Assembly: GCA_048617235.1 (NCBI GenBank)
Contig: JBMCHT010000001.1
Span: 54,043-118,042 of the forward strand
Direction: 5' to 3'
Length of the DNA stretch: 64,000 nucleotides
Source: Patescibacteria group bacterium
Lineage (GTDB): Bacteria; Patescibacteriota; Minisyncoccia; Phycocordibacterales; XYD1-FULL-46-19
Below are positions 1 through 64,000 of the stretch, one piece after another. Both the position numbers and the translations under genes were made by a program. Positions within the stretch are counted from its first letter, which is position 1. Each line of letters starts with the position of its first letter. Below the pieces are notes generated by a model. It saw nothing but the letters and a program-made list of their open reading frames with translations. It was not told where the DNA came from and did not search any database.

Positions 1-650
1 TATGGTTAGCCTCAGCCGGTACTTTTTATGGTCGCTGGTATTACCAAAAAAGAGGCTGGAATAAAGATCTGTCTATTCTTTTCTTGTTTATTGGCTGTTA
101 TTTTTTGACAGTTAATTTACCTTTGTTTATTAGCAATACTCAAGTTAATTGGATTGGTTGGGCTCATATTGCCGGTTTTGGTTTTTTAGCCTTGGCCATG
201 ATTCAAAGCCTACGCTTACCGATGTTTAAAAATATAAAAGTGATTAAAAATAATTTTGAAATTATTATTTGGTCTTTGGGATTTTTAGGTTTAGTTATTA
301 TGGCTATTTTAAGTTATGAAGTTCAACCACCAGTCACCAGTGGTTGGTTAACTCTATGGTCGCCTCATCCGGTAGCCGGTTGGTTAGCCGGGTTATTGGT
401 TTTAAGTTATGGCACCGCCTGGATTTGGCTTTTTAGTAATGCTTGTTTAAAAATTAGGAAAAAAGAAGCTCGAATTAAAATGCAAGCTCTAGGTTTGGCC
501 GGCTTTTCTCTCGGTTTGGCCGGTTGGTTTCATTTTACAGCCATTAATTTTTGGTTGAGTGGTATTTCTTTTGCTTTGAGTGCTTTATCCGGTTTACTGG
601 TTGCTTATTTTATTCTGTTGCCGAAATGGTTAAAGATACTCAAGAAATAA
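1..650 (+). CDS. Polytopic membrane protein, 5'-partial. The reading frame is open from the window edge; ORF track TTG at 84 is probably internal.
   Basis: No in-frame stop between nt 3 and 84. Several hydrophobic helices. No recognisable catalytic motif. Confidence 0.45.
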   Translation, partial: WLASAGTFYGRWYYQKRGWNKDLSILFLFIGCYFLTVNLPLFISNTQVNWIGWAHIAGFGFLALAMIQSLRLPMFKNIKVIKNNFEIIIWSLGFLGLVIMAILSYEVQPPVTSGWLTLWSPHPVAGWLAGLLVLSYGTAWIWLFSNACLKIRKKEARIKMQALGLAGFSLGLAGWFHFTAINFWLSGISFALSALSGLLVAYFILLPKWLKILKK

Positions 651-687
651 ATTGCTCTGTTTTTGTTAGTTTGCTATAGTTAAGGTT

Positions 688-1665
688 ATGGAAAAGCAAA
701 AACCGAGATCTTTATCCGGAGTTAAACCTACTGGGCGACCACATATAGGTAATTACATGGGAGCCATGTTACCATTGGTTCAAGGACAAGGGGATTACCA
801 GACTTTTGTTATGGTAGCGGATTTACACTCCTTAACCGGTATCCATCAAGCTAAAACCCTTAGAAACTATATTAAAGAAATAGCTATAGATTATTTAGCT
901 ATTGGATTGGATCCTCGGAAAACTATAATTTTTCGTCAATCGGATATTCCCGCTCATTCCGAGTTGGCTTGGATTTTTGATTGCATTACTTCCATTGGGT
1001 ATTTACAAAGAGCCCATGCCTATAAAGACGCTTTGGCTAAAAACAAAGAAATTAATGTCGGAGTTTTTAATTATCCAATGTTAATGGCGGCGGATATTTT
1101 ACTTTATGATGTAGATATTGTGCCGGTGGGTCAAGACCAGAAACAACATGTGGAATATGCCCGAGATACGGCTGAGAAGTTTAATCGGCTTTTTGGTCAA
1201 GCTTTTAAATTACCGAAAGCGGTTATTCAAGAAGAAGTTAAATCGATTGTTGGAATTGATGGTCGGAAAATGAGTAAAAGTTATAATAATTATTTGTCTT
1301 TATTTGCCGAAGATGAAGAAATTAGAAAACAAGTGATGAAAATACCGACAGATTCCAAAAGTATAGAAGAACCAAAAGATCCGGATACTTGCCAGGTTTT
1401 TGCTTGGCACAGAGTTTTTTCAACCAAGGATTTAACCGAAATAGAAAAACGTTATCGTCAGGGTGGAATTGGTTATAAAGAAGCCAAAGAAATTCTAATA
1501 GATAACTTGATTGCCTTGATTAACCCCCTGCGAGAGAAAAGAAAAACCATAGCCGAAGATCCCAACTGGGTATTCTCGGTGTTAGAAGAAGGAGCTGAGA
1601 GAGTCAGACCCTTAGCAGATGAAAAAATAAGATTAGTTAAAGATTTAACCGGCTTGAGTTTATAG
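688..1665 (+). CDS. trpS: Tryptophanyl-tRNA synthetase
   Basis: N-terminal 'PTGRPHIGNYMG' HIGH-type motif and KMSKS ('KMSKSYNN'). Class I TrpRS length ~325 aa. Confidence 0.9.
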   Translation: MEKQKPRSLSGVKPTGRPHIGNYMGAMLPLVQGQGDYQTFVMVADLHSLTGIHQAKTLRNYIKEIAIDYLAIGLDPRKTIIFRQSDIPAHSELAWIFDCITSIGYLQRAHAYKDALAKNKEINVGVFNYPMLMAADILLYDVDIVPVGQDQKQHVEYARDTAEKFNRLFGQAFKLPKAVIQEEVKSIVGIDGRKMSKSYNNYLSLFAEDEEIRKQVMKIPTDSKSIEEPKDPDTCQVFAWHRVFSTKDLTEIEKRYRQGGIGYKEAKEILIDNLIALINPLREKRKTIAEDPNWVFSVLEEGAERVRPLADEKIRLVKDLTGLSL

Positions 1666-1677
1666 TTTTTATAATTC

Positions 1678-3465
1678 ATGAGTCATAAAATAACGACCAG
1701 ACACTTAAAAACCAGTTTTAAGGTGATAGGTGATTTTTTTAGAAAATATCGCCGGCAAGTGACCATTTTACTGATTTTAAATTTAATAATTGCCGTTGGT
1801 AATGCCACCGTTCCTTTTATTACCGGTAGATTTTTTGATGCCCTTCTAAATCCGGAGGCTGTTTTCAATATTGGTCAATATTCCATACCCTTGGTTTTGG
1901 GTATTTTAAGTATTTTATTTTTAATTCAATTAATTTTGGCTTTAATTGATTATAATAATGGTTACCGCTCGGCTTTAATTACTTTTTTATCTCGACATGA
2001 TCATCAGTTAAAATCTTATGACAGATTATTAGAACTACCTTTAGCCTTTCATAAAAAACATAAAATTGGCAGCATTCAAGGTAAAATCACAGAAACCGGT
2101 TGGGGAATGCAAACTCTAGTTGGTCGCTTAATTAATCAAACCGGTTTTACTTTGATTTCCGGTTTAATCGCTTTGGTTGTTATTTTTTATATCCATCCTT
2201 TGATGGCCTTATTTACCTTAACCGGTTTACTTATTTTTTTAATTTTCTCTACTCTAAATTTAAAACATACTGCTTTTGCTGAGCATAAATTTTATCAAGC
2301 TTTTGATATTGCTTATGGAGATGTTTATGACTCTTTAGCCAACATTTCCGCTATTAAACAAGCAGTATCCGAGGAGTATGAAAGAAATAAATTAAGGAAA
2401 AATTTTATTAAAAGATTGCAACCTTTGTGGATGACTTCGGAAAATATCTGGCGTAATTTACGATTTCAACAAAGAATAGTCATTATTTCGGTACAATTAG
2501 TGGTTTTTATCTGGTCAATAAAATTAGTAACTGACGGTATTATGTCTATAGGTGATTTAATTGCCTTTAATGCTTACTTAACTATGGTTTTTGGTCCTTT
2601 TGTGGAAATACTGGATATGTCTAAAACCGTTCAAAACGCTTTGATTAATATTGGTAATTTAGAAAAATTACTCAGTTATCCGGCGGAGAAATATCAACCA
2701 ACCAATAAAAAAGAATTGAAAAATATAAATGGAAAAATAAAATTTGATAATGTCTCTTTTAGCTACAAGCGTCGGGAACCGGTATTGGAAGATATTAGTT
2801 TTGAAATTGACCCGGGGCAAGTAGTAGCTTTAGTGGGAGAGTCCGGAGTGGGTAAAAGCACTTTAATTAACCTACTTTCGGCTTACTATTTCCCAACCAA
2901 AGGTAAAGTTTTAATAGATGAAATTAATATTCGTAAATTAGATTTGGGGTTTTTGCGATCTCAAATTGCCATTGTCCCTCAAGAAGTGGTTTTGTTTAAT
3001 GATACTATCAAAAGTAATATTAAATATGGTAATTTTAAAGCTAAAGACAATCAGGTGAAAAAAGCAGCCGAGCAAGCTCATGCCTTGGATTTTATTGAAA
3101 AATTCCCTAAAAAATGGAATCAGTTGGTGGGCGAAAGGGGAGTTAAATTATCTGTCGGTCAAAAACAAAGAATAGCCATTACTCGAGCTATTTTAAAAGA
3201 TCCCCGAATTTTAATTTTAGATGAACCAACCTCGGCTTTAGACGCTCGATCGGAAAAAATTATTCAGAAGTCTTTAAATGAATTAATGAAAAACCGAACT
3301 ACTTTTATTATCGCTCATCGTTTAAGTACTGTCAGAAAAGCCGATTTAATTTTAGTTTTAGAAAAAGGTAAAATAGTGGAAAAAGGAAACCACGATCAAT
3401 TAATTCAAAAACAAGATGGGACTTATCGAAAGTTATACGAATTACAAATAGGTTTACACGAATAA
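1678..3465 (+). CDS. ABC exporter, fused permease/ATPase (MsbA/multidrug-like)
   Basis: 6-helix N-terminal TMD. Walker A 'GESGVGKST', ABC signature 'LSVGQKQR', Walker B 'ILILDEPTSALD'. Confidence 0.85.
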   Translation: MSHKITTRHLKTSFKVIGDFFRKYRRQVTILLILNLIIAVGNATVPFITGRFFDALLNPEAVFNIGQYSIPLVLGILSILFLIQLILALIDYNNGYRSALITFLSRHDHQLKSYDRLLELPLAFHKKHKIGSIQGKITETGWGMQTLVGRLINQTGFTLISGLIALVVIFYIHPLMALFTLTGLLIFLIFSTLNLKHTAFAEHKFYQAFDIAYGDVYDSLANISAIKQAVSEEYERNKLRKNFIKRLQPLWMTSENIWRNLRFQQRIVIISVQLVVFIWSIKLVTDGIMSIGDLIAFNAYLTMVFGPFVEILDMSKTVQNALINIGNLEKLLSYPAEKYQPTNKKELKNINGKIKFDNVSFSYKRREPVLEDISFEIDPGQVVALVGESGVGKSTLINLLSAYYFPTKGKVLIDEINIRKLDLGFLRSQIAIVPQEVVLFNDTIKSNIKYGNFKAKDNQVKKAAEQAHALDFIEKFPKKWNQLVGERGVKLSVGQKQRIAITRAILKDPRILILDEPTSALDARSEKIIQKSLNELMKNRTTFIIAHRLSTVRKADLILVLEKGKIVEKGNHDQLIQKQDGTYRKLYELQIGLHE

Positions 3466-3467
3466 CC

Positions 3468-4214
3468 ATGACAGATAATTTTAAAATTAAAGTTAAAGAT
3501 TTTGAAGGTCCTTTGGATTTATTGTTGCAATTAATTGAAAAAAGAAAAATGCACATTAGTGAAATTTCTTTAGCTGAAGTGGCTGAAGATTTTATCTCTT
3601 ATCTGGAAAGAAAAGAAGAATTACCTAAAGAAGAAGTGGTTGATTTTATCTTTATAGCCGCTTGTTTAATGTTAATAAAATCCGCTTCTTTATTACCTAA
3701 TTTAGAAACCATTCCGGCCGAAGAAGAAGATATTCGGGATTTAGAGATTAGATTAAAGTTGTATCAAATTATTAAATCTGTAGCCGGTAATTTAAGAAAA
3801 AGAATTGAAAAATATCCTATATTTTTAAATAAACCTCGAAAAAAAGAACCCGTATTTGCTCCCGGAGTTGATTTAACTATTTACAATCTACATCAAGCAG
3901 CTATCAAAACGCTGAATGATTTACCAGTAGCAGAAAAGAAAAAACCAACAATAGCTGTAGGAAAAACTATTAATCTGGAAGAAGTGGTGGATAATTTAAC
4001 TAATCGCTTACAACAATCTTTAAAATTATCTTTTAAAGAATTTGTCAATTCCGGAAAAACAGAAGACAAGAAACAATACAAGGTTATGGTAGTAGTTTCT
4101 TTTCTGAGCTTATTGGAGTTATTAAAAAGGGGAGTGGCTTCAGCTCAACAAAATGATCTTTTTAGCGATATAGAATTATCTAATCAAGCCACCAATACTC
4201 CTCGTTATATATAA
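3468..4214 (+). CDS. scpA: Segregation and condensation protein A
   Basis: N-terminus 'FEGPLDLLLQLIEKRKMHISEISLAEV' typical of ScpA. Adjacent to scpB. Confidence 0.85.
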   Translation: MTDNFKIKVKDFEGPLDLLLQLIEKRKMHISEISLAEVAEDFISYLERKEELPKEEVVDFIFIAACLMLIKSASLLPNLETIPAEEEDIRDLEIRLKLYQIIKSVAGNLRKRIEKYPIFLNKPRKKEPVFAPGVDLTIYNLHQAAIKTLNDLPVAEKKKPTIAVGKTINLEEVVDNLTNRLQQSLKLSFKEFVNSGKTEDKKQYKVMVVVSFLSLLELLKRGVASAQQNDLFSDIELSNQATNTPRYI

Positions 4215-4332
4215 AAAGAACCCCGGCAATATCTAACTACGACACTGCCGGGGAGTAGGTGGTTTCCGGAGAGCGCCGGATAAGAAAAAGGCGCTCAACC
4301 CGGAAACCGAGGGAAGGAAGGTCATTTAATCT
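4215..4332 (-). ncRNA. Candidate ~118-nt small RNA (unclassified), transcribed convergently into the scpA 3' end
   Basis: Minus-strand consensus promoter TTGACA(4362-4367)-N17-TATAAT(4339-4344). GC-rich nested hairpins (GGTTTCCGG...CCGGAAACC). Intrinsic terminator CCCCGGCA-N17-TGCCGGGG plus U-run ending ~4215. 5' region carries CCUUCCUUCCCUC. Confidence 0.45.
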
Positions 4333-4361
4333 GTCGTTATTATATATTTTATCAAATAATA

Positions 4362-4367
4362 TGTCAA
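4362..4367 (-). promoter_or_regulatory. -35 box (TTGACA) of the candidate sRNA promoter; -10 TATAAT at 4339-4344
   Basis: Exact sigma70 consensus hexamers with 17-nt spacer, read on the minus strand. Confidence 0.5.
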
Positions 4368-4410
4368 TACCCATTTGCTAAAAAGATGAAAAAAAGTTAA
4401 TCTTATAGGT

Positions 4411-4983
4411 ATGAATTTAGGTCAAAAAATAGAAGCTTTGTTATTTTATAAGGCGGAACCACTTAAAAAAAATAAAATAATTGAATGGCTTCAAACAGAT
4501 TTTCAATCTCTAACAGAGGCTGTTTCAGAGCTAAAAGTACTTTTAAACAATCGGGGGTTGATTTTAATAGAAACAGATGACAGTTTGGCTTTGGGTACCA
4601 GGCCGGAATTAGCGGAACTATTAGCTGAAATAGATAAAAAAGAATTAGAGTCCAATTTGGGGCCTGCCGGTTTAGAAGTTTTGGCTATAGTTTTATACCA
4701 AGGACCGATTACCAGAGCCGGAATAGATTATATTCGAGGAGTTAATTCTAGCTCGACCTTGCGTCAACTAACTATGAGAGGCTTATTGGAGAAAAATAAA
4801 AATATTAATGGAGATAATAAAACTTTGGTTTATAAACCAACTATTGATTTATTAACTAAACTGGGAATTAGTAATTTGAATGATTTGCCGGATTACCAAA
4901 CCATTAAAACTAAGATGAATTCTTTTAAACAAGATGAAGGTGAAGATGAAACAAAAAACCAAACTTATGAAAAAGAAAATTAA
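4411..4983 (+). CDS. scpB: Segregation and condensation protein B
   Basis: 'LEVLAIVLYQGPITRAGIDYIRGV' winged-helix ScpB signature. Follows scpA. Confidence 0.85.
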   Translation: MNLGQKIEALLFYKAEPLKKNKIIEWLQTDFQSLTEAVSELKVLLNNRGLILIETDDSLALGTRPELAELLAEIDKKELESNLGPAGLEVLAIVLYQGPITRAGIDYIRGVNSSSTLRQLTMRGLLEKNKNINGDNKTLVYKPTIDLLTKLGISNLNDLPDYQTIKTKMNSFKQDEGEDETKNQTYEKEN

Positions 4984-5899
4984 TTTTAATATTGTTAATA
5001 AAATTATATTAGTGATTGCCACTTTAGGACTGTTTTCACTTATTATTATCGGCTTACCTTGGCAAGAAGCCAATAATTCCTTACAACTGGCGGCAATTGA
5101 AGCCGGATCTCCAAACCAAGAACAACCGGTTGATTATTGGACAGAATTAGAATTATCAGCTGAAGCTGCCGCTGTTTATAATATAACTACCGAAGAATTC
5201 ATTTTTGAAAAAAAATTAAATAAACATCTGCCAATCGCTTCAGTAACCAAATTAATGACCATAATTACGGCAGTTGATTATTTAAATTATGAAGACAAAA
5301 TAACTATCGAATCATCTGAGGCCGGAATAATAAGCAGCGCCGGTTTACAAACAGGAGATACTTGGAGATTTGAAGATTTGGCTCGTTTTACTTTAATTAC
5401 TTCCAGTAATGGGGGAGCGACAGCTATTGCTCGAGCAGCCGGTCAAAAAGCCGGAGATGAAAATTTTATCAGTTTGATGAATAAAAAAGCTAAAGATCTT
5501 GGTTTAAATAATACTTTTTTTGTTAATTCAACAGGTTTGGATGTAGGTGGTCAACACAGCGGTTCTTATAGTACCGCTCGAGAAATAACTTTATTAATGG
5601 TTAAACTGTGGCAACAAGAATCAGATTTACTAACTTCAACCGGTTTAACTTCAACTTCTTTTACAACTACAAGCGGCCGTCGCTACCCAGCCACCAACAC
5701 TAATAAGAAAATGGATATTATGCCCGGTTTAGTGGCTTCCAAAACCGGATATACCGGTAACGCCGGAGGTAATTTAACTACAGTGGTAGATATTGGTCCG
5801 GGAAATTATTATGTCATTACAGTTTTAGGATCTACTCGAGAACAAAGAACCGAGGATATCAGTAAAATGATCTTTACTCTTATTAAATCTTTAAAATAA
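4934..5899 (+). CDS. dacA: D-alanyl-D-alanine carboxypeptidase (serine peptidase S11, PBP5-like). Start may be ATG 4946.
   Basis: SxxK 'SVTKLM', SxN 'SSNGGA', KTG 'KTGYTG' motifs. N-terminal TM/signal. Confidence 0.8.
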   Translation: MKVKMKQKTKLMKKKINFNIVNKIILVIATLGLFSLIIIGLPWQEANNSLQLAAIEAGSPNQEQPVDYWTELELSAEAAAVYNITTEEFIFEKKLNKHLPIASVTKLMTIITAVDYLNYEDKITIESSEAGIISSAGLQTGDTWRFEDLARFTLITSSNGGATAIARAAGQKAGDENFISLMNKKAKDLGLNNTFFVNSTGLDVGGQHSGSYSTAREITLLMVKLWQQESDLLTSTGLTSTSFTTTSGRRYPATNTNKKMDIMPGLVASKTGYTGNAGGNLTTVVDIGPGNYYVITVLGSTREQRTEDISKMIFTLIKSLK

Positions 5900-5906
5900 T
5901 ATAATT

Positions 5907-6974
5907 ATGACCGGTATATATCTAGATATTTTCAAAGTCTTTGTACCAACTTTAACCGCTTTTGTGGTGGGAATTTCTTTAACCCCTGTTTTAACTCATT
6001 ATTTATATAAACATAAATTATGGAAGAAAAAAGCCGGTAAAATCTCTCCCGACGGACAAGCCACTCCGGTTTTTGATCGTTTACATAAAGATAAAGAAGT
6101 GGGCACGCCACGCATGGGGGGGGTGGTTATTTGGAGCAGTGTTTTAATTACAATCACTTTTTTTTGGCTTATATCTATTCTAATACCTGAATCCGATTTT
6201 TGGATTAAACTTAATTTTTTAAGCCGAAATCAGACATGGTTACCTTTATTTACTTTAATAGTAGCTTCTCTTTTAGGTTTGGCTGATGATTGGCTACAAG
6301 TATCTAGCACCAACAAAACCAATGAAGGTTTACCTTTTAATTATCGTTTATTGGTAGTCGGTTTTCTTGGATTAGTTGGAGGTTGGTGGTTTTTTGCCAA
6401 ATTAGGAATGACAGAAATCAGTTTACCTTTTTTTGAAAATAACCTTTATTTAGGCTGGTTAATAATACCGTTATTTATAATAATAATGTTAGCTTTGTTT
6501 TCCAGTGGAGTAATAGATGGATTAGACGGATTATCCGGTGGAATAATGTCTATAATCTTTTTCACTTATGCCGCTTTGGCTTTTTTTCAAACTCAAGTTA
6601 ATTTGGCTACCTTCTGTGCCGTGGTTGGTGGAGCTATTTTAGCCTTCTTATGGTTTAATATTCCGCCGGCTAGGTTTTATATGTCTGAAACGGGCATCTT
6701 GGGTTTAACCACCGCCTTAACAGTTGTAGTCTTCTTAACTGATTCTGTTTTATTATTACCAATCATTGCTTTACCATTGGTTGTCACTTCCGGTTCAGTG
6801 GTTATCCAAATGTTATCTAAAAAAATGCGACACGGTAAAAAAATCTTTAAGATAGCTCCTCTTCATCATCATTTTGAAGCTATTGGTTGGCCAGCCTATA
6901 AAGTGGTAATGCGTTATTGGCTGATAGGGATAATAGCCGCCATTATTGGTTTAATTTTAGCCTTAATCAGTTAG
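5907..6974 (+). CDS. mraY: Phospho-N-acetylmuramoyl-pentapeptide transferase
   Basis: Polytopic membrane protein. 'LADDWLQ' Asp pair, 'APLHHHFE' His motif. dcw context. Confidence 0.9.
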   Translation: MTGIYLDIFKVFVPTLTAFVVGISLTPVLTHYLYKHKLWKKKAGKISPDGQATPVFDRLHKDKEVGTPRMGGVVIWSSVLITITFFWLISILIPESDFWIKLNFLSRNQTWLPLFTLIVASLLGLADDWLQVSSTNKTNEGLPFNYRLLVVGFLGLVGGWWFFAKLGMTEISLPFFENNLYLGWLIIPLFIIIMLALFSSGVIDGLDGLSGGIMSIIFFTYAALAFFQTQVNLATFCAVVGGAILAFLWFNIPPARFYMSETGILGLTTALTVVVFLTDSVLLLPIIALPLVVTSGSVVIQMLSKKMRHGKKIFKIAPLHHHFEAIGWPAYKVVMRYWLIGIIAAIIGLILALIS

Positions 6975-6977
6975 AAT

Positions 6978-8084
6978 ATGTCTGCCCTCCCAAAACCTCA
7001 AAAAGCCAATCGTTTTTTATTGACTCTGGTTTTAATTATGACCGGAATTGGCTTTTTAATGTTTACCTCGGCAGCCATGGGAACATTAAGCCATAATATA
7101 CACATTTTTAATTTATTGGTGTCCAAACAATTCATTATTTTAATTTTTGGCCTTTGTTTAATGGTAGTTACCAGTCACATTCCTTATCCCAAGTGGCGCC
7201 AATGGGCTTTGTATTTTTTTGGTTTTGGACTTTTAGCTACTTTAGCTGTTTGGGTTCCGAGTCTGGGTTCTACACTCGGGGGGGCTAATCGTTGGCTTAA
7301 TATAGCCGGTTTTTCTTTTCAACCGGCCGAAATTTTAAAAATAGCTTATGTTATATACCTAGCCGGCTGGTTAGCTTCTGTTAAAGATAATATAGAAGAA
7401 ATTAAAGCCAGTATTATTCCGGCTGTTATTATTACAGCTTTAACTATTGGGGTCTTGGCTCTGCAACCGGATTACGGCACCATTTTAGTTATTACCGTAA
7501 GTGGAGGAGCTATTTTACTGGCTTCAAGAGCTCGCTATTTTCATTTATTTGTTTTAGGATTTATTGGTTTGCTTATAATTACAACCATGGCTTGGCAAAG
7601 TACTTATATTCAATACAGAATCCAAACCTTTTTAAACCCGGGAGAAAATTTACAGACTACCGGTTATCAAATAGATCAATCCATAATTGCCATCGGCTCC
7701 GGTGGTCTAACCGGTAGAGGTTTTGGTCAAAGTTTGCAAAAATTTGAATTTTTACCCCAACCAATAGCCGATTCAATTTTTGCAGTTGTAGCTGAAGAGT
7801 TTGGTTTTATTGGTAGTTTTATTTTAATTTTTCTCTATGCCATGTTAGCTTGTATTGGAATTAAAATAGCTTCCAAAGCCAAAGACGATTTTGGTAGACT
7901 ACTGGCTATTGGAATTGTTATACTGATCGTATCCCAATCTTTTATTAACATCGGGGCTATGATTGGACTCTTGCCCTTATCCGGTTTACCGCTTATTTTT
8001 GTCAGTCACGGGGGCACAGCTCTATTGTTATCTTTAATGTCTATTGGTATCTTACTTAATATTTCTAAATATCAAAAGAAATAA
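6978..8084 (+). CDS. ftsW: SEDS-family peptidoglycan glycosyltransferase FtsW/RodA
   Basis: 10-TM SEDS topology, 'FQPAEILKIAYVIYLA' motif. Between mraY and murG. Confidence 0.85.
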   Translation: MSALPKPQKANRFLLTLVLIMTGIGFLMFTSAAMGTLSHNIHIFNLLVSKQFIILIFGLCLMVVTSHIPYPKWRQWALYFFGFGLLATLAVWVPSLGSTLGGANRWLNIAGFSFQPAEILKIAYVIYLAGWLASVKDNIEEIKASIIPAVIITALTIGVLALQPDYGTILVITVSGGAILLASRARYFHLFVLGFIGLLIITTMAWQSTYIQYRIQTFLNPGENLQTTGYQIDQSIIAIGSGGLTGRGFGQSLQKFEFLPQPIADSIFAVVAEEFGFIGSFILIFLYAMLACIGIKIASKAKDDFGRLLAIGIVILIVSQSFINIGAMIGLLPLSGLPLIFVSHGGTALLLSLMSIGILLNISKYQKK

Positions 8085-8086
8085 AT

Positions 8087-9211
8087 ATGAAAATAATTTT
8101 TACAGGCGGAGGAACCGGAGGTCATTTTTATCCCATTATAGCGGTAGCTCAAGAAGTTCGGGATATTATTTATGATCAGAAATTAATAGAACCTAAACTT
8201 TATTACATCTCAGACAAACCCTATAACTCTAAAGCTTTAAAAGAAAATTATTTGGAATTTATAAAAATACCAACCGGTAAAAAAAGACGCTATCGTTCTA
8301 TTCTTAATATATTGGATATATTCAAAACCGGATTAGGTTTAATCTTGGCTTTATGGAAAATATTTTGGATCTATCCCGACGTTATTTTTTCCAAAGGAGG
8401 TTATGCCAGCTTCCCAACGGTTTGGGCCGGTCGTATTTTAAAAATCCCGGTTATTATTCATGAATCAGACTCCAAACCGGGACTGGTTAATAAATGGGCC
8501 GGGAAATTTGCTACCAGAGTAGCTTTATCCTATCCGGAAGCAAAACAATACTTTAAGCCTGAAATTACAGCAGTCACCGGCAATCCTATCCGTAGAGAAA
8601 TAAAAAGATTGATTAAAAAAGGCTCTCATGAATTTTTAAAATTAAACTCGGATAAACCAACTATATTTGTAGTAGGTGGTTCCCAGGGAGCGCAAACAAT
8701 AAATGAAATAATCATTTCCATTTTGCCTAAATTGTTAGAAAAGTATCAAGTAATTCACCAAACCGGAGTTAATAATTATGAAGAAGTGACCAATCGAACA
8801 TCAGTTATATTATCCGATGAACAAAAAAAGAATTATCGTCCTTATGGTTATTTAAATGATTTAGCTATGAGAATGGCTGCCGGAGCCTCCGATTTAATTA
8901 TTTCTCGAGCCGGTTCAGCCATTTTTGAAATAGCTAATTGGGGTTTACCCAGCATTATTATACCGATTCCGGAGAATATTAGTCATGATCAACGAAGCAA
9001 TGCTTTTATTTACGCTCATCAAGGAGCCTGTTCGGTTATAGAAGAAAATAATTTAACCCCCTCAATTTTAACAGCGGAAATTAATAGAATAATTTTAAAT
9101 AAAGATTTAAGGCAAAAAATGTCCGATCAAGCTAAAAAGTTTTCTCACGAAAATGCAGCTAAAATTATAGCTAACGAAATAATTAATATAACCTTAAAAC
9201 ATGAAAAATAG
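8087..9211 (+). CDS. murG: UDP-GlcNAc:undecaprenyl-PP-MurNAc-pentapeptide GlcNAc transferase
   Basis: 'KIIFTGGGTGGHFYP' GT28 N-terminal motif. dcw context. Confidence 0.9.
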   Translation: MKIIFTGGGTGGHFYPIIAVAQEVRDIIYDQKLIEPKLYYISDKPYNSKALKENYLEFIKIPTGKKRRYRSILNILDIFKTGLGLILALWKIFWIYPDVIFSKGGYASFPTVWAGRILKIPVIIHESDSKPGLVNKWAGKFATRVALSYPEAKQYFKPEITAVTGNPIRREIKRLIKKGSHEFLKLNSDKPTIFVVGGSQGAQTINEIIISILPKLLEKYQVIHQTGVNNYEEVTNRTSVILSDEQKKNYRPYGYLNDLAMRMAAGASDLIISRAGSAIFEIANWGLPSIIIPIPENISHDQRSNAFIYAHQGACSVIEENNLTPSILTAEINRIILNKDLRQKMSDQAKKFSHENAAKIIANEIINITLKHEK

Positions 9212-10535
9212 AGTTAGAATTGCTCCCAGTCCAACCGGTTTTATGCACCTAGGCACAGCCAGAGCGACTTTGTTCAATTATCTTTTTATTAAAAATATAG
9301 GTGGAGAATTTATTCTTCGGATAGATGATACAGATAAAGAACGTTGCCAACCGGAATATGAAGCCAGTATTATTAAGGGATTAAAATGGCTTGGATTAAA
9401 TTATGATGATATTTATTATCAATCTAAAAACAAAGATAAATATAGTCAAGCCATTGTAACTCTGTTGGAAAATAATTCTGCTTATTGGTCTCAAGAAGAA
9501 AACCCCAAACCGGGACAATCTCCGGAAGTTATCAGGTTTAGAAACCCGGGTGGAGAAATTGTTTTTGAAGATCTAATTCACGGCTCAATAAAATTTAAGA
9601 TTGATGATTTGGGAGATTTTATAATAGCTAAAAATTTAGAACAACCTTTGTATCATTTAGCTTCTATTGTTGACGATATTGATTCAGAAATTACTCACAT
9701 TATCAGAGGAGACGATCATATAGCCAACACTCCCAGACAAATTTTGTTATGGCAAGCTCTGACGGATAAATCTACTCCTCAATGGGCTCACATCCCTATG
9801 ATTTTAGCTCCGGATAAAAGTAAACTATCTAAACGCCATGGAGCTGTTTCGCTTTTGGCTTATAAAGAAGAAGGATATCTTCCGGAAGCAATGATAAATT
9901 TTTTAGCTTTATTAGGCTGGACCCCTCAAGCCAAAACTCCTAACAATAAACCAACTGACAAAGAAATATTCGGGTTAGAAGAATTAATTAAACGTTTTCA
10001 TTTATCCGGTATTAGTAAAAACGGAGCTATTTTTAATATTGATAAATTAAATTGGATCAATCAGATTTATCTAAAAAAACAATCAACAAAAGAAATGATC
10101 CAAGAAATACCCAAATATTGGCCGGAAACTGAGAAGTTATCTCTGCAAACCAGGGAAAAATTTTGGAACTTGGTAGTGGAAAGAATACACACCCTCCATC
10201 AATTAGCCCATCCTGACATCCAAGCCGAATGGAATTTTATTTTGAATAGACCAAAACCCGATCCCGAATTGATTAAAAATCCACTTCATTTAAAACCCCT
10301 AGCTGATAGACTATCTGAAATTCCGGCAAATAATTTTACTGCCGAAAATATTAAAGAAAAAATTTGGAATTACGCCACTGAAGAGGGGAGAGGAGAGGTG
10401 TTGTGGCCCATGAGAACCGCTTTAACCGGTTTAAAAAAATCAACCGATCCTTTTTCGGCAGCTGAGTTGTTGGGTTCAACAGAAACTCTACATCGTCTAA
10501 AAATAGCTGAAGAATCTTTCAAAAATAATGAATAA
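9201..10535 (+). CDS. gltX: Glutamyl-tRNA synthetase
   Basis: 'RIAPSPTGFMHLGTARATLFN' (HIGH region) and 'KLSKRHG' (KMSKS). Confidence 0.9.
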   Translation: MKNRVRIAPSPTGFMHLGTARATLFNYLFIKNIGGEFILRIDDTDKERCQPEYEASIIKGLKWLGLNYDDIYYQSKNKDKYSQAIVTLLENNSAYWSQEENPKPGQSPEVIRFRNPGGEIVFEDLIHGSIKFKIDDLGDFIIAKNLEQPLYHLASIVDDIDSEITHIIRGDDHIANTPRQILLWQALTDKSTPQWAHIPMILAPDKSKLSKRHGAVSLLAYKEEGYLPEAMINFLALLGWTPQAKTPNNKPTDKEIFGLEELIKRFHLSGISKNGAIFNIDKLNWINQIYLKKQSTKEMIQEIPKYWPETEKLSLQTREKFWNLVVERIHTLHQLAHPDIQAEWNFILNRPKPDPELIKNPLHLKPLADRLSEIPANNFTAENIKEKIWNYATEEGRGEVLWPMRTALTGLKKSTDPFSAAELLGSTETLHRLKIAEESFKNNE

Positions 10536-11829
10536 AAATATTTTAAAATTATTTTTTGTATTAACAATTACAATTTTAACTATTTCAAACAGTGAAGTTT
10601 TTATTGTTAAAGCAGAATCAGATGTTACCCAATTACGCCAACAAGTCGAAACGGGTAACCAAGAGATTAATCGACTGGAAAAAGAAATCGCCGAATACCA
10701 ACAACAATTAAATCAAATCGGCCAACAAACCAAATCTTTGGAAGGAGAATTAAACCGCTTCCGTTTAACCACTCAAAAATTAAACGCCGATATTGCCCTA
10801 ACAGAACAACAAATAGAAAATACTCGCTTAAATATAACCAATCTATCTAATGATATAGACTCCAGTGCCGAAAAAATAGAAATAAATAAATCCGGCCTAG
10901 CCTCATCTATTAGAGCTATTAATGAATATGATCGAATCAATTTATTAGGAGTTATTCTAAGCCAAGATTCTTTAGCAGATTTTTTACAAGATTTAAACGC
11001 CTTAACGGAAATCAATAATAAAATAAATAACTTATTAGCCGAACTTCGAGAAACTAAAACCAGCCTGGAGACTTCTAAGGTTAAAACCGAAAAAGAACAA
11101 GCTGAACTCTTGGCTTTACAACAAAAATTAGATGAACAAAAGAAGATAGCTCTGGCCAACCAAGAAGAAGCAGCTAAATTGTTGGAGGAAACCAAAAATG
11201 AAGAAGCTTCATATAATAAAATCTTAGCTCAAAGATTAGAGAAAAAAAGATTAATAGAAAGCGAAATAAGACAAGCCGAGGAAGCTATTCGAGTTCAGAT
11301 AGATCCCGCCTCCTTACCATCAACCGCTCCGGGAATCTTGCAATGGCCTCTGGCTAATATTCGAATCACTCAATACTTTGGCAATACTAATTTTGCCACT
11401 CAAAATCCTCAGATATACAAAGGAGCAGGCCATAACGGAATAGATTTAGCAGCCAGTGTTGGTACACCGATAAAATCAGTCTTAGCCGGACAAGTTATCG
11501 GAACAGGGGATACAGATATAACCTGTCGTGGAGCTTCTTATGGTCGCTGGATTCTAATTGAACATCCAAATGGTCTTTCTTCTCTCTACGCCCATTTATC
11601 TTTAATAAAAGTAAAAGAAGGACAATCTGTTTCCACCGGTCAAGAAATTGCTTACGGCGGCAATACCGGTTATACCACAGGCCCTCATCTTCATTTTTCA
11701 GTCTTTGCTTCCGCCGGAGTAGAAGTGGGATCCCTCCAAAGCCAAGTACCGGGTTGCGGTATTTATCGTTTACCCTTGGCTGCCAACAATAGCGTTCTTA
11801 ATCCTTTATCTTATTTGCCTTCTATTTAA
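10528..11829 (+). CDS. M23-family peptidoglycan endopeptidase with N-terminal coiled coil (EnvC-like)
   Basis: Signal/TM, long Q/E-rich coiled coil. C-terminal 'GHNGIDLAASVGTPIKSVLAGQV' and 'HLHFSV' M23 motifs. Confidence 0.8.
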   Translation: MNKNILKLFFVLTITILTISNSEVFIVKAESDVTQLRQQVETGNQEINRLEKEIAEYQQQLNQIGQQTKSLEGELNRFRLTTQKLNADIALTEQQIENTRLNITNLSNDIDSSAEKIEINKSGLASSIRAINEYDRINLLGVILSQDSLADFLQDLNALTEINNKINNLLAELRETKTSLETSKVKTEKEQAELLALQQKLDEQKKIALANQEEAAKLLEETKNEEASYNKILAQRLEKKRLIESEIRQAEEAIRVQIDPASLPSTAPGILQWPLANIRITQYFGNTNFATQNPQIYKGAGHNGIDLAASVGTPIKSVLAGQVIGTGDTDITCRGASYGRWILIEHPNGLSSLYAHLSLIKVKEGQSVSTGQEIAYGGNTGYTTGPHLHFSVFASAGVEVGSLQSQVPGCGIYRLPLAANNSVLNPLSYLPSI

Positions 11830-11865
11830 TTAATTTTATTCAGTTTTTATGTTAAAATAAAAAAA

Positions 11866-12162
11866 ATGAAGAATTCTAGCCAACAATCGGGATTTATTAA
11901 ATTAATTGTTATTATAGTAGTAATAGTTATCATTTTAAGTTGGATAGGTTTTGATTTACGTCAATTAATGGAATCTGAGTTGGTAAAAAATAATTTTCAA
12001 TATTTAAAAGAGGTTTTATTGGTAATCTGGGAGTTTTTAGTCAATATTTGGAATAAATTTTTAGCCGAACCGACTATTTGGATTTGGGATAATATCATTA
12101 TTGATCTCTTTTGGCACAATATTAAACCAATACCAGAAATGCTAAATAACAATAATTCTTAA
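11866..12162 (+). CDS. Small membrane protein, hypothetical
   Basis: Single hydrophobic helix 'FIKLIVIIVVIVIILSWIGF'. No known domain. Confidence 0.35.
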   Translation: MKNSSQQSGFIKLIVIIVVIVIILSWIGFDLRQLMESELVKNNFQYLKEVLLVIWEFLVNIWNKFLAEPTIWIWDNIIIDLFWHNIKPIPEMLNNNNS

Positions 12163-12459
12163 AATATACAAAATATGGCTTAAAATAAGCATATTTTAGC
12201 TTAGGTTTATCCACAAGAAGACCCTTTACTGTTGACTTTTTAAATTCTCTGTGCTAACATAGACGACGTAGAGCAGAGTAGTCATACCTGCTCTTTTTAA
12301 GTGGAGTAATACATCAGCGCTTTAAAAATTGTTTAACATAATAATTTTTAATCAAGCGTTACGACGCGTATTATAAAAACTTTACAAATAGGCTTAGTTA
12401 GCCTTATAGCTTTTACCGGAATTAATCCGGCAGCTGTCGATGAGAATAAACAATTCAAT

Positions 12460-12879
12460 TTGGTAGCTGTTGAGACTGAACCGGTAGAAAGCCTTGAAGA
12501 TGATCAGTCTTTGAATTCCGATTCAAAGCCGACCGCAGAGTCGGACGCTGAACAACTTCAAGAATTAATCGTTGAATACAGTTTAAAGAATAATATAGAT
12601 CCTAACTTACCACTGGCTATCGCTTTTTGTGAAAGCTCTTACAGGCATTGGCAAGATGAGGATCAAAATAAAGTCCTTAGAGGTCAAACCAATTCCAATG
12701 ATGTTGGTTTATTCCAAATAAATGAACATTATCATTTAGATAAAAGTCGCGAATTAGGCTACGATATATATACCTTAGAAGGTAATATAGAATATGCTAT
12801 GTGGCTTTTAAAAACAGACGGGGATAACGCTTGGCATTGGAGTCAGAAGTGTTGGAGCCCGAAGCTAGCTCAAAAGTAA
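12460..12879 (+). CDS. Lytic transglycosylase (SLT/lysozyme-like domain) protein. True start probably upstream (~12371) with a non-canonical initiator.
   Basis: 'AIAFCESS' (catalytic Glu-Ser) and 'GLFQINEHYH' resemble SLT 'ES...GLMQI'. The open in-frame upstream stretch encodes a signal-peptide-like 'IIKTLQIGLVSLIAFTGINPAAV'. Confidence 0.6.
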   Translation: MVAVETEPVESLEDDQSLNSDSKPTAESDAEQLQELIVEYSLKNNIDPNLPLAIAFCESSYRHWQDEDQNKVLRGQTNSNDVGLFQINEHYHLDKSRELGYDIYTLEGNIEYAMWLLKTDGDNAWHWSQKCWSPKLAQK

Positions 12880-13186
12880 AATGAATTAGAAACAAGAACC
12901 ACTCAGATTAGATTAGACCTGAGTGGTTTTTGTTTGTTTTAATTTATTTGAATGGTTCGCAAAAGATATATTGTGCGAACCACTATTATCTTTATTCTAG
13001 CTATAAAAAACAACCCCCCTATGCATTTTTTAATTAAAATCTAATTTATCAATCAATTAAATTAAAAACTTTTAATAAAATAAAAAACATATTACACCTC
13101 TCCCCATTTAATCTCTTCCTTTCTTTAATATCTTTAATAAACTAATTTTATTGATTTAAATAAAAAATCTATCCACTCCACTCCCC

Positions 13187-13215
13187 TTGCCTAAAATCCA
13201 AATATTAGTCATAAT
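13187..13215 (+). promoter_or_regulatory. Sigma70-like promoter TTGCCT-N17-CATAAT
   Basis: Hexamers at 13187-13192 and 13210-13215 with 17-nt spacer. Drives the GC-rich element that follows. Confidence 0.4.
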
Positions 13216-13216
13216 A

Positions 13217-13500
13217 AAAATGGACTGTGCACCACAACTAAAAGGGAGGGAGGTGATTCTTATCGGCACCCAAACCACCACAAAGATGCCCGTTTTCAAA
13301 ATCTCGGAACACCGAGATGAAAACGGCTTCTTCAGCGTCAAACCGGTAAAGGCAACCCCGGTCGCCCCTACCAAAAACGGCAAAAAAGAGGAACCCGTCA
13401 AGCGGGATCCTCGCAACTAGCCTCACCCCCGGAGAAGCATATGATTATAGTCTCATACGGTGCACCCGAGACAAATCATGTCCTTCTCCGGGGCTTTTTT
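13217..13500 (+). other. GC-rich promoter-to-terminator unit, either a structured RNA or a small-protein mRNA (44-66 aa; ATG 13220, GTG 13253 or ATG 13286, stop 13420). Unclassified.
   Basis: ~55% GC in a ~35% GC background. 'AAAGGGAGGGAGG' purine tract. Long-range pairing GTGCACC/GGTGCAC. Terminal hairpin CCCCGGAGAAG...CTTCTCCGGGG plus T6 at 13427-13500. Confidence 0.35.
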
Positions 13501-13909
13501 ATTGTTGTAAACCGGGACAATTAAGAGCCGGGGTATACCCGGCCGCTTGAGCCTCGGCTTCAGATTGAAACCAAACCAAATTAGGTTCACTAATTTGTTT
13601 GGCTCCGGCACACCAAGGTAAATGGTAACGTTTCCCATTTCTAGAGGCAACCACTACACCGGCGGCTATCGAACCGGTTGGCAAATCAGGATGTTTAGTA
13701 AACATCTCCAAAGGTAGAGTTTCATAAGGGGGTAGAGGCCATTCTTCTACGGTTATAGGTGGTCGATTATCTATCAAATTCTGAATCCGCCCCAGACCAA
13801 AACCGATTACTCCGGTCAAAAAAACTATTAAAATAATAGCTAAATCCTTTTCATATTTAAACCAAGACTGCCTCTTGATTTTTTTCAGCCATTGAGTTAT
13901 ATTTATCAT
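13499..13909 (-). CDS. Membrane-anchored protein with C-terminal Ada-like zinc-binding (YHxxxC...C) domain
   Basis: N-terminal TM 'AIILIVFLTGVIGFGL'. C-terminus 'GKRYHLPWCAGAKQI...VWFQSEAEAQAAGYTPALNCPG' matches the Ada metal-binding-like fold pattern. Confidence 0.5.
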   Translation of the reverse strand: MINITQWLKKIKRQSWFKYEKDLAIILIVFLTGVIGFGLGRIQNLIDNRPPITVEEWPLPPYETLPLEMFTKHPDLPTGSIAAGVVVASRNGKRYHLPWCAGAKQISEPNLVWFQSEAEAQAAGYTPALNCPGLQQ

Positions 13910-13948
13910 TGTCTATCTGAATTAATTTAACTTATATTAACATAATTT

Positions 13949-14230
13949 ATGTCAACTAAAAAAGCCGGTGGATCGGCTAAAAACTTAAGAGATTCAAATC
14001 CTAAATATTTAGGTACTAAACTCTATGATGGCCAAGAAGCTAAGGCCGGATCTGTTATAGTCCGTCAACGAGGAACTAAAATTTTACCGGGAGAAAATGT
14101 CGGCCTGGGTAAAGATCATACAATTTTTTCTAAAATAACCGGTAAAGTGGTTTATAATACTGTTCGTAAAACCAAATTTAACGGTCAAACTAAAAGATAC
14201 AAGAAAGTCAGTGTAAAATCTGAAAAATAA
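13949..14230 (+). CDS. rpmA: 50S ribosomal protein L27
   Basis: '[54 protein letters not shown]' close to the L27 consensus. Confidence 0.9.
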
Positions 14231-14232
14231 AA

Positions 14233-14262
14233 AAACAACCGCTTCGGCGGTTGTTTTTCTAA
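14233..14262. terminator. Bidirectional intrinsic terminator between rpmA (+) and rplI (-)
   Basis: AAAAAACAACCGC-ttcg-GCGGTTGTTTTTC: perfect 9-bp stem, GNRA-like loop, A-run and T-run flanks. Confidence 0.65.
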
Positions 14263-14276
14263 ATAATAGTATTTTT

Positions 14277-14741
14277 TTATAAAGCTTCTATAGTTACTTT
14301 TATTTCAGGTTTATCTTTTTGATCCCCCATCACAACTGGTATTTTCACCTCCCCCACTTCCTTTATAGGTCGTTCTAAATCTATCCAATCCGGTTCCAAG
14401 TGAATATCAAATTGTTCCGCCAAAGCATTAGCTATATCCTCTTCTTTTAAGCCGGCAAACAAATGACCGGCTTCACTGGCAGCCACCTTTATAATTACAT
14501 TGACTTGATCTAATTTTTCTTTCAAATTTTCAACTGCAGCTAATTTTTTCTGTTTTTCTTCTATTAAAGACTGTCTTTGTTTTTCCGCCTCGGTTATTGT
14601 TCGATCATCCGCCAGTTGAGCCAAGTTCTTAGGTAATAACCAATTACGAACAAAACCCGGAGCTAATTTTTTAACTTCAAATTTACGCCCAACCTTAGGC
14701 ACATCTTTATTTAAAATAACGGTAGTTTTATGTCTGGACAT
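14277..14741 (-). CDS. rplI: 50S ribosomal protein L9
   Basis: N-terminal 'TVILNKDVPKVGRKFEVKKLAPGFVRNWLLPKNLA' L9 N-domain. Length 154 aa. Confidence 0.9.
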   Translation of the reverse strand: MSRHKTTVILNKDVPKVGRKFEVKKLAPGFVRNWLLPKNLAQLADDRTITEAEKQRQSLIEEKQKKLAAVENLKEKLDQVNVIIKVAASEAGHLFAGLKEEDIANALAEQFDIHLEPDWIDLERPIKEVGEVKIPVVMGDQKDKPEIKVTIEAL

Positions 14742-14795
14742 GATATATTAAAATTTTATTTACCCTTAGAGTTTAACTCAAATTGACTTATTTGT

Positions 14796-15953
14796 CTAGT
14801 TTCCCTTAAAATACTTTTTTCCTTTTAATTTAGCAGGTAATAAATCTTCAGTGGTATAAAGCTCATAATCCCGACCATAACCCATTTTTTTTAACAAAGC
14901 CGTAGTGGCATTCAAAATTATTTTAGGTGGACGTAAAGCTCCAAACCGGCGGCAATCAGCGGCCGCTTGATCATAGGCCTCCACCACTCGTCTATCTTTT
15001 TTAGCTTTGGCTAAATAAATAGCAGTTTGAGTTAGATTTATTTTAATTTCCGGATATCCAATAACCTCGCTTGCTTTAAAAGCGGTGCCGGCCACCAAAA
15101 AAGCAGCCGTTTGAGATAAACCAATATCTTCACTGGCAAAAATTAGCATTCTTCTGGCTATATATTTGGGATCCTCCCCTGCTTCCAACATTCGAGCCAG
15201 ATAATAGACTGCGGCATCCGGCTGACTGGCTCTTAAAGACTTAATAAAAGCACTAGATAAATTATAGTGTTCATCCCCGGCTTTATCATAAGATAAAGAC
15301 ACGGCAGTGGTATTTTCTAACCAATTATCTATTATAGATTTGTTTATCTCTCCCCCAGCGGCTAAAAAATTAAGTTCTTCTAACCAATTAATAAATCTTC
15401 GAGCATCACCGGTGGCCATTTCCGCCAGATAATTTAAAGCTTCCGGTTTAATTTTAATTTCGGCTTTTTGAGCTATTTTAAATAAATGTTCCTTTTCCAG
15501 AGGTTTAAGAAGCCAGACCGACAATCTGGATAATAAAGGTGGTATAATTTCAAAACTGGGATTTTCAGTAGTAGCTCCAATTAAAACTATTTGCCCGGAT
15601 TCCACATACGGTAATAAAAAATCTTGCTGGCTTTTACTGAAACGGTGGATTTCGTCTAAAAATAAAATATTGTTATTCTGATTGATTATTTTTTTGATAT
15701 CCGCTTTTCCGGACGAAACGGCAGATAATTCGGTTACCGGTTTGTTTAAACCACGAGCATATAATCTAGCTATAGAGGTTTTACCCGAACCCGGAGGCCC
15801 CCATAAAATAAAAGAAGTTAATCGACCTGATTCCACTAAACGCCTAATAGCCCCTTCCGACCCCAATAAATGATCTTGACCTATCACTTCATTTAAATCT
15901 ATCGGCCTTATTTTTTCAGCTAAAGGTTTAAAATCCATAAAGTAAATAATCAA
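14796..15953 (-). CDS. rarA: Replication-associated recombination protein A (AAA+ ATPase)
   Basis: Walker A 'GPPGSGKTS', Walker B 'LFLDEIHRF'. C-terminal MgsA-specific domain. Confidence 0.9.
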   Translation of the reverse strand: MIIYFMDFKPLAEKIRPIDLNEVIGQDHLLGSEGAIRRLVESGRLTSFILWGPPGSGKTSIARLYARGLNKPVTELSAVSSGKADIKKIINQNNNILFLDEIHRFSKSQQDFLLPYVESGQIVLIGATTENPSFEIIPPLLSRLSVWLLKPLEKEHLFKIAQKAEIKIKPEALNYLAEMATGDARRFINWLEELNFLAAGGEINKSIIDNWLENTTAVSLSYDKAGDEHYNLSSAFIKSLRASQPDAAVYYLARMLEAGEDPKYIARRMLIFASEDIGLSQTAAFLVAGTAFKASEVIGYPEIKINLTQTAIYLAKAKKDRRVVEAYDQAAADCRRFGALRPPKIILNATTALLKKMGYGRDYELYTTEDLLPAKLKGKKYFKGN

Positions 15954-16551
15954 TTAAGGGCGTAACAAAAACCTCCACTAAAGCAGCTCCTAAAACCCAT
16001 AAAGGTATTATTTTATAACCCCACCGATAAGCCTGTAGTAAATTCTGCTTAATAATTTCTTTTTCTTTTTTACCAAAAGACCAAAGTAAAACTATATGAC
16101 CTAAGTGAAAGCCCCAAGCAGCAGCCATAAAAAAGACCGTTAATTCTATAATTCCATGTGGCAATAATAAAATCAAAGTCCTCCCCCACCCCAAAGCAGC
16201 CAAACTTTCAAAACCAATCATGCCTAAAAGTAAACCATTAACCGTAACAAAAATAGCCGGTCCCAAACCAAAAAGTAATCCGGAGATTATTACTAACCAA
16301 ATTTTAATCAGATTATTTAAAAAAATAATAATAAAAATTGTCCAAGGGCTTAAATTTTTTAACCAAGCCATTGAGTTAAAAAACTCTCCAATCTCTTCAG
16401 AAACTGTTTCTTGATTCAAACTATAAATCAACCACCCCATAATAACTGAAAGAAAAAACAATATTGCAGTATAAATAAAAAACCACCAAACTGTTTTTGA
16501 TATTAAATGGCCACCTAAAAATTTACTCAACCGACTTTTAAAAAATTGCAT
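15928..16551 (-). CDS. SpoIIM/DUF95-like polytopic membrane protein
   Basis: 5-6 TM helices. 'GIIELTVFFMAAAWGFHLG' resembles the stage II sporulation protein M family. Confidence 0.45.
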   Translation of the reverse strand: MQFFKSRLSKFLGGHLISKTVWWFFIYTAILFFLSVIMGWLIYSLNQETVSEEIGEFFNSMAWLKNLSPWTIFIIIFLNNLIKIWLVIISGLLFGLGPAIFVTVNGLLLGMIGFESLAALGWGRTLILLLPHGIIELTVFFMAAAWGFHLGHIVLLWSFGKKEKEIIKQNLLQAYRWGYKIIPLWVLGAALVEVFVTPLIDYLLYGF

Positions 16552-16573
16552 TAACTAAAATTTTTCAGTTGTA

Positions 16574-17818
16574 TTAAAATTCATTCTGTAAATAATCTAT
16601 TGCTTTATCTAACACTGGATCTTTTTCAGCTTCAATGTCTTCTTGAGTTATCTCTACCTCTATATCCGGCGTCAGACCTTCTTTAGATAATATTTTTCCT
16701 TCCGGTGTCTTCCAATGAGCAATAGTCACCTTTAAAGCACTACCTCCGGATATAGGTAACAACTCTTGAACCGAACCTTTGGCAAAAGTTGGCTGGCCAA
16801 TCAAAGTAGCTATACCATGTTCAGCCAAAGCTCCGGCTAAAATCTCTGAAGCCGAGGCACTGCCTCTATCAATCAAAATCACCAGCGGTAAATCTGCTGA
16901 GAAAGTATTATATCCTCGACTACGATATTTTCTAATTGAACTTTCCTCTCCCCTGGTTTCTTGAACCACCACCTCTCCGGCCGGCAAAAACCAACTGGCA
17001 GTATCTATAGCCGCTTCCATATAACCTCCGGGATTACCTCGTAAGTCTATTATTAATTTGTCTGCATTAGACAAAACAAACTCTTGTAAAGCCTGACGGA
17101 ATATTTCAGGAGAAGAAGCGGAAAAATTATAAAATTTAATCAAAAATATTCCACCCTCCAATTCTTCTGTTTCTATAATCGGAATAGATATAATATCTCT
17201 TTCTATATCAAAATTTAACAAATCCGACTCCCCTTCCCTGGCTATTGTCAATTGAACAACAGTCCCTTTTTTTCCTCTGATTAATTTTACCCCCGAATCT
17301 ACAGACATATCTTCTGTAGATTCTCCATCTATTTCAATTATTTTATCTCCGGCTTGCAAACCGGCCTCTTGAGCCGGAGTATCAGATAAAGGAGAAATTA
17401 CTGTTAAGATACCATCCCGAATACCTACCTCCATTCCTACGCCGCCGAAATTACCGGAAATGTCTTCTTCAAAATGCTTTTTATCTGAAGGTGGCAAAAA
17501 AACCGAATAGGGATCACCTGTAGATCTAACCATACCTTGAATAGCCCCCCACAATCTTTCTTGTAAACGTTCTTTTTCTGTTTGATCTTTATCACCGTTT
17601 AAAACAGCCAAATTATCGTCCAAAGCCAGCCATACTTCCCAAAAAGGAGCCATGTCTACTTCCACCACTCTCCCGGCATTTAAATCAGTCCAATTGGCTA
17701 TTGCTTTAGATATCGGCTGATTCTCATAACCGGCATAAACTCCGGCCGAAAAAGCTACTAGCAAACTTAAAGCCATAATTACGGCTATAGATATTTTTCC
17801 TAAAAATGAATATTTCAT
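16574..17818 (-). CDS. ctpA: Carboxyl-terminal processing protease (peptidase S41) with PDZ domain
   Basis: PDZ 'GLQAGDKIIEIDGEST'. S41 motif 'LVILIDRGSASASEILAGAL'. N-terminal signal anchor. Confidence 0.85.
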   Translation of the reverse strand: MKYSFLGKISIAVIMALSLLVAFSAGVYAGYENQPISKAIANWTDLNAGRVVEVDMAPFWEVWLALDDNLAVLNGDKDQTEKERLQERLWGAIQGMVRSTGDPYSVFLPPSDKKHFEEDISGNFGGVGMEVGIRDGILTVISPLSDTPAQEAGLQAGDKIIEIDGESTEDMSVDSGVKLIRGKKGTVVQLTIAREGESDLLNFDIERDIISIPIIETEELEGGIFLIKFYNFSASSPEIFRQALQEFVLSNADKLIIDLRGNPGGYMEAAIDTASWFLPAGEVVVQETRGEESSIRKYRSRGYNTFSADLPLVILIDRGSASASEILAGALAEHGIATLIGQPTFAKGSVQELLPISGGSALKVTIAHWKTPEGKILSKEGLTPDIEVEITQEDIEAEKDPVLDKAIDYLQNEF

Positions 17819-17898
17819 AAGCCTATTATCACAAATTATAGTTTGTCGGTCAATCTAAAAAAAGTTATAATAGCCAATATTGGCTTAAATTAAAATAT

Positions 17899-18831
17899 AT
17901 GATAAAACAACTTCGTTATAAAAATATTACCTGGATTGATGCTACCGCCCCTTCTGTTGAAGAAATAGAAAAGCTAGCTGATCAATACAAAATTCACCCT
18001 TTCATTACCGGTGACTTAAAAACCCCCAGTCCCCGCTCTAAAATTAATTTATATAAAGAGACCATCCATTTGGTTTGCCATTTTCCGGCTATAGACTTTT
18101 TTTATAATCGAGAACCAAATAATAAACCAAGTAGTGATCATTCCTTAACCGAGATGGTTTTTATTATCAGTCAAGATTTTGTTATTTCTCTTCACCAAGA
18201 GCCCAGTCCTCCACTGGAAGAATTATCAAAAATATTTGAATCCGGCTTTAATGATTTGGGAGAAAATCCGAACGGTAGCCATCTATTATATTACCTTCTT
18301 CGACATTTGTATTTATCCCTAGGAAACGGCTTGGATTTGTTGGGCAATGAATTAAAAAAAACCAGTCATCAAGTTTTTGCCGGTCGCGAAAAAGAAATGG
18401 TTTTAGCCTTAGCTAATCTTAATCAACACTTAATGAACTTCCGCTGGGCTTTAAAAAATCATGAGGAATTATTACATTCTTTGAATTCAACCGGTTCCCA
18501 ACTTTTTGGAGAAGACTTTCATTATTATGGACAAAATCTAATCAGTGAATATAATCGAGTGTGGTACATGTTGGAAAATTATCGTGAAACTTTTCAAGAT
18601 GTTCAAAATACCAACAATTCCTTATTATCTATTAAAAATAACGAAACGGTAAAAATCTTAACCGTTTTAGCTTTTATTTTCTTACCTATCAGTTTAGTGG
18701 CTAACTTTTTTAGTTTTACCGTATCGACTCCACTGGAAAAATCCCCTTACGGTTTGGTTATAATTTTAATTATAGCCATTATTACCTTAATAACTACTTT
18801 ATCTATTGCTAAATATAAAAAATGGCTCTAA
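17899..18831 (+). CDS. CorA-like divalent cation transporter (divergent; GMN motif replaced)
   Basis: CorA-type cytoplasmic N-domain, two C-terminal TM helices. 'VANFFSF' where CorA has 'YGMNF'. Confidence 0.6.
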   Translation: MIKQLRYKNITWIDATAPSVEEIEKLADQYKIHPFITGDLKTPSPRSKINLYKETIHLVCHFPAIDFFYNREPNNKPSSDHSLTEMVFIISQDFVISLHQEPSPPLEELSKIFESGFNDLGENPNGSHLLYYLLRHLYLSLGNGLDLLGNELKKTSHQVFAGREKEMVLALANLNQHLMNFRWALKNHEELLHSLNSTGSQLFGEDFHYYGQNLISEYNRVWYMLENYRETFQDVQNTNNSLLSIKNNETVKILTVLAFIFLPISLVANFFSFTVSTPLEKSPYGLVIILIIAIITLITTLSIAKYKKWL

Positions 18832-20201
18832 CACTTTACCATTCTATTGATAAAGAAAAAAAACCTTTGGAGAATAAAAAGGGGGTTATAAAAATATATT
18901 CTTGTGGCCCAACTGTTTATGATTCTCCTCATATTGGTAATCTCCGCTCAATGATTTCCACCGATTTATTAAACCGAGCCTTAAATTTTTTAAATTATAA
19001 AACTGAAACCGTTATAAATATAACCGATATCGACGATAAAACCATAAAAGGCAGTCAAGAAAAAAAACAATCCTTAAAAGAATTCACTCAAATTTACACT
19101 GATAAATTCTTCTCAGATTTAGCCAAACTTAATATTAAATTACCTGAACATACACCCAAAGCCACGGATTTTATACCTCAAATGATAGAAATGATAGAAA
19201 CTTTGATCGAAAAAGATTTTGCCTATAAAACAACAGATGGTATTTATTTTTCTATAGATAAATTCCCTGACTATGGTCATTTAATCGGGGTTCAAAAAAA
19301 AGATCAAGATAAAAATATTTCACGCTTAAAAATAGACAATTACGACAAAGAAAAAATAGCAGATTTCGCTCTTTGGAAATTTTATACCCCCAAAGACGGT
19401 CAGGTTAAATGGGAAGCTCCTTTCGGTGCCGGCCGACCGGGTTGGCACATAGAATGTTCAGCCATGGCTATTAATATTCTAGGGCCGACTATAGACATTC
19501 ATACCGGTGGTTCGGATTTAATGTTTCCTCACCACAGCAATGAGATTGCCCAATCGGAAAGTTACACCGGTCAAACTTTTGTTCGCCACTGGCTTCACTT
19601 TGGCATGATAAAAATAAATAATGAAAAAATGTCCAAATCTTTAAATAATTTTTTGGTTTTAGATGACTTACTCAAAGACAATATCCCTCCTTTGGCTTTT
19701 CGTTATTTAACCTTGGGAACTCATTACCGTTCATTATTAAATTTTACCGATCAAGCCATAAAAAATGCCCATCAAGCCTTAAACAATTTAGCTAAAAACC
19801 TTTTTGATCTAAAACAACAGACAAGCACCACGGGCACCGTTAATGAAGAAGCAGCAGAAGCATTTAAACAAACTTTAGAAAATGATCTTAATTTGCCACA
19901 GGCTTTATCTGTTGTTTGGCAAACCTTAAATAATAATTCAATTCAAGCAAGTGATCGTTTAATTACTATTTATTATTTCGATAAAGTTTTGGGTCTTAAT
20001 TTGGAAGCAATTATAAATAAAGCCAATCAACCCCCATCTGAGATAACCAAATTACATCTAGACAGATTAACCGCCCGCCAACAAAAAGACTGGCCTCTGG
20101 CAGATAAACTCAGAGCTGAAATTGAAGAAGCCAATTGGACTATTAGGGATATTTCTTCGAATAACAGCTATTTACTCCCTATAGACTTTTACCAACAGTA
20201 A
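18822..20201 (+). CDS. cysS: Cysteinyl-tRNA synthetase
   Basis: 'IYSCGPTVYDSPHIGNLRS' HIGH region, 'KMSKSLNN' KMSKS. Confidence 0.9.
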   Translation: MALTLYHSIDKEKKPLENKKGVIKIYSCGPTVYDSPHIGNLRSMISTDLLNRALNFLNYKTETVINITDIDDKTIKGSQEKKQSLKEFTQIYTDKFFSDLAKLNIKLPEHTPKATDFIPQMIEMIETLIEKDFAYKTTDGIYFSIDKFPDYGHLIGVQKKDQDKNISRLKIDNYDKEKIADFALWKFYTPKDGQVKWEAPFGAGRPGWHIECSAMAINILGPTIDIHTGGSDLMFPHHSNEIAQSESYTGQTFVRHWLHFGMIKINNEKMSKSLNNFLVLDDLLKDNIPPLAFRYLTLGTHYRSLLNFTDQAIKNAHQALNNLAKNLFDLKQQTSTTGTVNEEAAEAFKQTLENDLNLPQALSVVWQTLNNNSIQASDRLITIYYFDKVLGLNLEAIINKANQPPSEITKLHLDRLTARQQKDWPLADKLRAEIEEANWTIRDISSNNSYLLPIDFYQQ

Positions 20202-20277
20202 AATATCCACAAATTAACCACCAAATTATCTATTTTAAAAGAATTTTACTTCTGTTTTTTTATGCTAGAATAAACTC

Positions 20278-21636
20278 ATGAATAAGACAGAAAACCTGAT
20301 TAAAAAAAAATTTAAGACCCCACCTCAAGATTTAGAAGCCGAAAAAGCTCTTTTAGGAGCTATTATGCTTAAACCGGCCACCTTAAATGATATCTTAGAT
20401 GTCATTGAACCGGATTATTTTTATGCCGGCAAACACCGTCACATATATGAAACCATCGCTTCTTTATTTGATAAAGGAGAACCGGTTGACGCTGTTTCTT
20501 TATCTGCTTCTTTAAAAGATAAGGGTTTATTGGAATCCATTGGCGGAGCCTCTTATTTGGCTCAATTAACAGGCGGAGTCCCCTCAACCGCCAATTTAAA
20601 GTATTATGCCGAAATAGTCAGAAAAAAATCCGCTTTAAGAAAATTAATAGAATCGGCCGAAAAAATATCTGACTTGGCTTTTGATGAAAAAGAAGAAATA
20701 GACACCGTTTTTGATAAAGCTGAACAATTAATATTCAATCTTAATAATTTTTCCAAACAAACCTATATTAACCTCAAAGATACTTTAACCGATGCTTGGG
20801 AAAGATTTGATCGCCTACACAAATCTGACGAAACCCTTAGAGGGGTTTCTTCCGGTTTCCAAGATTTAGACAATCTTTTAGCCGGTTTTCAAAAATCAGA
20901 TTTAATAATCTTAGCAGCCAGACCCTCAATGGGTAAAACCGCTTTCGCTTTAGATATAGCCCGTCAAGCAGCCGGTCAACATCAAGTACCGGTTGGACTT
21001 TTTTCTTTGGAAATGAGTAAAGAACAATTAGTTGACCGAATTATTGCCGCCGAATCTAGAGTTAATTCTTGGAAATTAAGAACCGGCAATATTTCCGATG
21101 AAGACGACTTTGCCAAAATTAGAGATGCTTTGGATGTTTTATCTAAATCCCCTATTTTTATTAACGATGAACCCGGTAATAACATAACCAAAATTAAAGC
21201 CATTTCCAGAAGATTAAAATCTGAACATAAACTTGGTTTAATTATTGTAGACTATCTTCAATTGATGATCCCTCGTCGCGAAACAGATTCTATGGTTCAA
21301 CAGGTAACTGAAATCTCTCGCTCTCTTAAAGGCCTGGCTCGAGAATTGGATGTACCGGTTTTAGCTCTATCACAATTGTCTCGAGCGGTTGAAAGCCGTG
21401 GCGGTAAACCCCGCCTATCTGATCTTAGAGACTCCGGCTCCATTGAACAAGATGCCGATGTAGTTATGTTTATTCACCGAGAAGATAAATACAATGAAAA
21501 CTCCGAACAAAAAAATATAGCCGAGATTCTGGTAGAAAAACATCGTAATGGCCCTACCGGTAAAATTGATCTTTATTTTGATGAAAAACGAGCTAGCTTT
21601 TTAAGTGTAGAAAAAAACGATTTCGGTTCTTTTTAA
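20278..21636 (+). CDS. dnaB: Replicative DNA helicase
   Basis: 'PPQDLEAEKALLGAIM' N-terminus. Walker A 'ARPSMGKTAFAL'. RecA-like C-domain. Confidence 0.9.
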   Translation: MNKTENLIKKKFKTPPQDLEAEKALLGAIMLKPATLNDILDVIEPDYFYAGKHRHIYETIASLFDKGEPVDAVSLSASLKDKGLLESIGGASYLAQLTGGVPSTANLKYYAEIVRKKSALRKLIESAEKISDLAFDEKEEIDTVFDKAEQLIFNLNNFSKQTYINLKDTLTDAWERFDRLHKSDETLRGVSSGFQDLDNLLAGFQKSDLIILAARPSMGKTAFALDIARQAAGQHQVPVGLFSLEMSKEQLVDRIIAAESRVNSWKLRTGNISDEDDFAKIRDALDVLSKSPIFINDEPGNNITKIKAISRRLKSEHKLGLIIVDYLQLMIPRRETDSMVQQVTEISRSLKGLARELDVPVLALSQLSRAVESRGGKPRLSDLRDSGSIEQDADVVMFIHREDKYNENSEQKNIAEILVEKHRNGPTGKIDLYFDEKRASFLSVEKNDFGSF

Positions 21637-21641
21637 ATATT

Positions 21642-22274
21642 ATGATTCCAGATCCCATCAACAAACTAACAGAACTTTTCAGTAATTGGCCGGGTATTGG
21701 TCCTCGTCAAGCTAAAAGATTTGTCATTCATCTACTCAGAAAACCACAAACGGAAATCTCCGAATTAACCACTTTAATATCCGAATTAAAAAAACAATCT
21801 GAGCAATGTCTGGCTTGTCGACGGTGGTTTATTAAAAATGAAAGTGAAAACAAAACTTGTTCTATTTGCTTAGATAATAATCGCAATCAAAAGATATTAA
21901 TGATTGTAGAAAAAGATCAAGATATAGATAATATTTTACAAGCAGATATTTACAATGGTCTATTTTTTGTTTTGGGAGGATTATTACCGGTAGCCAATCA
22001 ACGTAAAAATAATTTTGTTACCAACCGTCTTCAGGAACTGAAATTAAAACTCAACCAAAACCCGGTCACTGAAATTATTATTGCCCTAAGTTTAAATCCG
22101 GACAGTGAACATACCGCCCGAGCCATAAAAGACATAATAGCTAATTTACCTTCAAACAAAAAACCGACCCTCTCTTTTCCGGGTCGGGGTTTATCTACCG
22201 GTTTAGAATTAGAATATTCTGATCCGGAGACTTTGCGTTATGCTATTTCAAGAAGAGAACCGGACAAAAATTAA
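21642..22274 (+). CDS. recR: Recombination protein RecR
   Basis: '[18 protein letters not shown]' HhH. C4 zinc finger 'CLACRRW...CSIC'. Toprim. Confidence 0.9.
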
Positions 22275-22582
22275 ACTTTAATAGATTCTATCAGCACCTT
22301 ACTATAAGGTTGTCGATGACCGTATTTACGACGATAACGACTTTTACTTTTAAACTTAATTACTGTAATTTTTTTGTTTTTTCCATGTTCTGCCACCCGA
22401 GCGGTTACCTGAGCTCCGGAAATATGCGGTTGGCCTATTTTCACCTCTTTACCATCATTAACCAAAAAAACTCGGTCAAAAACCACCTTTTCTCCTTCAC
22501 CGGCCACCAAAGATTCCAGTTTTAACTCATCACCTTCGGCCACCTTATATTGTTTTCCACCTGTTTCTATAATTGCATACAT
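22271..22582 (-). CDS. rplU: 50S ribosomal protein L21
   Basis: '[23 protein letters not shown]' canonical L21 start. Confidence 0.9.
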
Positions 22583-22623
22583 ACGGGACTATTTTTGCAT
22601 ATTCTAAAGATAAAATCAAGTTT

Positions 22624-23682
22624 TTAATCCTCCACCTGCGGTTTATCTAATTTCTGCGGTTCTATCCCAATCGCCTCTTCACTAATTTTCATTACATCTT
22701 TATCTACCTTTTTAAGCTCCTTATAGGCCGTATTATAGTGATTAACCGTGGTTCCTAAAGAACTACCCAATTTAGCCATAAATTGATCATAAGCGGCCAA
22801 ATGGCGCCCCAAATCCCCCACCCTTTGTCTGATCTCCTTGGCTCCCTCTTCTATCTTAAAAGCTCTAAAACCGTACAAAACGGACTGTAAATAGGCAGCA
22901 AAAGTGGTAGGAGAGACTATAATCACATTTTTATCTTTATAGGCATAATCTAATAAACTTCGAGTATTAGATTTAATAGCCCCCACTTCATTAACCATTA
23001 AATCGTAATAAATACCTTCGGCCGGAATAAACATAAAAGCAAAAGGTAAAGTCCCCTCTTCCGGTTTAATATATTTAGAGGTTTCATCTATTCTTTTCTT
23101 TAAATCATTTTTAAAGTCTTTATCCAAACTCTCACGCCGAGTTGGATCATCTTCATTAACTACCCGATTATAATTATCTAAAGAAAACTTAGCATCAATC
23201 GGAATTATCCCTTCTTTGGTAAAAATAGCCGCATCCACTGTCTCCCCATCTTTAAAATTATATTGCATCCTGTATTGAGTGGGAGCCAAAACATTACCAA
23301 GAATTAATTCCAAACCAGCCTCACCTAAATTACCTCTCTGTTTTTGATGCTTTAAAACTTTTTCCAAATTCTGTAAAGCCTCGGCTACTGTAAAAACTTG
23401 ACGACTGGATTCTTCTACTTTGGCCACTTTTTCAGTAATATCTGTAATTAACTTTTGAGATTGACCGAATTGTTGACGAATAACATCTTGAACATCTTTA
23501 CTTTGATTACCCAATTTATCGTCAACGGTTTTAACTAAATTATCCAGTTGATTCTGTAATAACAAAAAAGACTCATTATTATCTTCAGCCGAGGTTTGTT
23601 TTTTAGATATAACCAACCAAACAACTCCGGCTAAACCGGCACCTAAAACCAAACCTAATATTATATAAATTAAAATTTCCAT
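22624..23682 (-). CDS. rmuC: DNA recombination protein RmuC
   Basis: N-terminal TM, long coiled coil. C-terminal 'FAFMFIPAEGIYYDLM' RmuC nuclease-like core. Confidence 0.75.
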   Translation of the reverse strand: MEILIYIILGLVLGAGLAGVVWLVISKKQTSAEDNNESFLLLQNQLDNLVKTVDDKLGNQSKDVQDVIRQQFGQSQKLITDITEKVAKVEESSRQVFTVAEALQNLEKVLKHQKQRGNLGEAGLELILGNVLAPTQYRMQYNFKDGETVDAAIFTKEGIIPIDAKFSLDNYNRVVNEDDPTRRESLDKDFKNDLKKRIDETSKYIKPEEGTLPFAFMFIPAEGIYYDLMVNEVGAIKSNTRSLLDYAYKDKNVIIVSPTTFAAYLQSVLYGFRAFKIEEGAKEIRQRVGDLGRHLAAYDQFMAKLGSSLGTTVNHYNTAYKELKKVDKDVMKISEEAIGIEPQKLDKPQVED

Positions 23683-23744
23683 ATTGTTATAATAACAACA
23701 AACCCCCGATTTTCCAACCGGAGGTTTGTAAATTATTGATATGT

Positions 23745-24284
23745 TTAATCAATAAATTCAAAAGTGGATATAGCTTGATCCCTATCGCTTTTAATCTGAA
23801 TATTTTCTACCTCAGGAGTATAATTATAAGATAATGTAATATATTTGGATCCTATTTTAGTAATAAAATCCGGTTTTCCATCTTGATAAAGTGGGGATTT
23901 TTTAACATCATCTAAATTATCCCAAACTTCTATAGCTGTTCTATAAGCTTGAGCTCCTGAAGGAGAATCTTCTATAAAAAGCACTACAGAGTTTGGCCAA
24001 CCATATTGATCATAAACTTCTTTATAATTAGGAGGGTATTTGATTTCAAAATCATACTCCTCATTTGTATATTCTTTCCAATCTGACAAGATTTCATCTT
24101 CCTCCACTATCATCTCTTCCTGATCTGTTTCTACTTCTTCTAAAGGTTCCTCATTAGCTTTTGGCCAAAAAAACAAACCAATCATCAAAGCTAATAAAAT
24201 AAACAAAACACCAATAACCATCAATAAGATTGATTTATTTTTATTTTTTAAATTAGCACCTTTTTCTGAATTTAATTGATCCAT
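23745..24284 (-). CDS. Hypothetical membrane-anchored/secreted protein
   Basis: N-terminal TM 'ILLMVIGVLFILLALMIGLFFW', acidic ectodomain. No known domain. Confidence 0.4.
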   Translation of the reverse strand: MDQLNSEKGANLKNKNKSILLMVIGVLFILLALMIGLFFWPKANEEPLEEVETDQEEMIVEEDEILSDWKEYTNEEYDFEIKYPPNYKEVYDQYGWPNSVVLFIEDSPSGAQAYRTAIEVWDNLDDVKKSPLYQDGKPDFITKIGSKYITLSYNYTPEVENIQIKSDRDQAISTFEFID

Positions 24285-24432
24285 AATATTGAATTAAAGT
24301 TTTAATAATAATTTAAATTATAACATTTTTAATTTATATTCCTATGTTTTGAATAGAAAATATAAAAATAACACCCCGAGAAAGTTTCGTCTCCCGAGGT
24401 GCTCATCCTCTCCCCCACACCCCTCATATCTC

Positions 24433-24597
24433 TTAATTTTTGTTAAGAGACATAAGGGTACACGTTAATGAAACTCCCGCCATCACCCCCGCCCGCCAGA
24501 AATTGGGCGAGTCTAGGGCAGTGGCATCGAATATGGCTAGCATCAAGCTGATGCCAGCCATAAACGCCCAGCCGGTTTTTGTGAATTTAATACCCAT
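24433..24597 (-). CDS. Small (54 aa) hydrophobic protein encoded in a GC-rich islet. Alternatively a structured RNA.
   Basis: Strong RBS 'GGAATGGAGGAAAAG' 5 nt before ATG (24597). Product MGIKFTKTGWAFMAGISLMLAIFDATALDSPNFWRAGVMAGVSLTCTLMSLNKN. Two downstream hairpins, the second (CACCTCGGGA...TCTCGGGGTG plus TTATTTTT, ~24380-24420) an intrinsic terminator. Confidence 0.4.
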   Translation of the reverse strand: MGIKFTKTGWAFMAGISLMLAIFDATALDSPNFWRAGVMAGVSLTCTLMSLNKN

Positions 24598-24711
24598 CTT
24601 TTCCTCCATTCCTCTGTCTTATAGAGGGGTTAAAGTTTCAAAATCTACCGATAACTATAGCATATATTATTAAAAAAGTAAAGGTATTTTTAAATCAATT
24701 TTATTAAAAAA

Positions 24712-25121
24712 CTAATTTAATTTAGAAACATCACCGTTTAACAAAACAGGATTAAACCCAATTATTTCATCATGCAAAGTTCCTTGTGGAATATCATTAT
24801 ATAAATATATCTTTTTATTAAAACGAAACGCGTCATACATTTCAAGGAATGTTGCTCCGCCAATATAATTTTCAATATTTTCTTTTTAAAATTTAACACA
24901 AGTACAGCATCATTATTTTGTATTATATTTGTACTGTGTTTAATCATTTCACCTTTCCACTTTGCATGACTTTCCATACCTAAATCTCTATATTGATCTT
25001 CCGTCTCGGGATTATCGTAGCAATTAGGCATCGTACACTTATGTCCTAAAGACTTCAACTTTGTTTCAATTTCGGGAATATAATTATAAAACTTTTTACT
25101 GCAAATAATTAATATTTTCAT
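24712..25121 (-). pseudogene. Nucleoside 2-deoxyribosyltransferase-like gene disrupted by a frameshift in an A/T homopolymer run (~24885-24895)
   Basis: N-part 'MKILIICSKKFYNY...NNDAVLVLNFKK'. It continues in the -1/+1 frame as 'NIENYIGGATFLEMYDAFRFNKKIYLYNDIPQ...' with the NDT-like 'GxATxxEhG' motif. The ORF-track C-terminus is low-complexity junk. Confidence 0.5.
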
Positions 25122-25188
25122 ATGGATATTGTATCATATATTTTACAAAGTATTTAAAGTAAGCAGTATTGAAATTATATTTTTTATC

Positions 25189-25515
25189 TTAACTTCTTTT
25201 TTCCTCATCTGTTAAATTCTCCCTTAAAGAATCAATTCTTTGTTCTATTAAATCAAAAGTATTATCTGATCCACCATACATAAAATCTTCTACCGGATCT
25301 GACATCGCCAGAGCCAAATCATAAAGCATATTCAGTAATTGATTATTACTTAATCCTAGATTATCTTGTTCATTTTTAGATTTAGCTGAATAAAAAGCGT
25401 TATAAATTGAAGCGGAATTGACACCCTTTTTAAGGTTTTTCTCCATAATTTTAAGAACAATTTTTTCATTGTCTTCTGGAGTTCTCTTTTTTTCAAAGTT
25501 AAAAAATTTCATCAT
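25189..25515 (-). CDS. Hypothetical protein, possibly leaderless mRNA
   Basis: Extended -10 'TGGTATAAT' ends 6 nt before the ATG. No SD. No known domain. Confidence 0.4.
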   Translation of the reverse strand: MMKFFNFEKKRTPEDNEKIVLKIMEKNLKKGVNSASIYNAFYSAKSKNEQDNLGLSNNQLLNMLYDLALAMSDPVEDFMYGGSDNTFDLIEQRIDSLRENLTDEEKRS

Positions 25516-25745
25516 GTATTTATTATACCAAAAATTAAAAACTTTTTCTTGCTAAAAAAACATACTTCCGGCTTCACAAAGTGACCGCAGGCAAAGCAGT
25601 TTGCCTGCTTTACTTACTTGGTGATGAAATCATGTCCTTTGCTCTAACTTATTTCAAATCGCGAAGTGTACTTCCCCCATTTCATTAGACATCAACCTTC
25701 CTCTATTCTTTTGTAGAAAAATTAAACATATCTCTTTCCCATTCT

Positions 25746-26237
25746 TTATTTGTTTGTGTTTAAGAAAGGCAGGAAAACTTTTATCTCTTTCTTGTACAAA
25801 CTCCAAAATATAAAAATAATAACTATAGCGCCGATCAATGGACCAAAAATAGAAATTAAATTACCAGAATAGCCAAATTCAACTATACCCAACAAAATTG
25901 GGTATATTACCAAAAAGTAAAAAGTAAATAATAGGGCTCTTTTATTCAGTTTTAGAAAGTAGAAGATTGCAATCCCAGAAAGTATCATGAGTATAAAACT
26001 TGTGAGCGAATCAAAAGGAATAATTGTTGACATAACCTTAGATATTTCATCCGTAGTCATTATTGAGTACATATTAATATCCCCAATTACCCATTTTAGG
26101 TTGGTCCAAAATACAAAAACAAAAATTGCAAAGAAAAAATAACCTGCAATTCCAAAAGCCTGCTTGAAACGCACAAAATAGGAAAGCTCGGCAGAGTTTC
26201 CAGATTGTGATGAATTTTTTACTGTGTCATCAATCAT
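25746..26237 (-). CDS. Hypothetical 4-TM membrane protein
   Basis: Hydrophobic helices throughout. Immediately downstream of the XRE-like pseudogene. Confidence 0.4.
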   Translation of the reverse strand: MIDDTVKNSSQSGNSAELSYFVRFKQAFGIAGYFFFAIFVFVFWTNLKWVIGDINMYSIMTTDEISKVMSTIIPFDSLTSFILMILSGIAIFYFLKLNKRALLFTFYFLVIYPILLGIVEFGYSGNLISIFGPLIGAIVIIFIFWSLYKKEIKVFLPFLNTNK

Positions 26238-26241
26238 ATTT

Positions 26242-26470
26242 TATTTAAAAAAGTAATTCACGTCCTTCTCGTACATCTTTGCAAACTTCTGTAACTCGAC
26301 AACATCGACACGCTGTTGTCCTGATTCCACGTTCGAGATATACGACTGTGGACGCTTTAGTTTCTTAGCGACCTAAACTTGCGTCAATCCTGCCTCTTGT
26401 CGAGCTTTTCGCAGTTTTTCAACGAAATAGGCATATTCCTTTCTATGGATTGACTTCTTTATATACTACT
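26242..26470 (-). pseudogene. XRE-family HTH transcriptional regulator with in-frame TAG and no canonical start
   Basis: Minus-strand translation '[65 protein letters not shown]'. Typical Cro/C1 HTH interrupted by TAG. ~45% GC. Confidence 0.5.
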
Positions 26471-26642
26471 ATTTTCTATCGGCAAAGACAATATCCAAAT
26501 TTCCGATATTCTGTCCTCACTGCGAAGGAAATTTCTGAATGTGACCCTTCTCGTGCTGCGACCGTAGTCGGTTAAGGTTTGTAATGTTATTTTCAATAAA
26601 ATCTAGGAATTGGTTTAAGCCTTCTCGAGCAAAACAAATTAT

Positions 26643-26885
26643 TTATTCTTCAATAAGACTAAATCTGTCTACAATCTCACCACCAATTTCTTTTGTACCA
26701 CAAAAATCACTCTTTGCCCTGACCCATATTTGATTGTTTCCAAATTCTGGTGAATCGTATTGAGCTTGATAAACAATAACTTCTTCTGTTGTTTCAGAAT
26801 CACGAGCTATTTCTAAAATAATATATTCTTTACCTTTAAAATGTTTATATCTTTGTCCTTTTTTAATTTCTTTCATAAAATTCAT
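26643..26885 (-). CDS. DUF1653 family protein
   Basis: 'YKHFKGKEYIILEIARDSETTEEVIVYQAQY...QIWVR' matches the DUF1653 pattern. Confidence 0.65.
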   Translation of the reverse strand: MNFMKEIKKGQRYKHFKGKEYIILEIARDSETTEEVIVYQAQYDSPEFGNNQIWVRAKSDFCGTKEIGGEIVDRFSLIEE

Positions 26886-26927
26886 TATATCAAATATACC
26901 TTCTCGAGTGCTCGAACAGCGCTCTAA

Positions 26928-27002
26928 TTGGTGACCCTACGGGGAATTGAACCCCGGTTTCCACCGTGAGAGGGTGGCGTCCTAGCCGCTAGACGATAGG
27001 GC
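26928..27002 (-). tRNA. tRNA-Glu (anticodon CUC), CCA encoded
   Basis: Cloverleaf: acceptor GGCCCTA/TAGGGTC, D-arm GTCT-AGCGGCTA-GGAC, anticodon stem CCACC/GGTGG with loop CTCTCAC, T-arm CGGGG-TTCAATT-CCCCG, then ACCA. Confidence 0.85.
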
Positions 27003-27051
27003 CATATATTCTGGCCAAAATAATAACACAAGAGTTTAAAAATATAAAGAT

Positions 27052-28425
27052 TTATTTTTCTTTTTCCAAATCTTTGGTTTCTTTTAATTCCAATTTTAAT
27101 CCAAGAGCAACCGGCTTTTCTTGCCAATAACCGTCTTGGCGACACAAAAGATCCTTGCTTTTATCCGGCTCTTTCATTAATTCCAAAACGGCTTTTTCCA
27201 TTCTTATAGCCTGAGAAGCTTTAAATAACACAACATCTCCCGGTTCTAATAAATCTTGTAATTCTCTGGCTGCTTTTTCGCTAGATTCAAACACTTTTAC
27301 TTCTTCCGGATTCATACCGGCATCAATAGCGGCTTCCGCTAAAAATCTGGCTCGTAAACCAACCGCAAATAATTTATCGCAAATACCGACGGCTTGTTTT
27401 CCGGCCTCTCGGTGAGAATTAACTGTTTCTGTTCCTAATTCCAACATATCTCCCAAAACCGCTATTTTCCGACCGTTTATCTCCAATTTATTTAATAAAT
27501 TTAAAGCACTGCTTAAAGCCTCCGGAGAAGAATTGTAAGTATCATCTATTAATAAAGTATTTTTTATACCCCAAATTAATCTCATTCTTCCCGGTGGTGA
27601 TTCATAAGCTGAAAAACTTTCGGTCATTTCCACTAAATTAAAACCGGAACCGAAACCGGCCGCTAAAGCCGCCAAAGCCGATTGCACGGCTCCTGAACCC
27701 AAAACCCCCATAATTCTAACCGGTACGGTTGAGCCCCCCATCTTAACACTAAAACCGGTTCCTACCGGCCACCGAAGATTATTATCTTCTTGGTAAATAA
27801 CATGAACTTCATGAGCCGCCACATCCGCCTTTTCACTTAAACCAAAACTTTTTGCTTGGCCGGAGAATAAAGCGACGGCTCCTTTGGCATCTTGATTGTC
27901 CTCATTATAAACCAGTAAACCGTCAGGTTTGAGAGTCTTGACCAATGAATGTTTTTCGGCCACCAAATGATCTCGGGAATTAAAAAATTCTATATGAGGA
28001 GGAATTTCGGGAATGGGATTAATAATAACAATTTCTGCAGATAACCACTCAGCCAATTGAGAAATATCTCTCGGCCTGTCTGCTCCTACTTCCAAAACCA
28101 GCCATTCCGGATAAGTTTTAGACCAAATTATTTTTTTAAATCCTTTTACTAAATTTTTTATCCAACCCCAATAACTATCCCAGGCAGTATCCAAATCTAA
28201 AACCGCCAAAGGTAAACCGATATCGCTGTTATAGCTTTTTTGGCTTTTACCGGTTTGAAAAAAAGAATTAAAAAGCGTATAAACCGCTTCTTTAGTGGAG
28301 GTTTTACCAATACTGCCGGTGATTAAAATCAATCTTGGTTTATACCTCCACAAAACCAAACGAGCCTCCCAAGTAAATAGGATTTTAACAAATTTTTTAA
28401 TTATATTTTTAAATGTATCTTTCAT
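27052..28425 (-). CDS. murF: Mur ligase family (UDP-MurNAc-tripeptide--D-Ala-D-Ala ligase MurF-like)
   Basis: 'LILITGSIGKTSTKEAV' Mur ligase P-loop. Position after ftsI in the dcw cluster. 457 aa. Confidence 0.7.
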   Translation of the reverse strand: MKDTFKNIIKKFVKILFTWEARLVLWRYKPRLILITGSIGKTSTKEAVYTLFNSFFQTGKSQKSYNSDIGLPLAVLDLDTAWDSYWGWIKNLVKGFKKIIWSKTYPEWLVLEVGADRPRDISQLAEWLSAEIVIINPIPEIPPHIEFFNSRDHLVAEKHSLVKTLKPDGLLVYNEDNQDAKGAVALFSGQAKSFGLSEKADVAAHEVHVIYQEDNNLRWPVGTGFSVKMGGSTVPVRIMGVLGSGAVQSALAALAAGFGSGFNLVEMTESFSAYESPPGRMRLIWGIKNTLLIDDTYNSSPEALSSALNLLNKLEINGRKIAVLGDMLELGTETVNSHREAGKQAVGICDKLFAVGLRARFLAEAAIDAGMNPEEVKVFESSEKAARELQDLLEPGDVVLFKASQAIRMEKAVLELMKEPDKSKDLLCRQDGYWQEKPVALGLKLELKETKDLEKEK

Positions 28426-28428
28426 ATA

Positions 28429-30168
28429 TTATTGATTATTAACCAAACCACGATCCGGTGGCACTTCATAATAACTTAAAAGAAAATCCGCCAAAGAAAC
28501 AAACGGTTCAACTAATGTATCCGAGGCAAATCTAACTCCTTCTCCTTGGGGTTCTATTAAGTACATAAAAACTAAAAATTGCGGTTCATAAGCCGGATAA
28601 TAACCAAAAAATGAGTGTAAATTTCTACTCTCTTCATAACCGCGACCGGTGGTCTGAGCTATTTGAGCCGTACCGGTTTTGGTAGCTATGCTGTAATTAG
28701 TCATTTTATATTTACCTCCCAATAAAGCCGAATCGAAAGCATTGACTAAAATTTGAGTTATCTCTTCAGTGGCCTTATCTGACAATACTCGGATTGGACT
28801 TGGTCTGTCAAGTAACTCTTCTCGACCATCCCGGTAATTTATTTTTTCTATAATATAAGGAGTAATTAAAAAACCGCCATTAGCTAAAGTGGCAAAAGCT
28901 CTGGTTAAAGCCAAAGGAGTAACAGCAATTCCTTGCCCGAAAGAAACCGTAGCATACTCAACTTGACGCGGACTCTGGAGATTAGAAACCAAGCTTTTAA
29001 CTTCATTTGGTAATTCAATCCCGGTGGTTTCTCCTAAACCGAAATTATACATATACTCCCGAAAAACTTCCCGACCCAATTGTTGCATTATAAAAACAAC
29101 TCCGGTATTTAAAGAATCATCTATTATTTTTTGCATATCTACCGTCCCTCGGCTTTTTTTATCGTAATTATGAATTCTAAAACCATCTAAGACAATTGAA
29201 CCCGCATCGTAATAAGTGGTCTCCGGTGAAACTACTCCGGCATCAAAACCGGCTACCATGGTTAAAGGTTTAAAAACCGAACCCATTTCAAAAACCCTTT
29301 CCACTAAAGGATTAGATAAAACCGCCAGATCTGATTGACTTTCTCCAGGATTAAAATCCGGCCAAGCCATCATACCCAAAATTTTACCATCACGAGGATC
29401 CATAATAACAGCACCGGCATTTTTAGCCTGAAATTTTTCAACTGTTTCTCGCATTTCTTTTTCCAGTCGTCTTTGAACCGTCGGCTCTATGGTTAAAACT
29501 AAATCTCCTTGATTATCAGATGGCTTTTCTTTGTCTTTTTGCCAACCAAAAAATATTTCAGCAAAAAAACTGGAAAAAGTACCACTTTGTTCATGGGTTA
29601 AAATATGATTAAAAGCTTTTTCCAATCCATAACGACCTTCCAGATTATAACCGTCATAACCAATTAAACCTAAAACATGACTAGCGGTTCGACCAGCCGG
29701 ATAATGTCTTTTTTTGTCGGCTCTAACACTAACCCCTCTTATATTTAAATTTTTAACTGCTTCTGCTTCCTCTTCCGTTAAATCTTGAGCTATTAACTGA
29801 TAAGCAGTTTCCTTGCGCCCGGCTCGGTCATTAAAAAATTCTTCATCTATATCCAAAACATTATCTAATAAATCATAAACCATAGCCGGTTGTTTAATTA
29901 AACGAGGATCTATAATAATGGAAAAATTTTGTTGCAAAATAGCAGCTGGCAATAAATCACCCTCTAAAGTGGTAAAAAAAATAGACCCCCGATTAAAATG
30001 AGGTCTGATTGTTCCTTGAAATTGATTATTAGCTCGAGTTCGTAAAGTTTCCCCTCTAACTATTTGCAAATCAAATAATCTGTAAGTAAAAAAAGAAGCC
30101 AAAAACAAAACTCCAATCAATATCAAATAAAGACGCAGGCGATTGTCATTAAACTTTATTTTAAACAT
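28429..30168 (-). CDS. ftsI: Class B penicillin-binding protein / division transpeptidase
   Basis: N-terminal TM, dimerisation domain. 'GSVFKP' (SxxK) and 'KTGTAQ' (KTG). Follows ftsL. Confidence 0.85.
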   Translation of the reverse strand: MFKIKFNDNRLRLYLILIGVLFLASFFTYRLFDLQIVRGETLRTRANNQFQGTIRPHFNRGSIFFTTLEGDLLPAAILQQNFSIIIDPRLIKQPAMVYDLLDNVLDIDEEFFNDRAGRKETAYQLIAQDLTEEEAEAVKNLNIRGVSVRADKKRHYPAGRTASHVLGLIGYDGYNLEGRYGLEKAFNHILTHEQSGTFSSFFAEIFFGWQKDKEKPSDNQGDLVLTIEPTVQRRLEKEMRETVEKFQAKNAGAVIMDPRDGKILGMMAWPDFNPGESQSDLAVLSNPLVERVFEMGSVFKPLTMVAGFDAGVVSPETTYYDAGSIVLDGFRIHNYDKKSRGTVDMQKIIDDSLNTGVVFIMQQLGREVFREYMYNFGLGETTGIELPNEVKSLVSNLQSPRQVEYATVSFGQGIAVTPLALTRAFATLANGGFLITPYIIEKINYRDGREELLDRPSPIRVLSDKATEEITQILVNAFDSALLGGKYKMTNYSIATKTGTAQIAQTTGRGYEESRNLHSFFGYYPAYEPQFLVFMYLIEPQGEGVRFASDTLVEPFVSLADFLLSYYEVPPDRGLVNNQ

Positions 30169-30179
30169 TTGTTTTGATT

Positions 30180-30503
30180 TTAATCAGTTGTCAAGCTGAC
30201 TACGGCTATTGGAGAAGTTTGTCTCTCGGCAAATATTATTCTATCTTTAGCATTTTCAAAACCCAAAGACTTAGCTAAATCCATATCTATCTGCTCGGAT
30301 AGATTTATAAATCTTTCAGTTAATACCGACACCTCTGTTTCCAATCTGGCAATGTCTAATTGACCTTGATCTCGATCTACTACATAAGCTATAGACTGAT
30401 TCAATAAAAACAAATATAAACCCAAAAATACGAGCAAAACAAAAACCACCGACCAAAAAAGTCTTTTCTGCCATTTTAAAATTTTAGAAGCAATAGTGGT
30501 CAT
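30180..30503 (-). CDS. ftsL: FtsL-like bitopic cell-division protein
   Basis: 107 aa, single TM then coiled-coil. Located between rsmH and ftsI. Confidence 0.5.
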   Translation of the reverse strand: MTTIASKILKWQKRLFWSVVFVLLVFLGLYLFLLNQSIAYVVDRDQGQLDIARLETEVSVLTERFINLSEQIDMDLAKSLGFENAKDRIIFAERQTSPIAVVSLTTD

Positions 30504-30535
30504 AATATTTTATTTATTTTCAAAATTATATTTAC

Positions 30536-31432
30536 TTATATTTTCTCTATAATTCTCAATTGAGCACTTCTGGCTCTGGGATTTTTTAAAATTTCAGCTC
30601 TGGTGGCTTTAATAGCGTTTTTAGTTATAATCCGACCTTCTTGTTTTAATTTAAAATCCTTAAAAACATCTTTGGTAACTTTAGCTTCCAAACCATGAAA
30701 AGAAATTACCGCCAAGCGTCCACCTTTATCTAAATGTTTCCAAATACCGATCATCCCTTCTTTTAAAGCTTCTAACTCTTCGTTAACTGCTATTCTTAGA
30801 GCTTGAAAAACCTTGGTGGCAAAATGCAGTCTTCTAGATTGTCCGGTTACCGGCTCCAAAACTTCCAATAAATCTCCAACTGTCAATAATGGTTTATTTT
30901 TCCGAGCCTTGACTATAACTTTGGCATAAAGCCTGGCTTTTTTTTCTTCACCGTAATAAAAGAAAATATCAGCCAACTCTTGTTCGGAATAACTATTCAA
31001 AATATCCGCCGCTGTCATTTTGGATTCCGGCTCCCCTGTCCCCAAGCTCATAATTAAAGGATCAGTCGGAACTTGAAAAGATAAACCGCGACCGGCAGTC
31101 AATTGATCGGAACTAAAACCTAAATCTAAAAGAGCACCGTTTAATTTATCTATTCCCAAATTTTTTAAAATAATATCAGCTCGACGAAAATTATCCTTAA
31201 CCGAAGTCACCTTAATAGCATATCTATGAGACAAATCTTCAATATTGTTCAAAGCTTGCTCATCCATATCAAAACCAATCATATGACCACCGGGAGTAAT
31301 AGCTTGAGCCAATAAATCGGCATGACCTCCTCCACCAATTGTTCCATCTAAAACTGTTTGCCCCGATTTCAAATCCAAACCGGCTACAACCTCATCCGGC
31401 AATACCGCTTGATGATTAGAGTTTACCGACAT
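30536..31432 (-). CDS. rsmH: 16S rRNA (cytosine1402-N4)-methyltransferase
   Basis: 'VLDGTIGGGGHADLL' SAM-binding motif. mraZ-rsmH order. Confidence 0.9.
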   Translation of the reverse strand: MSVNSNHQAVLPDEVVAGLDLKSGQTVLDGTIGGGGHADLLAQAITPGGHMIGFDMDEQALNNIEDLSHRYAIKVTSVKDNFRRADIILKNLGIDKLNGALLDLGFSSDQLTAGRGLSFQVPTDPLIMSLGTGEPESKMTAADILNSYSEQELADIFFYYGEEKKARLYAKVIVKARKNKPLLTVGDLLEVLEPVTGQSRRLHFATKVFQALRIAVNEELEALKEGMIGIWKHLDKGGRLAVISFHGLEAKVTKDVFKDFKLKQEGRIITKNAIKATRAEILKNPRARSAQLRIIEKI

Positions 31433-31850
31433 GTCCCAATTGTTCTGCTAAAACATCAGCTTGCTTGCGAGTATCGGCACTATGACTGTCCCAACGATCT
31501 TCATCCCAAATTTCTACCCTGGTATATACTCCGGCCACTACAACTTTTTGTTTTATTCCGGAAAAATTTTTTAAAAAATCCGGCAATAAAACTCGACCGG
31601 CCTTATCTATTTCCGCTTCTACCGCTCCGGATAACATAAAACGACTGATCCGACGATTATCGGCTTGACCGATAGATAAACCGGCTAAATGAGCCGCTAC
31701 CACTTCCCATTCTTTTTGAGGATAGACAAATAAACAATTGTCAAAGCCGTGAGTAATTATCACCTTTCGACCTAATTCTTTACGAAATTTAGCCGGCAAA
31801 GCCAGACGTTTTTTCGCATCTAAGGTATGATGATATTCTCCTATTAACAT
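31416..31850 (-). CDS. mraZ: Transcriptional regulator MraZ
   Basis: 'MLIGEYHHTLDAKKRLALPAKFRKEL' with duplicated DXXXR/SpoVT-AbrB-like halves. Confidence 0.9.
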   Translation of the reverse strand: MLIGEYHHTLDAKKRLALPAKFRKELGRKVIITHGFDNCLFVYPQKEWEVVAAHLAGLSIGQADNRRISRFMLSGAVEAEIDKAGRVLLPDFLKNFSGIKQKVVVAGVYTRVEIWDEDRWDSHSADTRKQADVLAEQLGHVGKL

Positions 31851-31860
31851 ATTAATAATT

Positions 31861-31925
31861 TATATAATTACCCACTTCGACCCACCTAATGACATTATAT
31901 ACCACCTGAGCCCACTTAACCAAAT
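31861..31925 (-). promoter_or_regulatory. mraZ promoter region with MraZ-type direct repeats (GTGGG x4, 10-bp phased) flanking a TATAAT
   Basis: Minus strand 'aaGTGGGctcagGTGGtatataatgtcattagGTGGGtcgaaGTGGGtaat'. E. coli MraZ binds GTGGG repeats upstream of mraZ. Confidence 0.5.
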
Positions 31926-31996
31926 AATCCACTGTGGATAAACAAAAAACCGGCTAATTTTAAGCCGATTTAATTTAAATTTTAAAATTATATTAT

Positions 31997-33451
31997 TTAT
32001 TCCGGACGAACTAAAGGAAAAAGAGTGGCTTCTCTTAAAGTTTTATCAGCCAAAAAAGCAAACAATCTTTCACCAACTCCAAAACCAAAAGTTGGAGGCA
32101 TACCATGTTCTAACATTTGAACATAATCCCAATCCGGCATCATAGCTTCTTCATCTCCGGCTTGTAACAATTTAGCTTGTTCTTCAAATCTACGAGCTTG
32201 TTCTTGAGGATCATTTAATTCGGCATGAGCCCGCCCCAACTCACTACCGGCTAAGATTACTTGAAAAGTTTTGGTTAAACGTGAATCATCTTCAGATAAA
32301 CTGGATAAAGGAGCCACTATTTTAGGATGATTTACTAAAAAAGCCGGACCGCTTATTTGTTTACGACAATATTTCCATAAAGAATCTGTCATTCTTTCTC
32401 GATTATCACCCTCATATTCAACTTGTAATTCTTTTAATTTAGCCCGGAGATCATTTTCAGTAACTTCTAAAACATTAATTCCAGTCATAGATAGAATAGT
32501 ACTAACATAATCTAATTCTTCCCAATCATCGGCTAAATCAAATTTATAACCTCTGGTTTCAAAAGATGTCCTCCCAAACACTGTTTGAGCGATGGTGCGA
32601 TATAATTCTTTTATCATTTCTTGTCCAACGGTAAAATTCAAATAGGCGGCATAAAATTCCATATTAGTAAACTCTTGTAGATGATCGGGACTACTACCTT
32701 CATTCCTGTAAACCTTACCAATTTCATAAGTTCGAGGATAACCGGCGGCTATTAATCTTTTTTGCCATAATTCCCCTACTGAGATTCTTAAATATAGATC
32801 TATATCAAAATCATTATGATAAGTTTTAAAAGGACGAGCTTCGGCTCCTCCGGTGGTTAATTCTAAAGTTGGAGTTTCAACTGCCATAAACCCTTTTTCT
32901 TCTAAAAATAATCTAATTGTTTTCCAGAATAGACTTTTTTTAATAAATAAATCCTTTAACTCCGGATTGGTTAGTATATCTAAATAGCGTTTACGTAATC
33001 TTGTTTCCTCATCTTTGAGACCGCTCCATTTATTCGGTAAAGGTTGTAAACTTTTAACCAAAATATTCCAGGCTTTAGCTTCTAAACTTGATTGTCCTGT
33101 CTTGGTTAAAAAAGCATAACCGGTAACTTCGATCACATCTCCAATATCTATCGCTTGCTCAAATAAATCAAATTGCTTATCTGTTAGATTATCTTTCTTT
33201 AAAATTACCTGACCTTTAGCCGAACCATCATCAATATCTACAAATAACAGACCACCCTGACCTCTTTTGGCCATAATTCGTCCAACTAAAACCACTTCTT
33301 CATTACCATCCAATCTTTTTTTAAAATTAGTTAAAAAACTCTGCCAAGTTTCAGTTAGCCGACAATTATTTGCATACGGTCTATAACCGGCCGCCTGTAA
33401 TATCTCTAATTTTTTAAGACGATCTTTTTTTATTTCTTCTAAAGAAGCCAT
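31997..33451 (-). CDS. lysS: Lysyl-tRNA synthetase (class II)
   Basis: N-terminal OB anticodon-binding domain. Class II motifs, e.g. 'FRNEGSSPDHLQEFTNMEFY', 'ELGRAHAELNDP'. Confidence 0.9.
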   Translation of the reverse strand: MASLEEIKKDRLKKLEILQAAGYRPYANNCRLTETWQSFLTNFKKRLDGNEEVVLVGRIMAKRGQGGLLFVDIDDGSAKGQVILKKDNLTDKQFDLFEQAIDIGDVIEVTGYAFLTKTGQSSLEAKAWNILVKSLQPLPNKWSGLKDEETRLRKRYLDILTNPELKDLFIKKSLFWKTIRLFLEEKGFMAVETPTLELTTGGAEARPFKTYHNDFDIDLYLRISVGELWQKRLIAAGYPRTYEIGKVYRNEGSSPDHLQEFTNMEFYAAYLNFTVGQEMIKELYRTIAQTVFGRTSFETRGYKFDLADDWEELDYVSTILSMTGINVLEVTENDLRAKLKELQVEYEGDNRERMTDSLWKYCRKQISGPAFLVNHPKIVAPLSSLSEDDSRLTKTFQVILAGSELGRAHAELNDPQEQARRFEEQAKLLQAGDEEAMMPDWDYVQMLEHGMPPTFGFGVGERLFAFLADKTLREATLFPLVRPE

Positions 33452-33456
33452 TTAAC

Positions 33457-33918
33457 TTATTTTATCTCCTTGATTTTATATTCAATTTCTCCATTAGGAG
33501 TTCTTACTTTTACTGTATCACCTTTTTTAAAACCCAGCAAAGCACTACCCAAAGGAGATTCATGAGAAATCTTTCCGGTTTTCATATCGGTTTCGGCCGA
33601 ACCGACAATATTATACTCCACTTCTTTATCACTATTTGTTTTTTTAACCACTACAGTTGAACCTACTTCTACAATATCTCCATGTTTATCTGAGATTATA
33701 GTGGCATTTTTTAACATCTCTTTAATTTGAGAAATACGAGCTTCCAGATCCGCTTGTTTTTCTCTGGCTTCATGGTATTCAGCATTTTCAGATAAATCTC
33801 CCAAAGAAGTGGCAAACTCTAACTCAGAAGCAACCTCTCGCCTTTTAACTGTAGTTAACAATTTTAGTTCTTCCTCTAATTCTTTATATTTTTCAGCACT
33901 TAAATAAATCTCAGTCAT
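33457..33918 (-). CDS. greA: Transcription elongation factor GreA
   Basis: N-terminal coiled coil with acidic tip. C-terminal FKBP-like 'SPLGSALLGFKKGDTVKV'. Confidence 0.9.
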   Translation of the reverse strand: MTEIYLSAEKYKELEEELKLLTTVKRREVASELEFATSLGDLSENAEYHEAREKQADLEARISQIKEMLKNATIISDKHGDIVEVGSTVVVKKTNSDKEVEYNIVGSAETDMKTGKISHESPLGSALLGFKKGDTVKVRTPNGEIEYKIKEIK

Positions 33919-33983
33919 AAAATATTGTTTTAAAATGAATAATCAGGATAGCATTATAAAGGAAACCGTTTTAAAAGTCTACT

Positions 33984-35705
33984 TTATTTTAAAAAATATT
34001 CCGGCCTATTTTCTTCTATCCAATCAAATAAACGGCGACTGGCCGTGCCGGCTCCAACATTACCCTCTCGAGACCCTCGCTCCATCACTAAAGCAAAAGC
34101 ATAAACCGGATTATCCATTGGCCAAAAGCCAATCATCCAAGAATTGACAAATTTTTTACCGGCATCTATTTCAGCCGTTCCGGTTTTAACCGCCATCTGC
34201 ACTCCGGGGATATTCAAGCTACGGGCTGTACCTTCTGTGGTAGTCATGCGCATACCTTCTCTAACTACCTGCAAATTTGATTCATTTAAATCCAGATCAA
34301 CATACTTTGGTTCTTGATTCATCACTAAAGCAGGAGTAAGTAATCGACCGGAGGCAATAGCGGCCGACAACCTGGCCATTTGTATCGGGGTGACCAAAAA
34401 ACCAAACTGACCAATAGCCGTATGATAAGTATCTCCTAAGCGCCAAGCATCTCCATCAAAACGAGAGGCTTTCCATTCCGGATTAGGAATTATTCCTTTA
34501 GACTCATTAGGTAGAGGAATACCGGTTTTTTGACCTAAACCAAATAAATGGCCGTAATCATAAATACGACTTATACCCAAACCCGGCTGATCACCATAAC
34601 CACCACCTATATAATAAAAATAAATATTAGAAGATACTGCCAAAGCTTGCCTTAAATTTGTCGAACCATGATTTTCCCAATCCATAAAAATACTGGGTTG
34701 ATCGGGAAAATAAGGATTAGCTACTTCTAATCTGTCGCTACTGACTATTGCTTTATCCGGCCTAATAATTCCTTCCTCCAAAGCGGCCACCGCTATATAG
34801 GGTTTAACAATAGAACCGGGAGTATAAACTCCGGATAAAGCCCTGTTCAAAAAAGGTTGTCGCGAATCATTAAAATATTCCTGTAAAACAGACAATGGAT
34901 CTCTATTTGTTACCACTTGAGAAGAGAATTCGGGATAACTTACCAATGAAATTAGTTCCCCACTATTAACATCCATCATTACAAAAGCGCCACCGGTAAA
35001 ATTATGATCATCCGCTATATCGGCTAGAATCTCATAAGCTTTTTCTTGTAAACTGGCGTCTATGGTTAATTCCAATTTATTACCAGATTGAGATAGACGC
35101 AAAACGTGATCAGATAAAATTTGCCCTCGAGCATCGGTTTCCTCTATTTTTACTCCGCGTTGACCGGCTAAAACATCATTAAAAGTTAATTCTACTCCGG
35201 TCTGACCGATCCATTCTTCTGGATGCCAACGACCGGTAGATAGTTGTTCATCATTAGGCAAACCTACAAATCCCACCACGTGAGCCAAGCCCTGCGAATC
35301 CGAATATAAACGTTTTCCATCTTGGTTCCAAGCCAACAATTCTCCGTATCTATCGGTAATATAACCTCTCTCAGGAAAAATAACTTGATGACTTAATTTG
35401 TTAATCTCGGATCTCTTTGCCAAATCCCCACCTTTAACCACCTGCACAAAAACCACCTGTAAAAATAAAAGGAATAAAACCGCTAAAGAAAAAAATCCTA
35501 AAACCAAAATATGTTTTTTTTCAATCGGTTGAACCAAACGCCCTTCCAGCTGCTGATTATTTACACTGGGCAAATTGCGACTATCCAACATTATTTCATC
35601 AGGAAAAATTTCTCCTTTAGATTTTTTTTTTGAAAAACGTCTTTTATTAAAAAACATAAAATTCGCCATAATTAATAATCGGACCAAAACCAAATCGGTC
35701 GCCAC
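33984..35705 (-). CDS. mrdA: Class B penicillin-binding protein (elongasome PBP2)
   Basis: 'GSIVKP' SxxK, 'KTGTAE' KTG. Immediately downstream of mreBCD. Confidence 0.8.
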   Translation of the reverse strand: MATDLVLVRLLIMANFMFFNKRRFSKKKSKGEIFPDEIMLDSRNLPSVNNQQLEGRLVQPIEKKHILVLGFFSLAVLFLLFLQVVFVQVVKGGDLAKRSEINKLSHQVIFPERGYITDRYGELLAWNQDGKRLYSDSQGLAHVVGFVGLPNDEQLSTGRWHPEEWIGQTGVELTFNDVLAGQRGVKIEETDARGQILSDHVLRLSQSGNKLELTIDASLQEKAYEILADIADDHNFTGGAFVMMDVNSGELISLVSYPEFSSQVVTNRDPLSVLQEYFNDSRQPFLNRALSGVYTPGSIVKPYIAVAALEEGIIRPDKAIVSSDRLEVANPYFPDQPSIFMDWENHGSTNLRQALAVSSNIYFYYIGGGYGDQPGLGISRIYDYGHLFGLGQKTGIPLPNESKGIIPNPEWKASRFDGDAWRLGDTYHTAIGQFGFLVTPIQMARLSAAIASGRLLTPALVMNQEPKYVDLDLNESNLQVVREGMRMTTTEGTARSLNIPGVQMAVKTGTAEIDAGKKFVNSWMIGFWPMDNPVYAFALVMERGSREGNVGAGTASRRLFDWIEENRPEYFLK

Positions 35706-35941
35706 AGGTCAGCCAATAAAACTAAAGCTATAGTGGTTAACAATAACCAAACAGCCATTAAAAAATACTCGGACCATAAAGGCCAAAAAACCAAAGTAAT
35801 AAATAAAACCCACAAAGGCCATTCGTAAAAATAAGGGAAAAGCCAAGAGCCAATTAAACCTAAAATCCAAACCGGCCACCAAACACCAAATAAACACACC
35901 CCAAGCATTAACAATAACCAATGATAGCGTTTAATTGCCAT
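35672..35941 (-). CDS. mreD: Rod shape-determining protein MreD-like small polytopic membrane protein
   Basis: 89 aa, Trp-rich hydrophobic. Position after mreC. Confidence 0.45.
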   Translation of the reverse strand: MAIKRYHWLLLMLGVCLFGVWWPVWILGLIGSWLFPYFYEWPLWVLFITLVFWPLWSEYFLMAVWLLLTTIALVLLADLWRPIWFWSDY

Positions 35942-36755
35942 ATATTTCTACCCAAGTTATCTTATCCAAACTCAAAGGTAAGCCAACATAAACATTCAAT
36001 AAAGAACTGCTAGTTTCCTCTTCGGTGGCAGTTACTACTCCTATTAAATCTCGACTACCGGCCAACCAAACCGGATCTCCAATTTCAATTGGTGAATCAA
36101 GCGGAATGGTTCCAATCCAAGAACCACTACCTTGACCGTTTAAAACAAGAGGAAAAGACTCCCAGCCAACAATCACAGGGACTTCAACGCCAACCGAAGA
36201 ATAAAGTTTGACCATCAAATTTTCCCCTGATTGTTTTATTATCTGACCTAAAATTAAAGTACCATCTATTTTTACCAAATCCCCTTCCTGAATAGAAGTT
36301 TTATCCTCTTGTTTTACATCTATCATTAAAATATCAAAACCCATAAAAGTTGGCCCAGCCAATACCCGACCTACAGCTTTAGGTAAGAATTCCTCTTCCT
36401 CTCTTTCAAAAACTCGACGTAATTCTTTTAACTCAACCAAATTATCCAACCACTTAACTCTTTCTATTTCCAATTTATTTACCTTTTCAACCAATTCTTG
36501 ATTAGTCTCTATTAATTTTTTTTTAGTAGAAAACCAACCACCGGATTGCTCTTCCAATTCAGCTATATTCCTATCACCCCACCACCAGAATTTAGCCAAA
36601 AACCAAGAACCACCACTTAGATAATTAGCTCCAAAAAACAAAATAAACAACAATACAACCAAACCCAAACCAAACCAATAAATAGATTTTCTTTTTTTAT
36701 CTCTGTTTTTAAAAACAGTTTTTTTATCGAGGAGGTAGTTCATCTTCATTATCAA
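35931..36755 (-). CDS. mreC: Rod shape-determining protein MreC
   Basis: N-terminal TM, coiled coil 'LVEKVNKLEIERVKWLDNLVELKEL'. C-terminal beta-rich domain. Confidence 0.75.
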   Translation of the reverse strand: MIMKMNYLLDKKTVFKNRDKKRKSIYWFGLGLVVLLFILFFGANYLSGGSWFLAKFWWWGDRNIAELEEQSGGWFSTKKKLIETNQELVEKVNKLEIERVKWLDNLVELKELRRVFEREEEEFLPKAVGRVLAGPTFMGFDILMIDVKQEDKTSIQEGDLVKIDGTLILGQIIKQSGENLMVKLYSSVGVEVPVIVGWESFPLVLNGQGSGSWIGTIPLDSPIEIGDPVWLAGSRDLIGVVTATEEETSSSLLNVYVGLPLSLDKITWVEIYGN

Positions 36756-37809
36756 TTAAAAATTCTTGATAATTTGGCAAATCATCTAAAATAATACCCG
36801 TTCCTTTTACTACGGCCAAATGAGGTTCTTCAGCCAAAGACACTGAGATAGATAATTCTCGAGTTAAAAGCTCAGGTAAACCAATAATCAATGACCCACC
36901 CCCGACTAAAATTATACCTCTTTGCATTATATCAGCTACCACTTCCGGAGGGGTGATTTCCAAAACTTCTTTAATAGAATCCAATAATTGAACCACTGAA
37001 CCGGAAATAGCCTCCCTTATATCGGAGTCAGTAATAACTACCTCGCGTGGCAAACCAGTTACCAAATCTCGCCCTCTAACTGTAAATTCTACTGGCTCAT
37101 CCGGTTTAATGACCGTACCAATAGAGGTTTTTATATCTTCGGCTGTTTTTTCCCCAATTAAAATTTTAAATTCATCTCTAATATAAGAAATAATATCATT
37201 ATTAAAATGAAGTCCGGCGATATTAATATTTTTAGATTGAACTACTCCTCCAAGAGAGATAACGGCAATATCGGTAGTTCCACCACCCATATCCACTATC
37301 ATATTACCTACCGGATCATTAATCGGTAAACCTATACCTAAAGCGGCAGCCATGGTTTCTTCCACTAAATAAACTTCTCTAACTCCGGCATTTCTAACCG
37401 CATCCCTAATTGCCCTCCTTTCGACATTAGTAATCCCCGAAGGCACACCAACTACCAATCTGGTTCTAAAAATCTTTTTTCCGGCAGATAATAAACTTTT
37501 TCTTAAAAAATAAGCCAACATCTCTTCAGCTACTTCAAAATTTGAAATAACACTATTCTCTAAAGGCCTAATAGCATTAATATGACTCGGGGTTCGACCA
37601 ATCATTAATTCAGCATCTTTACCCACCGCCACTATGCGATCGGTTTTTTGATTCACCGCCACAATAGAAGGTTCTACCATCATTAAACCTTGATTGGGAG
37701 AATATATCTGGGTACTAATAGTCCCCAAATCCATTCCCAGATCCTCAGTAAAAGTATTGAAAAAATTTTTAAACATAATTAAAGCAGTAAAAAGGAAATC
37801 CTTTTTCAC
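36724..37809 (-). CDS. mreB: Actin-like rod shape-determining protein MreB
   Basis: 'DLGTISTQIY', 'VDMGGGTTDIAVISLGG', 'VLVGGGSL' actin-fold phosphate/adenosine motifs. Confidence 0.9.
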   Translation of the reverse strand: MKKDFLFTALIMFKNFFNTFTEDLGMDLGTISTQIYSPNQGLMMVEPSIVAVNQKTDRIVAVGKDAELMIGRTPSHINAIRPLENSVISNFEVAEEMLAYFLRKSLLSAGKKIFRTRLVVGVPSGITNVERRAIRDAVRNAGVREVYLVEETMAAALGIGLPINDPVGNMIVDMGGGTTDIAVISLGGVVQSKNINIAGLHFNNDIISYIRDEFKILIGEKTAEDIKTSIGTVIKPDEPVEFTVRGRDLVTGLPREVVITDSDIREAISGSVVQLLDSIKEVLEITPPEVVADIMQRGIILVGGGSLIIGLPELLTRELSISVSLAEEPHLAVVKGTGIILDDLPNYQEFLIDNEDELPPR

Positions 37810-37864
37810 AAATCAAGCATAAACTAAAAACCGACAACGGTCAAAATTTAAAAATAATTATTAT

Positions 37865-38980
37865 TTATCTAAATAGTAGAATAAATAACTCGTCAACTGT
37901 CAAATAAACCATTAAAGCTATTAATAAAACAAAACCAACCAAATTAAACCAAGAGATTACCGCCTGATTAAATTCTTTTTTTCTGATTGCTTCCAAAGCT
38001 AAAATAAATAATCTCCCTCCATCTAAAGCCGGAAAGGGAATAAAATTAATTATAGCTAAATTTATAGAAATCAAAACTATTAAACTGGCTACATAAATAA
38101 ATCCCATACTGGAAGTCTCTCCCACTAAACCAGCCAACCCAACCGGTCCGATTAATTGGTCAAATGGTGATTGACCGACAAAAATTCCGCTTAAAATTTC
38201 AAATAAGGATTGTAAAATTAAAATAGTTAAACTAAAAATCATTTTCAAACCAACTACCGGCGCTTGCCACCAAACAGTTTTAACCAAACCAATTTGATTT
38301 AATTCCACTCCCAAGGCTCTTTTGCCATTTGGTCGAAAACCCGTCGTTGGTTCCAATACTATCGACTGCTTCTCTCCTGTAGTTGATAATACTTCCAAAC
38401 CGATTTCTTTCGCTTCCATTTGCTCTATCAATAAAGACAACTCTTCCGCTTGTTGAATGTCTTCTTTTTTATTATTCAAAATAACTGCTTCTATTTCTTG
38501 GCCGGCCATTAACCCTGCTTTATCTGCTGGGGAATCTGAAACAACTTGTTGAATAACCACCGGACCTGTTTCTAAAATTTCAAAGTTTTCAGATAAACCG
38601 GCCAGACTCATAGGCCATCCAATAATCAAACCAATAGATAAAACAATCCAAGCAAAAAGTAAATTAAAAACTACTCCGGCCGCCAATACTGCCGCTTGAA
38701 TTCTTTTAGATTTATCCGGTAAACGACGACCTTTTGTTTCATCAGTCAGACCAGAACCCTCTATTTCATCTTCACCGGCCATTTTTACAAATCCTCCAAA
38801 AGGAATCATGTTTATAGAATAGATTGTTTCTCCTATTTTTTTAGAATATAACTTGGGCGGAAAACCCAAACCAAATTCTTCCACTTTAATTCCAAAAAAT
38901 TTAGCCACACTAAAATGACCCAATTCATGAACAAATATCAATAAGGTTAAAATAATTAAAAAAAATAAAATGGAAATCAT
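37865..38980 (-). CDS. rseP: Site-2 protease RseP (M50 zinc metalloprotease with PDZ)
   Basis: 'HELGHF' HExxH in the first TM region, central PDZ. 'LDGG' near the C-terminus. Confidence 0.85.
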   Translation of the reverse strand: MISILFFLIILTLLIFVHELGHFSVAKFFGIKVEEFGLGFPPKLYSKKIGETIYSINMIPFGGFVKMAGEDEIEGSGLTDETKGRRLPDKSKRIQAAVLAAGVVFNLLFAWIVLSIGLIIGWPMSLAGLSENFEILETGPVVIQQVVSDSPADKAGLMAGQEIEAVILNNKKEDIQQAEELSLLIEQMEAKEIGLEVLSTTGEKQSIVLEPTTGFRPNGKRALGVELNQIGLVKTVWWQAPVVGLKMIFSLTILILQSLFEILSGIFVGQSPFDQLIGPVGLAGLVGETSSMGFIYVASLIVLISINLAIINFIPFPALDGGRLFILALEAIRKKEFNQAVISWFNLVGFVLLIALMVYLTVDELFILLFR

Positions 38981-38993
38981 CAGCTTGGTTTAA

Positions 38994-39584
38994 TCAAAGA
39001 CTTATTTCTTTTCTTTTTCTTTCAGTTAAAACTTCCAAATTGGATTCCAATTCAGACATAACTTTTTGCAAATCTTCCTTTAATTTAAATTTTTCATCTT
39101 CAGTCAATTCACCAGTTTTAGCTTGGTCTTGAATTTCATTCCAAAGTTTTTCCCTTTCTTTTCTTAAAGAAATTTTAACTTCTTCCAACTTATCGCCAAT
39201 CATCTTAATTAACATATCTCTACGTTCAGTAGTTAAATCCGGGAAAATAACCCATAAACAACCGGGAGACGGAGAAGTAGATACTCCCAAGTTAGCGGAA
39301 GCAATGGCTTTTTCCACCTCCTTAACTTGAGACGGATCCCAGGGAGAAACATTTAAAGTTTTAGGATCTTCAATCGAAATTGAAGCTAAATGGCGCAAAG
39401 GAGAACGAGTTCCTAAAACTTCTACCTCCACACTATCTAATAAGGCAGGAGTAGCACGACCGGTACGAACCGATTTTAAAGAATCAGCTAACCAGTCCTC
39501 CAGTTCTTGACCCTTTTCTTTTAATTTTTTAATATAATCACCTATCATTATTATCATCATAAAAAATAATAAATCTTTTAGCAA
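38994..39584 (-). CDS. frr: Ribosome recycling factor
   Basis: 'LKSVRTGRATPALLDSVEVEVLGTRSPLRHLASISIEDPKTL' collinear with the RRF consensus. Confidence 0.85.
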   Translation of the reverse strand: MLKDLLFFMMIIMIGDYIKKLKEKGQELEDWLADSLKSVRTGRATPALLDSVEVEVLGTRSPLRHLASISIEDPKTLNVSPWDPSQVKEVEKAIASANLGVSTSPSPGCLWVIFPDLTTERRDMLIKMIGDKLEEVKISLRKEREKLWNEIQDQAKTGELTEDEKFKLKEDLQKVMSELESNLEVLTERKRKEISL

Positions 39585-39599
39585 GTTTTAAATATTAAT

Positions 39600-40298
39600 T
39601 TAAACCTCAAACAACAATAACCAAATTGGTTCTAAAAGTAAACGACGATTAATCCAAACCCCGTTTCTTGATTGTCGGCCGGCAATCACTAACAATTCTT
39701 CAATTTTTTTACCGATCGTTAAGTTAATTTTTTTATGTTTAAGTAAGTCTTTAAAATATTGCTCAGCTGTTTGTAAAAAATCATTCTCCCAACCCGGCGA
39801 TCCATTTTTAAGTAATTGCTTGAATATTTTTTCTCGACCAACTCCGTCTTGGTTCCAAAAATCAATCCAAAAGTCATCATTTTTTAATAAACCTTGATTA
39901 TCTGATACAAAATTAAGTACTCGGCAACGAGACTTTACTGTTTCCAACCAGCGATCTGATTTATCCGCCAATAAAATAAAACAATTATTAGCCGGAGATT
40001 CTTCTAAAATTTTTAATAAGGAATTTTGGACAAATAAATTAAGATAACGGCCATCCAAAACTATCAATCTAAGACATCCTAATGGCTGACGATAAACTCC
40101 GGCTATTAAAAGTTTAAAATCTTCAACTGATATCGCTTCATCCACCTGATAATAATCAGTAGGATGTAAATTACCATCAGTTATTAAAGAATTTTTAATA
40201 TCTCCTATTTGTTCATAAATATCTGTAAGCGAACCAACAACTAAAACAGATTGAACTTGTAATTGTAAAGAATCTGAAAATAAAAATTCTTTGAGCAT
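39600..40298 (-). CDS. holB: DNA polymerase III delta'-like clamp-loader subunit (degenerate, no Walker A)
   Basis: 'SLLKILEESPANNCFILLADKSDRWLETVKSRC' matches the delta'/tau sensor-1/SRC region. N-terminus lacks a P-loop. Confidence 0.45.
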   Translation of the reverse strand: MLKEFLFSDSLQLQVQSVLVVGSLTDIYEQIGDIKNSLITDGNLHPTDYYQVDEAISVEDFKLLIAGVYRQPLGCLRLIVLDGRYLNLFVQNSLLKILEESPANNCFILLADKSDRWLETVKSRCRVLNFVSDNQGLLKNDDFWIDFWNQDGVGREKIFKQLLKNGSPGWENDFLQTAEQYFKDLLKHKKINLTIGKKIEELLVIAGRQSRNGVWINRRLLLEPIWLLLFEV

Positions 40299-40299
40299 A

Positions 40300-41316
40300 C
40301 TACCCTCTTTTGGTTATTATACTTTTTTTATAAGTATCCAAATGTTCCAAAGCCACCCCTGTACCATTGGCAACACAAAATAAAGGTTCATCAGCTAAAT
40401 TGGCTTTAACTCCGGTTCGCCTATAAACCAAATCGGTTATATGCCTCAATTGCGAAGAACCACCGGTCATAATAATCCCTTGATCTATTATATCGGAAGC
40501 CAACTCCGGCGGAGTTTCCTGAAAGACACTTTTTATAGCTTTTATAATTTCTCTCAACTCTCCTTCTATAGCTCTAACTATTTCATTAGTTTTAATATCA
40601 GCCCCTCTAGGTAAACCAGTCATAAAATCTCGCCCTTTTATATGGTAAACTGTTTCCTCTTCTACCGGCACAGCTGAACCTATAGCCATTTTAAGATCTT
40701 CTATAGTTTTATCTCCTACCGATAAATTTAAAGTTTTTTTAATATAATCAGCAATAGCTTGATCAATTTTGTTGCCGGCGTGTTTAACTGAAGTCGAAGA
40801 AACAATACCCCCTAAAGAGATAACTGCTACATCTATCGTCCCTCCACCAATATCCACCACCATATGTCCTTTAGGTTCATAAATGGGAATTCCGGCTCCA
40901 ATGGCTGCTAAAATCGGTTCTTTAACTACATAAGCATTTCGAGCCCCGGCTTTCATAGCTGCTTCTATCACCGCTCGCCTTTCAGTTGAAGTTACTCCGG
41001 CCGGTACCGAAATTAAAACATCCGGTCTAATTAAATTAAACCGACCTAAAACTTTACTTATATAATATTTCAACATAGCTTCGGTTACCAAGTAATCGGC
41101 AATCACCCCGTCTTTCATTGGTCTAAAAGCGGTAATATTATCGGGAGTTTTACCTACCATATCTTTGGCCTCCAAACCAACAGCTACCACTTTATTATCT
41201 ATTCCGGAAACAGCTACCACTGACGGTTCATTTAAAACTATCCCCTTACCGGGTGCAAAAACCAAGGTATTAGCCGTACCTAAATCTATTCCCAATTTTT
41301 TAGTTAAAAAAGCCAT
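40300..41316 (-). CDS. mreB: Second actin-like MreB/Mbl paralog
   Basis: 'GIDLGTANTLVF', 'VDIGGGTIDVAVISLGG', 'IIMTGGSS' actin-fold motifs. Not next to mreCD. Confidence 0.85.
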   Translation of the reverse strand: MAFLTKKLGIDLGTANTLVFAPGKGIVLNEPSVVAVSGIDNKVVAVGLEAKDMVGKTPDNITAFRPMKDGVIADYLVTEAMLKYYISKVLGRFNLIRPDVLISVPAGVTSTERRAVIEAAMKAGARNAYVVKEPILAAIGAGIPIYEPKGHMVVDIGGGTIDVAVISLGGIVSSTSVKHAGNKIDQAIADYIKKTLNLSVGDKTIEDLKMAIGSAVPVEEETVYHIKGRDFMTGLPRGADIKTNEIVRAIEGELREIIKAIKSVFQETPPELASDIIDQGIIMTGGSSQLRHITDLVYRRTGVKANLADEPLFCVANGTGVALEHLDTYKKSIITKRG

Positions 41317-41483
41317 AATTTAATTTAGCAAAACACAAAAAAAATACGAAATCAATTACTGAAATCGACTGTCAATATTATGACGTTAATTTTCCTTAAA
41401 TGCAAACAAGAAACAAAACATTAAAAACTTTAGTTTTAAGGTAACTATTTCTCCAAATAACTTTTATTTTATCCATCTAATAA

Positions 41484-43739
41484 TTAAATTTTTATAGCTT
41501 TTTGTTTTAAAACGCCTTTAGTTAAATTCATTTCGGCTGAAGTATGTATTTTTTTATAAGAACCATCCGCTTGTTTAGCTTCTATTGTCATATAATAACG
41601 TCCGGGTTGTAATAAAACATAAAAGCGTCCAAAGGCATCAGTTACCATCTTTTTTACTTCTTGATCTAAATCGACCATATAAAAACGAATAATAGCAAAT
41701 GACAAAGGTTGTCCATTATAGGAAACCACGGTTGCCAGATGAATCTTTTTCCAAATTTGTTGAAATATAAAAATTAAAATGTAAGCCACTAGTAAAGAAA
41801 GATTGAGCCATGAAAAACCGGTAGTAACCGACCAGACTGTTGCCAATAAACCGGCCCAATAAATAAAACCGGTAAATCGTCTTAACCACAACTCTCTGCG
41901 TGTATATACTTGAAAATATTTAGCCTGACTCTTGGTATATTCATTCCAATCAAAACCAACCGGATCCAATGGAATATTTTTATTAATCACATTTTGACCA
42001 CCAGCCTCCAATTCTTCGCCGAAATAAAGATTATCATATAATTCATCTTCTTGACGACCGGCCAAAATATTTGAAGGAAAACGATAATGAGTTTTACCGG
42101 CTTCCAAATAATATTGACCGGGTGGTAATAAAAAACCATAACGACCATCAATATCCGTAATAGCTGAAGTTTGTTTCTCTTTATTTATTGTAGAATAAAC
42201 ATTTATATAAGCGGGATCTATCGGGCGCTTGGTTACGGCATCATAGACCACTCCCCAAGGACGACTTTTTCTACGATAACCTAACCAACCAATTAAAGCT
42301 GCCAACCATCTTAAAAGTAAAAGATAGATATCAGTAAACGACCATAAACTCAAAGACGCTCCGGCCACTTGAAGAACACCGGCTGTTAAACCAACTCCGC
42401 TTAAAGCCGGGGCTGCCATTTTCTCTACAGTTTGTGAAACTGTAGCCGTTGCCGGCCAGGCCGTTATAGTAATTTCTCCTTCTAAACGACCTAATATTTT
42501 TTGATCTTCAGTTAAAAAAGAAACCGCTGCCGGCACCTGGCCGGTTTGCCTAAAAGCCGGTAAAATTCCGGAATAAACTCCTTCAGATTCTTTTAATAAT
42601 ATAGCTATTGTTTGGCCACTATTCGGATCTGAGGTAGAAAAAACCAAAGTCTCTACAAAAGAATCGACTTTATCGGCAGAAATTCTAACCTCAGTATACC
42701 AATCCGGTTTTAAATTATAATGACCGGTAGCTTTAATTAATCTACGACCATCTTCTTGAATCAAAGCAAAATCAGACCACACCGGTAAAGAAAAATCTAA
42801 ATCAATTTCTCCCGTTTGTTCAAAATATTCAAACGGATCAAAAAAATCTTCAACAATATCATCGTCTACCGGATAAAAAGGATCATCGGAATCATCAGGA
42901 TCATCGGAATCATCAGGATCATCGGGATCATCAGGATCATCGGGATCATCAGGATCATCGGGATCATCGGGATCATCGGGATCATCGGGATCATCGTCTT
43001 CATATTCACAAGAACCGTCGTCGGTTATTGCCAAAGGGTCATAATTAATAGCTTCAGGATCAGTACAACCTGTGTCGGGATCATCGTCTTCATATTCACA
43101 AGAACCGTCGTCGGTATTGGCCTCCGGATTATAATTAATCGCTTCCGGATCGGTACAGCCAAGTATTGAATCATAAACTCCCGGCACCGCCACAAAAGCT
43201 ACTACTCCGGAAGAAATAACTTCATCTGTCGCCACCGCGAAAGCGGTATAATAATATAATTCACCATTTTCCACCTCAGTATCTATAGCTACCTCTCCCG
43301 AACCTTCATAAATTAATTGCCCTTGATCTATATCTGTTGGAATATAATCAACCAGACGACGAATAATTATATAATCTAATCTATCCCCTGTTGGATTTTG
43401 CCAATCTAAATTAACTCGCATTTGTTCTTGATTATAAGAAGCTACAAAACCATCAGGATTAGGCATCGACCCCAATTCATATTCACAAGATCCATCATCA
43501 GCAGTAGCTTCAGAATCATAGTTAACCGCTTCCGGATCAGTACAACCCCAAACTGTCCCTCCACCACCGCCGCCACCACCGCCACCACCAGTATCTTCTT
43601 CATTTATAGTAACCGAAACATCTAAGGCCAAAGCCGGATAACTTATTATTAAAAAGACAGGCAAAACAGCTAAAATCGCAAAAAATAAACGATGATTGAA
43701 TTTTCTTTTTAAAGCTGAAAAAAACATTTTATAAAGCAA
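41484..43739 (-). CDS. Giant repeat-rich cell-surface protein with carboxypeptidase-regulatory-like domains and internal TM helices
   Basis: N-terminal signal anchor. G11 run. Three 'GCTDPEAxNY...DDGSCEYE' Cys modules. (DPD)n tract. Internal TM helices. 'DIDGRYGFLLPPGQYYLEAGKTHYRF' and 'GRFYVLLQPGRYYMTIEA' CarbopepD_reg-like beta-sandwich motifs. Confidence 0.6.
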   Translation of the reverse strand: MLYKMFFSALKRKFNHRLFFAILAVLPVFLIISYPALALDVSVTINEEDTGGGGGGGGGGGTVWGCTDPEAVNYDSEATADDGSCEYELGSMPNPDGFVASYNQEQMRVNLDWQNPTGDRLDYIIIRRLVDYIPTDIDQGQLIYEGSGEVAIDTEVENGELYYYTAFAVATDEVISSGVVAFVAVPGVYDSILGCTDPEAINYNPEANTDDGSCEYEDDDPDTGCTDPEAINYDPLAITDDGSCEYEDDDPDDPDDPDDPDDPDDPDDPDDPDDPDDSDDPDDSDDPFYPVDDDIVEDFFDPFEYFEQTGEIDLDFSLPVWSDFALIQEDGRRLIKATGHYNLKPDWYTEVRISADKVDSFVETLVFSTSDPNSGQTIAILLKESEGVYSGILPAFRQTGQVPAAVSFLTEDQKILGRLEGEITITAWPATATVSQTVEKMAAPALSGVGLTAGVLQVAGASLSLWSFTDIYLLLLRWLAALIGWLGYRRKSRPWGVVYDAVTKRPIDPAYINVYSTINKEKQTSAITDIDGRYGFLLPPGQYYLEAGKTHYRFPSNILAGRQEDELYDNLYFGEELEAGGQNVINKNIPLDPVGFDWNEYTKSQAKYFQVYTRRELWLRRFTGFIYWAGLLATVWSVTTGFSWLNLSLLVAYILIFIFQQIWKKIHLATVVSYNGQPLSFAIIRFYMVDLDQEVKKMVTDAFGRFYVLLQPGRYYMTIEAKQADGSYKKIHTSAEMNLTKGVLKQKAIKI
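42878..42996. repeat. Tandem 9-bp repeat (GATCATCRG)x~13 within the surface-protein gene, encoding (D-P-D)n on the minus strand
   Basis: Directly visible: ggatcatcggaatcatcaggatcatcgg... repeated in phase. Confidence 0.85.
42987..43170. repeat. ~92-bp tandem duplication (two near-identical units; third diverged copy ~43465-43560) encoding the Cys-module repeats
   Basis: 'gatcatcgtcttcatattcacaagaaccgtcgtcggt...' occurs at 42987 and 43079 with few mismatches. Confidence 0.75.
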
Positions 43740-44478
43740 CTAAGGTCACGGTTAAGTTAGCTGTATAACTCCCATCCGGCAAACCGGAATCAGAAGCGGT
43801 TTCTGCTTTAAATCCTAAAACGATTTCACTACCATCAGGATGATTATCGGAATCAGCTTCCGCCACTGTTTGAACAACACCTAAGCCATCCCAACAATAA
43901 TCAAGAGAAGTAGAACCGGAAACACCACAATTATCACCATCATCTTGCCAGTTCAAAGTCGCATCATCTCCGGAAACCGTAAAGCCAAAAAGTCCGCCAC
44001 TGGTTGGAGAATCCCAAGAGTAATCAGGCACCCCTGTATTAGGAGTATAATCATCAAAACTATTACTGCCGGAACTTAAAGCCGGGTTACTATCTGCCTC
44101 AACCGTTAATTGGTAACCACTAGGGTTATTAGTAACTACTGTCCAAATTCCTTGACCGGTAGCCGAACCTCCATCAAAATCAATATTGGGAGTTAAATTT
44201 ATTTCTTCAGAACCGGATAAAGCCAAAATACTTTCATCTGTTAACATAGCCTGAAAACCACCCTCTAAATCATAAGAACCACTACTTAAATCTCCCGTCC
44301 CCATCTCGCCGACGGTATCTGTTACCTTAAAAGAACCAGATTCAGATAATTGACCGCCAACATTAACACTATCTGATTGGATTCTGTAATTACCACTTTC
44401 AGCTACAAAAGCTCCAGCTCCACCGGCTAGTAAAAAAACAATAATTACCCATTTCAATTTTAAAATTTTAATGAACAT
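43729..44478 (-). CDS. Secreted Gly/Ser/Asp-rich protein (possible WxL-like C-terminus)
   Basis: Signal peptide 'WVIIVFLLAGGAGAFVA'. Low-complexity G/S/D-rich. C-terminal 'GSYTANLTVTLVAL'. Start overlaps the upstream gene's stop. Confidence 0.4.
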   Translation of the reverse strand: MFIKILKLKWVIIVFLLAGGAGAFVAESGNYRIQSDSVNVGGQLSESGSFKVTDTVGEMGTGDLSSGSYDLEGGFQAMLTDESILALSGSEEINLTPNIDFDGGSATGQGIWTVVTNNPSGYQLTVEADSNPALSSGSNSFDDYTPNTGVPDYSWDSPTSGGLFGFTVSGDDATLNWQDDGDNCGVSGSTSLDYCWDGLGVVQTVAEADSDNHPDGSEIVLGFKAETASDSGLPDGSYTANLTVTLVAL

Positions 44479-45375
44479 TTATTTTTGTCTAATATAAAAT
44501 ACAAATTTAATAAATAAAACTAATAACAAAAATCCTGATAACCAAATCACCCAACTTGGAATAACAACAAATCTTAAAAATTTTTTATCTATTACATTAT
44601 TATAACCACGATTAAGGCTAACTCCAACTTTATACCAACCTCCAGACAAAGCCGGGATATCAAAATCTCTAAACCGAGTAGTCTCCGGTAAAACAAACCA
44701 AGGATCTATAATTTGCCGATGCACAATTTTACCTCTCAAATTTTTAATCTCAATCACTCCATAAGGATTAAGGTAAGTATCTCCTTTATTTTCAAATTCC
44801 AAACTTAGTCTCTCTGCTTGGCCACCAACAACTAAACGATTACCAGAATATCTGATCCCTTTTAACTCACCCTCGGCCTGTCCTTCAAACTCCGCCGTAG
44901 ATACAAAAACCAAAACACCTATTCTGTTTTTAATACTGGTCATAGCCGACCCTGCCTTATTTTGGAGGTTAAAATCCGCTAAAATCGCTCCATGAAAACT
45001 TTCAGTCATTAAAAATTGTTGGTGATTAAAAGTAACAGATATTGTTTTCATTTCTCCGGGCAAAATCTCAAAATTTCTTTCAGATAAAATTAACCATTCA
45101 AAATTTTCTTCATCTTTAAATATAATTCCCTTTTTCGCTTGTGCTTCTACTGTAGTCGTGTTTAAATTCACAGTCACGGGATATTTAAAACCATTAAGAA
45201 AAGTTAAGGTTTTTGTTTTGGTAATTTGTCCGGCCTCAAACCTGATTTCCATTTTTCCGGGAGTAACAGTTAAAAAAGCTTCCGTTACCAAGGGTGAGAA
45301 AAATAAAATTATCACCAGTAAACCAAAAACTGTTTTTTTCCCAATCATTAAATTTTTTATATTAATTACTGACAT
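44479..45375 (-). CDS. Membrane-anchored beta-sandwich surface protein (DUF916/DUF3324-like architecture; chaperone/anchor candidate)
   Basis: N-terminal signal, beta-rich body. C-terminal TM 'WVIWLSGFLLLVLFIKFVFY' plus basic tail. First gene of the three-gene operon. Confidence 0.4.
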   Translation of the reverse strand: MSVINIKNLMIGKKTVFGLLVIILFFSPLVTEAFLTVTPGKMEIRFEAGQITKTKTLTFLNGFKYPVTVNLNTTTVEAQAKKGIIFKDEENFEWLILSERNFEILPGEMKTISVTFNHQQFLMTESFHGAILADFNLQNKAGSAMTSIKNRIGVLVFVSTAEFEGQAEGELKGIRYSGNRLVVGGQAERLSLEFENKGDTYLNPYGVIEIKNLRGKIVHRQIIDPWFVLPETTRFRDFDIPALSGGWYKVGVSLNRGYNNVIDKKFLRFVVIPSWVIWLSGFLLLVLFIKFVFYIRQK

Positions 45376-45416
45376 TATCTGTTAATCAAATATCTGTTAT
45401 TATCTAATTATACAAG

Positions 45417-47348
45417 ATGAAAACTAAAATTCCAACAAAAAAAGACTCTATTCAAATAATTGAAGTTTGGTTACTCGACGACCGCCGGCCTCTGGAAAAT
45501 TTAACTTATTTTTATCGCCGACCTTTAACTGCCGGTACAATTGTAGAAGTATCAATCGGCCGTCAAAAAAAACAAGCCGTAATCATTTCCTCTAATGATA
45601 TCTCCAAACAAAAAACTTCTCTTAAAAAAGCGAGTTTTCAATTAAAAAAAATTGAAAAAATAATTCAAGAAAATTTTTTACCACCAGAATTAATAAAAAC
45701 CGTAACAAAAATCGCACAATATTATGGTTGTGGCGGATCTGTTATTTTGAATCAGATTATCCCAACAAATATCTGGAAAAACTTAAAAACAATTACCGGT
45801 CCGACCACTAGAATTCCTCAACCTAATATTAAAACCAAACCAAACCTTAAACTAAAACCAATAGCTATTCAAGAAATAGATGAAGAAAGAATGACTGTTT
45901 ACAAAAATTTAACCAGAGAACAATTTGCTCAAAAAAAATCCACAATAATATTATTACCAACCACTCAATTAGTTGAAGAAACGGCCGGTAAAATACAAAA
46001 AGGTCTGGAAGATTATACTTTCATCATTCATGGTAATCTAAATTCAAAAACTCTCCATCAGAGATGGCAAAAGGCTGAAAACTGTCGTAAACCAGTTTTA
46101 TTAATAACCACCCCCTGGCATCTAGGCTTAAATCGTTCAGATTGGGGTATGATTATTGTTGAGCAAGAAAACAATGACAGTTATCAAACTCTCAGAAAAC
46201 CATTCGTAGATGGTCGCCTGTTGGCTCAAACCCTGGCAGAAATTATGTCTCTTAAAATAATTTATGGAGATATTTTGCTAACAACGGATAAAATTTATCA
46301 AATTGGTAAAAATTTAATAGATCCTCTTAGACCGATCAAGTATCGTTTTTTGACTGAAGCTAAAACCGAATTAGTAAAACTCAAAGAGAAAAACTTAAAA
46401 AATCCTGAAGAAAGATTTTCAATTTTAAGTCCTTCAGCTTTATCAATTTTAACCCAAGGAGCCGGTCGAGATCGTTCCTTGATTTTAGTTGGCCGTAAAG
46501 GTTGGAGTCCTTTGGTGGTTTGTGAAGATTGCGGACAATTACTTTTATGTTCTGATTGTCAAAAACCGGAGCTTTTTACTAGACCTTTCGGTTCCGACAA
46601 ACCGGGTGAGCTTGTTTGCCGACATTGCCAAAAAAAACATCCAGCTGATTCTTTTTGCCCTCATTGTCGCAGTTGGCGCTTAAAACCTTTAGGCATCGGT
46701 GCCGAACAAGTAAAAAACGAATATGATAAATATTTTCCCGGTAATCACTCCCTATTTATGACCGGCGACAATCACACCCCTCTTCAAGCCAAGAAAAAAA
46801 TAGAAACCTTTTTAGATTCGCCCGGCAGAGCTTTAATTGGTACAGAATTTATTCTTAATTATCTAAATGAACCAGTTGAAAATATTATAATCGCCACCTT
46901 AGACGCTGTCTTATCTGTACCAAATTATAAAATTAATGAAAAAATCTTTAAATTAATAATCAAAACCAGATCCCTAACTACAAAAAATATTATAATACAA
47001 ACCAGATTACCCCACTCTGAAATATTAAATCAAGCTTTAAATGGCAATGCTTTGGATTTTTATAGAGATGAATTAGCCGACAGACAAGCTCTCAACTATC
47101 CACCTTTTAGTAAACTCTTAAAAATAGTTTGCTCTGATACCGTAGATAAAAAACGTTTATTAAGCGTCAAAACTGAAAAAATACCTTGGCCTAATTATAC
47201 TTATACCGGTTTAAGTAAATCGGGTAAGCCCATTTTAACCTTATTAATTAAATTACCGCCGAATATTAAACCATTTGAGTGGCAAAAAATAATAGCTCCC
47301 CTACCTTTGGATTGTGAGATTTTAGTTGACCCCAACACCATTGTATAA
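45417..47348 (+). CDS. priA: Primosomal protein N' (PriA)-like, with intact Cys4 zinc-binding region but degenerate helicase motifs
   Basis: N-terminal 3'-DNA-binding-like region. 'CEDCGQLLLCSDC...CRHCQ...CPHCRS' zinc ribbons. No GxGKT Walker A; 'VEQEN' in place of DEEH. Confidence 0.65.
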   Translation: MKTKIPTKKDSIQIIEVWLLDDRRPLENLTYFYRRPLTAGTIVEVSIGRQKKQAVIISSNDISKQKTSLKKASFQLKKIEKIIQENFLPPELIKTVTKIAQYYGCGGSVILNQIIPTNIWKNLKTITGPTTRIPQPNIKTKPNLKLKPIAIQEIDEERMTVYKNLTREQFAQKKSTIILLPTTQLVEETAGKIQKGLEDYTFIIHGNLNSKTLHQRWQKAENCRKPVLLITTPWHLGLNRSDWGMIIVEQENNDSYQTLRKPFVDGRLLAQTLAEIMSLKIIYGDILLTTDKIYQIGKNLIDPLRPIKYRFLTEAKTELVKLKEKNLKNPEERFSILSPSALSILTQGAGRDRSLILVGRKGWSPLVVCEDCGQLLLCSDCQKPELFTRPFGSDKPGELVCRHCQKKHPADSFCPHCRSWRLKPLGIGAEQVKNEYDKYFPGNHSLFMTGDNHTPLQAKKKIETFLDSPGRALIGTEFILNYLNEPVENIIIATLDAVLSVPNYKINEKIFKLIIKTRSLTTKNIIIQTRLPHSEILNQALNGNALDFYRDELADRQALNYPPFSKLLKIVCSDTVDKKRLLSVKTEKIPWPNYTYTGLSKSGKPILTLLIKLPPNIKPFEWQKIIAPLPLDCEILVDPNTIV

Positions 47349-47360
47349 TATTTTAATAAT

Positions 47361-47867
47361 ATGACTGAAAAAAATAATATCGTTCAAAAAGATCATCCGG
47401 CGCTGAGACAAGTATCCGAAGAAATAGCTTTGGATAAAATCCACAGTCCGGAAATAAAAGATCTGATTAAAAAAATGGAAACCACTCTAAAATCAGAAAC
47501 CGACGGAGTAGCTCTGGCTGCTCCTCAAATTGGAGTTAATAAAAGATTATTTATAGTTTCCGGTAAAATTTTTACTCCTCCAGACTCTGATACTGAACCA
47601 CCAATTAAAATTTTTATTAACCCGGAAATTAAAAAAATGTCTAAGAAAAAAATTCGCCTGGAAGAAGGTTGTTTATCTGTCCGTCCTCTATACGGCCATA
47701 TTTTACGATCAGAAAAAATAAGTATTATTGCTTATGATCAGGAAGGAAAAAAGAAATCTTGGAACGCTTCCGGTTTATTGGCTCAAATTTTTCAACATGA
47801 GATAGATCATTTAAACGGTGTTTTATTTATTGATCAAGCCAGTGATTTTTATGAAATCACCGAATAA
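47361..47867 (+). CDS. def: Peptide deformylase
   Basis: 'GVALAAPQIGV', 'EGCLSV', 'HEIDHLNG' motifs 1-3. Confidence 0.9.
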   Translation: MTEKNNIVQKDHPALRQVSEEIALDKIHSPEIKDLIKKMETTLKSETDGVALAAPQIGVNKRLFIVSGKIFTPPDSDTEPPIKIFINPEIKKMSKKKIRLEEGCLSVRPLYGHILRSEKISIIAYDQEGKKKSWNASGLLAQIFQHEIDHLNGVLFIDQASDFYEITE

Positions 47868-48717
47868 TAAAACCCCTCATTTTATATTTGCCGGTACCGA
47901 TGATTTCGCCGTCACGGTCTTGGATACTCTTAGAAAAAGAAATTTAAAACCGGATTTAATAATAACAGCTCCCGACAAACCGGCCGGTCGTAAATTACAA
48001 TTAACTCCATCTCCGGTTAAAACATGGTCAACTGAATATAAATTACCACTATTACAACCTGCCTCTTTAAAAGACTGGCTCCCCTCCGGTTCCCAACCGG
48101 ATTTTTTACTTACTGCCTCTTATGGTTTATTTTTACCTAAAAAATTACTTCAATATCCCAAAAAAGGTTGTCTAAATATCCACCCTTCTTTATTACCTCT
48201 TTATCGAGGACCGGCGCCGGTAGTTGCAGCTATTCTATCTGATAATAAATACACCGGGGTTTCTATTATGTTGATGGATCAAAAAATGGATCATGGCCCG
48301 ATTTTAGCTCAAGCTCAAACTGAAATTAATCACAAATGGTTACTTCCTCTAAGTCAAGAATTAGCGGAAATCGGGGCTAATTTATTGGCAGATTTGTTAC
48401 CTCAATGGTTAACTGATGAAATTAAACCCACCCCTCAAAATCACGCTTTGGCTACTTTTAGTCAGAAAATTTCCAAACAAGACGGTTTAATAAATTTGGC
48501 TGATGATCCAATATTAAATTTTAAAAAAATTAGAGCTTATACTCCTTGGCCCGGTGCCTATTTTTTCACCAAAAAAGATAATTTAAAAATTACCATCAAA
48601 CAAGCTCATCTGAATGAAAATAATCTTTTAGTAATAGATAAAATAGTCCCGGCCGGCAAACAAGAAATGGCTTGGGCAGATTGGATCAGAAATAGACCGG
48701 AATTTACTCCCCTCTAA
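47851..48717 (+). CDS. fmt: Methionyl-tRNA formyltransferase (start at ATG 47851; ORF-track upstream extension unlikely)
   Basis: 'FIFAGTDDFAV', 'NIHPSLLPLYRGPAP' formyltransferase motifs. C-terminal Fmt domain. def-fmt pair. Confidence 0.9.
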   Translation: MKSPNNKTPHFIFAGTDDFAVTVLDTLRKRNLKPDLIITAPDKPAGRKLQLTPSPVKTWSTEYKLPLLQPASLKDWLPSGSQPDFLLTASYGLFLPKKLLQYPKKGCLNIHPSLLPLYRGPAPVVAAILSDNKYTGVSIMLMDQKMDHGPILAQAQTEINHKWLLPLSQELAEIGANLLADLLPQWLTDEIKPTPQNHALATFSQKISKQDGLINLADDPILNFKKIRAYTPWPGAYFFTKKDNLKITIKQAHLNENNLLVIDKIVPAGKQEMAWADWIRNRPEFTPL

Positions 48718-49081
48718 ATTTTTGCCACATATTTTTTAAACGCCGACCGCCTTTTTTCAATAAATCTTTATGTTTGGATTTTTTAGATTTTATTTGTTTA
48801 GCCATCTCATCTTTAACCTTATCAATAGCCGCATACAAATCCTCGGCTGTCGCTTCAGCACGAAATAAATTCATTCCCGGAATCTCTAAATTTATTTCAG
48901 CTCGATAAACTTCACCACTTCGATGATGCTCGGTTGTTTTACCTATTTCCACATCCGCTTGTACTCCTGATTGATCTTTACTAATAAACTTTTTCAAATA
49001 ATCAAGTTTGGTTTGCAGATATTCCTCAATCGCTTCAGTTAATTCTATATTGGTAGTTTTAATATTTATATTCATAAGCAT
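48704..49081 (-). CDS. hpf: Ribosome hibernation promoting factor (HPF/RaiA, short form)
   Basis: 'MNINIKTTNIELTEAIEEYLQTKLDYLKKF' canonical HPF beta-alpha-beta-beta-beta-alpha start. Confidence 0.8.
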   Translation of the reverse strand: MLMNINIKTTNIELTEAIEEYLQTKLDYLKKFISKDQSGVQADVEIGKTTEHHRSGEVYRAEINLEIPGMNLFRAEATAEDLYAAIDKVKDEMAKQIKSKKSKHKDLLKKGGRRLKNMWQKFRGE

Positions 49082-49154
49082 TAGATATTAAATTGTTTAA
49101 TAAACCCAACCATCATCATTATAACATAATCAACCACCCAATTTAACCTTAAAA

Positions 49155-49385
49155 TTAAATAATTTTTAACAGTTTATTAGGGAGTCGTTGACCGGATATA
49201 ATAACCACTTTTTTCCCTTTAAAATATTTCGATACCACCTCAAGTAATCTGTGATTAGCTAATCCTTTTTCCGGTTTTATTTTAAGACATATTTCTAAGC
49301 GACCATCGGCTAAAACCCGAATAACCTCTTTTTTACAATCAGTTTTAACTTTTACTCGAATATAACCATTTTCATCCATAATCAT
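49155..49385 (-). CDS. DUF167/YggU family protein
   Basis: 'IRVKVKTDCKKEVI...LEICLKIKPEKGLANHRLLEVVSKYF' fits the UPF0235 pattern. Confidence 0.6.
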   Translation of the reverse strand: MIMDENGYIRVKVKTDCKKEVIRVLADGRLEICLKIKPEKGLANHRLLEVVSKYFKGKKVVIISGQRLPNKLLKII

Positions 49386-49411
49386 ATTATTTTATGTTAT
49401 AATAATACATC

Positions 49412-50392
49412 ATGACAGACAATTTTTATAATAATTTTATAGCTGAATTAAAAAGTTGGTCTCAACAATTAAAATGGCAACCAGACATTGAATTACCTAC
49501 CCTAGCCGAAAATCTTCCTATTGTTGTTGCCGGTATGGGCGGTTCCGGTTTACCCGGTCGCATCCTTAAAACTTATAGCCAAAAACAAATAATTAATCAT
49601 CATAATTATGGTTTACCTCAAAATATAACCAAGGCTACTTTAGTCGCTATTTCCTATTCCGGCAATACCACAGAAACTATAGATGCTCTAAAAACCGCTC
49701 TCAAAGCCAATTGGCCGGTTGTAGTTATAACCGGTGGTGGCCAATTAAAACAATTAGCTATCGATTATAATCTTCCACTGATAGAAATTCCCCCGATAGT
49801 TTCTCAACCTCGACTGGCTTTACCAATAGTAACCAAAATCTTGGCTCATATCTTATTAGAAACAAATATTATTCAAGAAATAGAAAAGACCGCTAATCAG
49901 TTAGCTTTTGATTCTTTAACAAGCATTGCTCAAGCTATGGCTCAAAATACCCAAAATAATTGGCCGGTTATTTTAACCACCGCTGAATACGCTACCTTAG
50001 CCTATATTTGGAAAATTTCCATTAATGAAAATGCCAAAAGACCGGCTTTAATTTCCATTATTCCGGAAATGAATCACAATGAAATTGAAGGTCTCTTAAA
50101 TAACAAGCAAGAGATTTCTCTAATCGCCCTCACCGCTTCCCAGAAAAACAATCATCCAAATCAAAAAAGATTAAATTTAACTTTAGAAATAGCCAAAGAT
50201 TTAAATCAAGTAACTTTTGTTTATGATTTACTTAACGAACAAATTAATAATTTTTGGAATGGAACACTTTTAGGTAATCTTTATTCTCTGGAATTAGCTA
50301 AAATCAATGGAACTGATCCCTTAACTGTTCCCGTAATAGAAAAGTTCAAACAAAAGTTATCCTCTACAGATGACTTTACAAAAAAGATTTAA
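49412..50392 (+). CDS. SIS-domain bifunctional phosphoglucose/phosphomannose isomerase (archaeal-type)
   Basis: 'VVAGMGGSGLPGRIL' and 'AISYSGNTTET' SIS motifs. Two-SIS architecture, ~326 aa. Confidence 0.65.
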   Translation: MTDNFYNNFIAELKSWSQQLKWQPDIELPTLAENLPIVVAGMGGSGLPGRILKTYSQKQIINHHNYGLPQNITKATLVAISYSGNTTETIDALKTALKANWPVVVITGGGQLKQLAIDYNLPLIEIPPIVSQPRLALPIVTKILAHILLETNIIQEIEKTANQLAFDSLTSIAQAMAQNTQNNWPVILTTAEYATLAYIWKISINENAKRPALISIIPEMNHNEIEGLLNNKQEISLIALTASQKNNHPNQKRLNLTLEIAKDLNQVTFVYDLLNEQINNFWNGTLLGNLYSLELAKINGTDPLTVPVIEKFKQKLSSTDDFTKKI

Positions 50393-50473
50393 GTTATACC
50401 ATTATAAATGGAGAGAAAGTTATAGGAAGACTTTCTCAAGAAGGAAAGAAAAAGGAAGGAAGGAAGGGAAAAT

Positions 50474-50815
50474 ATGTCCGTAGTAGCCTCACACCCGCCG
50501 GCCGTTGAGCCGGCAAACGATCAAGTGGTACTGGAAGTCTCGGACTTCGCCTCGGGAAACCAGGTTGCCCGAAACCTCAAACTGGGCAACCGGTACGGGC
50601 GTCCGATGACTCAAGACGAGGTTCTGGAACAGAGCCTCGACCTCCTACAGGAGGGCGTCGCCATCCTCTGCCCGGGCCCCGGGCAGAAAAACTGCATCAT
50701 GATCTATACCGACGGTCGCGGCAACATTGTGGCCACGATCATTGAAGAGACGACCAGTTTCCCGGCCGGGGACTTCAAGGTCGCCTACATGGTGGCCGTC
50801 CCCAATAATTTCTAA
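50474..50815 (+). CDS. High-GC (~60%) small protein of unknown function. Likely foreign origin or an unusual constraint.
   Basis: 113-codon ORF after a 60-nt polypurine leader ending 'AAGGAAGGAAGGAAGGGAAAAT-ATG'. GC3-rich codon usage unlike neighbours. Followed by a terminator hairpin. Confidence 0.5.
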   Translation: MSVVASHPPAVEPANDQVVLEVSDFASGNQVARNLKLGNRYGRPMTQDEVLEQSLDLLQEGVAILCPGPGQKNCIMIYTDGRGNIVATIIEETTSFPAGDFKVAYMVAVPNNF

Positions 50816-50833
50816 CCCCCCTTCCCACAACCA

Positions 50834-50867
50834 CCCCGCGCCAAACTTGGTGCGGGGTTCTCTTATA
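50834..50867. terminator. Intrinsic terminator shared by the high-GC ORF (+) and uppP (-)
   Basis: CCCCGCGCC-aaacttg-GGTGCGGGG (9 bp with one G.U), followed by TTCTCTT. Confidence 0.5.
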
Positions 50868-51654
50868 CTAAACCTATCAATAATAACCAAATAAAAACAC
50901 CACCGAAAATAATACGGTAAAAACCAAAAGCAGTAAAACTAAATTGAGACAAAAAAGCCAGTAAACCTTTAATCGCTAAAATACCAATTAGAAAAGATAA
51001 AACAAAACCAAACAACAATAATTCTTTTTCTCCGCCTGAAAAATAAATTCCTTGTTTGAAAAGATCATAACCACTGGCAGCCAACATAGTCGGTACCGCT
51101 AACAAAAAAGAAAATTCTATAATGGTTTTACGAGATAAACCCAAATACAAACCACCTAAAATAGTGGCCGCTGATCGTGATACTCCCGGAATAAAAGCCA
51201 CCGTTTGGCAAAAACCTAAAAAAAGAGCCTGTTTAAAAGAAATTTTATCTAATTCTTCTATTAAATTGAAATCAGCTCGTTTATACCACCATTCAAAAGC
51301 AATTAAAACTATTCCACCTATAATTATTGCCCCACTAGCTAACCATAAATTAGTTAAAATATTACGCAAAACAGAATAAAATAAAAAACCAACCAAACCG
51401 GTAGGGATAAAAGCGATTATTACTTTCAATAAAATTTTAGGTTTAACCAATAAAGAATTAAAATATAAAACAATTACCGATAAAATAGTTCCTAGTTGGA
51501 TAACTATATCAAAACTGGTTTTAAAAACCGATTCTTCTATTTGTAATAAAGCCCCAATTAAAATCAAATGAGCGGTGGAAGAGATCGGCAAAAATTCTGT
51601 TATACCCTCAACTAAACTTAAAACCAAAGTAGACAACCAACTCATATTAATCAA
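50863..51654 (-). CDS. uppP: Undecaprenyl-diphosphatase
   Basis: 'EGITEFLPISSTAHLIL' BacA signature, 8-TM protein. 'PGVSRSAATI' second motif. Confidence 0.85.
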   Translation of the reverse strand: MINMSWLSTLVLSLVEGITEFLPISSTAHLILIGALLQIEESVFKTSFDIVIQLGTILSVIVLYFNSLLVKPKILLKVIIAFIPTGLVGFLFYSVLRNILTNLWLASGAIIIGGIVLIAFEWWYKRADFNLIEELDKISFKQALFLGFCQTVAFIPGVSRSAATILGGLYLGLSRKTIIEFSFLLAVPTMLAASGYDLFKQGIYFSGGEKELLLFGFVLSFLIGILAIKGLLAFLSQFSFTAFGFYRIIFGGVFIWLLLIGLV

Positions 51655-52849
51655 AAATCAATTTAATAATTTTGTCATCTCCTTCTCTTATTTGACCACG
51701 ACCATCTCGATTAGAAGTAGAAACATATAAATAACCATCCGGCCCCACGGTAATCGCCCGCAACCGACCAAACTCTCCTTCCAATAATTTAAGATTATCA
51801 ACCACTCGATCTTCTTCATCTAACCATAAAATATATAAAGCCTGACCTCGAAGACCGGTATAAATTAAAGCTTTACCTTTTTCATTATCTAATTGAGGAT
51901 AAAATACTATTCCGGCCGGAGCCCAAGTCTCGGTCTGGCTACACCAAACAGGATTTGTTAATCTTTTATCTTCAGACAAGCATCGAGTTACCATTGGCCA
52001 ACCATAATTACCACCACTTATTATTTTATTAATTTCATCATGAGCCTGAGAGCCATGTTCGGTAATAAACAAAGAACCGGTTTCCGGCTGCCAAGCTAAA
52101 CCTTGAGGATTGCGGTGGCCAGCCGAATAGACCGGTAAACCAGTCCAAGGATTATCTTCGGGAATAGAACCGTCTGCTTTTATTTTTAAAATTTTACCGG
52201 CGGTTGCTTGAATATCTTGAGCTAGATTTGGCTGGCCGGCATCACCGGTTGTAAGCCACAAAAAACCATCCGGTCCAAAAGCTAAACGGCCACCATTATG
52301 AGTTAAACCACCAGCAATATTATTAATTATTATTTTTTCTTTTTCTAATCTGTTTTCTGTCTGATCAAACTCAAAAGCCGATACTCGATTATATATCTGT
52401 CCATCATGTCTGTAAGTAAAATATAAATACAATAAATTGTCTTCAATAAAATTCGGAGATAAAGCCATTCCTAATAATCCCCCTTCTCCTATTGCTTCTA
52501 TTTGAGGCAATCCCTCAATCGATGTAATTGAACCATCAGTAGAAATCAATTTTAAAGACCCTCTCCTCTCGGTCACCAACATTTCTCCATTAGGTAAAAA
52601 TTTTATTTCCCAAGGTATTTCCAGATTTTCAGCTACTATCTCTATTTGAGGAGTTATGGATTCTAAATCAGGCGAATTTTCCTCATTGTTTTCTTCTTCA
52701 GGTAGTAATTCCGTAATTTGATCTTCTTCACTTTCCACCTCATCTTCCAACATAGTCGGAGCATATATCATAGACCATAAACCAAAAAGAAGCCAAATTA
52801 GACCGGCTATTAAAAATATTAAAAACCACCATAAAACTTTTCTGTTCAT
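51647..52849 (-). CDS. PQQ-dependent soluble sugar (aldose/sorbosone) dehydrogenase-like beta-propeller, membrane-anchored
   Basis: 'GLLGMALSPNF', 'GGRLAFGPDGFLWLTTGD', 'HGSQAHDEINKI..GGNYGWP' match the GSDH/YliI family. Confidence 0.75.
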   Translation of the reverse strand: MNRKVLWWFLIFLIAGLIWLLFGLWSMIYAPTMLEDEVESEEDQITELLPEEENNEENSPDLESITPQIEIVAENLEIPWEIKFLPNGEMLVTERRGSLKLISTDGSITSIEGLPQIEAIGEGGLLGMALSPNFIEDNLLYLYFTYRHDGQIYNRVSAFEFDQTENRLEKEKIIINNIAGGLTHNGGRLAFGPDGFLWLTTGDAGQPNLAQDIQATAGKILKIKADGSIPEDNPWTGLPVYSAGHRNPQGLAWQPETGSLFITEHGSQAHDEINKIISGGNYGWPMVTRCLSEDKRLTNPVWCSQTETWAPAGIVFYPQLDNEKGKALIYTGLRGQALYILWLDEEDRVVDNLKLLEGEFGRLRAITVGPDGYLYVSTSNRDGRGQIREGDDKIIKLIFD

Positions 52850-52898
52850 AAAGATATTGTAACTAATATAACCCTTAGGTTCAAATTAATAAATTTAT

Positions 52899-53387
52899 TT
52901 AAAAAAACCAAATTAAACCAAAAATCAAAAAAGTTTGAAAAACAGGTTTAGCCAAAAAAATATTTTCAGTTTTAATTAAAAAATGACAAAAATGATGAAA
53001 TCTGACAAAAATCTTCAAGAAACGATTAGGCCATAATGAATAAATAAAAAACAACCAATCAGGCACCACCGCTAAGACAGCTCCGATCATAATTAACCAC
53101 AAAGAATTGTGGCCGGAAGCTACAAAAAACCAAACTAAAATTAAACCGACAGAAAAATCAATTGCCATTTTTAAACAATCATAAAAAAACCATTTATCAA
53201 ATTTAAATTTTAAACCAACCTCTTCGGATTCTTGATTAACTTGAAGAGATTTTAATTTATAATCCCAATGAGGAATAGCATCTAACACAAAATGGCTAGC
53301 TAGAGCTCCGGCTATCGCCAATGGTGGCCAAGGTGATAAAACTGCAGCCGTTACTCCCCCGGCTACTGCATGAGAAGTCCAAATCAT
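52899..53387 (-). CDS. YdjM/DUF457-like membrane-bound metal-dependent hydrolase
   Basis: 'HAVAGGVTAAVL...ASHFVLDAIPHWDY' His/Asp pattern in a 4-TM protein. Confidence 0.5.
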   Translation of the reverse strand: MIWTSHAVAGGVTAAVLSPWPPLAIAGALASHFVLDAIPHWDYKLKSLQVNQESEEVGLKFKFDKWFFYDCLKMAIDFSVGLILVWFFVASGHNSLWLIMIGAVLAVVPDWLFFIYSLWPNRFLKIFVRFHHFCHFLIKTENIFLAKPVFQTFLIFGLIWFF

Positions 53388-54322
53388 AAACGACCGGCCG
53401 CACAGGCATTATAACGATTAAGAGTTTGATTATAAGAAGCTACGGTAGCAGCCGCAGCTCTAAATCTGTTTTCATATAGATCAATTAACTCCCTAGTTTG
53501 GTCAAAATCTTGTTTATTTTTAGATTCTTCTATTTGATTACTTAAATCATTCAAAATAGACTTATGATCATCTAAAATTGTCAAAATAGAATGATCCGGT
53601 GCCGGACAATCTCTTTTTTTAATACCATAGATAATTATTACTATATACTTATCACCATAAGGACTAATAGCTATCCCTGCTTCTTTATAACCTGAACCGG
53701 CTCCGGAATGAGATCGAGCCGCTTTATCCAATAATTCAGCCAAAAAAGCCGAAGATACAGGATCAGTTATGGCTATTTGTTCAGCTAAACCGGCATAATC
53801 ATAGCCGGTTAAATTTATAGCCTCTTTTATTTGATTTTCATTAAATAATAATGGTTTCCCTTCTATAATAGCTTGAACTCGCCGAGTAGCTACAAAATTT
53901 AAATTATCATTTAAACTTAAACTAAATAATCCCCTTGCTTGTCGTTTTTGATTTAAATAAGTAAAAACCAAACTTACTTCTGGTTTTACATCTTCGTTTA
54001 TTTCTTTTTCCTCATCAGTTAGCAAATCATTTTTTTCTACCTCAACCTCTGGGGCGGAATAATTCACAGAAGGAACTGAAGATATAATTTTATCTGAAGG
54101 TGATCCTAATTGCGGTAAATTAGCCGGAGACCAATTATTAATATCTGTTATTGATTGTCTATCTATAATCGGAGTGGGATTTATAATTTCTTCCTCTTCA
54201 ACTATAATTTCTTCAACATCATTACTTCTTTCCACCCCCAAAAACCAGACCGTTAACCAACCGCTAACCAAAACTATAGCCATAATCAATAAAACTTTAA
54301 TTAAAATGGAAAATTCTTTCAT
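53384..54322 (-). CDS. Secreted/membrane-anchored hypothetical protein (possible CAP/SCP-like C-domain)
   Basis: N-terminal TM, acidic linker. C-terminal region with weak CAP-like pattern. Low confidence. Confidence 0.35.
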   Translation of the reverse strand: MKEFSILIKVLLIMAIVLVSGWLTVWFLGVERSNDVEEIIVEEEEIINPTPIIDRQSITDINNWSPANLPQLGSPSDKIISSVPSVNYSAPEVEVEKNDLLTDEEKEINEDVKPEVSLVFTYLNQKRQARGLFSLSLNDNLNFVATRRVQAIIEGKPLLFNENQIKEAINLTGYDYAGLAEQIAITDPVSSAFLAELLDKAARSHSGAGSGYKEAGIAISPYGDKYIVIIIYGIKKRDCPAPDHSILTILDDHKSILNDLSNQIEESKNKQDFDQTRELIDLYENRFRAAAATVASYNQTLNRYNACAAGRL

Positions 54323-55035
54323 AAAAATTTATTAGAAATAACAGTTCCTTTAAATTCCAAATTATTTAAATAATTATCTAATCGTTCTAAATGTTGACCA
54401 TTAATAATAATCACTTCCATATTTTCAGCTTGAGCCAATCTGGAAGCTTCCGGATCAAAAGGAGTAGATAATCCCGGATTCCAATCTTTGGGTATTAATT
54501 GTAAAAAATTAACCCAAGATATTTTGTCGTAAAATTCAGCTTCAATATTTTTTTGAGGATCTTCCTCATAAACATAATCTATATTAGATAAATTGATTAT
54601 TCTATCTGACCCTAAAGTTTTAGCTAAAGACACAGCACAATAATCAGTACTACGACCCGGTCGCCAACCGGCAGCCACCAATAAAGATTCCTCAAAAACA
54701 GGAAGAGCGGTTGGATTTTTAACCATCACCGGATGAGCTTCTTGATAAAAAATAGAGCGTAAAAGATGTCCATTCAAACGAGTCCCATGAATACCCAACC
54801 AATCCAAATCCTCAACCGATAAATCGGTTACCGCTTGACCGGCTTTTTGGTAACGCCTGGCAGTTTGACCACCACCGGTTATAAGCACAAATCGTCGACC
54901 TTTACTTATTTGTTCCAATAAAATATTTTTAAAAATTTTAAGAAAAGAAATATCAATATTATCAGGTACTATCAAAGACCCTCCGACTGATATAATAATT
55001 GGTTTTTCTTTTTTCATCATTAAAGAGTTTAGCAA
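54319..55035 (-). CDS. pyrH: Archaeal-type UMP kinase (amino-acid-kinase fold)
   Basis: 'IISVGGSL', 'ITGGGQTARRY', 'LGIHGTRLNGHLL', 'AGWRPGRSTDYCAVSLA...IDYVYEEDP' collinear with archaeal PyrH. Confidence 0.7.
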   Translation of the reverse strand: MLNSLMMKKEKPIIISVGGSLIVPDNIDISFLKIFKNILLEQISKGRRFVLITGGGQTARRYQKAGQAVTDLSVEDLDWLGIHGTRLNGHLLRSIFYQEAHPVMVKNPTALPVFEESLLVAAGWRPGRSTDYCAVSLAKTLGSDRIINLSNIDYVYEEDPQKNIEAEFYDKISWVNFLQLIPKDWNPGLSTPFDPEASRLAQAENMEVIIINGQHLERLDNYLNNLEFKGTVISNKFL

Positions 55036-55069
55036 TAAAACTAAGATTAGCCAACATAAATTAAATATC

Positions 55070-55097
55070 TTGACTTTAACAATATTATATTTATACT
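55070..55097 (+). promoter_or_regulatory. Sigma70-like promoter TTGACT-N16-TATACT
   Basis: Hexamers at 55070-55075 and 55092-55097, immediately upstream of the structured RNA. Confidence 0.4.
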
Positions 55098-55103
55098 ACA
55101 TTA

Positions 55104-55322
55104 TAGATGGGAGAAGGTGGCCGATCTAAGGCAAAAACCAACACACAATTCAGTAAAAAAACGCCTTGGTATTAACCACCTTCTCCCCTTCCTTCTGCCT
55201 TTTAAAGATAAAGCGGGGTCGAGACGACCCAAATCCCACAAACAGCTGTGAGGCCTGTTTGATGAAAGATTAGCCGTTCTCGGCTCCGCCCCCAACCCCC
55301 GAATAACTCGGGGGTTTATTTA
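55104..55322 (+). ncRNA. Candidate ~215-nt structured RNA (unclassified), promoter-to-terminator unit with no downstream same-strand gene
   Basis: 12-bp perfect closing helix GGGAGAAGGTGG(55109-55120)/CCACCTTCTCCC(55176-55187). Hairpins GGGTCG-aga-CGACCC and CAAACAG-N9-CTGTTTG. Terminator CCCCCGA-ataac-TCGGGGG plus TTTATTT. Confidence 0.45.
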
Positions 55323-55326
55323 TAAA

Positions 55327-55752
55327 TTATTCTTCAGTTAGTTGAGTTACCGTTCCCACCTGATCAGCCGGAGTTAGACCTAATTCAAATACCACCCACT
55401 GCCAGGCTGAAAGATTATTTAATAAATTTTCCCGAAAATTATTAAAATTTATATTTTGACTTTCTCCTTCCACTAAAATAGTTATTTGAGGATCTTTAAC
55501 TAAAATTAAATCTTTAATACCTGCAAGATCTTCATTATTACCAACCCCTCCTTCTAAATAATCCACCGGATCAACCACTAAATGCCATTCACTTTCAGAT
55601 TCATAAATATCTCGAATAAAAACAGTCTCGTAATCAACAATAGCTTGATTAACTTGATTACCATTCTGCCACCACAGCCAACCAGTTACAGCTAAAATTA
55701 ACAATAAACCACCAACTATATATTTTATTTTAAAATTTTCTCTTTGTCTCAT
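55327..55752 (-). CDS. Hypothetical membrane-anchored protein
   Basis: N-terminal TM 'YIVGGLLLILAVTGWLWW'. No known domain. Confidence 0.4.
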   Translation of the reverse strand: MRQRENFKIKYIVGGLLLILAVTGWLWWQNGNQVNQAIVDYETVFIRDIYESESEWHLVVDPVDYLEGGVGNNEDLAGIKDLILVKDPQITILVEGESQNINFNNFRENLLNNLSAWQWVVFELGLTPADQVGTVTQLTEE

Positions 55753-55836
55753 AATCTTTATTTTAACATTTTATATTTTTTTAACCAATTAAAAAACCCG
55801 GGGCTATCTCTTTTGCGAAATTACCCCGGGTGTGTT

Positions 55837-56265
55837 TTAGCGAGTCAAAATTTTGTCCACGCAGGGAACAAGGTGAGGCAATTGAAGACAGATTGTATTC
55901 CGCAACTCAAATACCTCACCGGGGGTAGAAGTGTGTTTAAAAGCGCCTTGCAAGCAAAGCTTAATCATCACCTCGGCCAATCCCTGTAGTGACTGACTCT
56001 CAAAAATAAGACTATCAATCAGCTTAATAATCTTTATCAAGTCAGCCGGTTCTTTGGCCTGAAGTCGAGCTTGGCACAAGGCCCTTAAAGCCAAGAGGCC
56101 GTCAATCCGACTGAAGGCCCGGCCAACCTCCAACCACTGCCAACACGCCAGATCCTCAATCAAAAGACCTTGAAAAAAGCGCTGGGCTTTCTCCCTAGTT
56201 TTCGATTGAGAATTTTGATTGACATACTGATTAAAAAGCTTCAGCATCTGATTCAAATCAGCCAT
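55837..56265 (-). CDS. Hypothetical alpha-helical protein (142 aa), second gene of a GC-richer two-gene operon. Start at ATG 56265, not the longer ORF-track call.
   Basis: Strong RBS 'AGAGGAGGA' 6 nt upstream. Start 1 nt after the zinc-ribbon gene's stop. Downstream hairpin plus T6 terminator (~55795-55830). Confidence 0.5.
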   Translation of the reverse strand: MADLNQMLKLFNQYVNQNSQSKTREKAQRFFQGLLIEDLACWQWLEVGRAFSRIDGLLALRALCQARLQAKEPADLIKIIKLIDSLIFESQSLQGLAEVMIKLCLQGAFKHTSTPGEVFELRNTICLQLPHLVPCVDKILTR

Positions 56266-56266
56266 C

Positions 56267-56443
56267 TTAAGTCCTCCTCTTTTTGCCCTCCAAACATTTC
56301 GGACACAAGTACCGACGCTGTCCCCGCTTATCCTTTTTGACAACCAAAGCAAAGGCCTGAACCCTGTTCGACCAGCGACCGGATTGGCCACAAATATCAC
56401 AAACCTGATTGTCCGGCAAAGAATAATAGACAGATACCTTCAT
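56267..56443 (-). CDS. Small zinc-ribbon protein (58 aa, CxxC-N27-CxxC)
   Basis: 'MKVSVYYSLPDNQVCDICGQSGRW...RYLCPKCLEG'. RBS 'AGGAAGAAG' 7 nt before ATG 56443. The ORF-track TTG extension is unlikely. Confidence 0.5.
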   Translation of the reverse strand: MKVSVYYSLPDNQVCDICGQSGRWSNRVQAFALVVKKDKRGQRRYLCPKCLEGKKRRT

Positions 56444-56552
56444 TTTCTTCTTCCTTCTGTTAAAGACCCGAGTTTCTATTACAGCAAACAAGAAAAGTTA
56501 TTAAAAAGCAAGCCCTTGCCTCTTTGGGTAATATCGGGCAAAATATTAAGAT

Positions 56553-57806
56553 ATGAAACAAAACTGGTTTGAAAAATTTTATCAGCGTCATTTTGAAGAT
56601 TGGAGTAATATATCCGGATCCGAATTATTGAATTTTATTTTACCTAAAGCCGAAACTATCATTACTGAAAAAGAATTAACAGAAAAATTAAACTCCGGCA
56701 AAAAATTAAAAATTAAATTCGGCATTGATCCCACTGGAGCTCAAATACATTTAGGTCATGTAGTACCCATTATGCTTTTGCGCCAATTTTTAAGAGCCGG
56801 ACATGATATAGATTTTATTATAGGAGATTTTACCGCTCGTATCGGAGATCCGGCCGGTCGTACTACTGAAAGAGTACCTTTAACCTCAAATCAAATAGAT
56901 GACAATCAAAAAAATTACGAACAACAAATAGCTCGTTTTATAGATTTGGATAAAATCAGAGTCCATCGTAATTCTTCTTGGCTAACGCAAGTTTCTTTGG
57001 AAGATTTAATCAGTATTTTACAAACTGTTAGTGCTAAAGAGGCTCTCCAAAGAGATGACTTTCGTCAACGCCTGAAAAAAAATGAAGGTTTATCTTTAGC
57101 TGAGATAATTTATGGTGTTTTAATGGGTTTAGACTCTCTGGAGCTTAAAAACGATATCGAGGTCGGTGGAATTGATCAATTACTTAATTTTCAACAATGT
57201 CGAGAAGTAATGGCCGCTACCGGCCTAGAAAAAGAAACAGTCATTACCACTCCTTTAATAGAAGGTTTAGCCGGGGATGGTCAAAAAATGAGTAAAAGTT
57301 TAGATAATCATATCCCCTTAGAAGCCCCGGCAGATGAAAAATTCGGCTTAATTATGTCTGCCCCCGATAATTTAATTACTCAATATACTCGAAGCTGGGC
57401 AGATATTAATCAAGAAGAATTAACGGATTGGAATAATTTCATTTTAAGTGATCCCCTGGAAGCCAAAAAGCAATTAGCTAGTTATTTAGTAGCCATAGAA
57501 GCTAAAAATCCTGAGGCCGGCGTAACCGCTAGAGAAAATTTTGAAAGAAAATTCAGTCAAAAAGTTTTAAAAGAAGAAGATTACATTACCATTAAAACCG
57601 GAGACGGTACGACTATCTTCTCAGCTTTAGCCAATAGTGATCAATTTTCCAGCAACAACCAACTTCGACGACTTTTCCAAGAAACTGCTATTCGTCTTAT
57701 AACCGAAAATAATGAAGAAGAAATTTTAGAACCGGATTTTGTTATAACTAAAAATATTAATCTGCGAGCCGGTAAAACTCTTTTCTTGAAAATAAAAATT
57801 GATTAA
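56553..57806 (+). CDS. tyrS: Tyrosyl-tRNA synthetase
   Basis: 'GIDPTGAQIHLGHVVPI' HIGH region, 'IGDFTARIGDPAGRTTER', 'KMSKSLDN'. ~417 aa. Confidence 0.85.
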   Translation: MKQNWFEKFYQRHFEDWSNISGSELLNFILPKAETIITEKELTEKLNSGKKLKIKFGIDPTGAQIHLGHVVPIMLLRQFLRAGHDIDFIIGDFTARIGDPAGRTTERVPLTSNQIDDNQKNYEQQIARFIDLDKIRVHRNSSWLTQVSLEDLISILQTVSAKEALQRDDFRQRLKKNEGLSLAEIIYGVLMGLDSLELKNDIEVGGIDQLLNFQQCREVMAATGLEKETVITTPLIEGLAGDGQKMSKSLDNHIPLEAPADEKFGLIMSAPDNLITQYTRSWADINQEELTDWNNFILSDPLEAKKQLASYLVAIEAKNPEAGVTARENFERKFSQKVLKEEDYITIKTGDGTTIFSALANSDQFSSNNQLRRLFQETAIRLITENNEEEILEPDFVITKNINLRAGKTLFLKIKID

Positions 57807-58696
57807 CTAAAATCTTGGTTAAATTCTTGATACCACCGATGGATTTTATCACCATAACGTTCATCTTTTAGAGATAAATACAATAAAGATTTAAGCCAAT
57901 CTTCTTTAGTGCCACACTCCAACCACCGCCCTTCAAATTCCAAACCATAAATCGGTAAATTATTAGTCACCGCCCGACTTAAACCATCAGCTAAATTTAA
58001 TTCACCATTTACCCCTTTATCTATATTGCTTAAAATGGAAATTACATCAGGCATTAAAATATATTTTCCTACTACCGCTAAATCTGAGGGCTCCGTACCA
58101 ATTTTTGGTTTTTCAACAAATGATTTTATTTTATGAATCTTAGATTCAACCACCTCAGTAGCCACTACTCCGTAGGCAGAAAGTTTTGATCGAGGCACTC
58201 GCGACAAAGCTAAAATTGTCTCTTGGTATTTATCAAAAGATTCTAAAAGTTGAGCCAAGCAAGGTTTATCAGCCTCTACCACATCATCGGCAAATAAACA
58301 GGCTATTGGTTCTTTATTGGATAATAATTTTTCGTCAAAGACTCTCAATAAAGCATCGCCATTACCGACCGGCTTATCTTGAACAAGCCAATCAATTTTA
58401 AAAAACTTATACAAATCATCTATTTTATCCAGCTCGGATAAAAGATCTTTTTTTCCTCTTTCAGTTAAAACATTAACCAAAGAAGATCGAGGAGACAAAT
58501 AATCTAAAACTAGTTGATTATCTGATCCCCCCACAAAAACTATATGTTTGATACCGGCCAATTTAATCTCTTCTAAAATATAATGAATAATGGGCAAATC
58601 CCCCAAAGGCCACATCTCTTTCGGTATAGTTTTAGATAAAGGTAAAAACCGGCTACCTAATCCCCCTAATAAAACTACCGCGGTTTCTATTTTCAT
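57803..58696 (-). CDS. galU: UTP--glucose-1-phosphate uridylyltransferase (sugar nucleotidyltransferase)
   Basis: 'VVLLGGLGSRFLPLSKTIPKEMWPL' nucleotidyltransferase G-rich loop. ~297 aa. Confidence 0.75.
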   Translation of the reverse strand: MKIETAVVLLGGLGSRFLPLSKTIPKEMWPLGDLPIIHYILEEIKLAGIKHIVFVGGSDNQLVLDYLSPRSSLVNVLTERGKKDLLSELDKIDDLYKFFKIDWLVQDKPVGNGDALLRVFDEKLLSNKEPIACLFADDVVEADKPCLAQLLESFDKYQETILALSRVPRSKLSAYGVVATEVVESKIHKIKSFVEKPKIGTEPSDLAVVGKYILMPDVISILSNIDKGVNGELNLADGLSRAVTNNLPIYGLEFEGRWLECGTKEDWLKSLLYLSLKDERYGDKIHRWYQEFNQDFS

Positions 58697-58768
58697 TAAT
58701 TATAATATTAGCATATTTAAAATTAAAAGACTTTTTCAAAAATAATTAATCTGCTATAGTAATTAGAT

Positions 58769-60508
58769 ATGGAATCCCAAAACAATGATTTAGAAACCAA
58801 ACGCCATTCTCTGGCTCATTTGTTGGCAGCAGCGGTAATTAAATTATACCCGGAAGCCAAGCCCACTTTAGGCCCGGCTATAGAATACGGTTTTTATTAT
58901 GATTTCGACATTCCTCAAACCATTACCGAAAAAGATTTACAAATTATAGAAACGGAAATGAAAAAGATATTAAAAACTTGGTCCGGTTTTACTAAAAAAA
59001 CCGTTTCTGCCGAAGAAGCTAAATCTTTATATCAAGATAATCCTTATAAACTGGAATTAATTCAAGAAATAATTAATAAACAAGAACCGATTACGCTTTA
59101 TATTTCCGGAGAGGGAGATAATCAATTTACTGATTTATGTCAAGGTGGTCATACAAACAATATAAAGGAAATTCCCTTAAATAGTTTTAAATTGGACAGA
59201 ATAGCCGGTGCTTATTGGCGTGGGAATGAAAAAAACAAAATGCTTACCAGGATTTATGGATTAGCTTTTAATGACAAAAAAGAATTAGAAGAATTTTTAA
59301 AACAAAAAGAAGAAGCCAAAAAAAGAGATCACCGTAAATTAGGTCAGGAATTGGATTTATTTACTTTTTCAGATTTAGTCGGAGCCGGCTTACCTTTATT
59401 CACTCCCAAAGGTACAGCCATTCGCCAAGCTCTCCAAGATAAATTGTTATTAATTAGCAAGCGCTATGGTATGCAACCGGTTACCATTCCCCATATTGCC
59501 AAAAAAGCTCTTTATGAAACTTCCGGGCATGCCGATAAATTCAGTGATGAATTAATAAAAGTAGTCAGTCATTATGATGAATTTGTAATGAAACCGGTTA
59601 ATTGTCCTCATCACACTCAAATTTACACTTCTCGTCCTCGTAGTTATCGTGATTTGCCTTTGCGTTATATGGAATCCACTATGCAATACCGAGATGAAAA
59701 ACCGGGAGAAATCGGTGGTTTAACTCGTGTTCGTTCTATTACTTGTGACGACGGTCATATTTTTTGCATGGTTAATCAAATCCAAAACGAAGTTAAACAA
59801 ATAGCTCAAATTATTAAAGAATTTTATACTGAATTAGGTATGTATGGTAATCACTGGGTTTCTTTATCTGTTCGTGATCCCCGCAAACCGGAAGATTATA
59901 TAGGTGAAGAACCGGACTGGATTCAAGCCGAACAAATGCTCCAAAATGTTTCCGATGAACTTAAACTGGATGCTAAAATTATGGAAGGCGAAGCCGCTAT
60001 CTATGGCCCTAAATTAGATTACATGTTTAAAGATTCACTAGGTAGAGAAAGACAATTGGCTACTATTCAAGTGGATTTTGCTATGCCTAAACGTTTTAAA
60101 CTTGAATATGTAGCCGAGGACGGCTCTTTGCAAACTCCGGTTATGATCCATCGGGCTATTCTTGGTTCTTATGAAAGATTTTTAGCCATTTTAATAGAAC
60201 ATTTTGCCGGCGCTTTTCCTGTCTGGCTATCTCCGGTGCAAACCAAAATTATTCCCATTAGTCAAGATCAAGAAAAATTTGCCACTGAAATTTACAATCA
60301 ATTAAAAAACAAAGATATTCGAGTGGAAATAGATTTAAGTAAAGATACTTTAGGCAAAAAAATAAGACGAGCTAAACAAGAAAAAATTCCCTATTTAGCA
60401 GTTATTGGAGACAAAGAAGTCTCTAGCAATAAGATAAATATAGATAGCCGTGATCAGGGTCAGTTGGGAACAATCACTTTAGATGAATTTTTAAAATTAC
60501 TCGTATAG
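58769..60508 (+). CDS. thrS: Threonyl-tRNA synthetase lacking the N-terminal TGS domain
   Basis: Starts at the editing-domain 'RHSLAHLLAAAV' motif. 'RDHRKLGQELDLF' and class II catalytic core. C-terminal anticodon-binding domain. Confidence 0.9.
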   Translation: MESQNNDLETKRHSLAHLLAAAVIKLYPEAKPTLGPAIEYGFYYDFDIPQTITEKDLQIIETEMKKILKTWSGFTKKTVSAEEAKSLYQDNPYKLELIQEIINKQEPITLYISGEGDNQFTDLCQGGHTNNIKEIPLNSFKLDRIAGAYWRGNEKNKMLTRIYGLAFNDKKELEEFLKQKEEAKKRDHRKLGQELDLFTFSDLVGAGLPLFTPKGTAIRQALQDKLLLISKRYGMQPVTIPHIAKKALYETSGHADKFSDELIKVVSHYDEFVMKPVNCPHHTQIYTSRPRSYRDLPLRYMESTMQYRDEKPGEIGGLTRVRSITCDDGHIFCMVNQIQNEVKQIAQIIKEFYTELGMYGNHWVSLSVRDPRKPEDYIGEEPDWIQAEQMLQNVSDELKLDAKIMEGEAAIYGPKLDYMFKDSLGRERQLATIQVDFAMPKRFKLEYVAEDGSLQTPVMIHRAILGSYERFLAILIEHFAGAFPVWLSPVQTKIIPISQDQEKFATEIYNQLKNKDIRVEIDLSKDTLGKKIRRAKQEKIPYLAVIGDKEVSSNKINIDSRDQGQLGTITLDEFLKLLV

Positions 60509-61396
60509 ATGAATTAAATACTCATCTATATCCCTTTGATTCCAATCATAAAAATTATCTCCCTCCCGGTGTAAATCTTTAGCCAAACGTACCCCCACAA
60601 AACGCCAATGCCAAGGTTCAAAAAGATAATAATCATTATCTTCCGAATAAGATAAAACAAAACCAAAACGATGAGCATTATCCAAAAGCCAGTCATAGGC
60701 TTCGGTTTTAGCAAAATCTGTAAAATTTAAACCTAATTCTTCTGTAGTTAAATCAACTGCCGTCCCTAATTGATGTTCAGAATAACCCTGATCAGCCGAA
60801 AACTCATTGGCGGTACCCACCCCATATCTTATTTTATAATTTTCCTTTAATTTAAATTGTTCTTGGAAAGAACGATAACCGGAAATAAGGCGTAAATCTA
60901 TATCATCTCTAGCGGCCGCTCGAATCATATCTGACAAATAAGGCCAAACTTTTTCTTGAATCAATACATTTTTATTTTCAACCGCAACATATCTATCATC
61001 TATTTCTATTAAATCAGCCGGAGCATAATGTTCATTCAAAAAATAAACTCGGGAATATTTTTTTAATAATTCCGGATCAGTTTGACTTAATTTTTCCAAA
61101 TCTCCCACTGAACCGGTTACTCCTTCCACTTGATCGGACAACATATCCAAACGACTACTTTCTTGATTTAGAGAATTTCTAAGATTACTTATATCTTGAG
61201 TTAACATTTCTATCTCATTTTCTGCTTCATTTAAACTCTTTGAAGTTTTGGTTTGCTCTTCGTTTAAATTATCAAATTGGGTTTTTAAAATATCCAATGA
61301 ATACCAATTATAACCACCAATTCCAATTTGTAACAAAAATAAACCAATTAAACCAATTAGAATTAAATTTATTTTACTAAAATCTATTTTATACAT
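60497..61396 (-). CDS. Membrane-anchored D-Ala-D-Ala carboxypeptidase-like zinc peptidase (M15B/VanY family)
   Basis: N-terminal TM plus coiled coil. 'SGYRSFQEQ', 'SEHQLGTAVDL', 'EPWHWR' M15 motifs. Confidence 0.75.
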   Translation of the reverse strand: MYKIDFSKINLILIGLIGLFLLQIGIGGYNWYSLDILKTQFDNLNEEQTKTSKSLNEAENEIEMLTQDISNLRNSLNQESSRLDMLSDQVEGVTGSVGDLEKLSQTDPELLKKYSRVYFLNEHYAPADLIEIDDRYVAVENKNVLIQEKVWPYLSDMIRAAARDDIDLRLISGYRSFQEQFKLKENYKIRYGVGTANEFSADQGYSEHQLGTAVDLTTEELGLNFTDFAKTEAYDWLLDNAHRFGFVLSYSEDNDYYLFEPWHWRFVGVRLAKDLHREGDNFYDWNQRDIDEYLIHLYE

Positions 61397-61513
61397 AACT
61401 CGATTATTCTAACACAAATTACTCTATTTTAAAATCAAATCGTCAAATTTGGCAAAAAAACTACAAATAGGTTACAATAATTAACATTAAATCTTGATTA
61501 TTAAAACCATTTT

Positions 61514-62719
61514 ATGTCTATTGATTCTATTGACCTAGCTTATGAAAAAAGTTTAGATTTGTTACACAATTTGAGTTCTGAAAAAGGATTTTTGGCCTCT
61601 ACTGAAGATGTTTCTAATTATAAACGCTTATGGGCTCGGGATAGTGCGGTAGCTATTTTGGCTTCTTTGGTAGCCGGAGATAAAGATCTTGTGTTTACTT
61701 CTCTTCATTCTTTGGAATCTCTCAGACGCCAACAAGACACTACCGGTCGTCTACCCAGTAATATTGCTTTTGATGAAAAAAATCAAGTTAAAAAAGTTAG
61801 TTATGGTCAAACCGTTGGCCGTATAGATGCCACTATTTGGTATATTATTGCCGTTTGCCAATTTGCTATCTATACCGAAGATAAAAAATTTTTTAATCTT
61901 TTTCAAGAATCTCTCAAAAAAGCACTTTTTTATTTAGAATGTTTGGAATTAAACAATAAAGGTTTAATTTACTTTCCTCAAGGAGCCGATTGGGCGGATG
62001 AATATATAGATCATGGTTATATTTTACTTAATCAACTTTTAAGGTTAATAGCTCTAAAAAGTTACTACCATTTAACCCAAAATGAAAAAATAGCCAAAGA
62101 TATAGAAGAATTAACCAATCTGATTTTAATCAATTATTTTCCTGACGAAGAAAACTTGGATAATCCTTATGTTTATAATAAAGTCTTGTTTACCGAAAGC
62201 ATTAAAGAATACGAACCGCCTTTGCCTATCTCCTATTTTACTACCCATAGTGTTCATTATCATGATAGTAATTTTGCCAATGCTTTAGTTCTTCTAACCC
62301 AAATTTGCGAACCGGCAGACACAGCCGCCATCATGGATTGTGTTTTAGAGAAATATCTCAATCAAGGTCAAAAGATAATTCCAGCCTTTGCCCCGGTAAT
62401 AACCGAAGACGATCCTTTATGGCAAAAACTGGTTTTCCATTATCGTTATGAATTTAAAAACAAACCTTACCAATTTCACAATGGTGGTTTATGGCCTTTA
62501 GTTCATGGCTTTTTCTTAGCCGGTACCACCAAAGAAAAAGGCAAGCCTCACCTACAAACTTTTGCCGAAAAACTAGCTAAGGATAATTTTATTTTTCCGG
62601 AATATTATGATGGTCAAACTGAAGAAGCTCAAGGTACTAAATATTTAGGGTTTTCCGCCAGTGCTTATATAATAGCTTACAATTCTCTTATTAAAGATAG
62701 ACGCCCCTTTATTTTATGA
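61514..62719 (+). CDS. Alkaline/neutral invertase-like glycoside hydrolase (GH100, (alpha/alpha)6 barrel)
   Basis: 'LWARDSAVA', 'YQFHNGGLWPLV', 'FPEYYDGQ' collinear with plant/cyanobacterial neutral invertase ('YHNGGSWP', 'WPEYYDG'). Confidence 0.65.
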   Translation: MSIDSIDLAYEKSLDLLHNLSSEKGFLASTEDVSNYKRLWARDSAVAILASLVAGDKDLVFTSLHSLESLRRQQDTTGRLPSNIAFDEKNQVKKVSYGQTVGRIDATIWYIIAVCQFAIYTEDKKFFNLFQESLKKALFYLECLELNNKGLIYFPQGADWADEYIDHGYILLNQLLRLIALKSYYHLTQNEKIAKDIEELTNLILINYFPDEENLDNPYVYNKVLFTESIKEYEPPLPISYFTTHSVHYHDSNFANALVLLTQICEPADTAAIMDCVLEKYLNQGQKIIPAFAPVITEDDPLWQKLVFHYRYEFKNKPYQFHNGGLWPLVHGFFLAGTTKEKGKPHLQTFAEKLAKDNFIFPEYYDGQTEEAQGTKYLGFSASAYIIAYNSLIKDRRPFIL

Positions 62720-63543
62720 TTCTTCTGGCTACAGATCTAGACAGAACCCTATTGCCCAATGGATCAGAACCTGATTCCGGTCACTTACATATTTTATTTA
62801 ATAGCTTAAAATCCAAAAATATTAAATTAGCTTATGTCAGTGGCCGTAATCTTCCTCTATTACAAACAGCTCTAAAAAAATATTCCTTACCTTTGCCGGA
62901 TATTTTTATTGGGGCCGTCGGTACTGAAATTTATCAAAAAAATAAAGACCAACTTATCCCCGATCCTCTATGGCCGGAATATGTTATTAATAATTCACCT
63001 AATTGGGATGATGCTTGGATCAGACAAAATATCAAAGAACCGGAAATAAATCTACAAGAACCGGAAGTTCAAAATCCTTTTAAGGTCAGTTTTTATTGTT
63101 CAACTAATGAACAAATAGATAATTTAATAAAAAAAATAAAATCTAAATTAGAAACTAAACATATTTCCGCCAAAACTGTTTATAGTTTTGACCCTCTGAA
63201 AAAAATCGGTCTCTTGGATATCTTGCCGGCAATTACCAGTAAAGTCGGGGCAATTGAATATATTAGACAACAGTTGCAATTAACCAAAGATCAAGTAATT
63301 TATTGTGGCGACAGTGGTAACGATATCCACCCCCTAACCGCCGGTTATAAATCAATTATGGTTAAAAATGTTGATCAGCAGACCCGACAAGCGGTAACCA
63401 CTCATCATCAAAATAATAAAACCGAGCATCTGTTATACCAATCCCAAGGAGGCGTAGTCGGCAACGGCCACTACGCCTCCGGAATCTTGGAAGGATTAAT
63501 TCATTTCCAAATTATTTCTTCACAAGATATTTTCGAACAATAA
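62716..63543 (+). CDS. HAD-IIB phosphatase (sucrose-phosphate phosphatase-like)
   Basis: 'LLATDLDRTLL' motif I. 'YVSGRNL' and 'GDSGNDI' HAD-IIB motifs. ATGA overlap with the invertase-like gene. Confidence 0.7.
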   Translation: MILLATDLDRTLLPNGSEPDSGHLHILFNSLKSKNIKLAYVSGRNLPLLQTALKKYSLPLPDIFIGAVGTEIYQKNKDQLIPDPLWPEYVINNSPNWDDAWIRQNIKEPEINLQEPEVQNPFKVSFYCSTNEQIDNLIKKIKSKLETKHISAKTVYSFDPLKKIGLLDILPAITSKVGAIEYIRQQLQLTKDQVIYCGDSGNDIHPLTAGYKSIMVKNVDQQTRQAVTTHHQNNKTEHLLYQSQGGVVGNGHYASGILEGLIHFQIISSQDIFEQ

Positions 63544-63545
63544 AT

Positions 63546-63932
63546 TTATTCTGTGGTTTGACCGTCAAAATGTTCCTCGATCTCATCAGCTTTGGTTTTA
63601 TGAACCGTGCCTTCTTTATGCTCCGGCGGAGAATAAACGGAATACAATTTCAAAGGAACCGAGCCGATATTAATCACATTATGGCTCATTCCTTGGGGGA
63701 TGACAATGGCGTCATCATCACTCAATTCATGTTCGACTCCATCTAAAACAGCTTTAGCCTGACCGGCTTCTATTCTAATAAACTGATCTAAGTCATGAAC
63801 CTCCTCCCCTATTTCATCCCCCGGTTCAATAGACATTAAGACCAACTGGCTATTTTTAGCCGTATAAACCACCCGCCGATAATCCGTATTATCTTTGGTA
63901 GCTTTTTCAATGTTATCTATATATCCTTTCAT
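63546..63932 (-). CDS. Cupin-domain protein
   Basis: 'EPGDEIGEEVH...DQFIRIEAGQAKAVLDG' two-His cupin motifs, 128 aa. Confidence 0.65.
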   Translation of the reverse strand: MKGYIDNIEKATKDNTDYRRVVYTAKNSQLVLMSIEPGDEIGEEVHDLDQFIRIEAGQAKAVLDGVEHELSDDDAIVIPQGMSHNVINIGSVPLKLYSVYSPPEHKEGTVHKTKADEIEEHFDGQTTE

Positions 63933-64000
63933 AATTTTTATATAAATTAATTATAATATTCTTCATTTTAAAACCATTCAAATAATTTGGCAATGAATAA

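Follow-up and report, generated by a model that had tools for sequence, protein, structure and literature searches.

A candidate small RNA gene between scpA and scpB of a Patescibacteria genome and its predicted pairing with a purine-rich leader

The spacer between scpA and scpB (196 nt, 4215..4410, plus strand) in the 64-kb stretch of DNA analysed here (the window) carries on its minus strand a perfect sigma-70 consensus promoter, followed by a GC-rich structure of two hairpins and a strong intrinsic terminator. We tentatively propose that the segment 4367..4213 is the gene for a lineage-specific base-pairing sRNA of about 118 nt, whose best candidate target is the leader of ORF 50474, a reading that we hold with somewhat less than even confidence. 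Within the Patescibacteria the host probably belongs to the Parcubacteria/Paceibacteria. The coordinates of the features are collected in Table 1.

Promoter, fold and terminator in the scpA-scpB spacer

The two genes flanking the spacer were identified as scpA and scpB by their Pfam domains (PF02616 and PF04079). In NCBI they are listed as MFW5853069.1 (ScpA) and MFW5853070.1 (ScpB); the accession numbers are consecutive, and therefore no protein is annotated in between. The promoter (TTGACA-N17-TATAAT, 4367..4339, minus strand) is unique on both strands of the 64 kb. From shuffling the window 0.06 perfect promoters are expected, and the runners-up found in three 20-kb scans were one site with 11 of 12 consensus positions, the rest having 10.

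Between the predicted start and the end of the terminator the candidate RNA has a length of about 118 nt (118-120 nt). The minus strand folds with -55 kcal/mol (z -6.7), an energy that none of 200 shuffles equalled, into a free 5' tail, stem-loop 1 (SL1), a short linker and stem-loop 2 (SL2). The fold of the plus strand is poorer (-49.6 kcal/mol, z -4.8) because three G.U pairs, one in SL1 and two in SL2, which are valid on the minus strand alone, turn into A.C mismatches there. There is also no plus-strand U-run behind either hairpin. The minus-strand U-run (4220..4213) shares its last 2 nt with the stop codon of scpA (4212-4214). Only two terminator-like sites with 8 G-C pairs were found in 60 kb (three 20-kb scans), namely SL2 and the terminator after ORF 50474. 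Within the candidate RNA pyrimidines make up 75% of the unpaired bases vs 50% of the stems.

The promoter, the polarity of the G.U pairs and the U-run concur and therefore indicate a minus-strand transcription unit. Promoter, structure and terminator all support an independent unit of this kind, which explains them most simply; its transcription and its 5' and 3' ends we infer. By our own arithmetic the rough joint odds of the arrangement are about 1e-4, calculated from 0.06 promoters per window and from the chance that one of the top two terminators in 120 kb of strand follows on that strand at a distance of up to 150 nt. At the level of these signals the locus has two features of trans-encoded base-pairing sRNAs with a C/U-rich seed: a promoter and a Rho-independent terminator bound a length within the 50-300 nt of this class, outside coding sequence, and there is an accessible seed in the tail and the SL1 loop. 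There is no downstream minus-strand gene, and therefore the candidate RNA is not a leader or a riboswitch. The initial annotation, made from the letters of the DNA, had described a perfect minus-strand promoter between scpA and scpB and, behind it, a GC-rich hairpin RNA of about 118 nt ending at the scpA stop; promoter, placement, RNA length, the 8 G-C pairs of SL2 and its U-run were all recovered.

Table 1. Features of the candidate sRNA locus, of genes with purine-rich leaders in the window and of long scpA-scpB spacers in relatives.
Feature	Position	Strand	Remarks
scpA	3468-4214	+	PF02616
scpB	4411-4983	+	PF04079
-35 box TTGACA	4362..4367	-	part of the sole 12/12 sigma-70 consensus match in the 64-kb window
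-10 box TATAAT	4339..4344	-	17-nt spacer to the -35 box, 4345-4361
Predicted transcription start, A	4332 (plausible 4330-4334)	-	from standard -10-to-start spacing, 7 nt past the -10 box
Unpaired 5' tail, AGAUUAAAUGACCUUCCUUCCCUC, 24 nt	4309..4332	-	from the fold; unpaired probability ~0.9 or more
CU-rich block, CCUUCCUUCCCUC, 13 nt	4321..4309	-	contains the UCCC motif; unpaired probability ~0.9 or more
Stem-loop 1 (SL1)	4261..4308	-	10-bp outer stem, UU bulge, 7-bp GC-rich inner stem
SL1 apical loop, UUUUUCUUAUCC, 12 nt	4289..4278	-	pyrimidine-rich; unpaired probability ~0.9 or more
Linker ACCUACU, 7 nt	4254..4260	-	single-stranded in the fold
Stem-loop 2 (SL2), intrinsic terminator hairpin	4221..4253	-	13 pairs, 8 G-C, two G.U
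Terminator U-run, UUCUUUUU (DNA TTCTTTTT)	4213..4220	-	directly after SL2
Gene with purine-rich leader	13253/13286-13420	+	
Small ORF with purine-rich leader	start near 24595	-	
All-purine leader of ORF 50474, 35 nt	50438..50472	+	candidate trans target
ORF 50474, gene with purine-rich leader	50474..50815	+	113-aa ORFan, candidate target gene; followed by a strong terminator of its own (50833-50858)
Gene with purine-rich leader	55837-56265	-	
Spacer of relative locus L059			GIY-YIG ORF with inverted repeats on either side
Spacer of relative locus L016			repeats of L059 without the ORF
Spacer of relative locus L034			IS200/RAYT-like gene
Spacers of relative loci L019 and L056			consensus promoter, hairpin and small ORF in common
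Spacer of relative locus L084		+	TTGACA-N16-TATAAT, ~55 nt, terminator

Known RNA families and relatives

Searched with Rfam at the gathering score, the whole window gave a sole match, the tRNA-Glu at 26929-27003, and nothing at the sRNA locus. When 301 nt around the locus (4150-4450) were scanned on both strands with cmscan at E<=10, only noise was returned (fragments of snoRNA, miRNA and lncRNA families), with no match to SRP, 6S, 5S, RsaE or riboswitch models; ARAGORN reported neither a tRNA nor a tmRNA here. A search of this kind had been suggested in the initial annotation, and it matched no housekeeping family: for 6S, 5S and tmRNA, RNase P and tRNA there is no family-model match in 4150-4450, and the RsaE/RoxS family (RF01820) is likewise without a match at E<=10.

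The bacterial small SRP RNA (RF00169) deserves mention since the candidate RNA resembles 4.5S RNA in its similar length and in its high GC content within an AT-rich genome. In addition, GGAAGGAAG on the plus strand of the locus superficially recalls the GGAA/GGAAGCAGC region of SRP helix 8. However, no covariance-model match was obtained on either strand, even at E<=10; the AGCA motif and the single, long, end-paired hairpin of SRP RNA are absent, their place being taken by two independent hairpins and a free 24-nt 5' tail; and promoter, terminator and G.U pairs are all on the minus strand. The plus-strand SRP reading had thus rightly been rejected from the start.

A type I toxin-antitoxin system was also considered. 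The ORFs nearby are a basic one of 40 aa and one of 30 aa, the latter lacking a coding signature, with no small hydrophobic toxin among them, and the candidate target is a soluble-looking 113-aa ORFan 46 kb away. The element has no second copy in the 64 kb and neither terminal inverted repeats nor target-site duplications at its borders, and it is therefore unlikely to be a MITE/REP-like element; the border repeat seen was an 11-nt inverted repeat alone, one arm of which lies within the coding sequence of scpA.

No homologue of the candidate RNA was found among sequences in which the nearest available ScpB is only about 52% identical and a genus-level relative is lacking. The best ScpB matches had 51% identity in a search of 5.8 billion proteins and 52% in a metagenome scan, the named ones belonging mostly to Parcubacteria/Paceibacterota. 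At such distances absent homologues therefore neither support nor refute the sRNA, and with no homologue anywhere there is no covariation support either. In 185,579 species genomes (source genome excluded) an exact 18-mer covering the seed and the start of the stem had 9 matches in unrelated phyla, which is about the number expected by chance. One locus of the Limnocylindrales (L013) shares 24 identical nt with the candidate, a match that we attribute to chance: with the covariance model the locus scored 15 bits (E 0.16), and it has neither a promoter nor a U-run. A covariance model built from the single sequence (R1) and run against 610 kb from ScpB relatives recovered the gene itself alone, and a hairpin 19-mer had 0 matches in viral contigs.

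At the same position in relatives (5 + 80 ScpB-relative loci) the candidate RNA was not found. The scpA-scpB spacers of these loci are mostly 60 nt or less. They exceed 100 nt in about 17 of about 80 loci, with contents unrelated to the candidate RNA and to one another (examples in Table 1); no Rfam family was detected in these long spacers. Given such unrelated inserts, small units appear to have landed repeatedly in the junction between scpA and scpB, and within the limits of these data the candidate RNA is lineage-specific.

Complementarity to the leader of ORF 50474

The 5' tail of the candidate RNA is complementary over 10 nt to GGAAGGAAGG, which occurs at 50454 and at 50458 (plus strand), 7-20 nt ahead of the ATG of ORF 50474. 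The perfect 10-nt complementarity noted at first sight in the leader of this ORF is thus confirmed, in two registers. Exact complements of the tail 10-mer number three in the window, vs 0.21 expected. The tail site (50454-50467) can be extended to +5 (about -20..+5). A second match, not contained in the initial annotation, involves the SL1 loop with its closing CC: CCUUUUUCUU pairs perfectly over 10 nt with AAGAAAAAGG at 50446-50455, and with one bulge the match extends to 13 bp (about -32..-18). The loop site is upstream and the tail site downstream; the two abut and are colinear for antiparallel pairing. A helix of 10-13 bp within a 12-nt loop is sterically strained.

The calculated duplex energies with the 50474 leader are -20.0 kcal/mol for the tail and -14.4 kcal/mol for the loop. 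When both sites are modelled together in colinear order, no other non-self window of the 12,788 on both strands of the 64 kb does better than the leader, which is ahead by a small margin (-33.8 vs -30.4 for the next). With the tail alone it ranks first of 238 candidate start regions of the window (-19.4 kcal/mol). Behind it come the antisense of the sRNA locus, an artefact (-15.9), and then the best of the other real start regions (-15.5). When the segments were shuffled, a 10-mer match to the leader had p = 0.004 for the tail and p = 0.008 for the loop; both partners are of low complexity (CCUU/GGAA-like repeats), so mononucleotide shuffles overstate the significance. Single-site cofolding (ddG -18.9) places the leader in the top ~0.2%, about 9 of 4,260 non-self windows doing as well, so that some 0.15 such matches are expected among ~65 start regions. 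The lone 10-nt match is only weakly significant. The trans-acting regulatory sRNA put forward in the initial annotation is partly supported, by the minus-strand unit, by the top rank of the leader among start regions and by the second, colinear match. As a target the 50474 leader is suggestive, not established, the scan having covered 64 kb of the genome. In a gapped alignment the antisense of the sRNA locus and the leader scored 37 vs 22.6 +/- 4.0 for shuffles, with 0 of 500 reaching 37, which in our interpretation leaves room for an origin of the sRNA by inverted duplication of the leader.

The leader of ORF 50474 is the sole purine tract of at least 20 nt in the window on either strand. The ORF has a GC content of 0.63/0.39/0.75 in codon positions 1/2/3, native genes having 0.18-0.29 in position 3, and from this pattern it is therefore taken to be a real coding gene of foreign composition. 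It matched no Pfam, PADLOC or PHROG family, and homologues were found neither in 5.8 billion proteins nor in 1.84 billion representatives; the AlphaFold single-sequence model (pLDDT 41.6) is unusable.

Shine-Dalgarno (SD) cores (GGAG, GAGG, AGGA) at -20..-4 are found in 3 of the 58 ORFs with at least 120 aa, vs 8.9% at random positions. In 22 of the 58 ORFs (background 16%) the end of a TAnnnT box lies 5-10 nt upstream of the ATG, a spacing that is the signature expected of leaderless mRNAs. The few genes with purine-rich, SD-like leaders (Table 1) are GC-rich and foreign-looking. The 16S anti-SD motif has been reported to be missing in about half of the Parcubacteria (PMC9297842), and the low SD use in the window fits this loss. 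The CU-rich block that the initial annotation had called an anti-SD motif does exist and is unpaired (4321..4309). The label itself is doubtful because the genome hardly uses SD sites, their frequency being below background. If the 16S rRNA lacks the anti-SD, the purine tract may not bind the ribosome, and occlusion would need another route.

In the mechanism that we propose, the sRNA would be transcribed from the consensus sigma-70-type promoter, its synthesis being ended by the strong intrinsic terminator beside the scpA stop, and its pyrimidine-rich unpaired segments would pair with purine-rich stretches of mRNA. On the 50474 leader the SL1 loop would occupy the upstream and the 5' tail the downstream site, so that the ribosome-loading region and the start codon would both lie under the duplexes; translation would then be repressed and/or the stability of the mRNA altered. 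That the two RNAs pair in vivo, and which way the regulation goes, we infer here from the complementarity.

In Staphylococcus aureus sRNAs, unpaired UCCC/C-rich motifs block ribosome loading (PMC2790875). The candidate RNA resembles the C-rich/UCCC sRNAs of Firmicutes (RsaE/RoxS, other Rsa RNAs, the hairpins of RNAIII) in being a stand-alone unit of about 100 nt with its own promoter and terminator, and in exposing unpaired C/U-rich sequence, which in those RNAs pairs with purine-rich ribosome-binding regions and blocks initiation; in the candidate UCCC is contained in an accessible 13-nt CU block, and other unpaired segments are pyrimidine-rich as well. It differs from RsaE and the Rsa RNAs in having no sequence or structure homology to them and no Rfam match; from UCCC sRNAs with seeds only in loops, its own seed being at the 5' end; from the situation in their hosts, its genome barely using SD sites; and in not having been found in available relatives.

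For pairing at two sites the precedent is OxyS-fhlA, in which two unpaired regions of a ~110-nt sRNA bind two nearby sites around one start region. The candidate RNA is like OxyS in that two separate unpaired regions match two nearby sites in one leader, and unlike it in that a free 5' tail and a loop would be used and that the sites abut, the 10-13-bp pairing being a prediction.

Alternative readings and what the candidate would mean

The RNA could also act chiefly in cis, as an antisense regulator of the scpA-scpB operon that uncouples scpB from scpA or tunes it relative to scpA, which we consider rather unlikely. Read-through transcripts of scpA would form a ~118-bp duplex with the antisense RNA and the polymerases would collide, with cleavage of the double-stranded RNA or transcriptional interference as the outcome. 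The sRNA gene is indeed situated within the junction, convergent with scpA, and most relatives have the two genes in an operonic arrangement with at most 60 nt between them. With no plus-strand U-run after either hairpin, scpA is without an intrinsic terminator, so any transcript reading through the spacer would be antisense to the sRNA over its full length, and this perfect complementarity had the best energy in every scan. If both strands are transcribed, pairing in cis is almost unavoidable physically. An analogue is GadY, a cis-encoded antisense sRNA in the gadX-gadW spacer: as there, the candidate gene is on the opposite strand in the junction of a co-oriented pair and complementary to any read-through transcript, an analogy in which read-through, duplex and processing are predicted. 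However, scpB may have its own promoter with leaderless spacing (TTGCTA-N17-TAATCT-7 nt-ATG), which would free it from read-through, and a cis function leaves the pyrimidine-rich unpaired segments and the two matches to one distant leader unexplained. The cis and trans models are compatible, one not being exclusive of the other.

That there is no functional RNA at all is, in our estimation, unlikely. The hairpins would then serve to stabilise 3' ends or, as the remnant of an old insertion, form a polarity barrier, and the promoter would be a chance or decaying sequence. The spacer is an insertion hot spot with unrelated cargo in relatives, conservation of the element was not found in the 18-mer and covariance-model searches, and one perfect promoter arose by chance in 6 of 100 shuffles of the window. 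Yet promoter, U-run and the polarity of the G.U pairs single out the same strand and have an sRNA-like spacing, for which the joint chance was calculated above; the element occurs once in the window and lacks the terminal inverted repeats and target-site duplications typical of mobile elements; and the two-site complementarity to a start region appears non-random.

We regard it as highly improbable that the RNA is an undescribed protein-binding or housekeeping-type RNA, for example a pyrimidine-rich decoy for ribosomal protein S1, the match to the 50474 leader being incidental. The genome is reduced, the candidate has three pyrimidine-rich unpaired segments, and a consensus promoter with a T-rich upstream region would, as we see it, be typical of abundant stable RNAs. 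Housekeeping RNAs are conserved, however, and nothing alike turned up in the 610 kb of ScpB relatives or, with the 18-mer, in the GTDB representatives, nor was there a match to an Rfam family. Barely credible is a small mRNA or dual-function RNA for a 30-aa peptide (MTFLPSVSGLSAFFLSGALRKPPTPRQCRS, 4325..4233, minus strand), even though its AUG is 7 nt from the predicted start, the ORF reaches into the terminator loop, a moderately hydrophobic stretch of 19 residues at the N-terminus gives way to a basic tail, and the genes of this genome do not need an SD. The GC content in codon positions 1/2/3 (0.48/0.61/0.58) has no coding pattern; a random open frame of 30 codons has, by our own arithmetic, a chance of ~24%; nearly the whole ORF is buried in the -55 kcal/mol structure; and from the -10 box to the ATG there are 13 nt vs the 5-10 nt of leaderless spacing in 22 of the 58 genes. 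The overlapping ORFs of 45 aa and 40 aa are absent from the protein collection, and no protein is annotated at this place.

We return to the preferred reading of a base-pairing sRNA directed at the 50474 leader. In an extended form of it, which we consider quite improbable as a whole, a strongly expressed, lineage-specific sRNA would silence a recently acquired GC-rich gene by clamping its polypurine leader at two sites, and the sRNA may itself have arisen from an inverted copy of that leader. The setting would be a lineage of the Parcubacteria type that has largely given up SD initiation and has many leaderless mRNAs. If true, a foreign gene would be controlled at the RNA level in a CPR bacterium, and the group would have its first described sRNA-target pair; in the literature searched we found no report of regulatory RNAs in Patescibacteria/CPR, whose genomes are tiny and in many cases seem to be without classical SD initiation (PMC9297842 and the counts above).

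On its sequence signals the locus is a credible candidate for a trans- and/or cis-acting bacterial sRNA of no described family in a poorly explored phylum. As an in silico candidate from a single genome it is not yet a discovery and is useful for the mapping of metatranscriptomes. An sRNA with a defined target, if verified, would mean that even reduced epibionts use RNA control by base pairing, and it would also help in finding out how purine-rich leaders are read where translation is poor in SD sites.

The scpA-scpB junction

The gene of the sRNA, our candidate RNA of about 118 nt in the scpA-scpB spacer, is enclosed on the scpA-scpB mRNA strand by a perfect 11-nt inverted repeat (ATCUUUUUAGC / GCUAAAAAGAU) with an imperfect extension (see table). 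In a read-through transcript of scpA and scpB this repeat could loop out the spacer; it could also have arisen by chance in AT-rich sequence.

The scpA-scpB junction in Patescibacteria is an insertion site that has been used repeatedly. Among ScpB relatives, one spacer (L059) carries a GIY-YIG ORF between inverted repeats of the ATCCCGTTAAAGAT type, a second (L016) has similar repeats without this ORF, and a third (L034) contains an IS200/RAYT-like gene together with its repeats. Two further spacers (L019 and L056) have in common a TTGACA-N18-TATAAT promoter, a hairpin and a small ORF, and that of L084 shows on the plus strand a consensus promoter followed after about 55 nt by a terminator.

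Outside this junction, a Limnocylindrales MAG with a GC-rich genome (L013) contains, immediately 3' of an ORF stop codon, a 24-nt stretch (6831-6854, minus strand; TGACCTTCCTTCCCTCGGTTTCCG) in which the tail of the sRNA and the beginning of its stem-loop SL1 recur without a mismatch. This stretch was rejected as a homologue of the sRNA and the match was judged to be due to chance, because the sequence beyond the 24 nt is unrelated.

GC-rich genes and a structured RNA

The ORFan considered as a trans target of the sRNA is flanked by a PGI/SIS-domain gene and uppP (BacA). Its composition is foreign: GC3 is 0.75 versus 0.18-0.29 in native genes. The leader, 35 nt long, consists of purines throughout, and the terminator is among the two strongest in the 60 kb scanned. 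Searches of 5.8 billion proteins and of 1.84 billion representatives yielded no homologue, and the protein matches no family in Pfam, PADLOC or PHROG.

Features of the window
Feature	Position	Strand	Size
Inverted repeat, perfect	4156-4166 / 4377-4387		11 nt
Inverted repeat, imperfect extension	4150-4163 / 4391-4404		
GC-rich gene, strong SD-like purine leader	13253-13420	+	
GC-rich gene, strong SD-like purine leader	24370-24600	-	
ORFan with leader and terminator	50438-50858	+	113 aa
Amino-acid-kinase (pyrH-like) gene	54319-55020	-	
GC-rich, highly structured intergenic RNA	55085-55330	-	~230 nt
GC-rich gene, strong SD-like purine leader	55837-56265	-	

The three GC-rich genes with SD-like leaders (GGAAUGGAGGAAAAG-AUG, AAAAGGGAGGGAGG and GAGGAGG) may have been acquired or may form a special regulon. 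GC3 is 0.62 in the plus-strand gene and 0.50 in that at 55837-56265; the ORF starting near 24595 (minus strand) is small and, read by eye, membrane-like.

The structured RNA, which lies upstream of the kinase gene, folds with -91.7 kcal/mol (z -5.7) and contains a long-range helix (GGGGAGAAGGUGG...CCACCUUCUCCC) predicted to sequester a purine-rich block. Rfam gave no meaningful match; the RNA could represent a leader or an sRNA not described before.

Translation starts

Shine-Dalgarno sites are hardly used by this genome: among ORFs of at least 120 aa in the whole window, an SD core is present at -20..-4 in 3 of 58, versus 8.9% at random positions. Against this SD-poor genome the three SD-like leaders are conspicuous. 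The scarcity fits the loss of the anti-SD motif reported for about half of the Parcubacteria (PMC9297842). Since in the same set a TAnnnT box ends 5-10 nt 5' of the ATG in 22/58 ORFs versus 16%, this excess suggests that leaderless mRNAs are widespread in this genome.

Follow-up and report, generated by a model that had tools for sequence, protein, structure and literature searches.

The window analysed here, a 64,000-nt stretch of DNA from a Patescibacteria group bacterium, has an overall GC content of 35.1% (100-nt windows: mean 0.351, sd 0.074) and carries six short GC-rich islets, I1 to I6, the features of which are collected in Table 1. A sequence-only reading had placed these islets at 50-60% GC; over the spans that it gave, the values are 0.525, 0.507, 0.480, 0.591, 0.484 and 0.458, three of them slightly below 50%, and the 100-nt GC peak reaches 0.58-0.68 inside every one of the six spans, confirming the observation overall. 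Using the mean plus 3 sd as the threshold, the window has eight GC outliers: the six islets, the tRNA-Glu gene and one spot within a further gene. The GC richness appears to track the predicted transcript, not the promoter or flanks, and the flanks likewise lack the strong folding described below. I1, I5 and I6 recur with 100% identity in a separate assembly (Logan) of run SRR11308339, and these three are thus not an artefact. Each of the six ends in a terminator and five have a promoter match, much as had been proposed, with none convincing found for I6. The islets had also been taken for a family, which they are not: there is no similarity among their sequences, and they fall into two groups, four units that code for protein and two that are candidate small RNAs. 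We read them as six unrelated, self-contained, putative transcription units. None is a known RNA, since Rfam scans (gathering cut-offs and E-value) gave no match and ARAGORN returned the tRNA-Glu alone. Neither are they conserved proteins with host-like codons, the islet ORFs all being orphans with a GC content at third codon positions (GC3) of 0.50-0.75, compared with 0.18-0.33 for host genes.

Table 1. Coordinates of the islet features and of the other GC outliers within the window.
Feature	Position	Strand	Detail
I1 candidate small RNA	4215..4332	-	~120 nt; antisense-oriented between scpA and scpB
I1 terminator	4253->4221	-	on minus strand only
I1 seed	4309..4321	-	CCUUCCUUCCCUC (plus-strand reading: GAGGGAAGGAAGG)
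I1 promoter	4339..4367	-	TTGACA-17-TATAAT; 12/12 consensus positions
I2 promoter-like site	13187..13215	+	TTGCCT-17-CATAAT; 9/12 positions
I2 transcript (predicted)	13222..13500	+	
I2 SD-like tract	13241-13258	+	AAAGGGAGGGAGGUGAU; anti-SD duplex -22.3 kcal/mol, strongest in window
I2 long terminator hairpin	13427-13494	+	followed by U6
I3 transcript (predicted)	24365..24647	-	
I3 terminator	24403->24370	-	
I3 ORF	24433-24597	-	54-aa peptide, two hydrophobic helices (MGIKFTKTGWAFMAGISLMLAIF...)
I3 SD	24603-24607	-	GGAGG; 5 nt upstream of ATG
I3 promoter-like site	24654..24682	-	TTTACT-17-TATAGT; TG upstream
tRNA-Glu	26929-27003		GC outlier
Non-islet GC outlier	spot within gene 27052-28425		
I4 promoter-like site	50375..50402	+	TTTACA-16-TACCAT; weak match, 9/12 positions
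I4 transcript (predicted)	50409..50862	+	
Stretch within I4 GA-rich leader	50450-50468	+	AAGGAAGGAAGGAAGGG
I4 ORF	50474-50815	+	113-aa orphan, NCBI ACOCU8_00585
I4 terminator	50833-50858	+	
I5 promoter	55070..55097	+	TTGACT-16-TATACT; 10/12 positions
I5 candidate small RNA	55104..55322	+	~215 nt
I5 unpaired linker	about 55186-55212	+	CUUCCUUCUGCCUUUUAAAG
I6 terminator hairpin	55790..55831	-	ACCCGGGG...CCCCGGGU, then U6; read from sequence; is the 3' hairpin in the fold
I6b	55837..56265	-	142-aa all-helical orphan, NCBI ACOCU8_00620
I6a	56267..56480	-	5' UTR plus ORF 56267-56443
I6a 5' UTR ribosome-binding site	56450-56459	-	CAGAAGGAAG

Four of the islets (I2, I3, I4 and I6) are predicted to be leadered mRNAs for small orphan proteins, with canonical SD sequences at normal spacing, and the strong SD strings quoted earlier are present where they had been reported. 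The I2 ORF (GC3 0.64-0.66) has its stop at 13420; with the ATG at 13286 as start codon its product has 44 aa, and with the in-frame ATC at 13262, 8 nt downstream of the SD, it has 52 aa. The I3 product is a predicted two-helix membrane peptide (GC3 0.56-0.58) for which database searches found neither homologues nor protein families. In I4 the GC content at the first, second and third codon positions is 0.63/0.39/0.75, a three-base periodicity which indicates that it is coding; its protein was its own sole match in database searches, and the AlphaFold2 model was unusable (pLDDT 41.6). I6 holds two ORFs, the first encoding a 58-aa zinc-ribbon protein (CxxC...CxxC; GC3 0.54) and the second, I6b, starting 1 nt past the I6a stop codon with AGAGGAGGA 6 nt upstream of its ATG. 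The AlphaFold2 model of I6b is helical (pLDDT 65.9) and gave no significant fold match. A search among 5.8 billion proteins found no donor homologue, and as all islet proteins are orphans, no donor can be named.

I1 and I5 look like non-coding small RNAs, and neither has an Rfam match. I1 opens at its 5' end with the single-stranded tail AAAUGACCUUCCUUCCCUC, continues with a hairpin of 17 bp and closes with a terminator hairpin of 13 bp and, after it, UUCUUUUU. Its promoter is the sole 12/12 consensus match in the whole window and, together with the terminator, places it on the minus strand and not on the plus strand, where it had been read. I5 begins with a 5' hairpin in which GGGAGAAGGUGG pairs with CCACCUUCUCCC, and after its linker come a second, long hairpin and the terminator (55294-55316). 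The I1 tail and the I5 linker are unpaired in the predicted folds, and both RNAs expose CCUUCCUUC single-stranded. The two CU-rich tracts noticed earlier are thus real, with the I1 tract lying in RNA only if the minus strand, which the promoter and terminator favour, is transcribed. Alternatively, I5 could be a near-leaderless mRNA with a 22-aa ORF from an ATG at 55107.

The description of the islets as highly structured RNAs holds well, since their transcripts fold far better than shuffled controls, with z-scores of -7.05 for I1, -6.99 for I2, -6.47 for I3, -5.36 for I4 and -6.76 for I5. This extends to the coding regions, for which synonymous shuffling gave z = -4.5 (I2), -3.95 (I3), -3.7 (I4) and -3.6 (I6b), compared with -0.49 +/- 0.99 for host genes. 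Shuffles keeping local composition gave the same result, and the signal is therefore more than base composition. The fold predicted for I4 brings the two ends of the transcript together, with CCUUCC in the 3' UTR paired to the SD tract at the 5' end.

The host background is indeed SD-poor, as had been claimed: the anti-SD duplex is at least as strong as -6 kcal/mol at 2/64 host genes, compared with 8% of random positions, and GGAGG occurs overall at chance frequency (observed 78, expected 81.5). An extended -10 box ends 5-9 nt upstream of the start codon in 10/64 host genes. Given that this is the layout expected of leaderless mRNAs, many of the AT-rich, unstructured, SD-less host genes appear to be leaderless. 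Of 83 genes compared from the window and its Logan flanks (about 78 kb in all), seven had a GC3 of at least 0.45, and six of these carried an SD site, as did 4 of the 76 others (Fisher p = 3.7e-6). Leadered, SD-led islet mRNAs amid SD-less host genes suggest that, if translated as predicted, the islet genes form an SD-dependent translational class of their own. The 16S gene lies outside the window. The anti-SD motif is absent from about half of Parcubacteria 16S genes (PMC9297842), and should it be absent in this genome, the islet SD sites could be relics.

A complementarity between GA-rich and CU-rich islets had also been suggested, and this proved specific at the level of 9-10-mers. The sequence GAAGGAAGG occurs four times in the window (0.68 expected), in I1, twice in the I4 ribosome-binding site, in I5 and nowhere else, with every copy oriented such that the small RNA is CU and the mRNA GA. 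Of the only two copies of CAGAAGGAAG in the window (0.06 expected), one lies in the I6 ribosome-binding site and the other, in complementary form, in the I5 linker; a count of two was reached in 0/100 shuffles. When 69 translation-initiation regions were ranked by duplex strength, the five islet ORFs gave the five best duplexes with the I5 linker and ranks 1, 2, 3, 5 and 7 with the I1 seed. As a CU-rich sequence pairs with any SD-like tract, this ranking partly restates that SD sites belong to islet genes only, and many coding-region windows genome-wide pair equally well with the CU seeds.

The reading that we put forward, tentatively and with slightly less than even confidence, is one of unrelated SD-led mini-genes, likely acquired, and CU-seeded small RNAs, with a proposed regulatory pairing between them; the earlier interpretation would thus be supported in part. 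The islet protein genes would most likely have come from SD-using donors of higher GC, in keeping with the dehydrogenase gene and the XRE-type pseudogene described below. The CU seeds of I1 and I5 would base-pair with GA-rich ribosome-binding sites in the SD-led mRNAs: I5 with those of I6 and I4, and I1 with those of I4 and I2. We infer from the sequences that such pairing in vivo may block ribosome access and so selectively gate a small set of SD-led genes, in which case CCUUCCUUC and GGAAGGAAGG should not be scattered at random genome-wide. In Bacillota, RsaE/RoxS and other small RNAs with a UCCC motif act in trans through C/U-rich seeds that occlude the SD. As read from sequence, I1 and I5 resemble these: each has a promoter of its own, a body of stem-loops and an intrinsic terminator, and each leaves unpaired a pyrimidine-rich seed complementary to purine-rich ribosome-binding sites. 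They differ in showing no sequence or Rfam similarity to them, and in belonging to a Patescibacterium whose ordinary genes are SD-less, leaving a tiny potential target set.

Less probable, though still to be taken seriously, is that the islets are debris of horizontal transfer and nothing more: independent, recent fragments from SD-using, GC-richer donors, with SD sites that are donor relics and no regulatory network, I1 and I5 being either unremarkable small RNAs with structure or clusters of terminators, and the GA/CU match a by-product of low-complexity purine and pyrimidine tracts. Islets of such origin would be expected to show the atypical GC3, donor-type SD and orphan content seen here, to lack similarity to one another and to lie between gene ends, which are convergent at several of the islets. 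The missing anti-SD of some Parcubacteria would also fit (PMC9297842), as would a pseudogenised XRE-type helix-turn-helix gene that adjoins the tRNA-Glu. The same signature is carried by a bona fide meso-diaminopimelate dehydrogenase gene 1.1 kb past the window end (GC3 0.59, an AAAGGAG SD and a GC-rich terminator), and its presence on this conserved, acquired-looking enzyme suggests that it marks acquired genes. However, debris alone does not account well for exact 9-10-mers that are confined to islets and always set small RNA against ribosome-binding site, nor for ORFs that are all intact. Unlike typical transferred islets, each consists of one gene flanked by a promoter and a terminator of its own (I6 having no convincing promoter), the coding regions are hyper-structured, and no mobility genes, integrase, transposase, or flanking or att-like repeats were seen at the islets; the failure to find a donor homologue also counts against debris. 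The composition-normalised tetranucleotide signature is only half-foreign. Its correlation with the host is 0.46 for the islets, compared with 0.23 +/- 0.10 for unrelated GC-rich Patescibacteria (CPR) DNA and 0.65 +/- 0.06 for host chunks, so that the islets lie nearer to the host than such unrelated DNA does. They also share the host's CCGG excess and its GGCC avoidance, the latter being as compatible with long residence or a native origin as with acquisition. GC3 and SD presence argue for a possible foreign origin, and the tetranucleotide signature is intermediate. Searches found no related genome (for pyrH, the best relatives share 57% identity) and no relatives at all of the neighbouring gene.

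It may instead be, although we consider this unlikely, that the islets are a native special class, long resident in the lineage, whose GC is kept because selection favours highly stable, strongly folded transcripts, such as small RNAs and mRNAs that are long-lived or serve in stress or dormancy, with SD translation depending on a state of the ribosome that is dispensable for host genes. In Bacteroidia, whose ribosomes are SD-blind, rpsU/bS21 is a rare SD-led gene and is autoregulated (PMC7797042, PMC9976891, PMC13000453). The present genome is similar in lacking SD genome-wide whilst a few genes carry a strong, correctly spaced one, which implies that those genes are translated under a special regime, but here they are compositionally atypical and encode orphan small proteins and diaminopimelate dehydrogenase, not rpsU. 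Besides this precedent (PMC9976891, PMC7797042), native origin draws on the folding of coding regions beyond both kinds of shuffle, the shared CCGG and GGCC biases, the intermediate tetranucleotide correlation and a GC richness that appears to follow the predicted transcript. On the other hand, orthologues were found nowhere, which is odd for functional long-resident genes, and a GC3 of 0.75 with a GC2 of 0.39 is the codon-usage pattern of a GC-rich genome. Of the GC-rich genes taken as controls from other loci in CPR, most are not hyper-structured but a few are, and the excess structure may thus be specific to a donor genome.

Type I toxin-antitoxin systems, such as hok/sok, tisB/istR-1 and bsrG/SR4, provide a further model, which we regard as improbable, in which I3 and possibly I2 would be toxic peptides made from folded, SD-occluded mRNAs and I1 and I5 their CU-rich antitoxins. 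The small hydrophobic I3 peptide with its heavily folded mRNA and strong SD, and the small-RNA seeds predicted to target ribosome-binding sites, are in keeping with this, and the pairing of the I4 SD tract with its 3' UTR resembles the fold-back inhibition of hok mRNA. Most islet proteins are not toxin-like, however (I4 is soluble, I6a a zinc ribbon and I6b helical), neither I1 nor I5 adjoins I3 or I2, no small RNA is shown antisense or adjacent to I3, and PADLOC and toxin-antitoxin family searches gave no match.

That every islet is a structured non-coding RNA and the ORFs are accidental is scarcely credible: although excess folding is strong across all transcripts and, at 59% GC, an open frame of 113 codons would not be very surprising, the periodicity of I4 is clear, each ORF runs from SD and start codon to just short of the terminator, the products are protein-like (two hydrophobic helices, a zinc ribbon, a helical fold) and a single nucleotide separates I6a from I6b. 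Screens by GC content have been used to find structured RNA genes in AT-rich hyperthermophiles and Pelagibacter (PMC2704228). Unlike the genes sought by such screens, four of the six islets appear to be protein-coding, with their GC excess at third codon positions; the tRNA, I1 and I5 do stand out in the same way by GC and fold z-score, as does a seventh element that lies outside the window.

The GC-rich islets stand out against a window whose overall GC content is 35.1%. Using 100-nt windows (mean GC 0.351, sd 0.074) and a cut-off of mean + 3 sd, we found eight outliers, which are the six islets (I1-I6), the tRNA-Glu gene and a spot within the gene at 27052-28425. The sequence-only reading had placed the islets at 50-60% GC over a background of about 35%; peaks inside them do reach 0.58-0.68, but the six spans it named average 0.46-0.59, with some below 0.50. 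In a separate (Logan) assembly of run SRR11308339, every part that we compared, I1, I5 and I6 among them, matches at 100% identity, and the islets are therefore not assembly artefacts. The 113-aa ORF of I4 (50474-50815) is identical to the NCBI entry 'MAG: hypothetical protein ACOCU8_00585 [Patescibacteria group bacterium]', and the relatives of a pyrH-like gene in GTDB representative genomes and JGI metagenomes are of Patescibacteria type only, at no more than 57% identity, from which it follows that the organism is an isolated lineage of Patescibacteria (CPR). Overall, what was observed from the sequence alone was confirmed and the interpretation placed upon it was supported in part.

The paucity of Shine-Dalgarno (SD) sites claimed for the ordinary AT-rich host genes was borne out. 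Requiring an anti-SD duplex of -6 kcal/mol or stronger within 20 nt upstream of the start codon, we found one for 2 of 64 host genes, compared with 8% of random positions, and GGAGG occurs at chance level in the window. This agrees with published work in which the anti-SD motif was missing from about half of Parcubacteria 16S genes (PMC9297842); the 16S rRNA 3' end was not found in the window or its 10-kb flanks. In ten of the 64 genes, an extended -10 box (TGnTAnnWT) ends 5-9 nt upstream of the start codon (e.g. 25516-25535, 49392-49411 and 20258-20277), which is the layout expected for leaderless mRNAs and implies that these may be widespread among first-in-operon host genes. GC at third codon positions (GC3) is 0.18-0.33 in host genes and 0.50-0.75 in the islet ORFs, and across 83 genes from the window and the Logan flanks an SD site precedes six of the seven genes with GC3 of at least 0.45 compared with 4 of the other 76 (Fisher p = 3.7e-6). 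The odd one among the seven is I2, whose super-SD is displaced. Two further genes lie past the window end on Logan contig L163. The meso-diaminopimelate dehydrogenase gene (so named by NCBI; best PDB match 3wyb, 7e-52) carries the SD AAAGGAG 7 nt upstream of its ATG; an unusual gene in a Patescibacterium, it has the look of an acquired one. The 121-aa orphan ACOCU8_00690, with the SD AAAGGAGG also 7 nt upstream of ATG, belongs to the same SD-led class as the islet genes. There is a clean, statistically supported split in this one genome between genes that are AT-rich, SD-less and unstructured and genes that are GC-rich, SD-led and hyper-structured.

Positions of the islets and of related features in the window and on other contigs
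Feature	Coordinates	Strand	Description
I1	4215-4332	-	small-RNA candidate, between scpA and scpB
I2	13217-13500		SD-led small-protein unit
I3	24380-24650		SD-led small-protein unit
XRE-type remnant	26250-26440	-	in-frame TAG stop, ~50% GC
tRNA-Glu	26929-27003		
I4	50474-50867		SD-led small-protein unit
I5	55104-55322	+	small-RNA candidate; 10/12 promoter, terminator, fold z = -6.76
I6	55837-56443		SD-led small-protein unit, two ORFs
meso-Diaminopimelate dehydrogenase	L163 12369-13397	-	~1.1-2.1 kb past window end; GC3 0.59; GC-rich terminator
Seventh GC-rich element	L163 15478-15683	-	~4.2 kb past window end; TTGACT-17-TATATT promoter
Orphan ACOCU8_00690	L163 16996-17361	-	121 aa; GC3 0.49; TTGACT-17-TATAAT promoter
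Group I intron	L163 18350-18594	-	within tRNA gene
Unannotated GC-rich segment	L053 19540-19780	-	other Patescibacteria
GC-rich ORF region	L001 2222-3460		other Patescibacteria

Four of the islets, I2, I3, I4 and I6, are protein-coding. The I4 ORF has AAGGAAGGAAGGAAGGG 5 nt upstream of its ATG and GC of 0.63/0.39/0.75 by codon position, and ends just before a terminator. In I3, GGAGG lies 5 nt upstream of the ATG of an ORF for a 54-aa peptide that has two hydrophobic helices. I6 is a two-gene operon in which the first gene, I6a, encodes a 58-aa CxxC...CxxC zinc ribbon (AGAAGGAAGAAG 3 nt upstream of ATG) and the second, I6b, a 142-aa helical protein whose ATG, preceded by AGAGGAGGA, lies 1 nt past the I6a stop. 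The SD-like tract of I2, AGGGAGGGAGGUGAU, is the strongest in the window at -22.3 kcal/mol, and lies 30 nt upstream of the ATG of a 44-aa ORF and 8 nt upstream of an in-frame ATC; the candidate starts are accordingly the ATC at 13262 or the ATG at 13286. No usable structure prediction was obtained for the islet proteins: the AlphaFold2 model of I4 had a pLDDT of 41.6, and for that of I6b (65.9) the only fold matches were generic TPR-like helical repeats, at E > 0.1. Some smaller features of these units may be recorded here. The I4 coding region contains a palindrome, CCTCCTACAGGAGG (50641-50654), of which one half is SD-like and the other anti-SD-like, and a tract in the I4 3' UTR, CCCCCCTTCCC (50816-50830), pairs with the unit's own SD region in the predicted fold, so that the two ends of the mRNA are brought together. 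Directly upstream of the I2 promoter, at 13090-13200 (+), the spacer is very AT-rich and holds three CU-rich tracts (CACCTCTCCCC, CTCTTCCTTTCTTT and CCACTCCACTCCCCTT) which are SD-like on the minus strand, one of them 5 nt upstream of a 13-codon ORF.

The islets are also unusually structured at the RNA level. Relative to dinucleotide shuffles, whole islet transcripts gave fold z-scores of -3.9 to about -7.0 and their coding regions alone -4.2 to -5.5, compared with -0.31 +/- 0.97 for 32 host windows. When protein sequence and codon usage were held constant by synonymous-codon shuffling, I2, I3, I4 and I6b still gave -3.6 to -4.5 (host genes -0.49 +/- 0.99). Shuffling within 30-nt blocks returned the same excess, and compositional patchiness is therefore not its cause. 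Palindromic tetramers were likewise rejected as a source of islet-specific structure, CCGG enrichment being equal in islets and host. The dehydrogenase coding region is hyper-structured too (z = -2.8 to -4.2); the zinc-ribbon ORF I6a and ACOCU8_00690 are not. Nor does this appear to be a general Patescibacteria trait: across 550 kb from other AT-rich CPR loci, most GC peaks fall within ordinary long ORFs and lack hyper-structure, and GC-rich genes from other CPR loci give z-scores mostly near -0.5 with a few outliers. Two segments on contigs of other Patescibacteria may be mentioned, both unannotated, GC-rich and strongly folded and neither with a match in Rfam or Pfam: a stretch of L053 with z = -3.9, an extended -10 box and a terminator, and a 412-codon ORF region on L001 with synonymous-shuffle z-scores of -4 to -5.8.

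No islet is a known RNA, an outcome that would have undone the sequence-only reading had it been otherwise. Membership was taken as a covariance-model score at or above the family gathering threshold (Rfam 15, including RNase P, tmRNA, SRP and 6S); at this threshold a scan of the whole window returned tRNA-Glu only, while permissive E-value scans of the window, and of I1, I2 and I5 singly, returned generic hairpin matches far under gathering scores. ARAGORN found no tmRNA in the window and nothing on any islet. The islet proteins had no match in Pfam, NCBIfam, PHROGs or PADLOC, and no homologue in IMG/VR, GenBank phages or PDB sequences. A search of 5.8 billion proteins returned only the query itself, and a HMMER search of 1.8 billion representatives gave only weak matches to long proteins aligned in several short stretches. 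All five islet proteins are orphans. Relatives of the locus were similarly elusive, with none found for a lineage-specific neighbour gene in GTDB representatives, JGI metagenomes or the 5.8-billion-protein collection, and with the islets absent from all retrieved pyrH neighbourhoods (at most 57% identity). The islets have no significant similarity to each other or to 160 Patescibacteria loci and therefore do not form the family that had been suggested. They are, however, real genes, neither known RNAs nor assembly errors, even if a regulatory network among them proves to be wrong.

By consensus match, I1 and I5 each have their own promoter and Rho-independent terminator around a short non-coding transcript, from which we infer that they are transcribed. 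The I1 promoter (TTGACA-17-TATAAT, 4367->4339) is the only 12/12 match in the window and points into the islet, whose 3' end is a 13-bp hairpin followed by UUCUUUUU (4253->4221, minus strand). I1 had been read on the plus strand; we rejected that orientation, as promoter and U-tailed terminator are found on the minus strand only. The predicted I1 RNA consists, 5' to 3', of an unpaired tail with CCUUCCUUCCCUC, a 17-bp hairpin and the terminator (fold z = -7.05). In I5, the linker CUUCCUUCUGCCUUUUAAAG is unpaired in the predicted fold, and the CU-rich seeds of both RNAs are unpaired in minimum-energy and centroid folds alike. I5 also opens with an ATG 9 nt past its -10 box, which begins a 22-codon ORF (55107-55175, +; MGEGGRSKAKTNTQFSKKTPWY), and could alternatively be a dual-function RNA or a (near-)leaderless mini-gene. 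The seventh GC-rich element, on L163, has a multi-branched body closed by a 17-bp stem and carries a terminator with U7 after it (fold z = -4.4); it had no Rfam match even at E <= 10.

The case for a connection between these RNAs and the islet mRNAs comes from shared sequence. GAAGGAAGG occurs four times in the window, both strands considered (0.68 expected): once in I1, whose minus-strand RNA carries CCUUCCUUC, once in I5, whose plus-strand RNA does so, and as two overlapping copies at the ribosome-binding site in the I4 leader. CAGAAGGAAG occurs twice (0.06 expected; two reached in 0 of 100 shuffles), as the complement of the unpaired I5 linker and in the I6 leader 7-16 nt upstream of the zinc-ribbon ATG. 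Outside the I1 and I5 seeds, these exact 9-10-mers occur only at the I4 and I6 ribosome-binding sites. When 69 translation-initiation regions were ranked by duplex strength, the top five places for the I5 linker went to the islet ORFs and to no other region (-19 to -27 kcal/mol, compared with a host mean of -7.8 +/- 3.5), and for the I1 seed the islet ORFs ranked 1, 2, 3, 5 and 7. This ranking is suggestive, with the caveat that any CU tract favours SD-like tracts and that coding-region windows elsewhere pair equally well; as sequence evidence for targeting, the exclusive 9-10-mers are the stronger.

On this evidence, each islet may be an accessory transcription unit independent of the others, and the units would be of two kinds. 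The small-protein mRNAs with SD sites, if translated as their layout suggests, would constitute a class distinct in translation from the leaderless core genes. I1 and I5 would act in trans as small RNAs, each exposing a CU seed that pairs with islet ribosome-binding sites in the cell and blocks initiation on these mRNAs. What has been shown is the anatomy of the units, their composition, their excess of folding and the exclusivity of the motifs; that they are transcribed and translated, pair in vivo and came by horizontal transfer is inferred. We hold this composite tentatively, at somewhat under an even chance. The alternatives were judged singly; some overlap with it, and the probabilities do not sum to one. 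The next to consider is that the islets are plain debris of horizontal transfer with no network, which we regard as unlikely; a native gene class selected for stable transcripts is slightly less likely again. As to the separate question of origin, the islets are atypical in composition and codon usage, and acquisition is favoured by this GC3 together with canonical SD sites, by a conserved enzyme, the diaminopimelate dehydrogenase, with the same signature, and by an XRE-type helix-turn-helix pseudogene adjoining tRNA-Glu. This remnant, in an 800-nt gap, is probably the degraded fragment of a mobile element. Several results speak against a simple recent transfer. No donor homologues, mobility genes or flanking repeats were found: the islet ORFs had no donor homologues, with homologues only for the out-of-window dehydrogenase, and the flanking genes scanned include no integrase or transposase. 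For a genome of 35% GC, CCGG is very common (7.4 per kb), GGCC is under-represented (observed/expected 0.74), and the islets share these biases with the host (1.13 and 0.73). Their composition-normalised tetranucleotide correlation with the host is only intermediate, at 0.46, compared with 0.65 +/- 0.06 for host chunks and 0.23 +/- 0.10 for unrelated GC-rich CPR DNA.

A bolder form of the composite is that two initiation regimes operate side by side, leaderless and SD-less for core genes and SD-dependent for GC-rich, hyper-structured accessory mRNAs, with the anti-SD-mimicking I1 and I5 gating the latter as a group. This we consider quite improbable, but if true, SD/anti-SD pairing would here be a regulatory code for acquired genes and no longer a general signal for initiation. 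In its design the I1/I5 pair resembles, by analogy, the SD-occluding small RNAs with pyrimidine-rich seeds of Bacillota, and in part the arrangement resembles type I toxin-antitoxin systems; membership of either family is not supported. The I3 peptide fits the small (<60 aa) hydrophobic type I toxin, whereas I4, I6a and I6b lack this trait and I2 is hydrophilic. Type I antitoxins are small RNAs antisense or adjacent to the toxin gene, and no small-RNA unit adjoins I3; I5 and I6 are 1.2 kb apart with one host gene between. Genome-wide SD paucity is shared with the SD-blind Bacteroidia, and the logic of a rare SD in an SD-blind genome may parallel that of Bacteroidia rpsU (PMC7797042, PMC9976891, PMC13000453). 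The SD-led genes here differ, no islet ORF matching any ribosomal protein family, and the comparison is made with the 16S tail lying outside the window and flanks.

Post-transcriptional regulation and small proteins are almost undescribed in Patescibacteria, and our literature search found no paper describing a small RNA in this group. RNAs that target ribosome-binding sites and islets of atypical composition are known in kind; what would be new here is their occurrence in this phylum, where neither is known to have been described. From this locus come three new small-RNA candidates and five small proteins that are orphan or unannotated. It also offers a testable model for two questions: by what means acquired genes are expressed or silenced in a lineage poor in SD sites and possibly without the anti-SD, and whether SD pairing persists in it as a specialised signal. 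A further RNA element lies on L163, where a group I catalytic intron (Rfam, 108 bits) interrupts a tRNA gene, identified by ARAGORN with introns allowed as tRNA-Asn(GUU) with a 242-nt intron.

Follow-up and report, generated by a model that had tools for sequence, protein, structure and literature searches.

A GC-rich orphan segment beside a dif-like site in a Patescibacteria genome, tentatively read as a mini-gene cassette

The segment 13220-13500 of the analyzed window, a 64-kb stretch of DNA from the metagenome-assembled genome of an uncultured member of the Patescibacteria, has no counterpart in the relatives and databases searched and is therefore regarded as a lineage-specific orphan, that is, a small protein gene, a small RNA or decaying foreign DNA. 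The best explanation that we can offer, and one that we hold only tentatively, is that this unit might be a lineage-specific mini-gene cassette, probably of outside origin, lodged in the variable spacer that separates a dif-like site from the right replichore's first conserved gene. The unit stands out by composition. Over approximately 280 bases (13220-13498), the GC content is 0.49-0.50, compared to a mean of 0.351 (sd 0.048) for the window; position 13220 marks a sharp step in GC content, from about 0.2 to 0.5, and the higher level is maintained up to the terminator, including the unstructured 5' part of the unit. Two genes converge on this region, namely an SLT gene (plus strand) that ends at 12879 and is followed by its own terminator (12897-12935), and an Ada-like gene (minus strand) that ends at 13499. 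The original prediction of a unit between convergent genes is borne out, this unit being compositionally distinct as shown by the GC step and its extent, and the proposal that it combines a plausible promoter with a strong plus strand terminator is supported as well (Table 1).

In the proposed scheme, the AT-rich sigma-70-like promoter would launch transcription at about 13222, and the 31-nt unstructured leader would bear a strong SD-like purine tract. Translation from the GTG at 13253 would yield a basic peptide of 55 residues, and the transcript would end at the long hairpin with the U-run. Hairpin H-b is the probable end of the convergent Ada-like mRNA, which would then share about 110 nt with the transcript of the unit on the opposite strand.

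The closest parallel is with orphan (ORFan) genes in acquired islets, which share with the unit the elevated GC content (0.50 vs 0.35), high GC3, an own terminator, the lack of homologues, the location in a variable spacer and an own translation signal that native genes lack. Two annotated islets of the same build are present in the window, 37 and 43 kb from the dif-like site, and two of the ORFs in them (50474 and 56443) are also equipped with purine-rich leaders and GC-hairpin terminators. A comparison of the islet ends shows that the three GC-rich islets have no ends in common, and a search of viral contigs retrieved no close relatives of two proteins encoded in the islets, p113 and p142. 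The unit differs from typical ORFan islets in that it consists of only 44-66 codons, has an uncertain start codon, is not predicted by gene callers, is unusually hairpin-rich, and shows no visible donor, integrase, repeat or tRNA border.

Table 1. Sequence features of the GC-rich unit and the adjacent terminus region (positions in the 64-kb window)
Feature	Position	Strand	Description
dif-like 28-mer	12954..12981	-	GGTTCGCACAA-TATATC-TTTTGCGAACC (= GGTTCGCACAATATATCTTTTGCGAACC); 11-6-11; about 205 nt from the promoter candidate
Second GGGGAGWGG copy pointing at the dif-like site	13095..13105	-	GGGGAGAGGTG (CACCTCTCCCC in the original prediction)
Pyrimidine tract	13113..13123	+	CTCTTCCTTTC; inside the G-depleted, AT-rich spacer 13024-13189
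GGGGAGWGG copy pointing at the dif-like site	13173..13186	-	GGGGAGTGGAGTGG (CCACTCCACTCCCC in the original prediction)
Sigma-70-like promoter candidate	13187..13215	+	TTGCCT 13187-13192, 17-nt spacer, CATAAT 13210-13215; AT-rich like host DNA
Alternative in-frame starts	ATG 13220 (66 aa); ATG 13286 (44 aa)	+	all starts in one frame
5' leader, predicted unstructured	13222..13252	+	ends in purine tract AAAAGGGAGGGAG (13240-13252)
GUGCACC	13229..13235	+	complementary to GGUGCAC 13459-13465 in the apical loop of H-c
Candidate ORF, 55 codons from GTG	13253..13420	+	MILIGTQTTTKMPVFKISEHRDENGFFSVKPVKATPVAPTKNGKKEEPVKRDPRN; stop TAG 13418-13420
Hairpin H-a	13288..13329	+	stems CCGUUUUCA/UGAAAACGG and UCUCGG/CCGAGA, 3-nt bulge, loop AACA
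Hairpin H-b	13388..13412	-	GAGGA.CCCG...CGGG.UCCUC, then UUUUUU (13387-13382) on the minus strand
Hairpin H-c and U-run	13427..13500	+	three-part; outer stem CCCCGGAGAAG/CUUCUCCGGGG; hairpin 13427-13493; TTTTTT 13495-13500

Transcription signals, leader and reading frame

The promoter TTGCCT-N17-CATAAT is present as originally described, matches at 9 of 12 positions without a TG extension, and is the only candidate on the plus strand between 12700 and 13870. The quality of the match, however, is no better than chance (8 such sites in 1.4 kb vs 4.0 +/- 2.1 in shuffled sequences). The predicted start site (approximately 13221-13223) coincides with the GC step. The native promoters of this genome resemble TGnTAnAAT, and the native genes look leaderless: of 21 cases, 12 have a -10-like hexamer at a distance of 6-8 nt from the ATG, and none has it at 3-4 nt. 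The leaderless start proposed at ATG 13220 does not conform to this pattern, being separated from CATAAT by the 4-nt gap AAAA.

The region 13216-13290 is predicted to be unstructured, given its folding z-score of +0.7. The purine tract at the end of the leader directly abuts the GTG; in the motif originally quoted as AAAGGGAGGGAGG-GTG, both the tract and the GTG are present but one G was counted twice. The conserved 3' tail of 16S rRNA is AUCACCUCC, and the sequence GGAGGTGAT (13249-13257), which occurs once in the window (0.33 expected), is an exact complement of this canonical tail, which may not be that of the host. Together with the further purines, this makes for a very strong SD-like tract. 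The anti-SD motif is missing from approximately half of the 16S genes of Parcubacteria (PMC9297842). An SD-like motif precedes only 3 of the 58 ORFs of at least 120 aa, one of which is the GC-rich orphan ORF 55837-56265, and SD pairing may not be used by the host at all.

The reading frame of the candidate ORF is better supported than the exact start. The GTG lies 3 nt past GGGAGG, the codon 8 nt past GGAGG is ATC, and reading of the sequence reveals no canonical start codon 5-10 nt past GGAGG. The downstream ATG at 13286, which opens a 44-aa ORF, is found exactly as quoted in the original prediction but is a poor candidate for the start, having no SD, with its G inside hairpin H-a (-19.8 kcal/mol and z = -5.7 for 13286-13335). 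The frame shared by all three starts is open from 13187 to the TAG (77 codons), and the length of the ORF is marginal in comparison with shuffled sequences (P = 0.02-0.05). Owing to the T-poor composition of the plus strand, 3 of the 6 frames have open stretches of 62-86 codons, and the ORF is therefore weak evidence. The 3-base periodicity of the ORF (chi-square 17.3, p = 0.01) is comparable to that of genuine genes cut into 168-nt pieces, and by the RNY pattern of codon positions, the ORF frame is the best of the six (+6.4 bits, with a purine at 69% of the first positions), the antisense in-phase frame being close behind (+5.1 bits). The GC contents of the three codon positions of the 44-codon ORF (0.56/0.38/0.64) match those of the annotated GC-rich orphan ORF at 50474 (0.63/0.39/0.75); native genes are unlike it, with GC3 values of 0.21-0.33. 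For a coding sequence, 13286-13420 is highly structured (z = -5.5).

The predicted 55-residue peptide, which includes ISEHRDENGFFSVKPVK, is basic (net charge about +5) and mostly disordered; AlphaFold models it as a single beta-hairpin with a pLDDT of 68 and a pTM of 0.22. The ORF is called neither in the NCBI annotation nor by the other gene caller. On the whole, the internal evidence, namely periodicity, RNY phase, ORF length and the purine-rich SD-like leader, weakly tilts toward coding.

Both H-c on the plus strand and H-b on the minus strand consist of a GC-rich stem-loop directly followed by a U-run, as is characteristic of intrinsic terminators. The fold of 13421-13500, which includes H-c, has a predicted energy of -36.1 kcal/mol (z = -7.0); the sequence shows no U-run past H-c on the minus strand, and the U-run on the plus strand overlaps the stop codon of the Ada-like gene. 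As originally noted, the apical loop of this terminator carries GGTGCAC, and its partner GTGCACC is present as well, but the long-range pairing is at the chance level (2 pairs of 7-mers vs 0.76 expected, P = 0.18; P = 0.024 had this pair been named beforehand). A scan of the minus strand detects a terminator-like site at 13410..13391 with the tail CTCTTTTTTG, and H-b is likely to be the intrinsic terminator of the Ada-like gene, the 3' UTR of which would then be about 115 nt long and antisense to the end of the plus strand unit.

The dif-like site and the adjacent spacer

The 28-bp sequence at 12954-12981 has the layout of a 6-bp center flanked by inverted arms of 11 bp each and, judging by sequence features, seems to be a dif-like site at the replication terminus, conserved in related genomes, and a putative Xer site. 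It is present in a single copy in the window and is located at the peak of the cumulative GC skew (10-13 kb, followed by a steady fall), where the genes converge. The core of 15-17 nt is exactly conserved in loci L006, L008, L018 and L043, and a 22-mer is found without mismatches in at least 120 metagenome contigs. In those loci that are long enough to include the neighbors, the site is repeatedly flanked by the gltX-M23 block on one side and the Ada-L27-L9-CtpA block on the other. The left arm is conserved here, and the right arm differs from genome to genome; the dif sites of proteobacteria show stronger conservation of the XerD arm. In comparison with E. coli dif (GGTGCGCATAATGTATATTATGTTAAAT; PMC3025954), 19 of the 28 positions are identical, including 9 of the 11 in the left arm.

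The resemblance to the dif/KOPS (XerCD/FtsK) system extends to G-rich motifs that flip strand at the site. In the window, all 5 GGGGAG hexamers to the left of 12950 are on the plus strand and all 18 to the right are on the minus strand. Polar hexamers switch strand at the dif-like site in 124 other loci as well, with 373 permissive vs 42 non-permissive copies of GGGGAG, and on the Ada side, this hexamer is overrepresented in the 300 nt closest to the site (61 vs 8). The E. coli KOPS motif GGGNAGGG (PMC2680272, PMC3384302) also shows this polarity in the 124 loci (155 permissive vs 7 non-permissive). A Pfam scan of the ten ORFs of suitable size in the window, one of 747 aa and nine of 275-325 aa, identified no Xer or FtsK gene.

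The three pyrimidine tracts noted upstream of the promoter in the original prediction are all present. Two of them, however, are better read as GGGGAGWGG motifs pointing at the dif-like site, which probably belong to the terminus rather than to the unit. The middle tract lies in a 166-nt spacer that contains 2 G vs 32 C, a G-depletion beyond chance.

Searches for relatives

Relatives of the unit were sought in 165 syntenic loci of related Paceibacteria, comprising 45 genome loci identified via the Ada-like neighbor and 120 metagenome loci identified via the dif 22-mer. The unit is absent from all of them according to blastn, nhmmer, tblastx and covariance model searches. The conservation on which the original prediction was to stand or fall is thus not seen in these loci, but the relatives are all distant. 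In none of them does the identity of the flanking proteins exceed about 70% (28-68% for Ada-like, 40-72% for L27, and less for the rest), and at such distances, absence does not discriminate between a young gene and junk. There is no second copy of the unit within the 64-kb window.

A covariance model of 13286-13500 found nothing credible in 1.03 Mb (the window and the 165 related loci). The one match, of 14.5 bits in locus L137, sits on the coding end of another gene. This match, along with a resemblance spotted by eye ('KISE...AP.KN'), brought up the possibility of a decayed duplicate of the 3' end of the Ada-like gene, which was rejected given that a profile of 72 Ada-like proteins scores about 0 bits in all six frames; Pfam likewise yields no Ada-like or sunset-domain match on the unit. 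An integron gene cassette was also rejected on reading the sequence: the hairpin 13427-13493 lacks the AAC/GTT core pair at its ends, RYYYAAC/GTTRRRY cores being required.

The Infernal scan with the 4227 Rfam covariance models assigned the unit to no family. At the gathering threshold, the sole match in the 64 kb is tRNA-Glu at 26932-27003, and at E <= 10 the unit is hit only by snoZ112 (17.6 bits, threshold 40) and mir-342 (14 bits, threshold 60); ARAGORN detects no tmRNA or tRNA at the unit. The search for the 44-66 aa product, also proposed originally, retrieved no homologue of the peptide among 5.8 billion clustered or 1.84 billion representative proteins, using a word-indexed search and a full HMMER scan of the representatives, the only two matches being repeat proteins at E ~1e-4, the level of chance. 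The ORFs of both strands match nothing in Pfam, PHROGs, NCBIfam and PADLOC, the unit shows no similarity to phage and plasmid DNA, and back-translated patterns of the peptide find nothing in viral or metagenome contigs.

Alternative readings and implications

A rather unlikely alternative is that the unit is non-functional, a decaying foreign remnant in the fast-changing spacer next to dif, with the promoter match and the ORF being accidents or relics. The only working parts would then be two face-to-face terminators that halt convergent transcription before it crosses the terminus, a role that accounts for H-b and H-c on the minus and plus strands, respectively. The lack of conservation anywhere searched, the chance-level promoter match and the want of a usable start at the proper SD distance (ATC where ATG would be expected) are all compatible with this reading. 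The distance between the Ada-like gene and dif in relatives ranges from 164 nt to 8 kb, so the spacer is variable DNA. The neighboring intergenic DNA at the terminus is as hairpin-rich as the unit, and the unit itself is oriented head-on to replication, with its GGGAG copies pointing away from dif, contrary to the local polarity rule. Yet no decay is apparent in the open frame, the periodicity or the RNY phase; a plus strand terminator implies plus strand transcription into it, although the SLT gene already has a terminator of its own; and H-a together with the 5' part of the unit would be superfluous for termination.

The unit could also encode a structured small RNA, free-standing and about 280 nt long, the ORF being a by-product of the T-poor composition that opens three of the six frames; this, too, we regard as rather unlikely. 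The single-stranded, CA-rich and purine-rich 5' arm of such an RNA would interact with, for example, pyrimidine-rich targets or the 16S 3' tail, and the three hairpins with the intrinsic terminator would provide stability. Predicted folding is in line with such an architecture, with z = -7.1 for the whole unit on the plus strand vs -5.2 on the minus strand, the third place among 127 equal-sized segments of the 64 kb, and an unstructured 5' stretch of 75 nt. RNA genes in AT-rich genomes typically combine a GC-rich transcript with an AT-rich promoter, and here the GC-rich segment corresponds to the predicted transcript, from the start site to the terminator, behind a promoter that is AT-rich like the host. 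The absence of a protein homologue and of an annotated CDS fits as well. However, strong z-scores are not specific in this window because an annotated GC-rich ORF (-4.8) and the start of the SLT coding region (-5.3) score similarly; the Rfam search provides no match even at the permissive cutoff; the single covariance model match fails the protein-profile check; and the codon periodicity and RNY phase are unexpected for a pure RNA gene. SgrS, RNAIII and SR1 are trans-acting or dual-function bacterial small RNAs with a Rho-independent terminator. The unit shares with them the layout of a free-standing intergenic element of 200-500 nt between convergent genes, with a small ORF inside, in which stable hairpins and a terminator come after a single-stranded 5' region. 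It differs in having no family match, conservation, known target or chaperone, and in that the codon periodicity covers most of the transcript rather than a short sub-region.

A more specific version of the small RNA reading, and an improbable one, is a new Patescibacteria small RNA with a 5' arm that mimics an extended ribosome-binding site, forming 9 Watson-Crick pairs and up to 5 more with the canonical 16S tail. This version includes the premise that the host lineage largely gave up SD-led initiation, most mRNAs being leaderless. The small RNA could act by titration of the 16S tail or of 30S subunits, or by base pairing with targets rich in C and U, and might double as the mRNA of the 55-aa peptide.

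It is very unlikely that the minus strand is the functional one, either because the Ada-like gene has a long and structured 3' UTR here or because of a 62-aa ORF that runs from GTG 13426 to 13238. The in-phase RNY signal and the fold of this strand speak for such a possibility, and with the U-run located after H-b, Ada-like transcripts should cover 13385-13498. But transcripts that end at H-b miss most of the unit, the U-run after H-c and the purine-rich leader are both on the plus strand, and the minus strand ORF has no start context, a length that is reached by chance (P = 0.13-0.19) and no match to any protein family. The remnant of a mobile element integrated at dif via Xer recombinases (IMEX, such as the CTX phage and the gonococcal island) is likewise highly improbable and already weakened: such elements are known to integrate next to dif and the foreign-looking GC-rich DNA begins about 240 nt from the dif-like site, but no second dif-like site flanks the segment (a search that allows 9 mismatches in 28 positions recovers just the known one), the two other GC-rich islets of similar style lie far from dif, and no phage or plasmid similarity is detectable.

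As a single orphan locus in one metagenome-assembled genome without a conserved partner, the unit would be of little import unless it is expressed. If the preferred mini-gene cassette reading holds and the unit is translated, an SD-led foreign mini-gene in an otherwise leaderless host would bear on how CPR ribosomes handle SD-led foreign genes. To our knowledge, very few regulatory RNAs have been reported in this radiation, and a literature search found none; should the unit prove to be a regulatory RNA, it would be one of these few. More immediately useful than the unit are the strongly conserved dif-like site, the polar G-rich motifs and the conserved gene block, which appear to mark the replication terminus across many Parcubacteria and can help to orient and check CPR genome assemblies.

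Setting of the unit and searches for relatives

The unit, a GC-rich promoter-terminator segment at about 13187-13500 on the + strand, comes from an uncultured member of the Patescibacteria (CPR; NCBI proteins tagged ACOCU8_xxxxx, 'MAG: Patescibacteria group bacterium') with an overall GC content of 35.1% in the window. It lies between the convergent genes for a transglycosylase (SLT) and an Ada-like protein. The protein accessions of these two are consecutive, as are the locus tags 00360 (the ORF p98), presumably 00365 (SLT) and 00370 (Ada-like); the 620 nt between them therefore contain no NCBI-annotated CDS or RNA gene. Similarity between the SLT protein and its relatives is still seen upstream of the annotated TTG at 12460, as far as about 12370, with no in-frame ATG, GTG or TTG in this stretch, so that the SLT gene may be truncated or start at a non-canonical codon. 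Relatives carry SLT on the Ada strand, with the Ada-like gene on one side of it and dif on the other, whereas in the window it lies across dif on the opposite strand.

Features of the unit, its surroundings and the other GC-rich islets (window positions)
Feature	Position	Strand	Remarks
Transglycosylase (SLT) gene	12460-12879	+	left neighbour of the unit; MFW5853078
Dif-like 28-mer	12954-12981	-	GGTTCGCACAA-TATATC-TTTTGCGAACC; 11-6-11 inverted repeat
Unit hairpins carrying the structure	13288-13329, 13388-13412, 13427-13493		predicted fold
Ada-like gene	13499-13909	-	right neighbour of the unit; membrane protein, weak Ada-Zn-binding match; MFW5853079
rpmA (L27)	from 13949		next after the Ada-like gene
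Orphan ORF p113 (113 aa)	50474-50815		MFW5853120.1, NCBI-annotated; GC3 0.75, fold z -4.8
Orphan ORF p142 (142 aa)	55837-56265	-	MFW5853127.1, NCBI-annotated
58-aa CxxC...CxxC ORF	from 56443	-	uncalled; islet 55820-56460

The Rfam and peptide searches named in the original prediction gave no family for the unit and no homologue of its peptide among 5.8 billion clusters, and nothing was found in family libraries, phage and plasmid DNA, or viral and metagenome contigs. A HMMER search of 1.84 billion representatives with the peptide yielded only two matches (E about 1e-4), which were rejected as sums of weak matches to internal repeats in unrelated proteins. Related loci were retrieved via the Ada-like neighbour (45 genome loci) and via a conserved 22-mer adjoining the unit (120 metagenome loci). 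Many Paceibacteria share a striking synteny, in which CtpA-L9-L27-Ada and gltX-M23(-p98) occupy opposite sides, and the unit is absent from all 45 + 120 syntenic loci by blastn, nhmmer, tblastx and a covariance model built on 13286-13500. The sole marginal covariance-model match (14.5 bits, on the coding 3' end of the Ada-like gene of locus L137) is attributed to chance because a profile of 72 Ada-like family members matches no frame of the unit. Among the 5.8 billion clusters, the closest homologue found for the Ada-like protein is about 46% identical to it across most of the length; for the flanking proteins of the retrieved loci, identity is mostly 30-60% and at most about 70%. With relatives that distant, the absence therefore marks the unit as lineage-specific without making it junk.

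Coding potential, fold and translation start

With the coding and RNA evidence from the sequence weighed together, a small-protein cassette is our tentative first choice for the unit. The 3-base periodicity in 13253-13420 (p = 0.01) is comparable to that of pieces of real genes, and the codon-position pattern is best in the ORF frame (+6.4 bits; a purine in 69% of first and C in 45% of third codon positions), followed by the antisense in-phase frame (+5.1 bits). The GC1/2/3 values of the ORF (0.56/0.38/0.64) mirror those of the annotated GC-rich ORF, and the 77-codon open frame has P = 0.02-0.05. The high GC content is not explained by stems alone because the unstructured 5' part is GC-rich as well. 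The AlphaFold model of the 55-aa peptide, a single beta-hairpin at residues 17-31 (pLDDT 68), says little.

Ranked below the cassette, and unlikely in our estimate, is an sRNA, which would fit the extreme fold stability, the coincidence of the GC-rich block with the predicted transcript (the promoter is AT-rich), the weak start codon of the ORF, the three of six frames that are open and the absence of annotation; however, the periodicity, the codon pattern in the ORF frame, GC1/2/3 and the open-frame length favour coding. The whole unit (286 nt) has a predicted fold of -103.9 kcal/mol (z = -7.1), with the first 75 nt unstructured, and ranks third by fold z when the 64 kb is scored in 127 windows of equal size (mean z -0.77, sd 1.48). 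Fold z is not decisive between RNA and coding because p113 and the SLT 5' coding region reach -4.8 and -5.3, respectively. Both windows that outrank the unit lie right next to it (12.2-13.0 kb), so hairpins are abundant throughout the terminus region.

The most structured pair of windows comprises 12215-12500 (z = -6.2), with the p98 terminator and about 300 nt of sequence preceding SLT, and 12715-13000 (z = -6.7), in which the SLT terminator at 12897-12935 is joined by the dif palindrome. Unrelated structures occur in the same kind of terminus-proximal spacer in other genomes, for example a long GC-rich hairpin, AAAAGCCAAAGGGCACCTTC...GAAGGTGCCCTTTGGCTTTT, at L008 4200-4262 and tandem GC-rich palindromes with a repeated GCCTGCCCGCCAGTGCTACGC unit at L021 3430-3525.

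All elements listed in the original prediction are found in the sequence and differ in weight. The terminal hairpin with its U-run makes a convincing intrinsic terminator on the + strand (z = -7.0), with U6 directly 3' of hairpin 13427-13493 on the + strand and no U-run on the - strand. Hairpin 13388-13412 has UUUUUUGCCGUUUUU directly 3' on the - strand, and the simplest reading would be two one-directional terminators face to face, with convergent transcripts overlapping by ~110 nt. That the unit is a non-functional remnant with working terminators is, in our estimate, as unlikely as the sRNA, and we also place this below the small-protein cassette. The proposed promoter hexamers are present and plausible, but such a match is ordinary for AT-rich DNA; likewise, GTGCACC and GGTGCAC both exist, but their pairing is at chance level when all long-range 7-mers are counted.

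For the small-protein cassette, weak internal evidence points to an ORF in the originally predicted frame, most likely starting at GTG 13253. This is the sole canonical start near the purine tract AAAAGGGAGGGAGGTGAT, 3 nt after GGGAGG; the codon 8 nt after GGAGG is ATC. The tract contains the 9-mer GGAGGTGAT, which occurs once in the window and is perfectly complementary to the conserved 16S tail. The start proposed at ATG 13286 is disfavoured, being without an SD and with its third base already paired in a -19.8 kcal/mol hairpin. The suggestion of a leaderless start suits this genome but is not supported for ATG 13220, where the -10 ends 4 nt before the codon, as in 0 of 21 native cases. Of the 58 window ORFs with 120 aa or more (about 55 of them native, plus the GC-rich orphan p142), 3 have an SD-like motif within 25 nt upstream, one of the three being p142. 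A strong -10-like hexamer (often TGnTAnAAT) precedes the ATG by 2-15 nt in 21 of 56 native genes, versus 14% at random positions, with a sharp mode at 6-8 nt among native window ORFs of at least 120 aa. This spacing suggests leaderless-mRNA geometry and that leaderless mRNAs are widespread in the genome. The scarce SD motifs and the leaderless-type -10 agree with the reported frequent anti-SD loss in Parcubacteria, in which the motif was detected in only 48% of 16S genes (PMC9297842).

The dif-like site and polar G-rich motifs

The dif-like site coincides with the cumulative GC skew maximum and the point of gene convergence, and by our own comparison is identical to E. coli dif (sequence from PMC3025954) at 19 of 28 positions. 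Distant syntenic Paceibacteria genomes have an identical core, GTCGCACAATATATCTT, at least 120 metagenome contigs contain its 22-mer without a mismatch, and 33 of 34 loci agree in how the site is oriented with respect to the Ada-like gene; the left arm is conserved and the right arm variable. Where loci extend far enough to include neighbours, gltX-M23 and Ada-L27-L9-CtpA blocks repeatedly flank the site, one on each side. The lack of a second dif-like site makes an IMEX origin of the unit unlikely.

The stretch 13024-13189 contains 2 G versus 32 C, and two of the three pyrimidine tracts that had been assigned to the unit are reverse complements of GGGGAGAGGTG and GGGGAGTGGAGTGG, i.e., GGGGAGWGG. 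All 23 GGGGAG copies in the window point at the dif-like site (+ strand in 5/5 left of 12950, - strand in 18/18 right of it). When 124 other loci are oriented by this site, no hexamers are more polar than AGGGGA and GGGGAG (90% toward the site), with 373 copies toward versus 42 against for GGGGAG, 155 versus 7 for GGGNAGGG, which is the E. coli KOPS (PMC2680272, PMC3384302), and 28 versus 1 for GGGGAGWGG; on the Ada side, GGGGAG shows a roughly four-fold enrichment in the 300 nt nearest the site. Given this polarity, the conservation of the site and the enrichment near it, these two tracts are best read as FtsK-orienting-type polar motifs beside dif, and would belong to the terminus, outside the promoter-terminator unit. 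The G-rich polar motifs are candidate KOPS-like motifs for Parcubacteria. The GGGAG copies of the unit itself run in the wrong direction relative to the local polarity, which fits an insertion ignoring the local rule.

Three GC-rich islets

The window holds three short GC-rich islets, 13220-13500, 50440-50860 and 55820-56460. The ORFs of the latter two reach GC3 values of 0.50-0.75 and are preceded by SD-like leaders rich in purines (e.g., GGAAGGAAGGGAAAATATG, AGAGGAGGACTTAAGATG), and these islets end in C-rich runs followed by GC-hairpin terminators; the unit has the same build, with no sequence shared among the three. Islet 50440-50860 is the GC-richest spot of the window (up to 60% GC), and its p113 is preceded by a long stretch of purines, AAGGAAGGAAAGAAAAAGGAAGGAAGGAAGGGAAAATATG, and followed by a GC-hairpin terminator. 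Both p142 and the 58-aa CxxC...CxxC ORF have purine-rich SD-like leaders, with a terminator after them at about 55790-55830. No family match was found for these three ORFs, nor a relative of p113 in viral contigs; no donor of the islets emerged when relatives of p113 and p142 were sought in viral contigs. We infer that the three islets form a class of foreign or fast-evolving mini-cassettes. The unit itself is real, compositionally distinct and lineage-specific, with a good terminator and a plausible candidate promoter, and is a candidate orphan small gene or sRNA.
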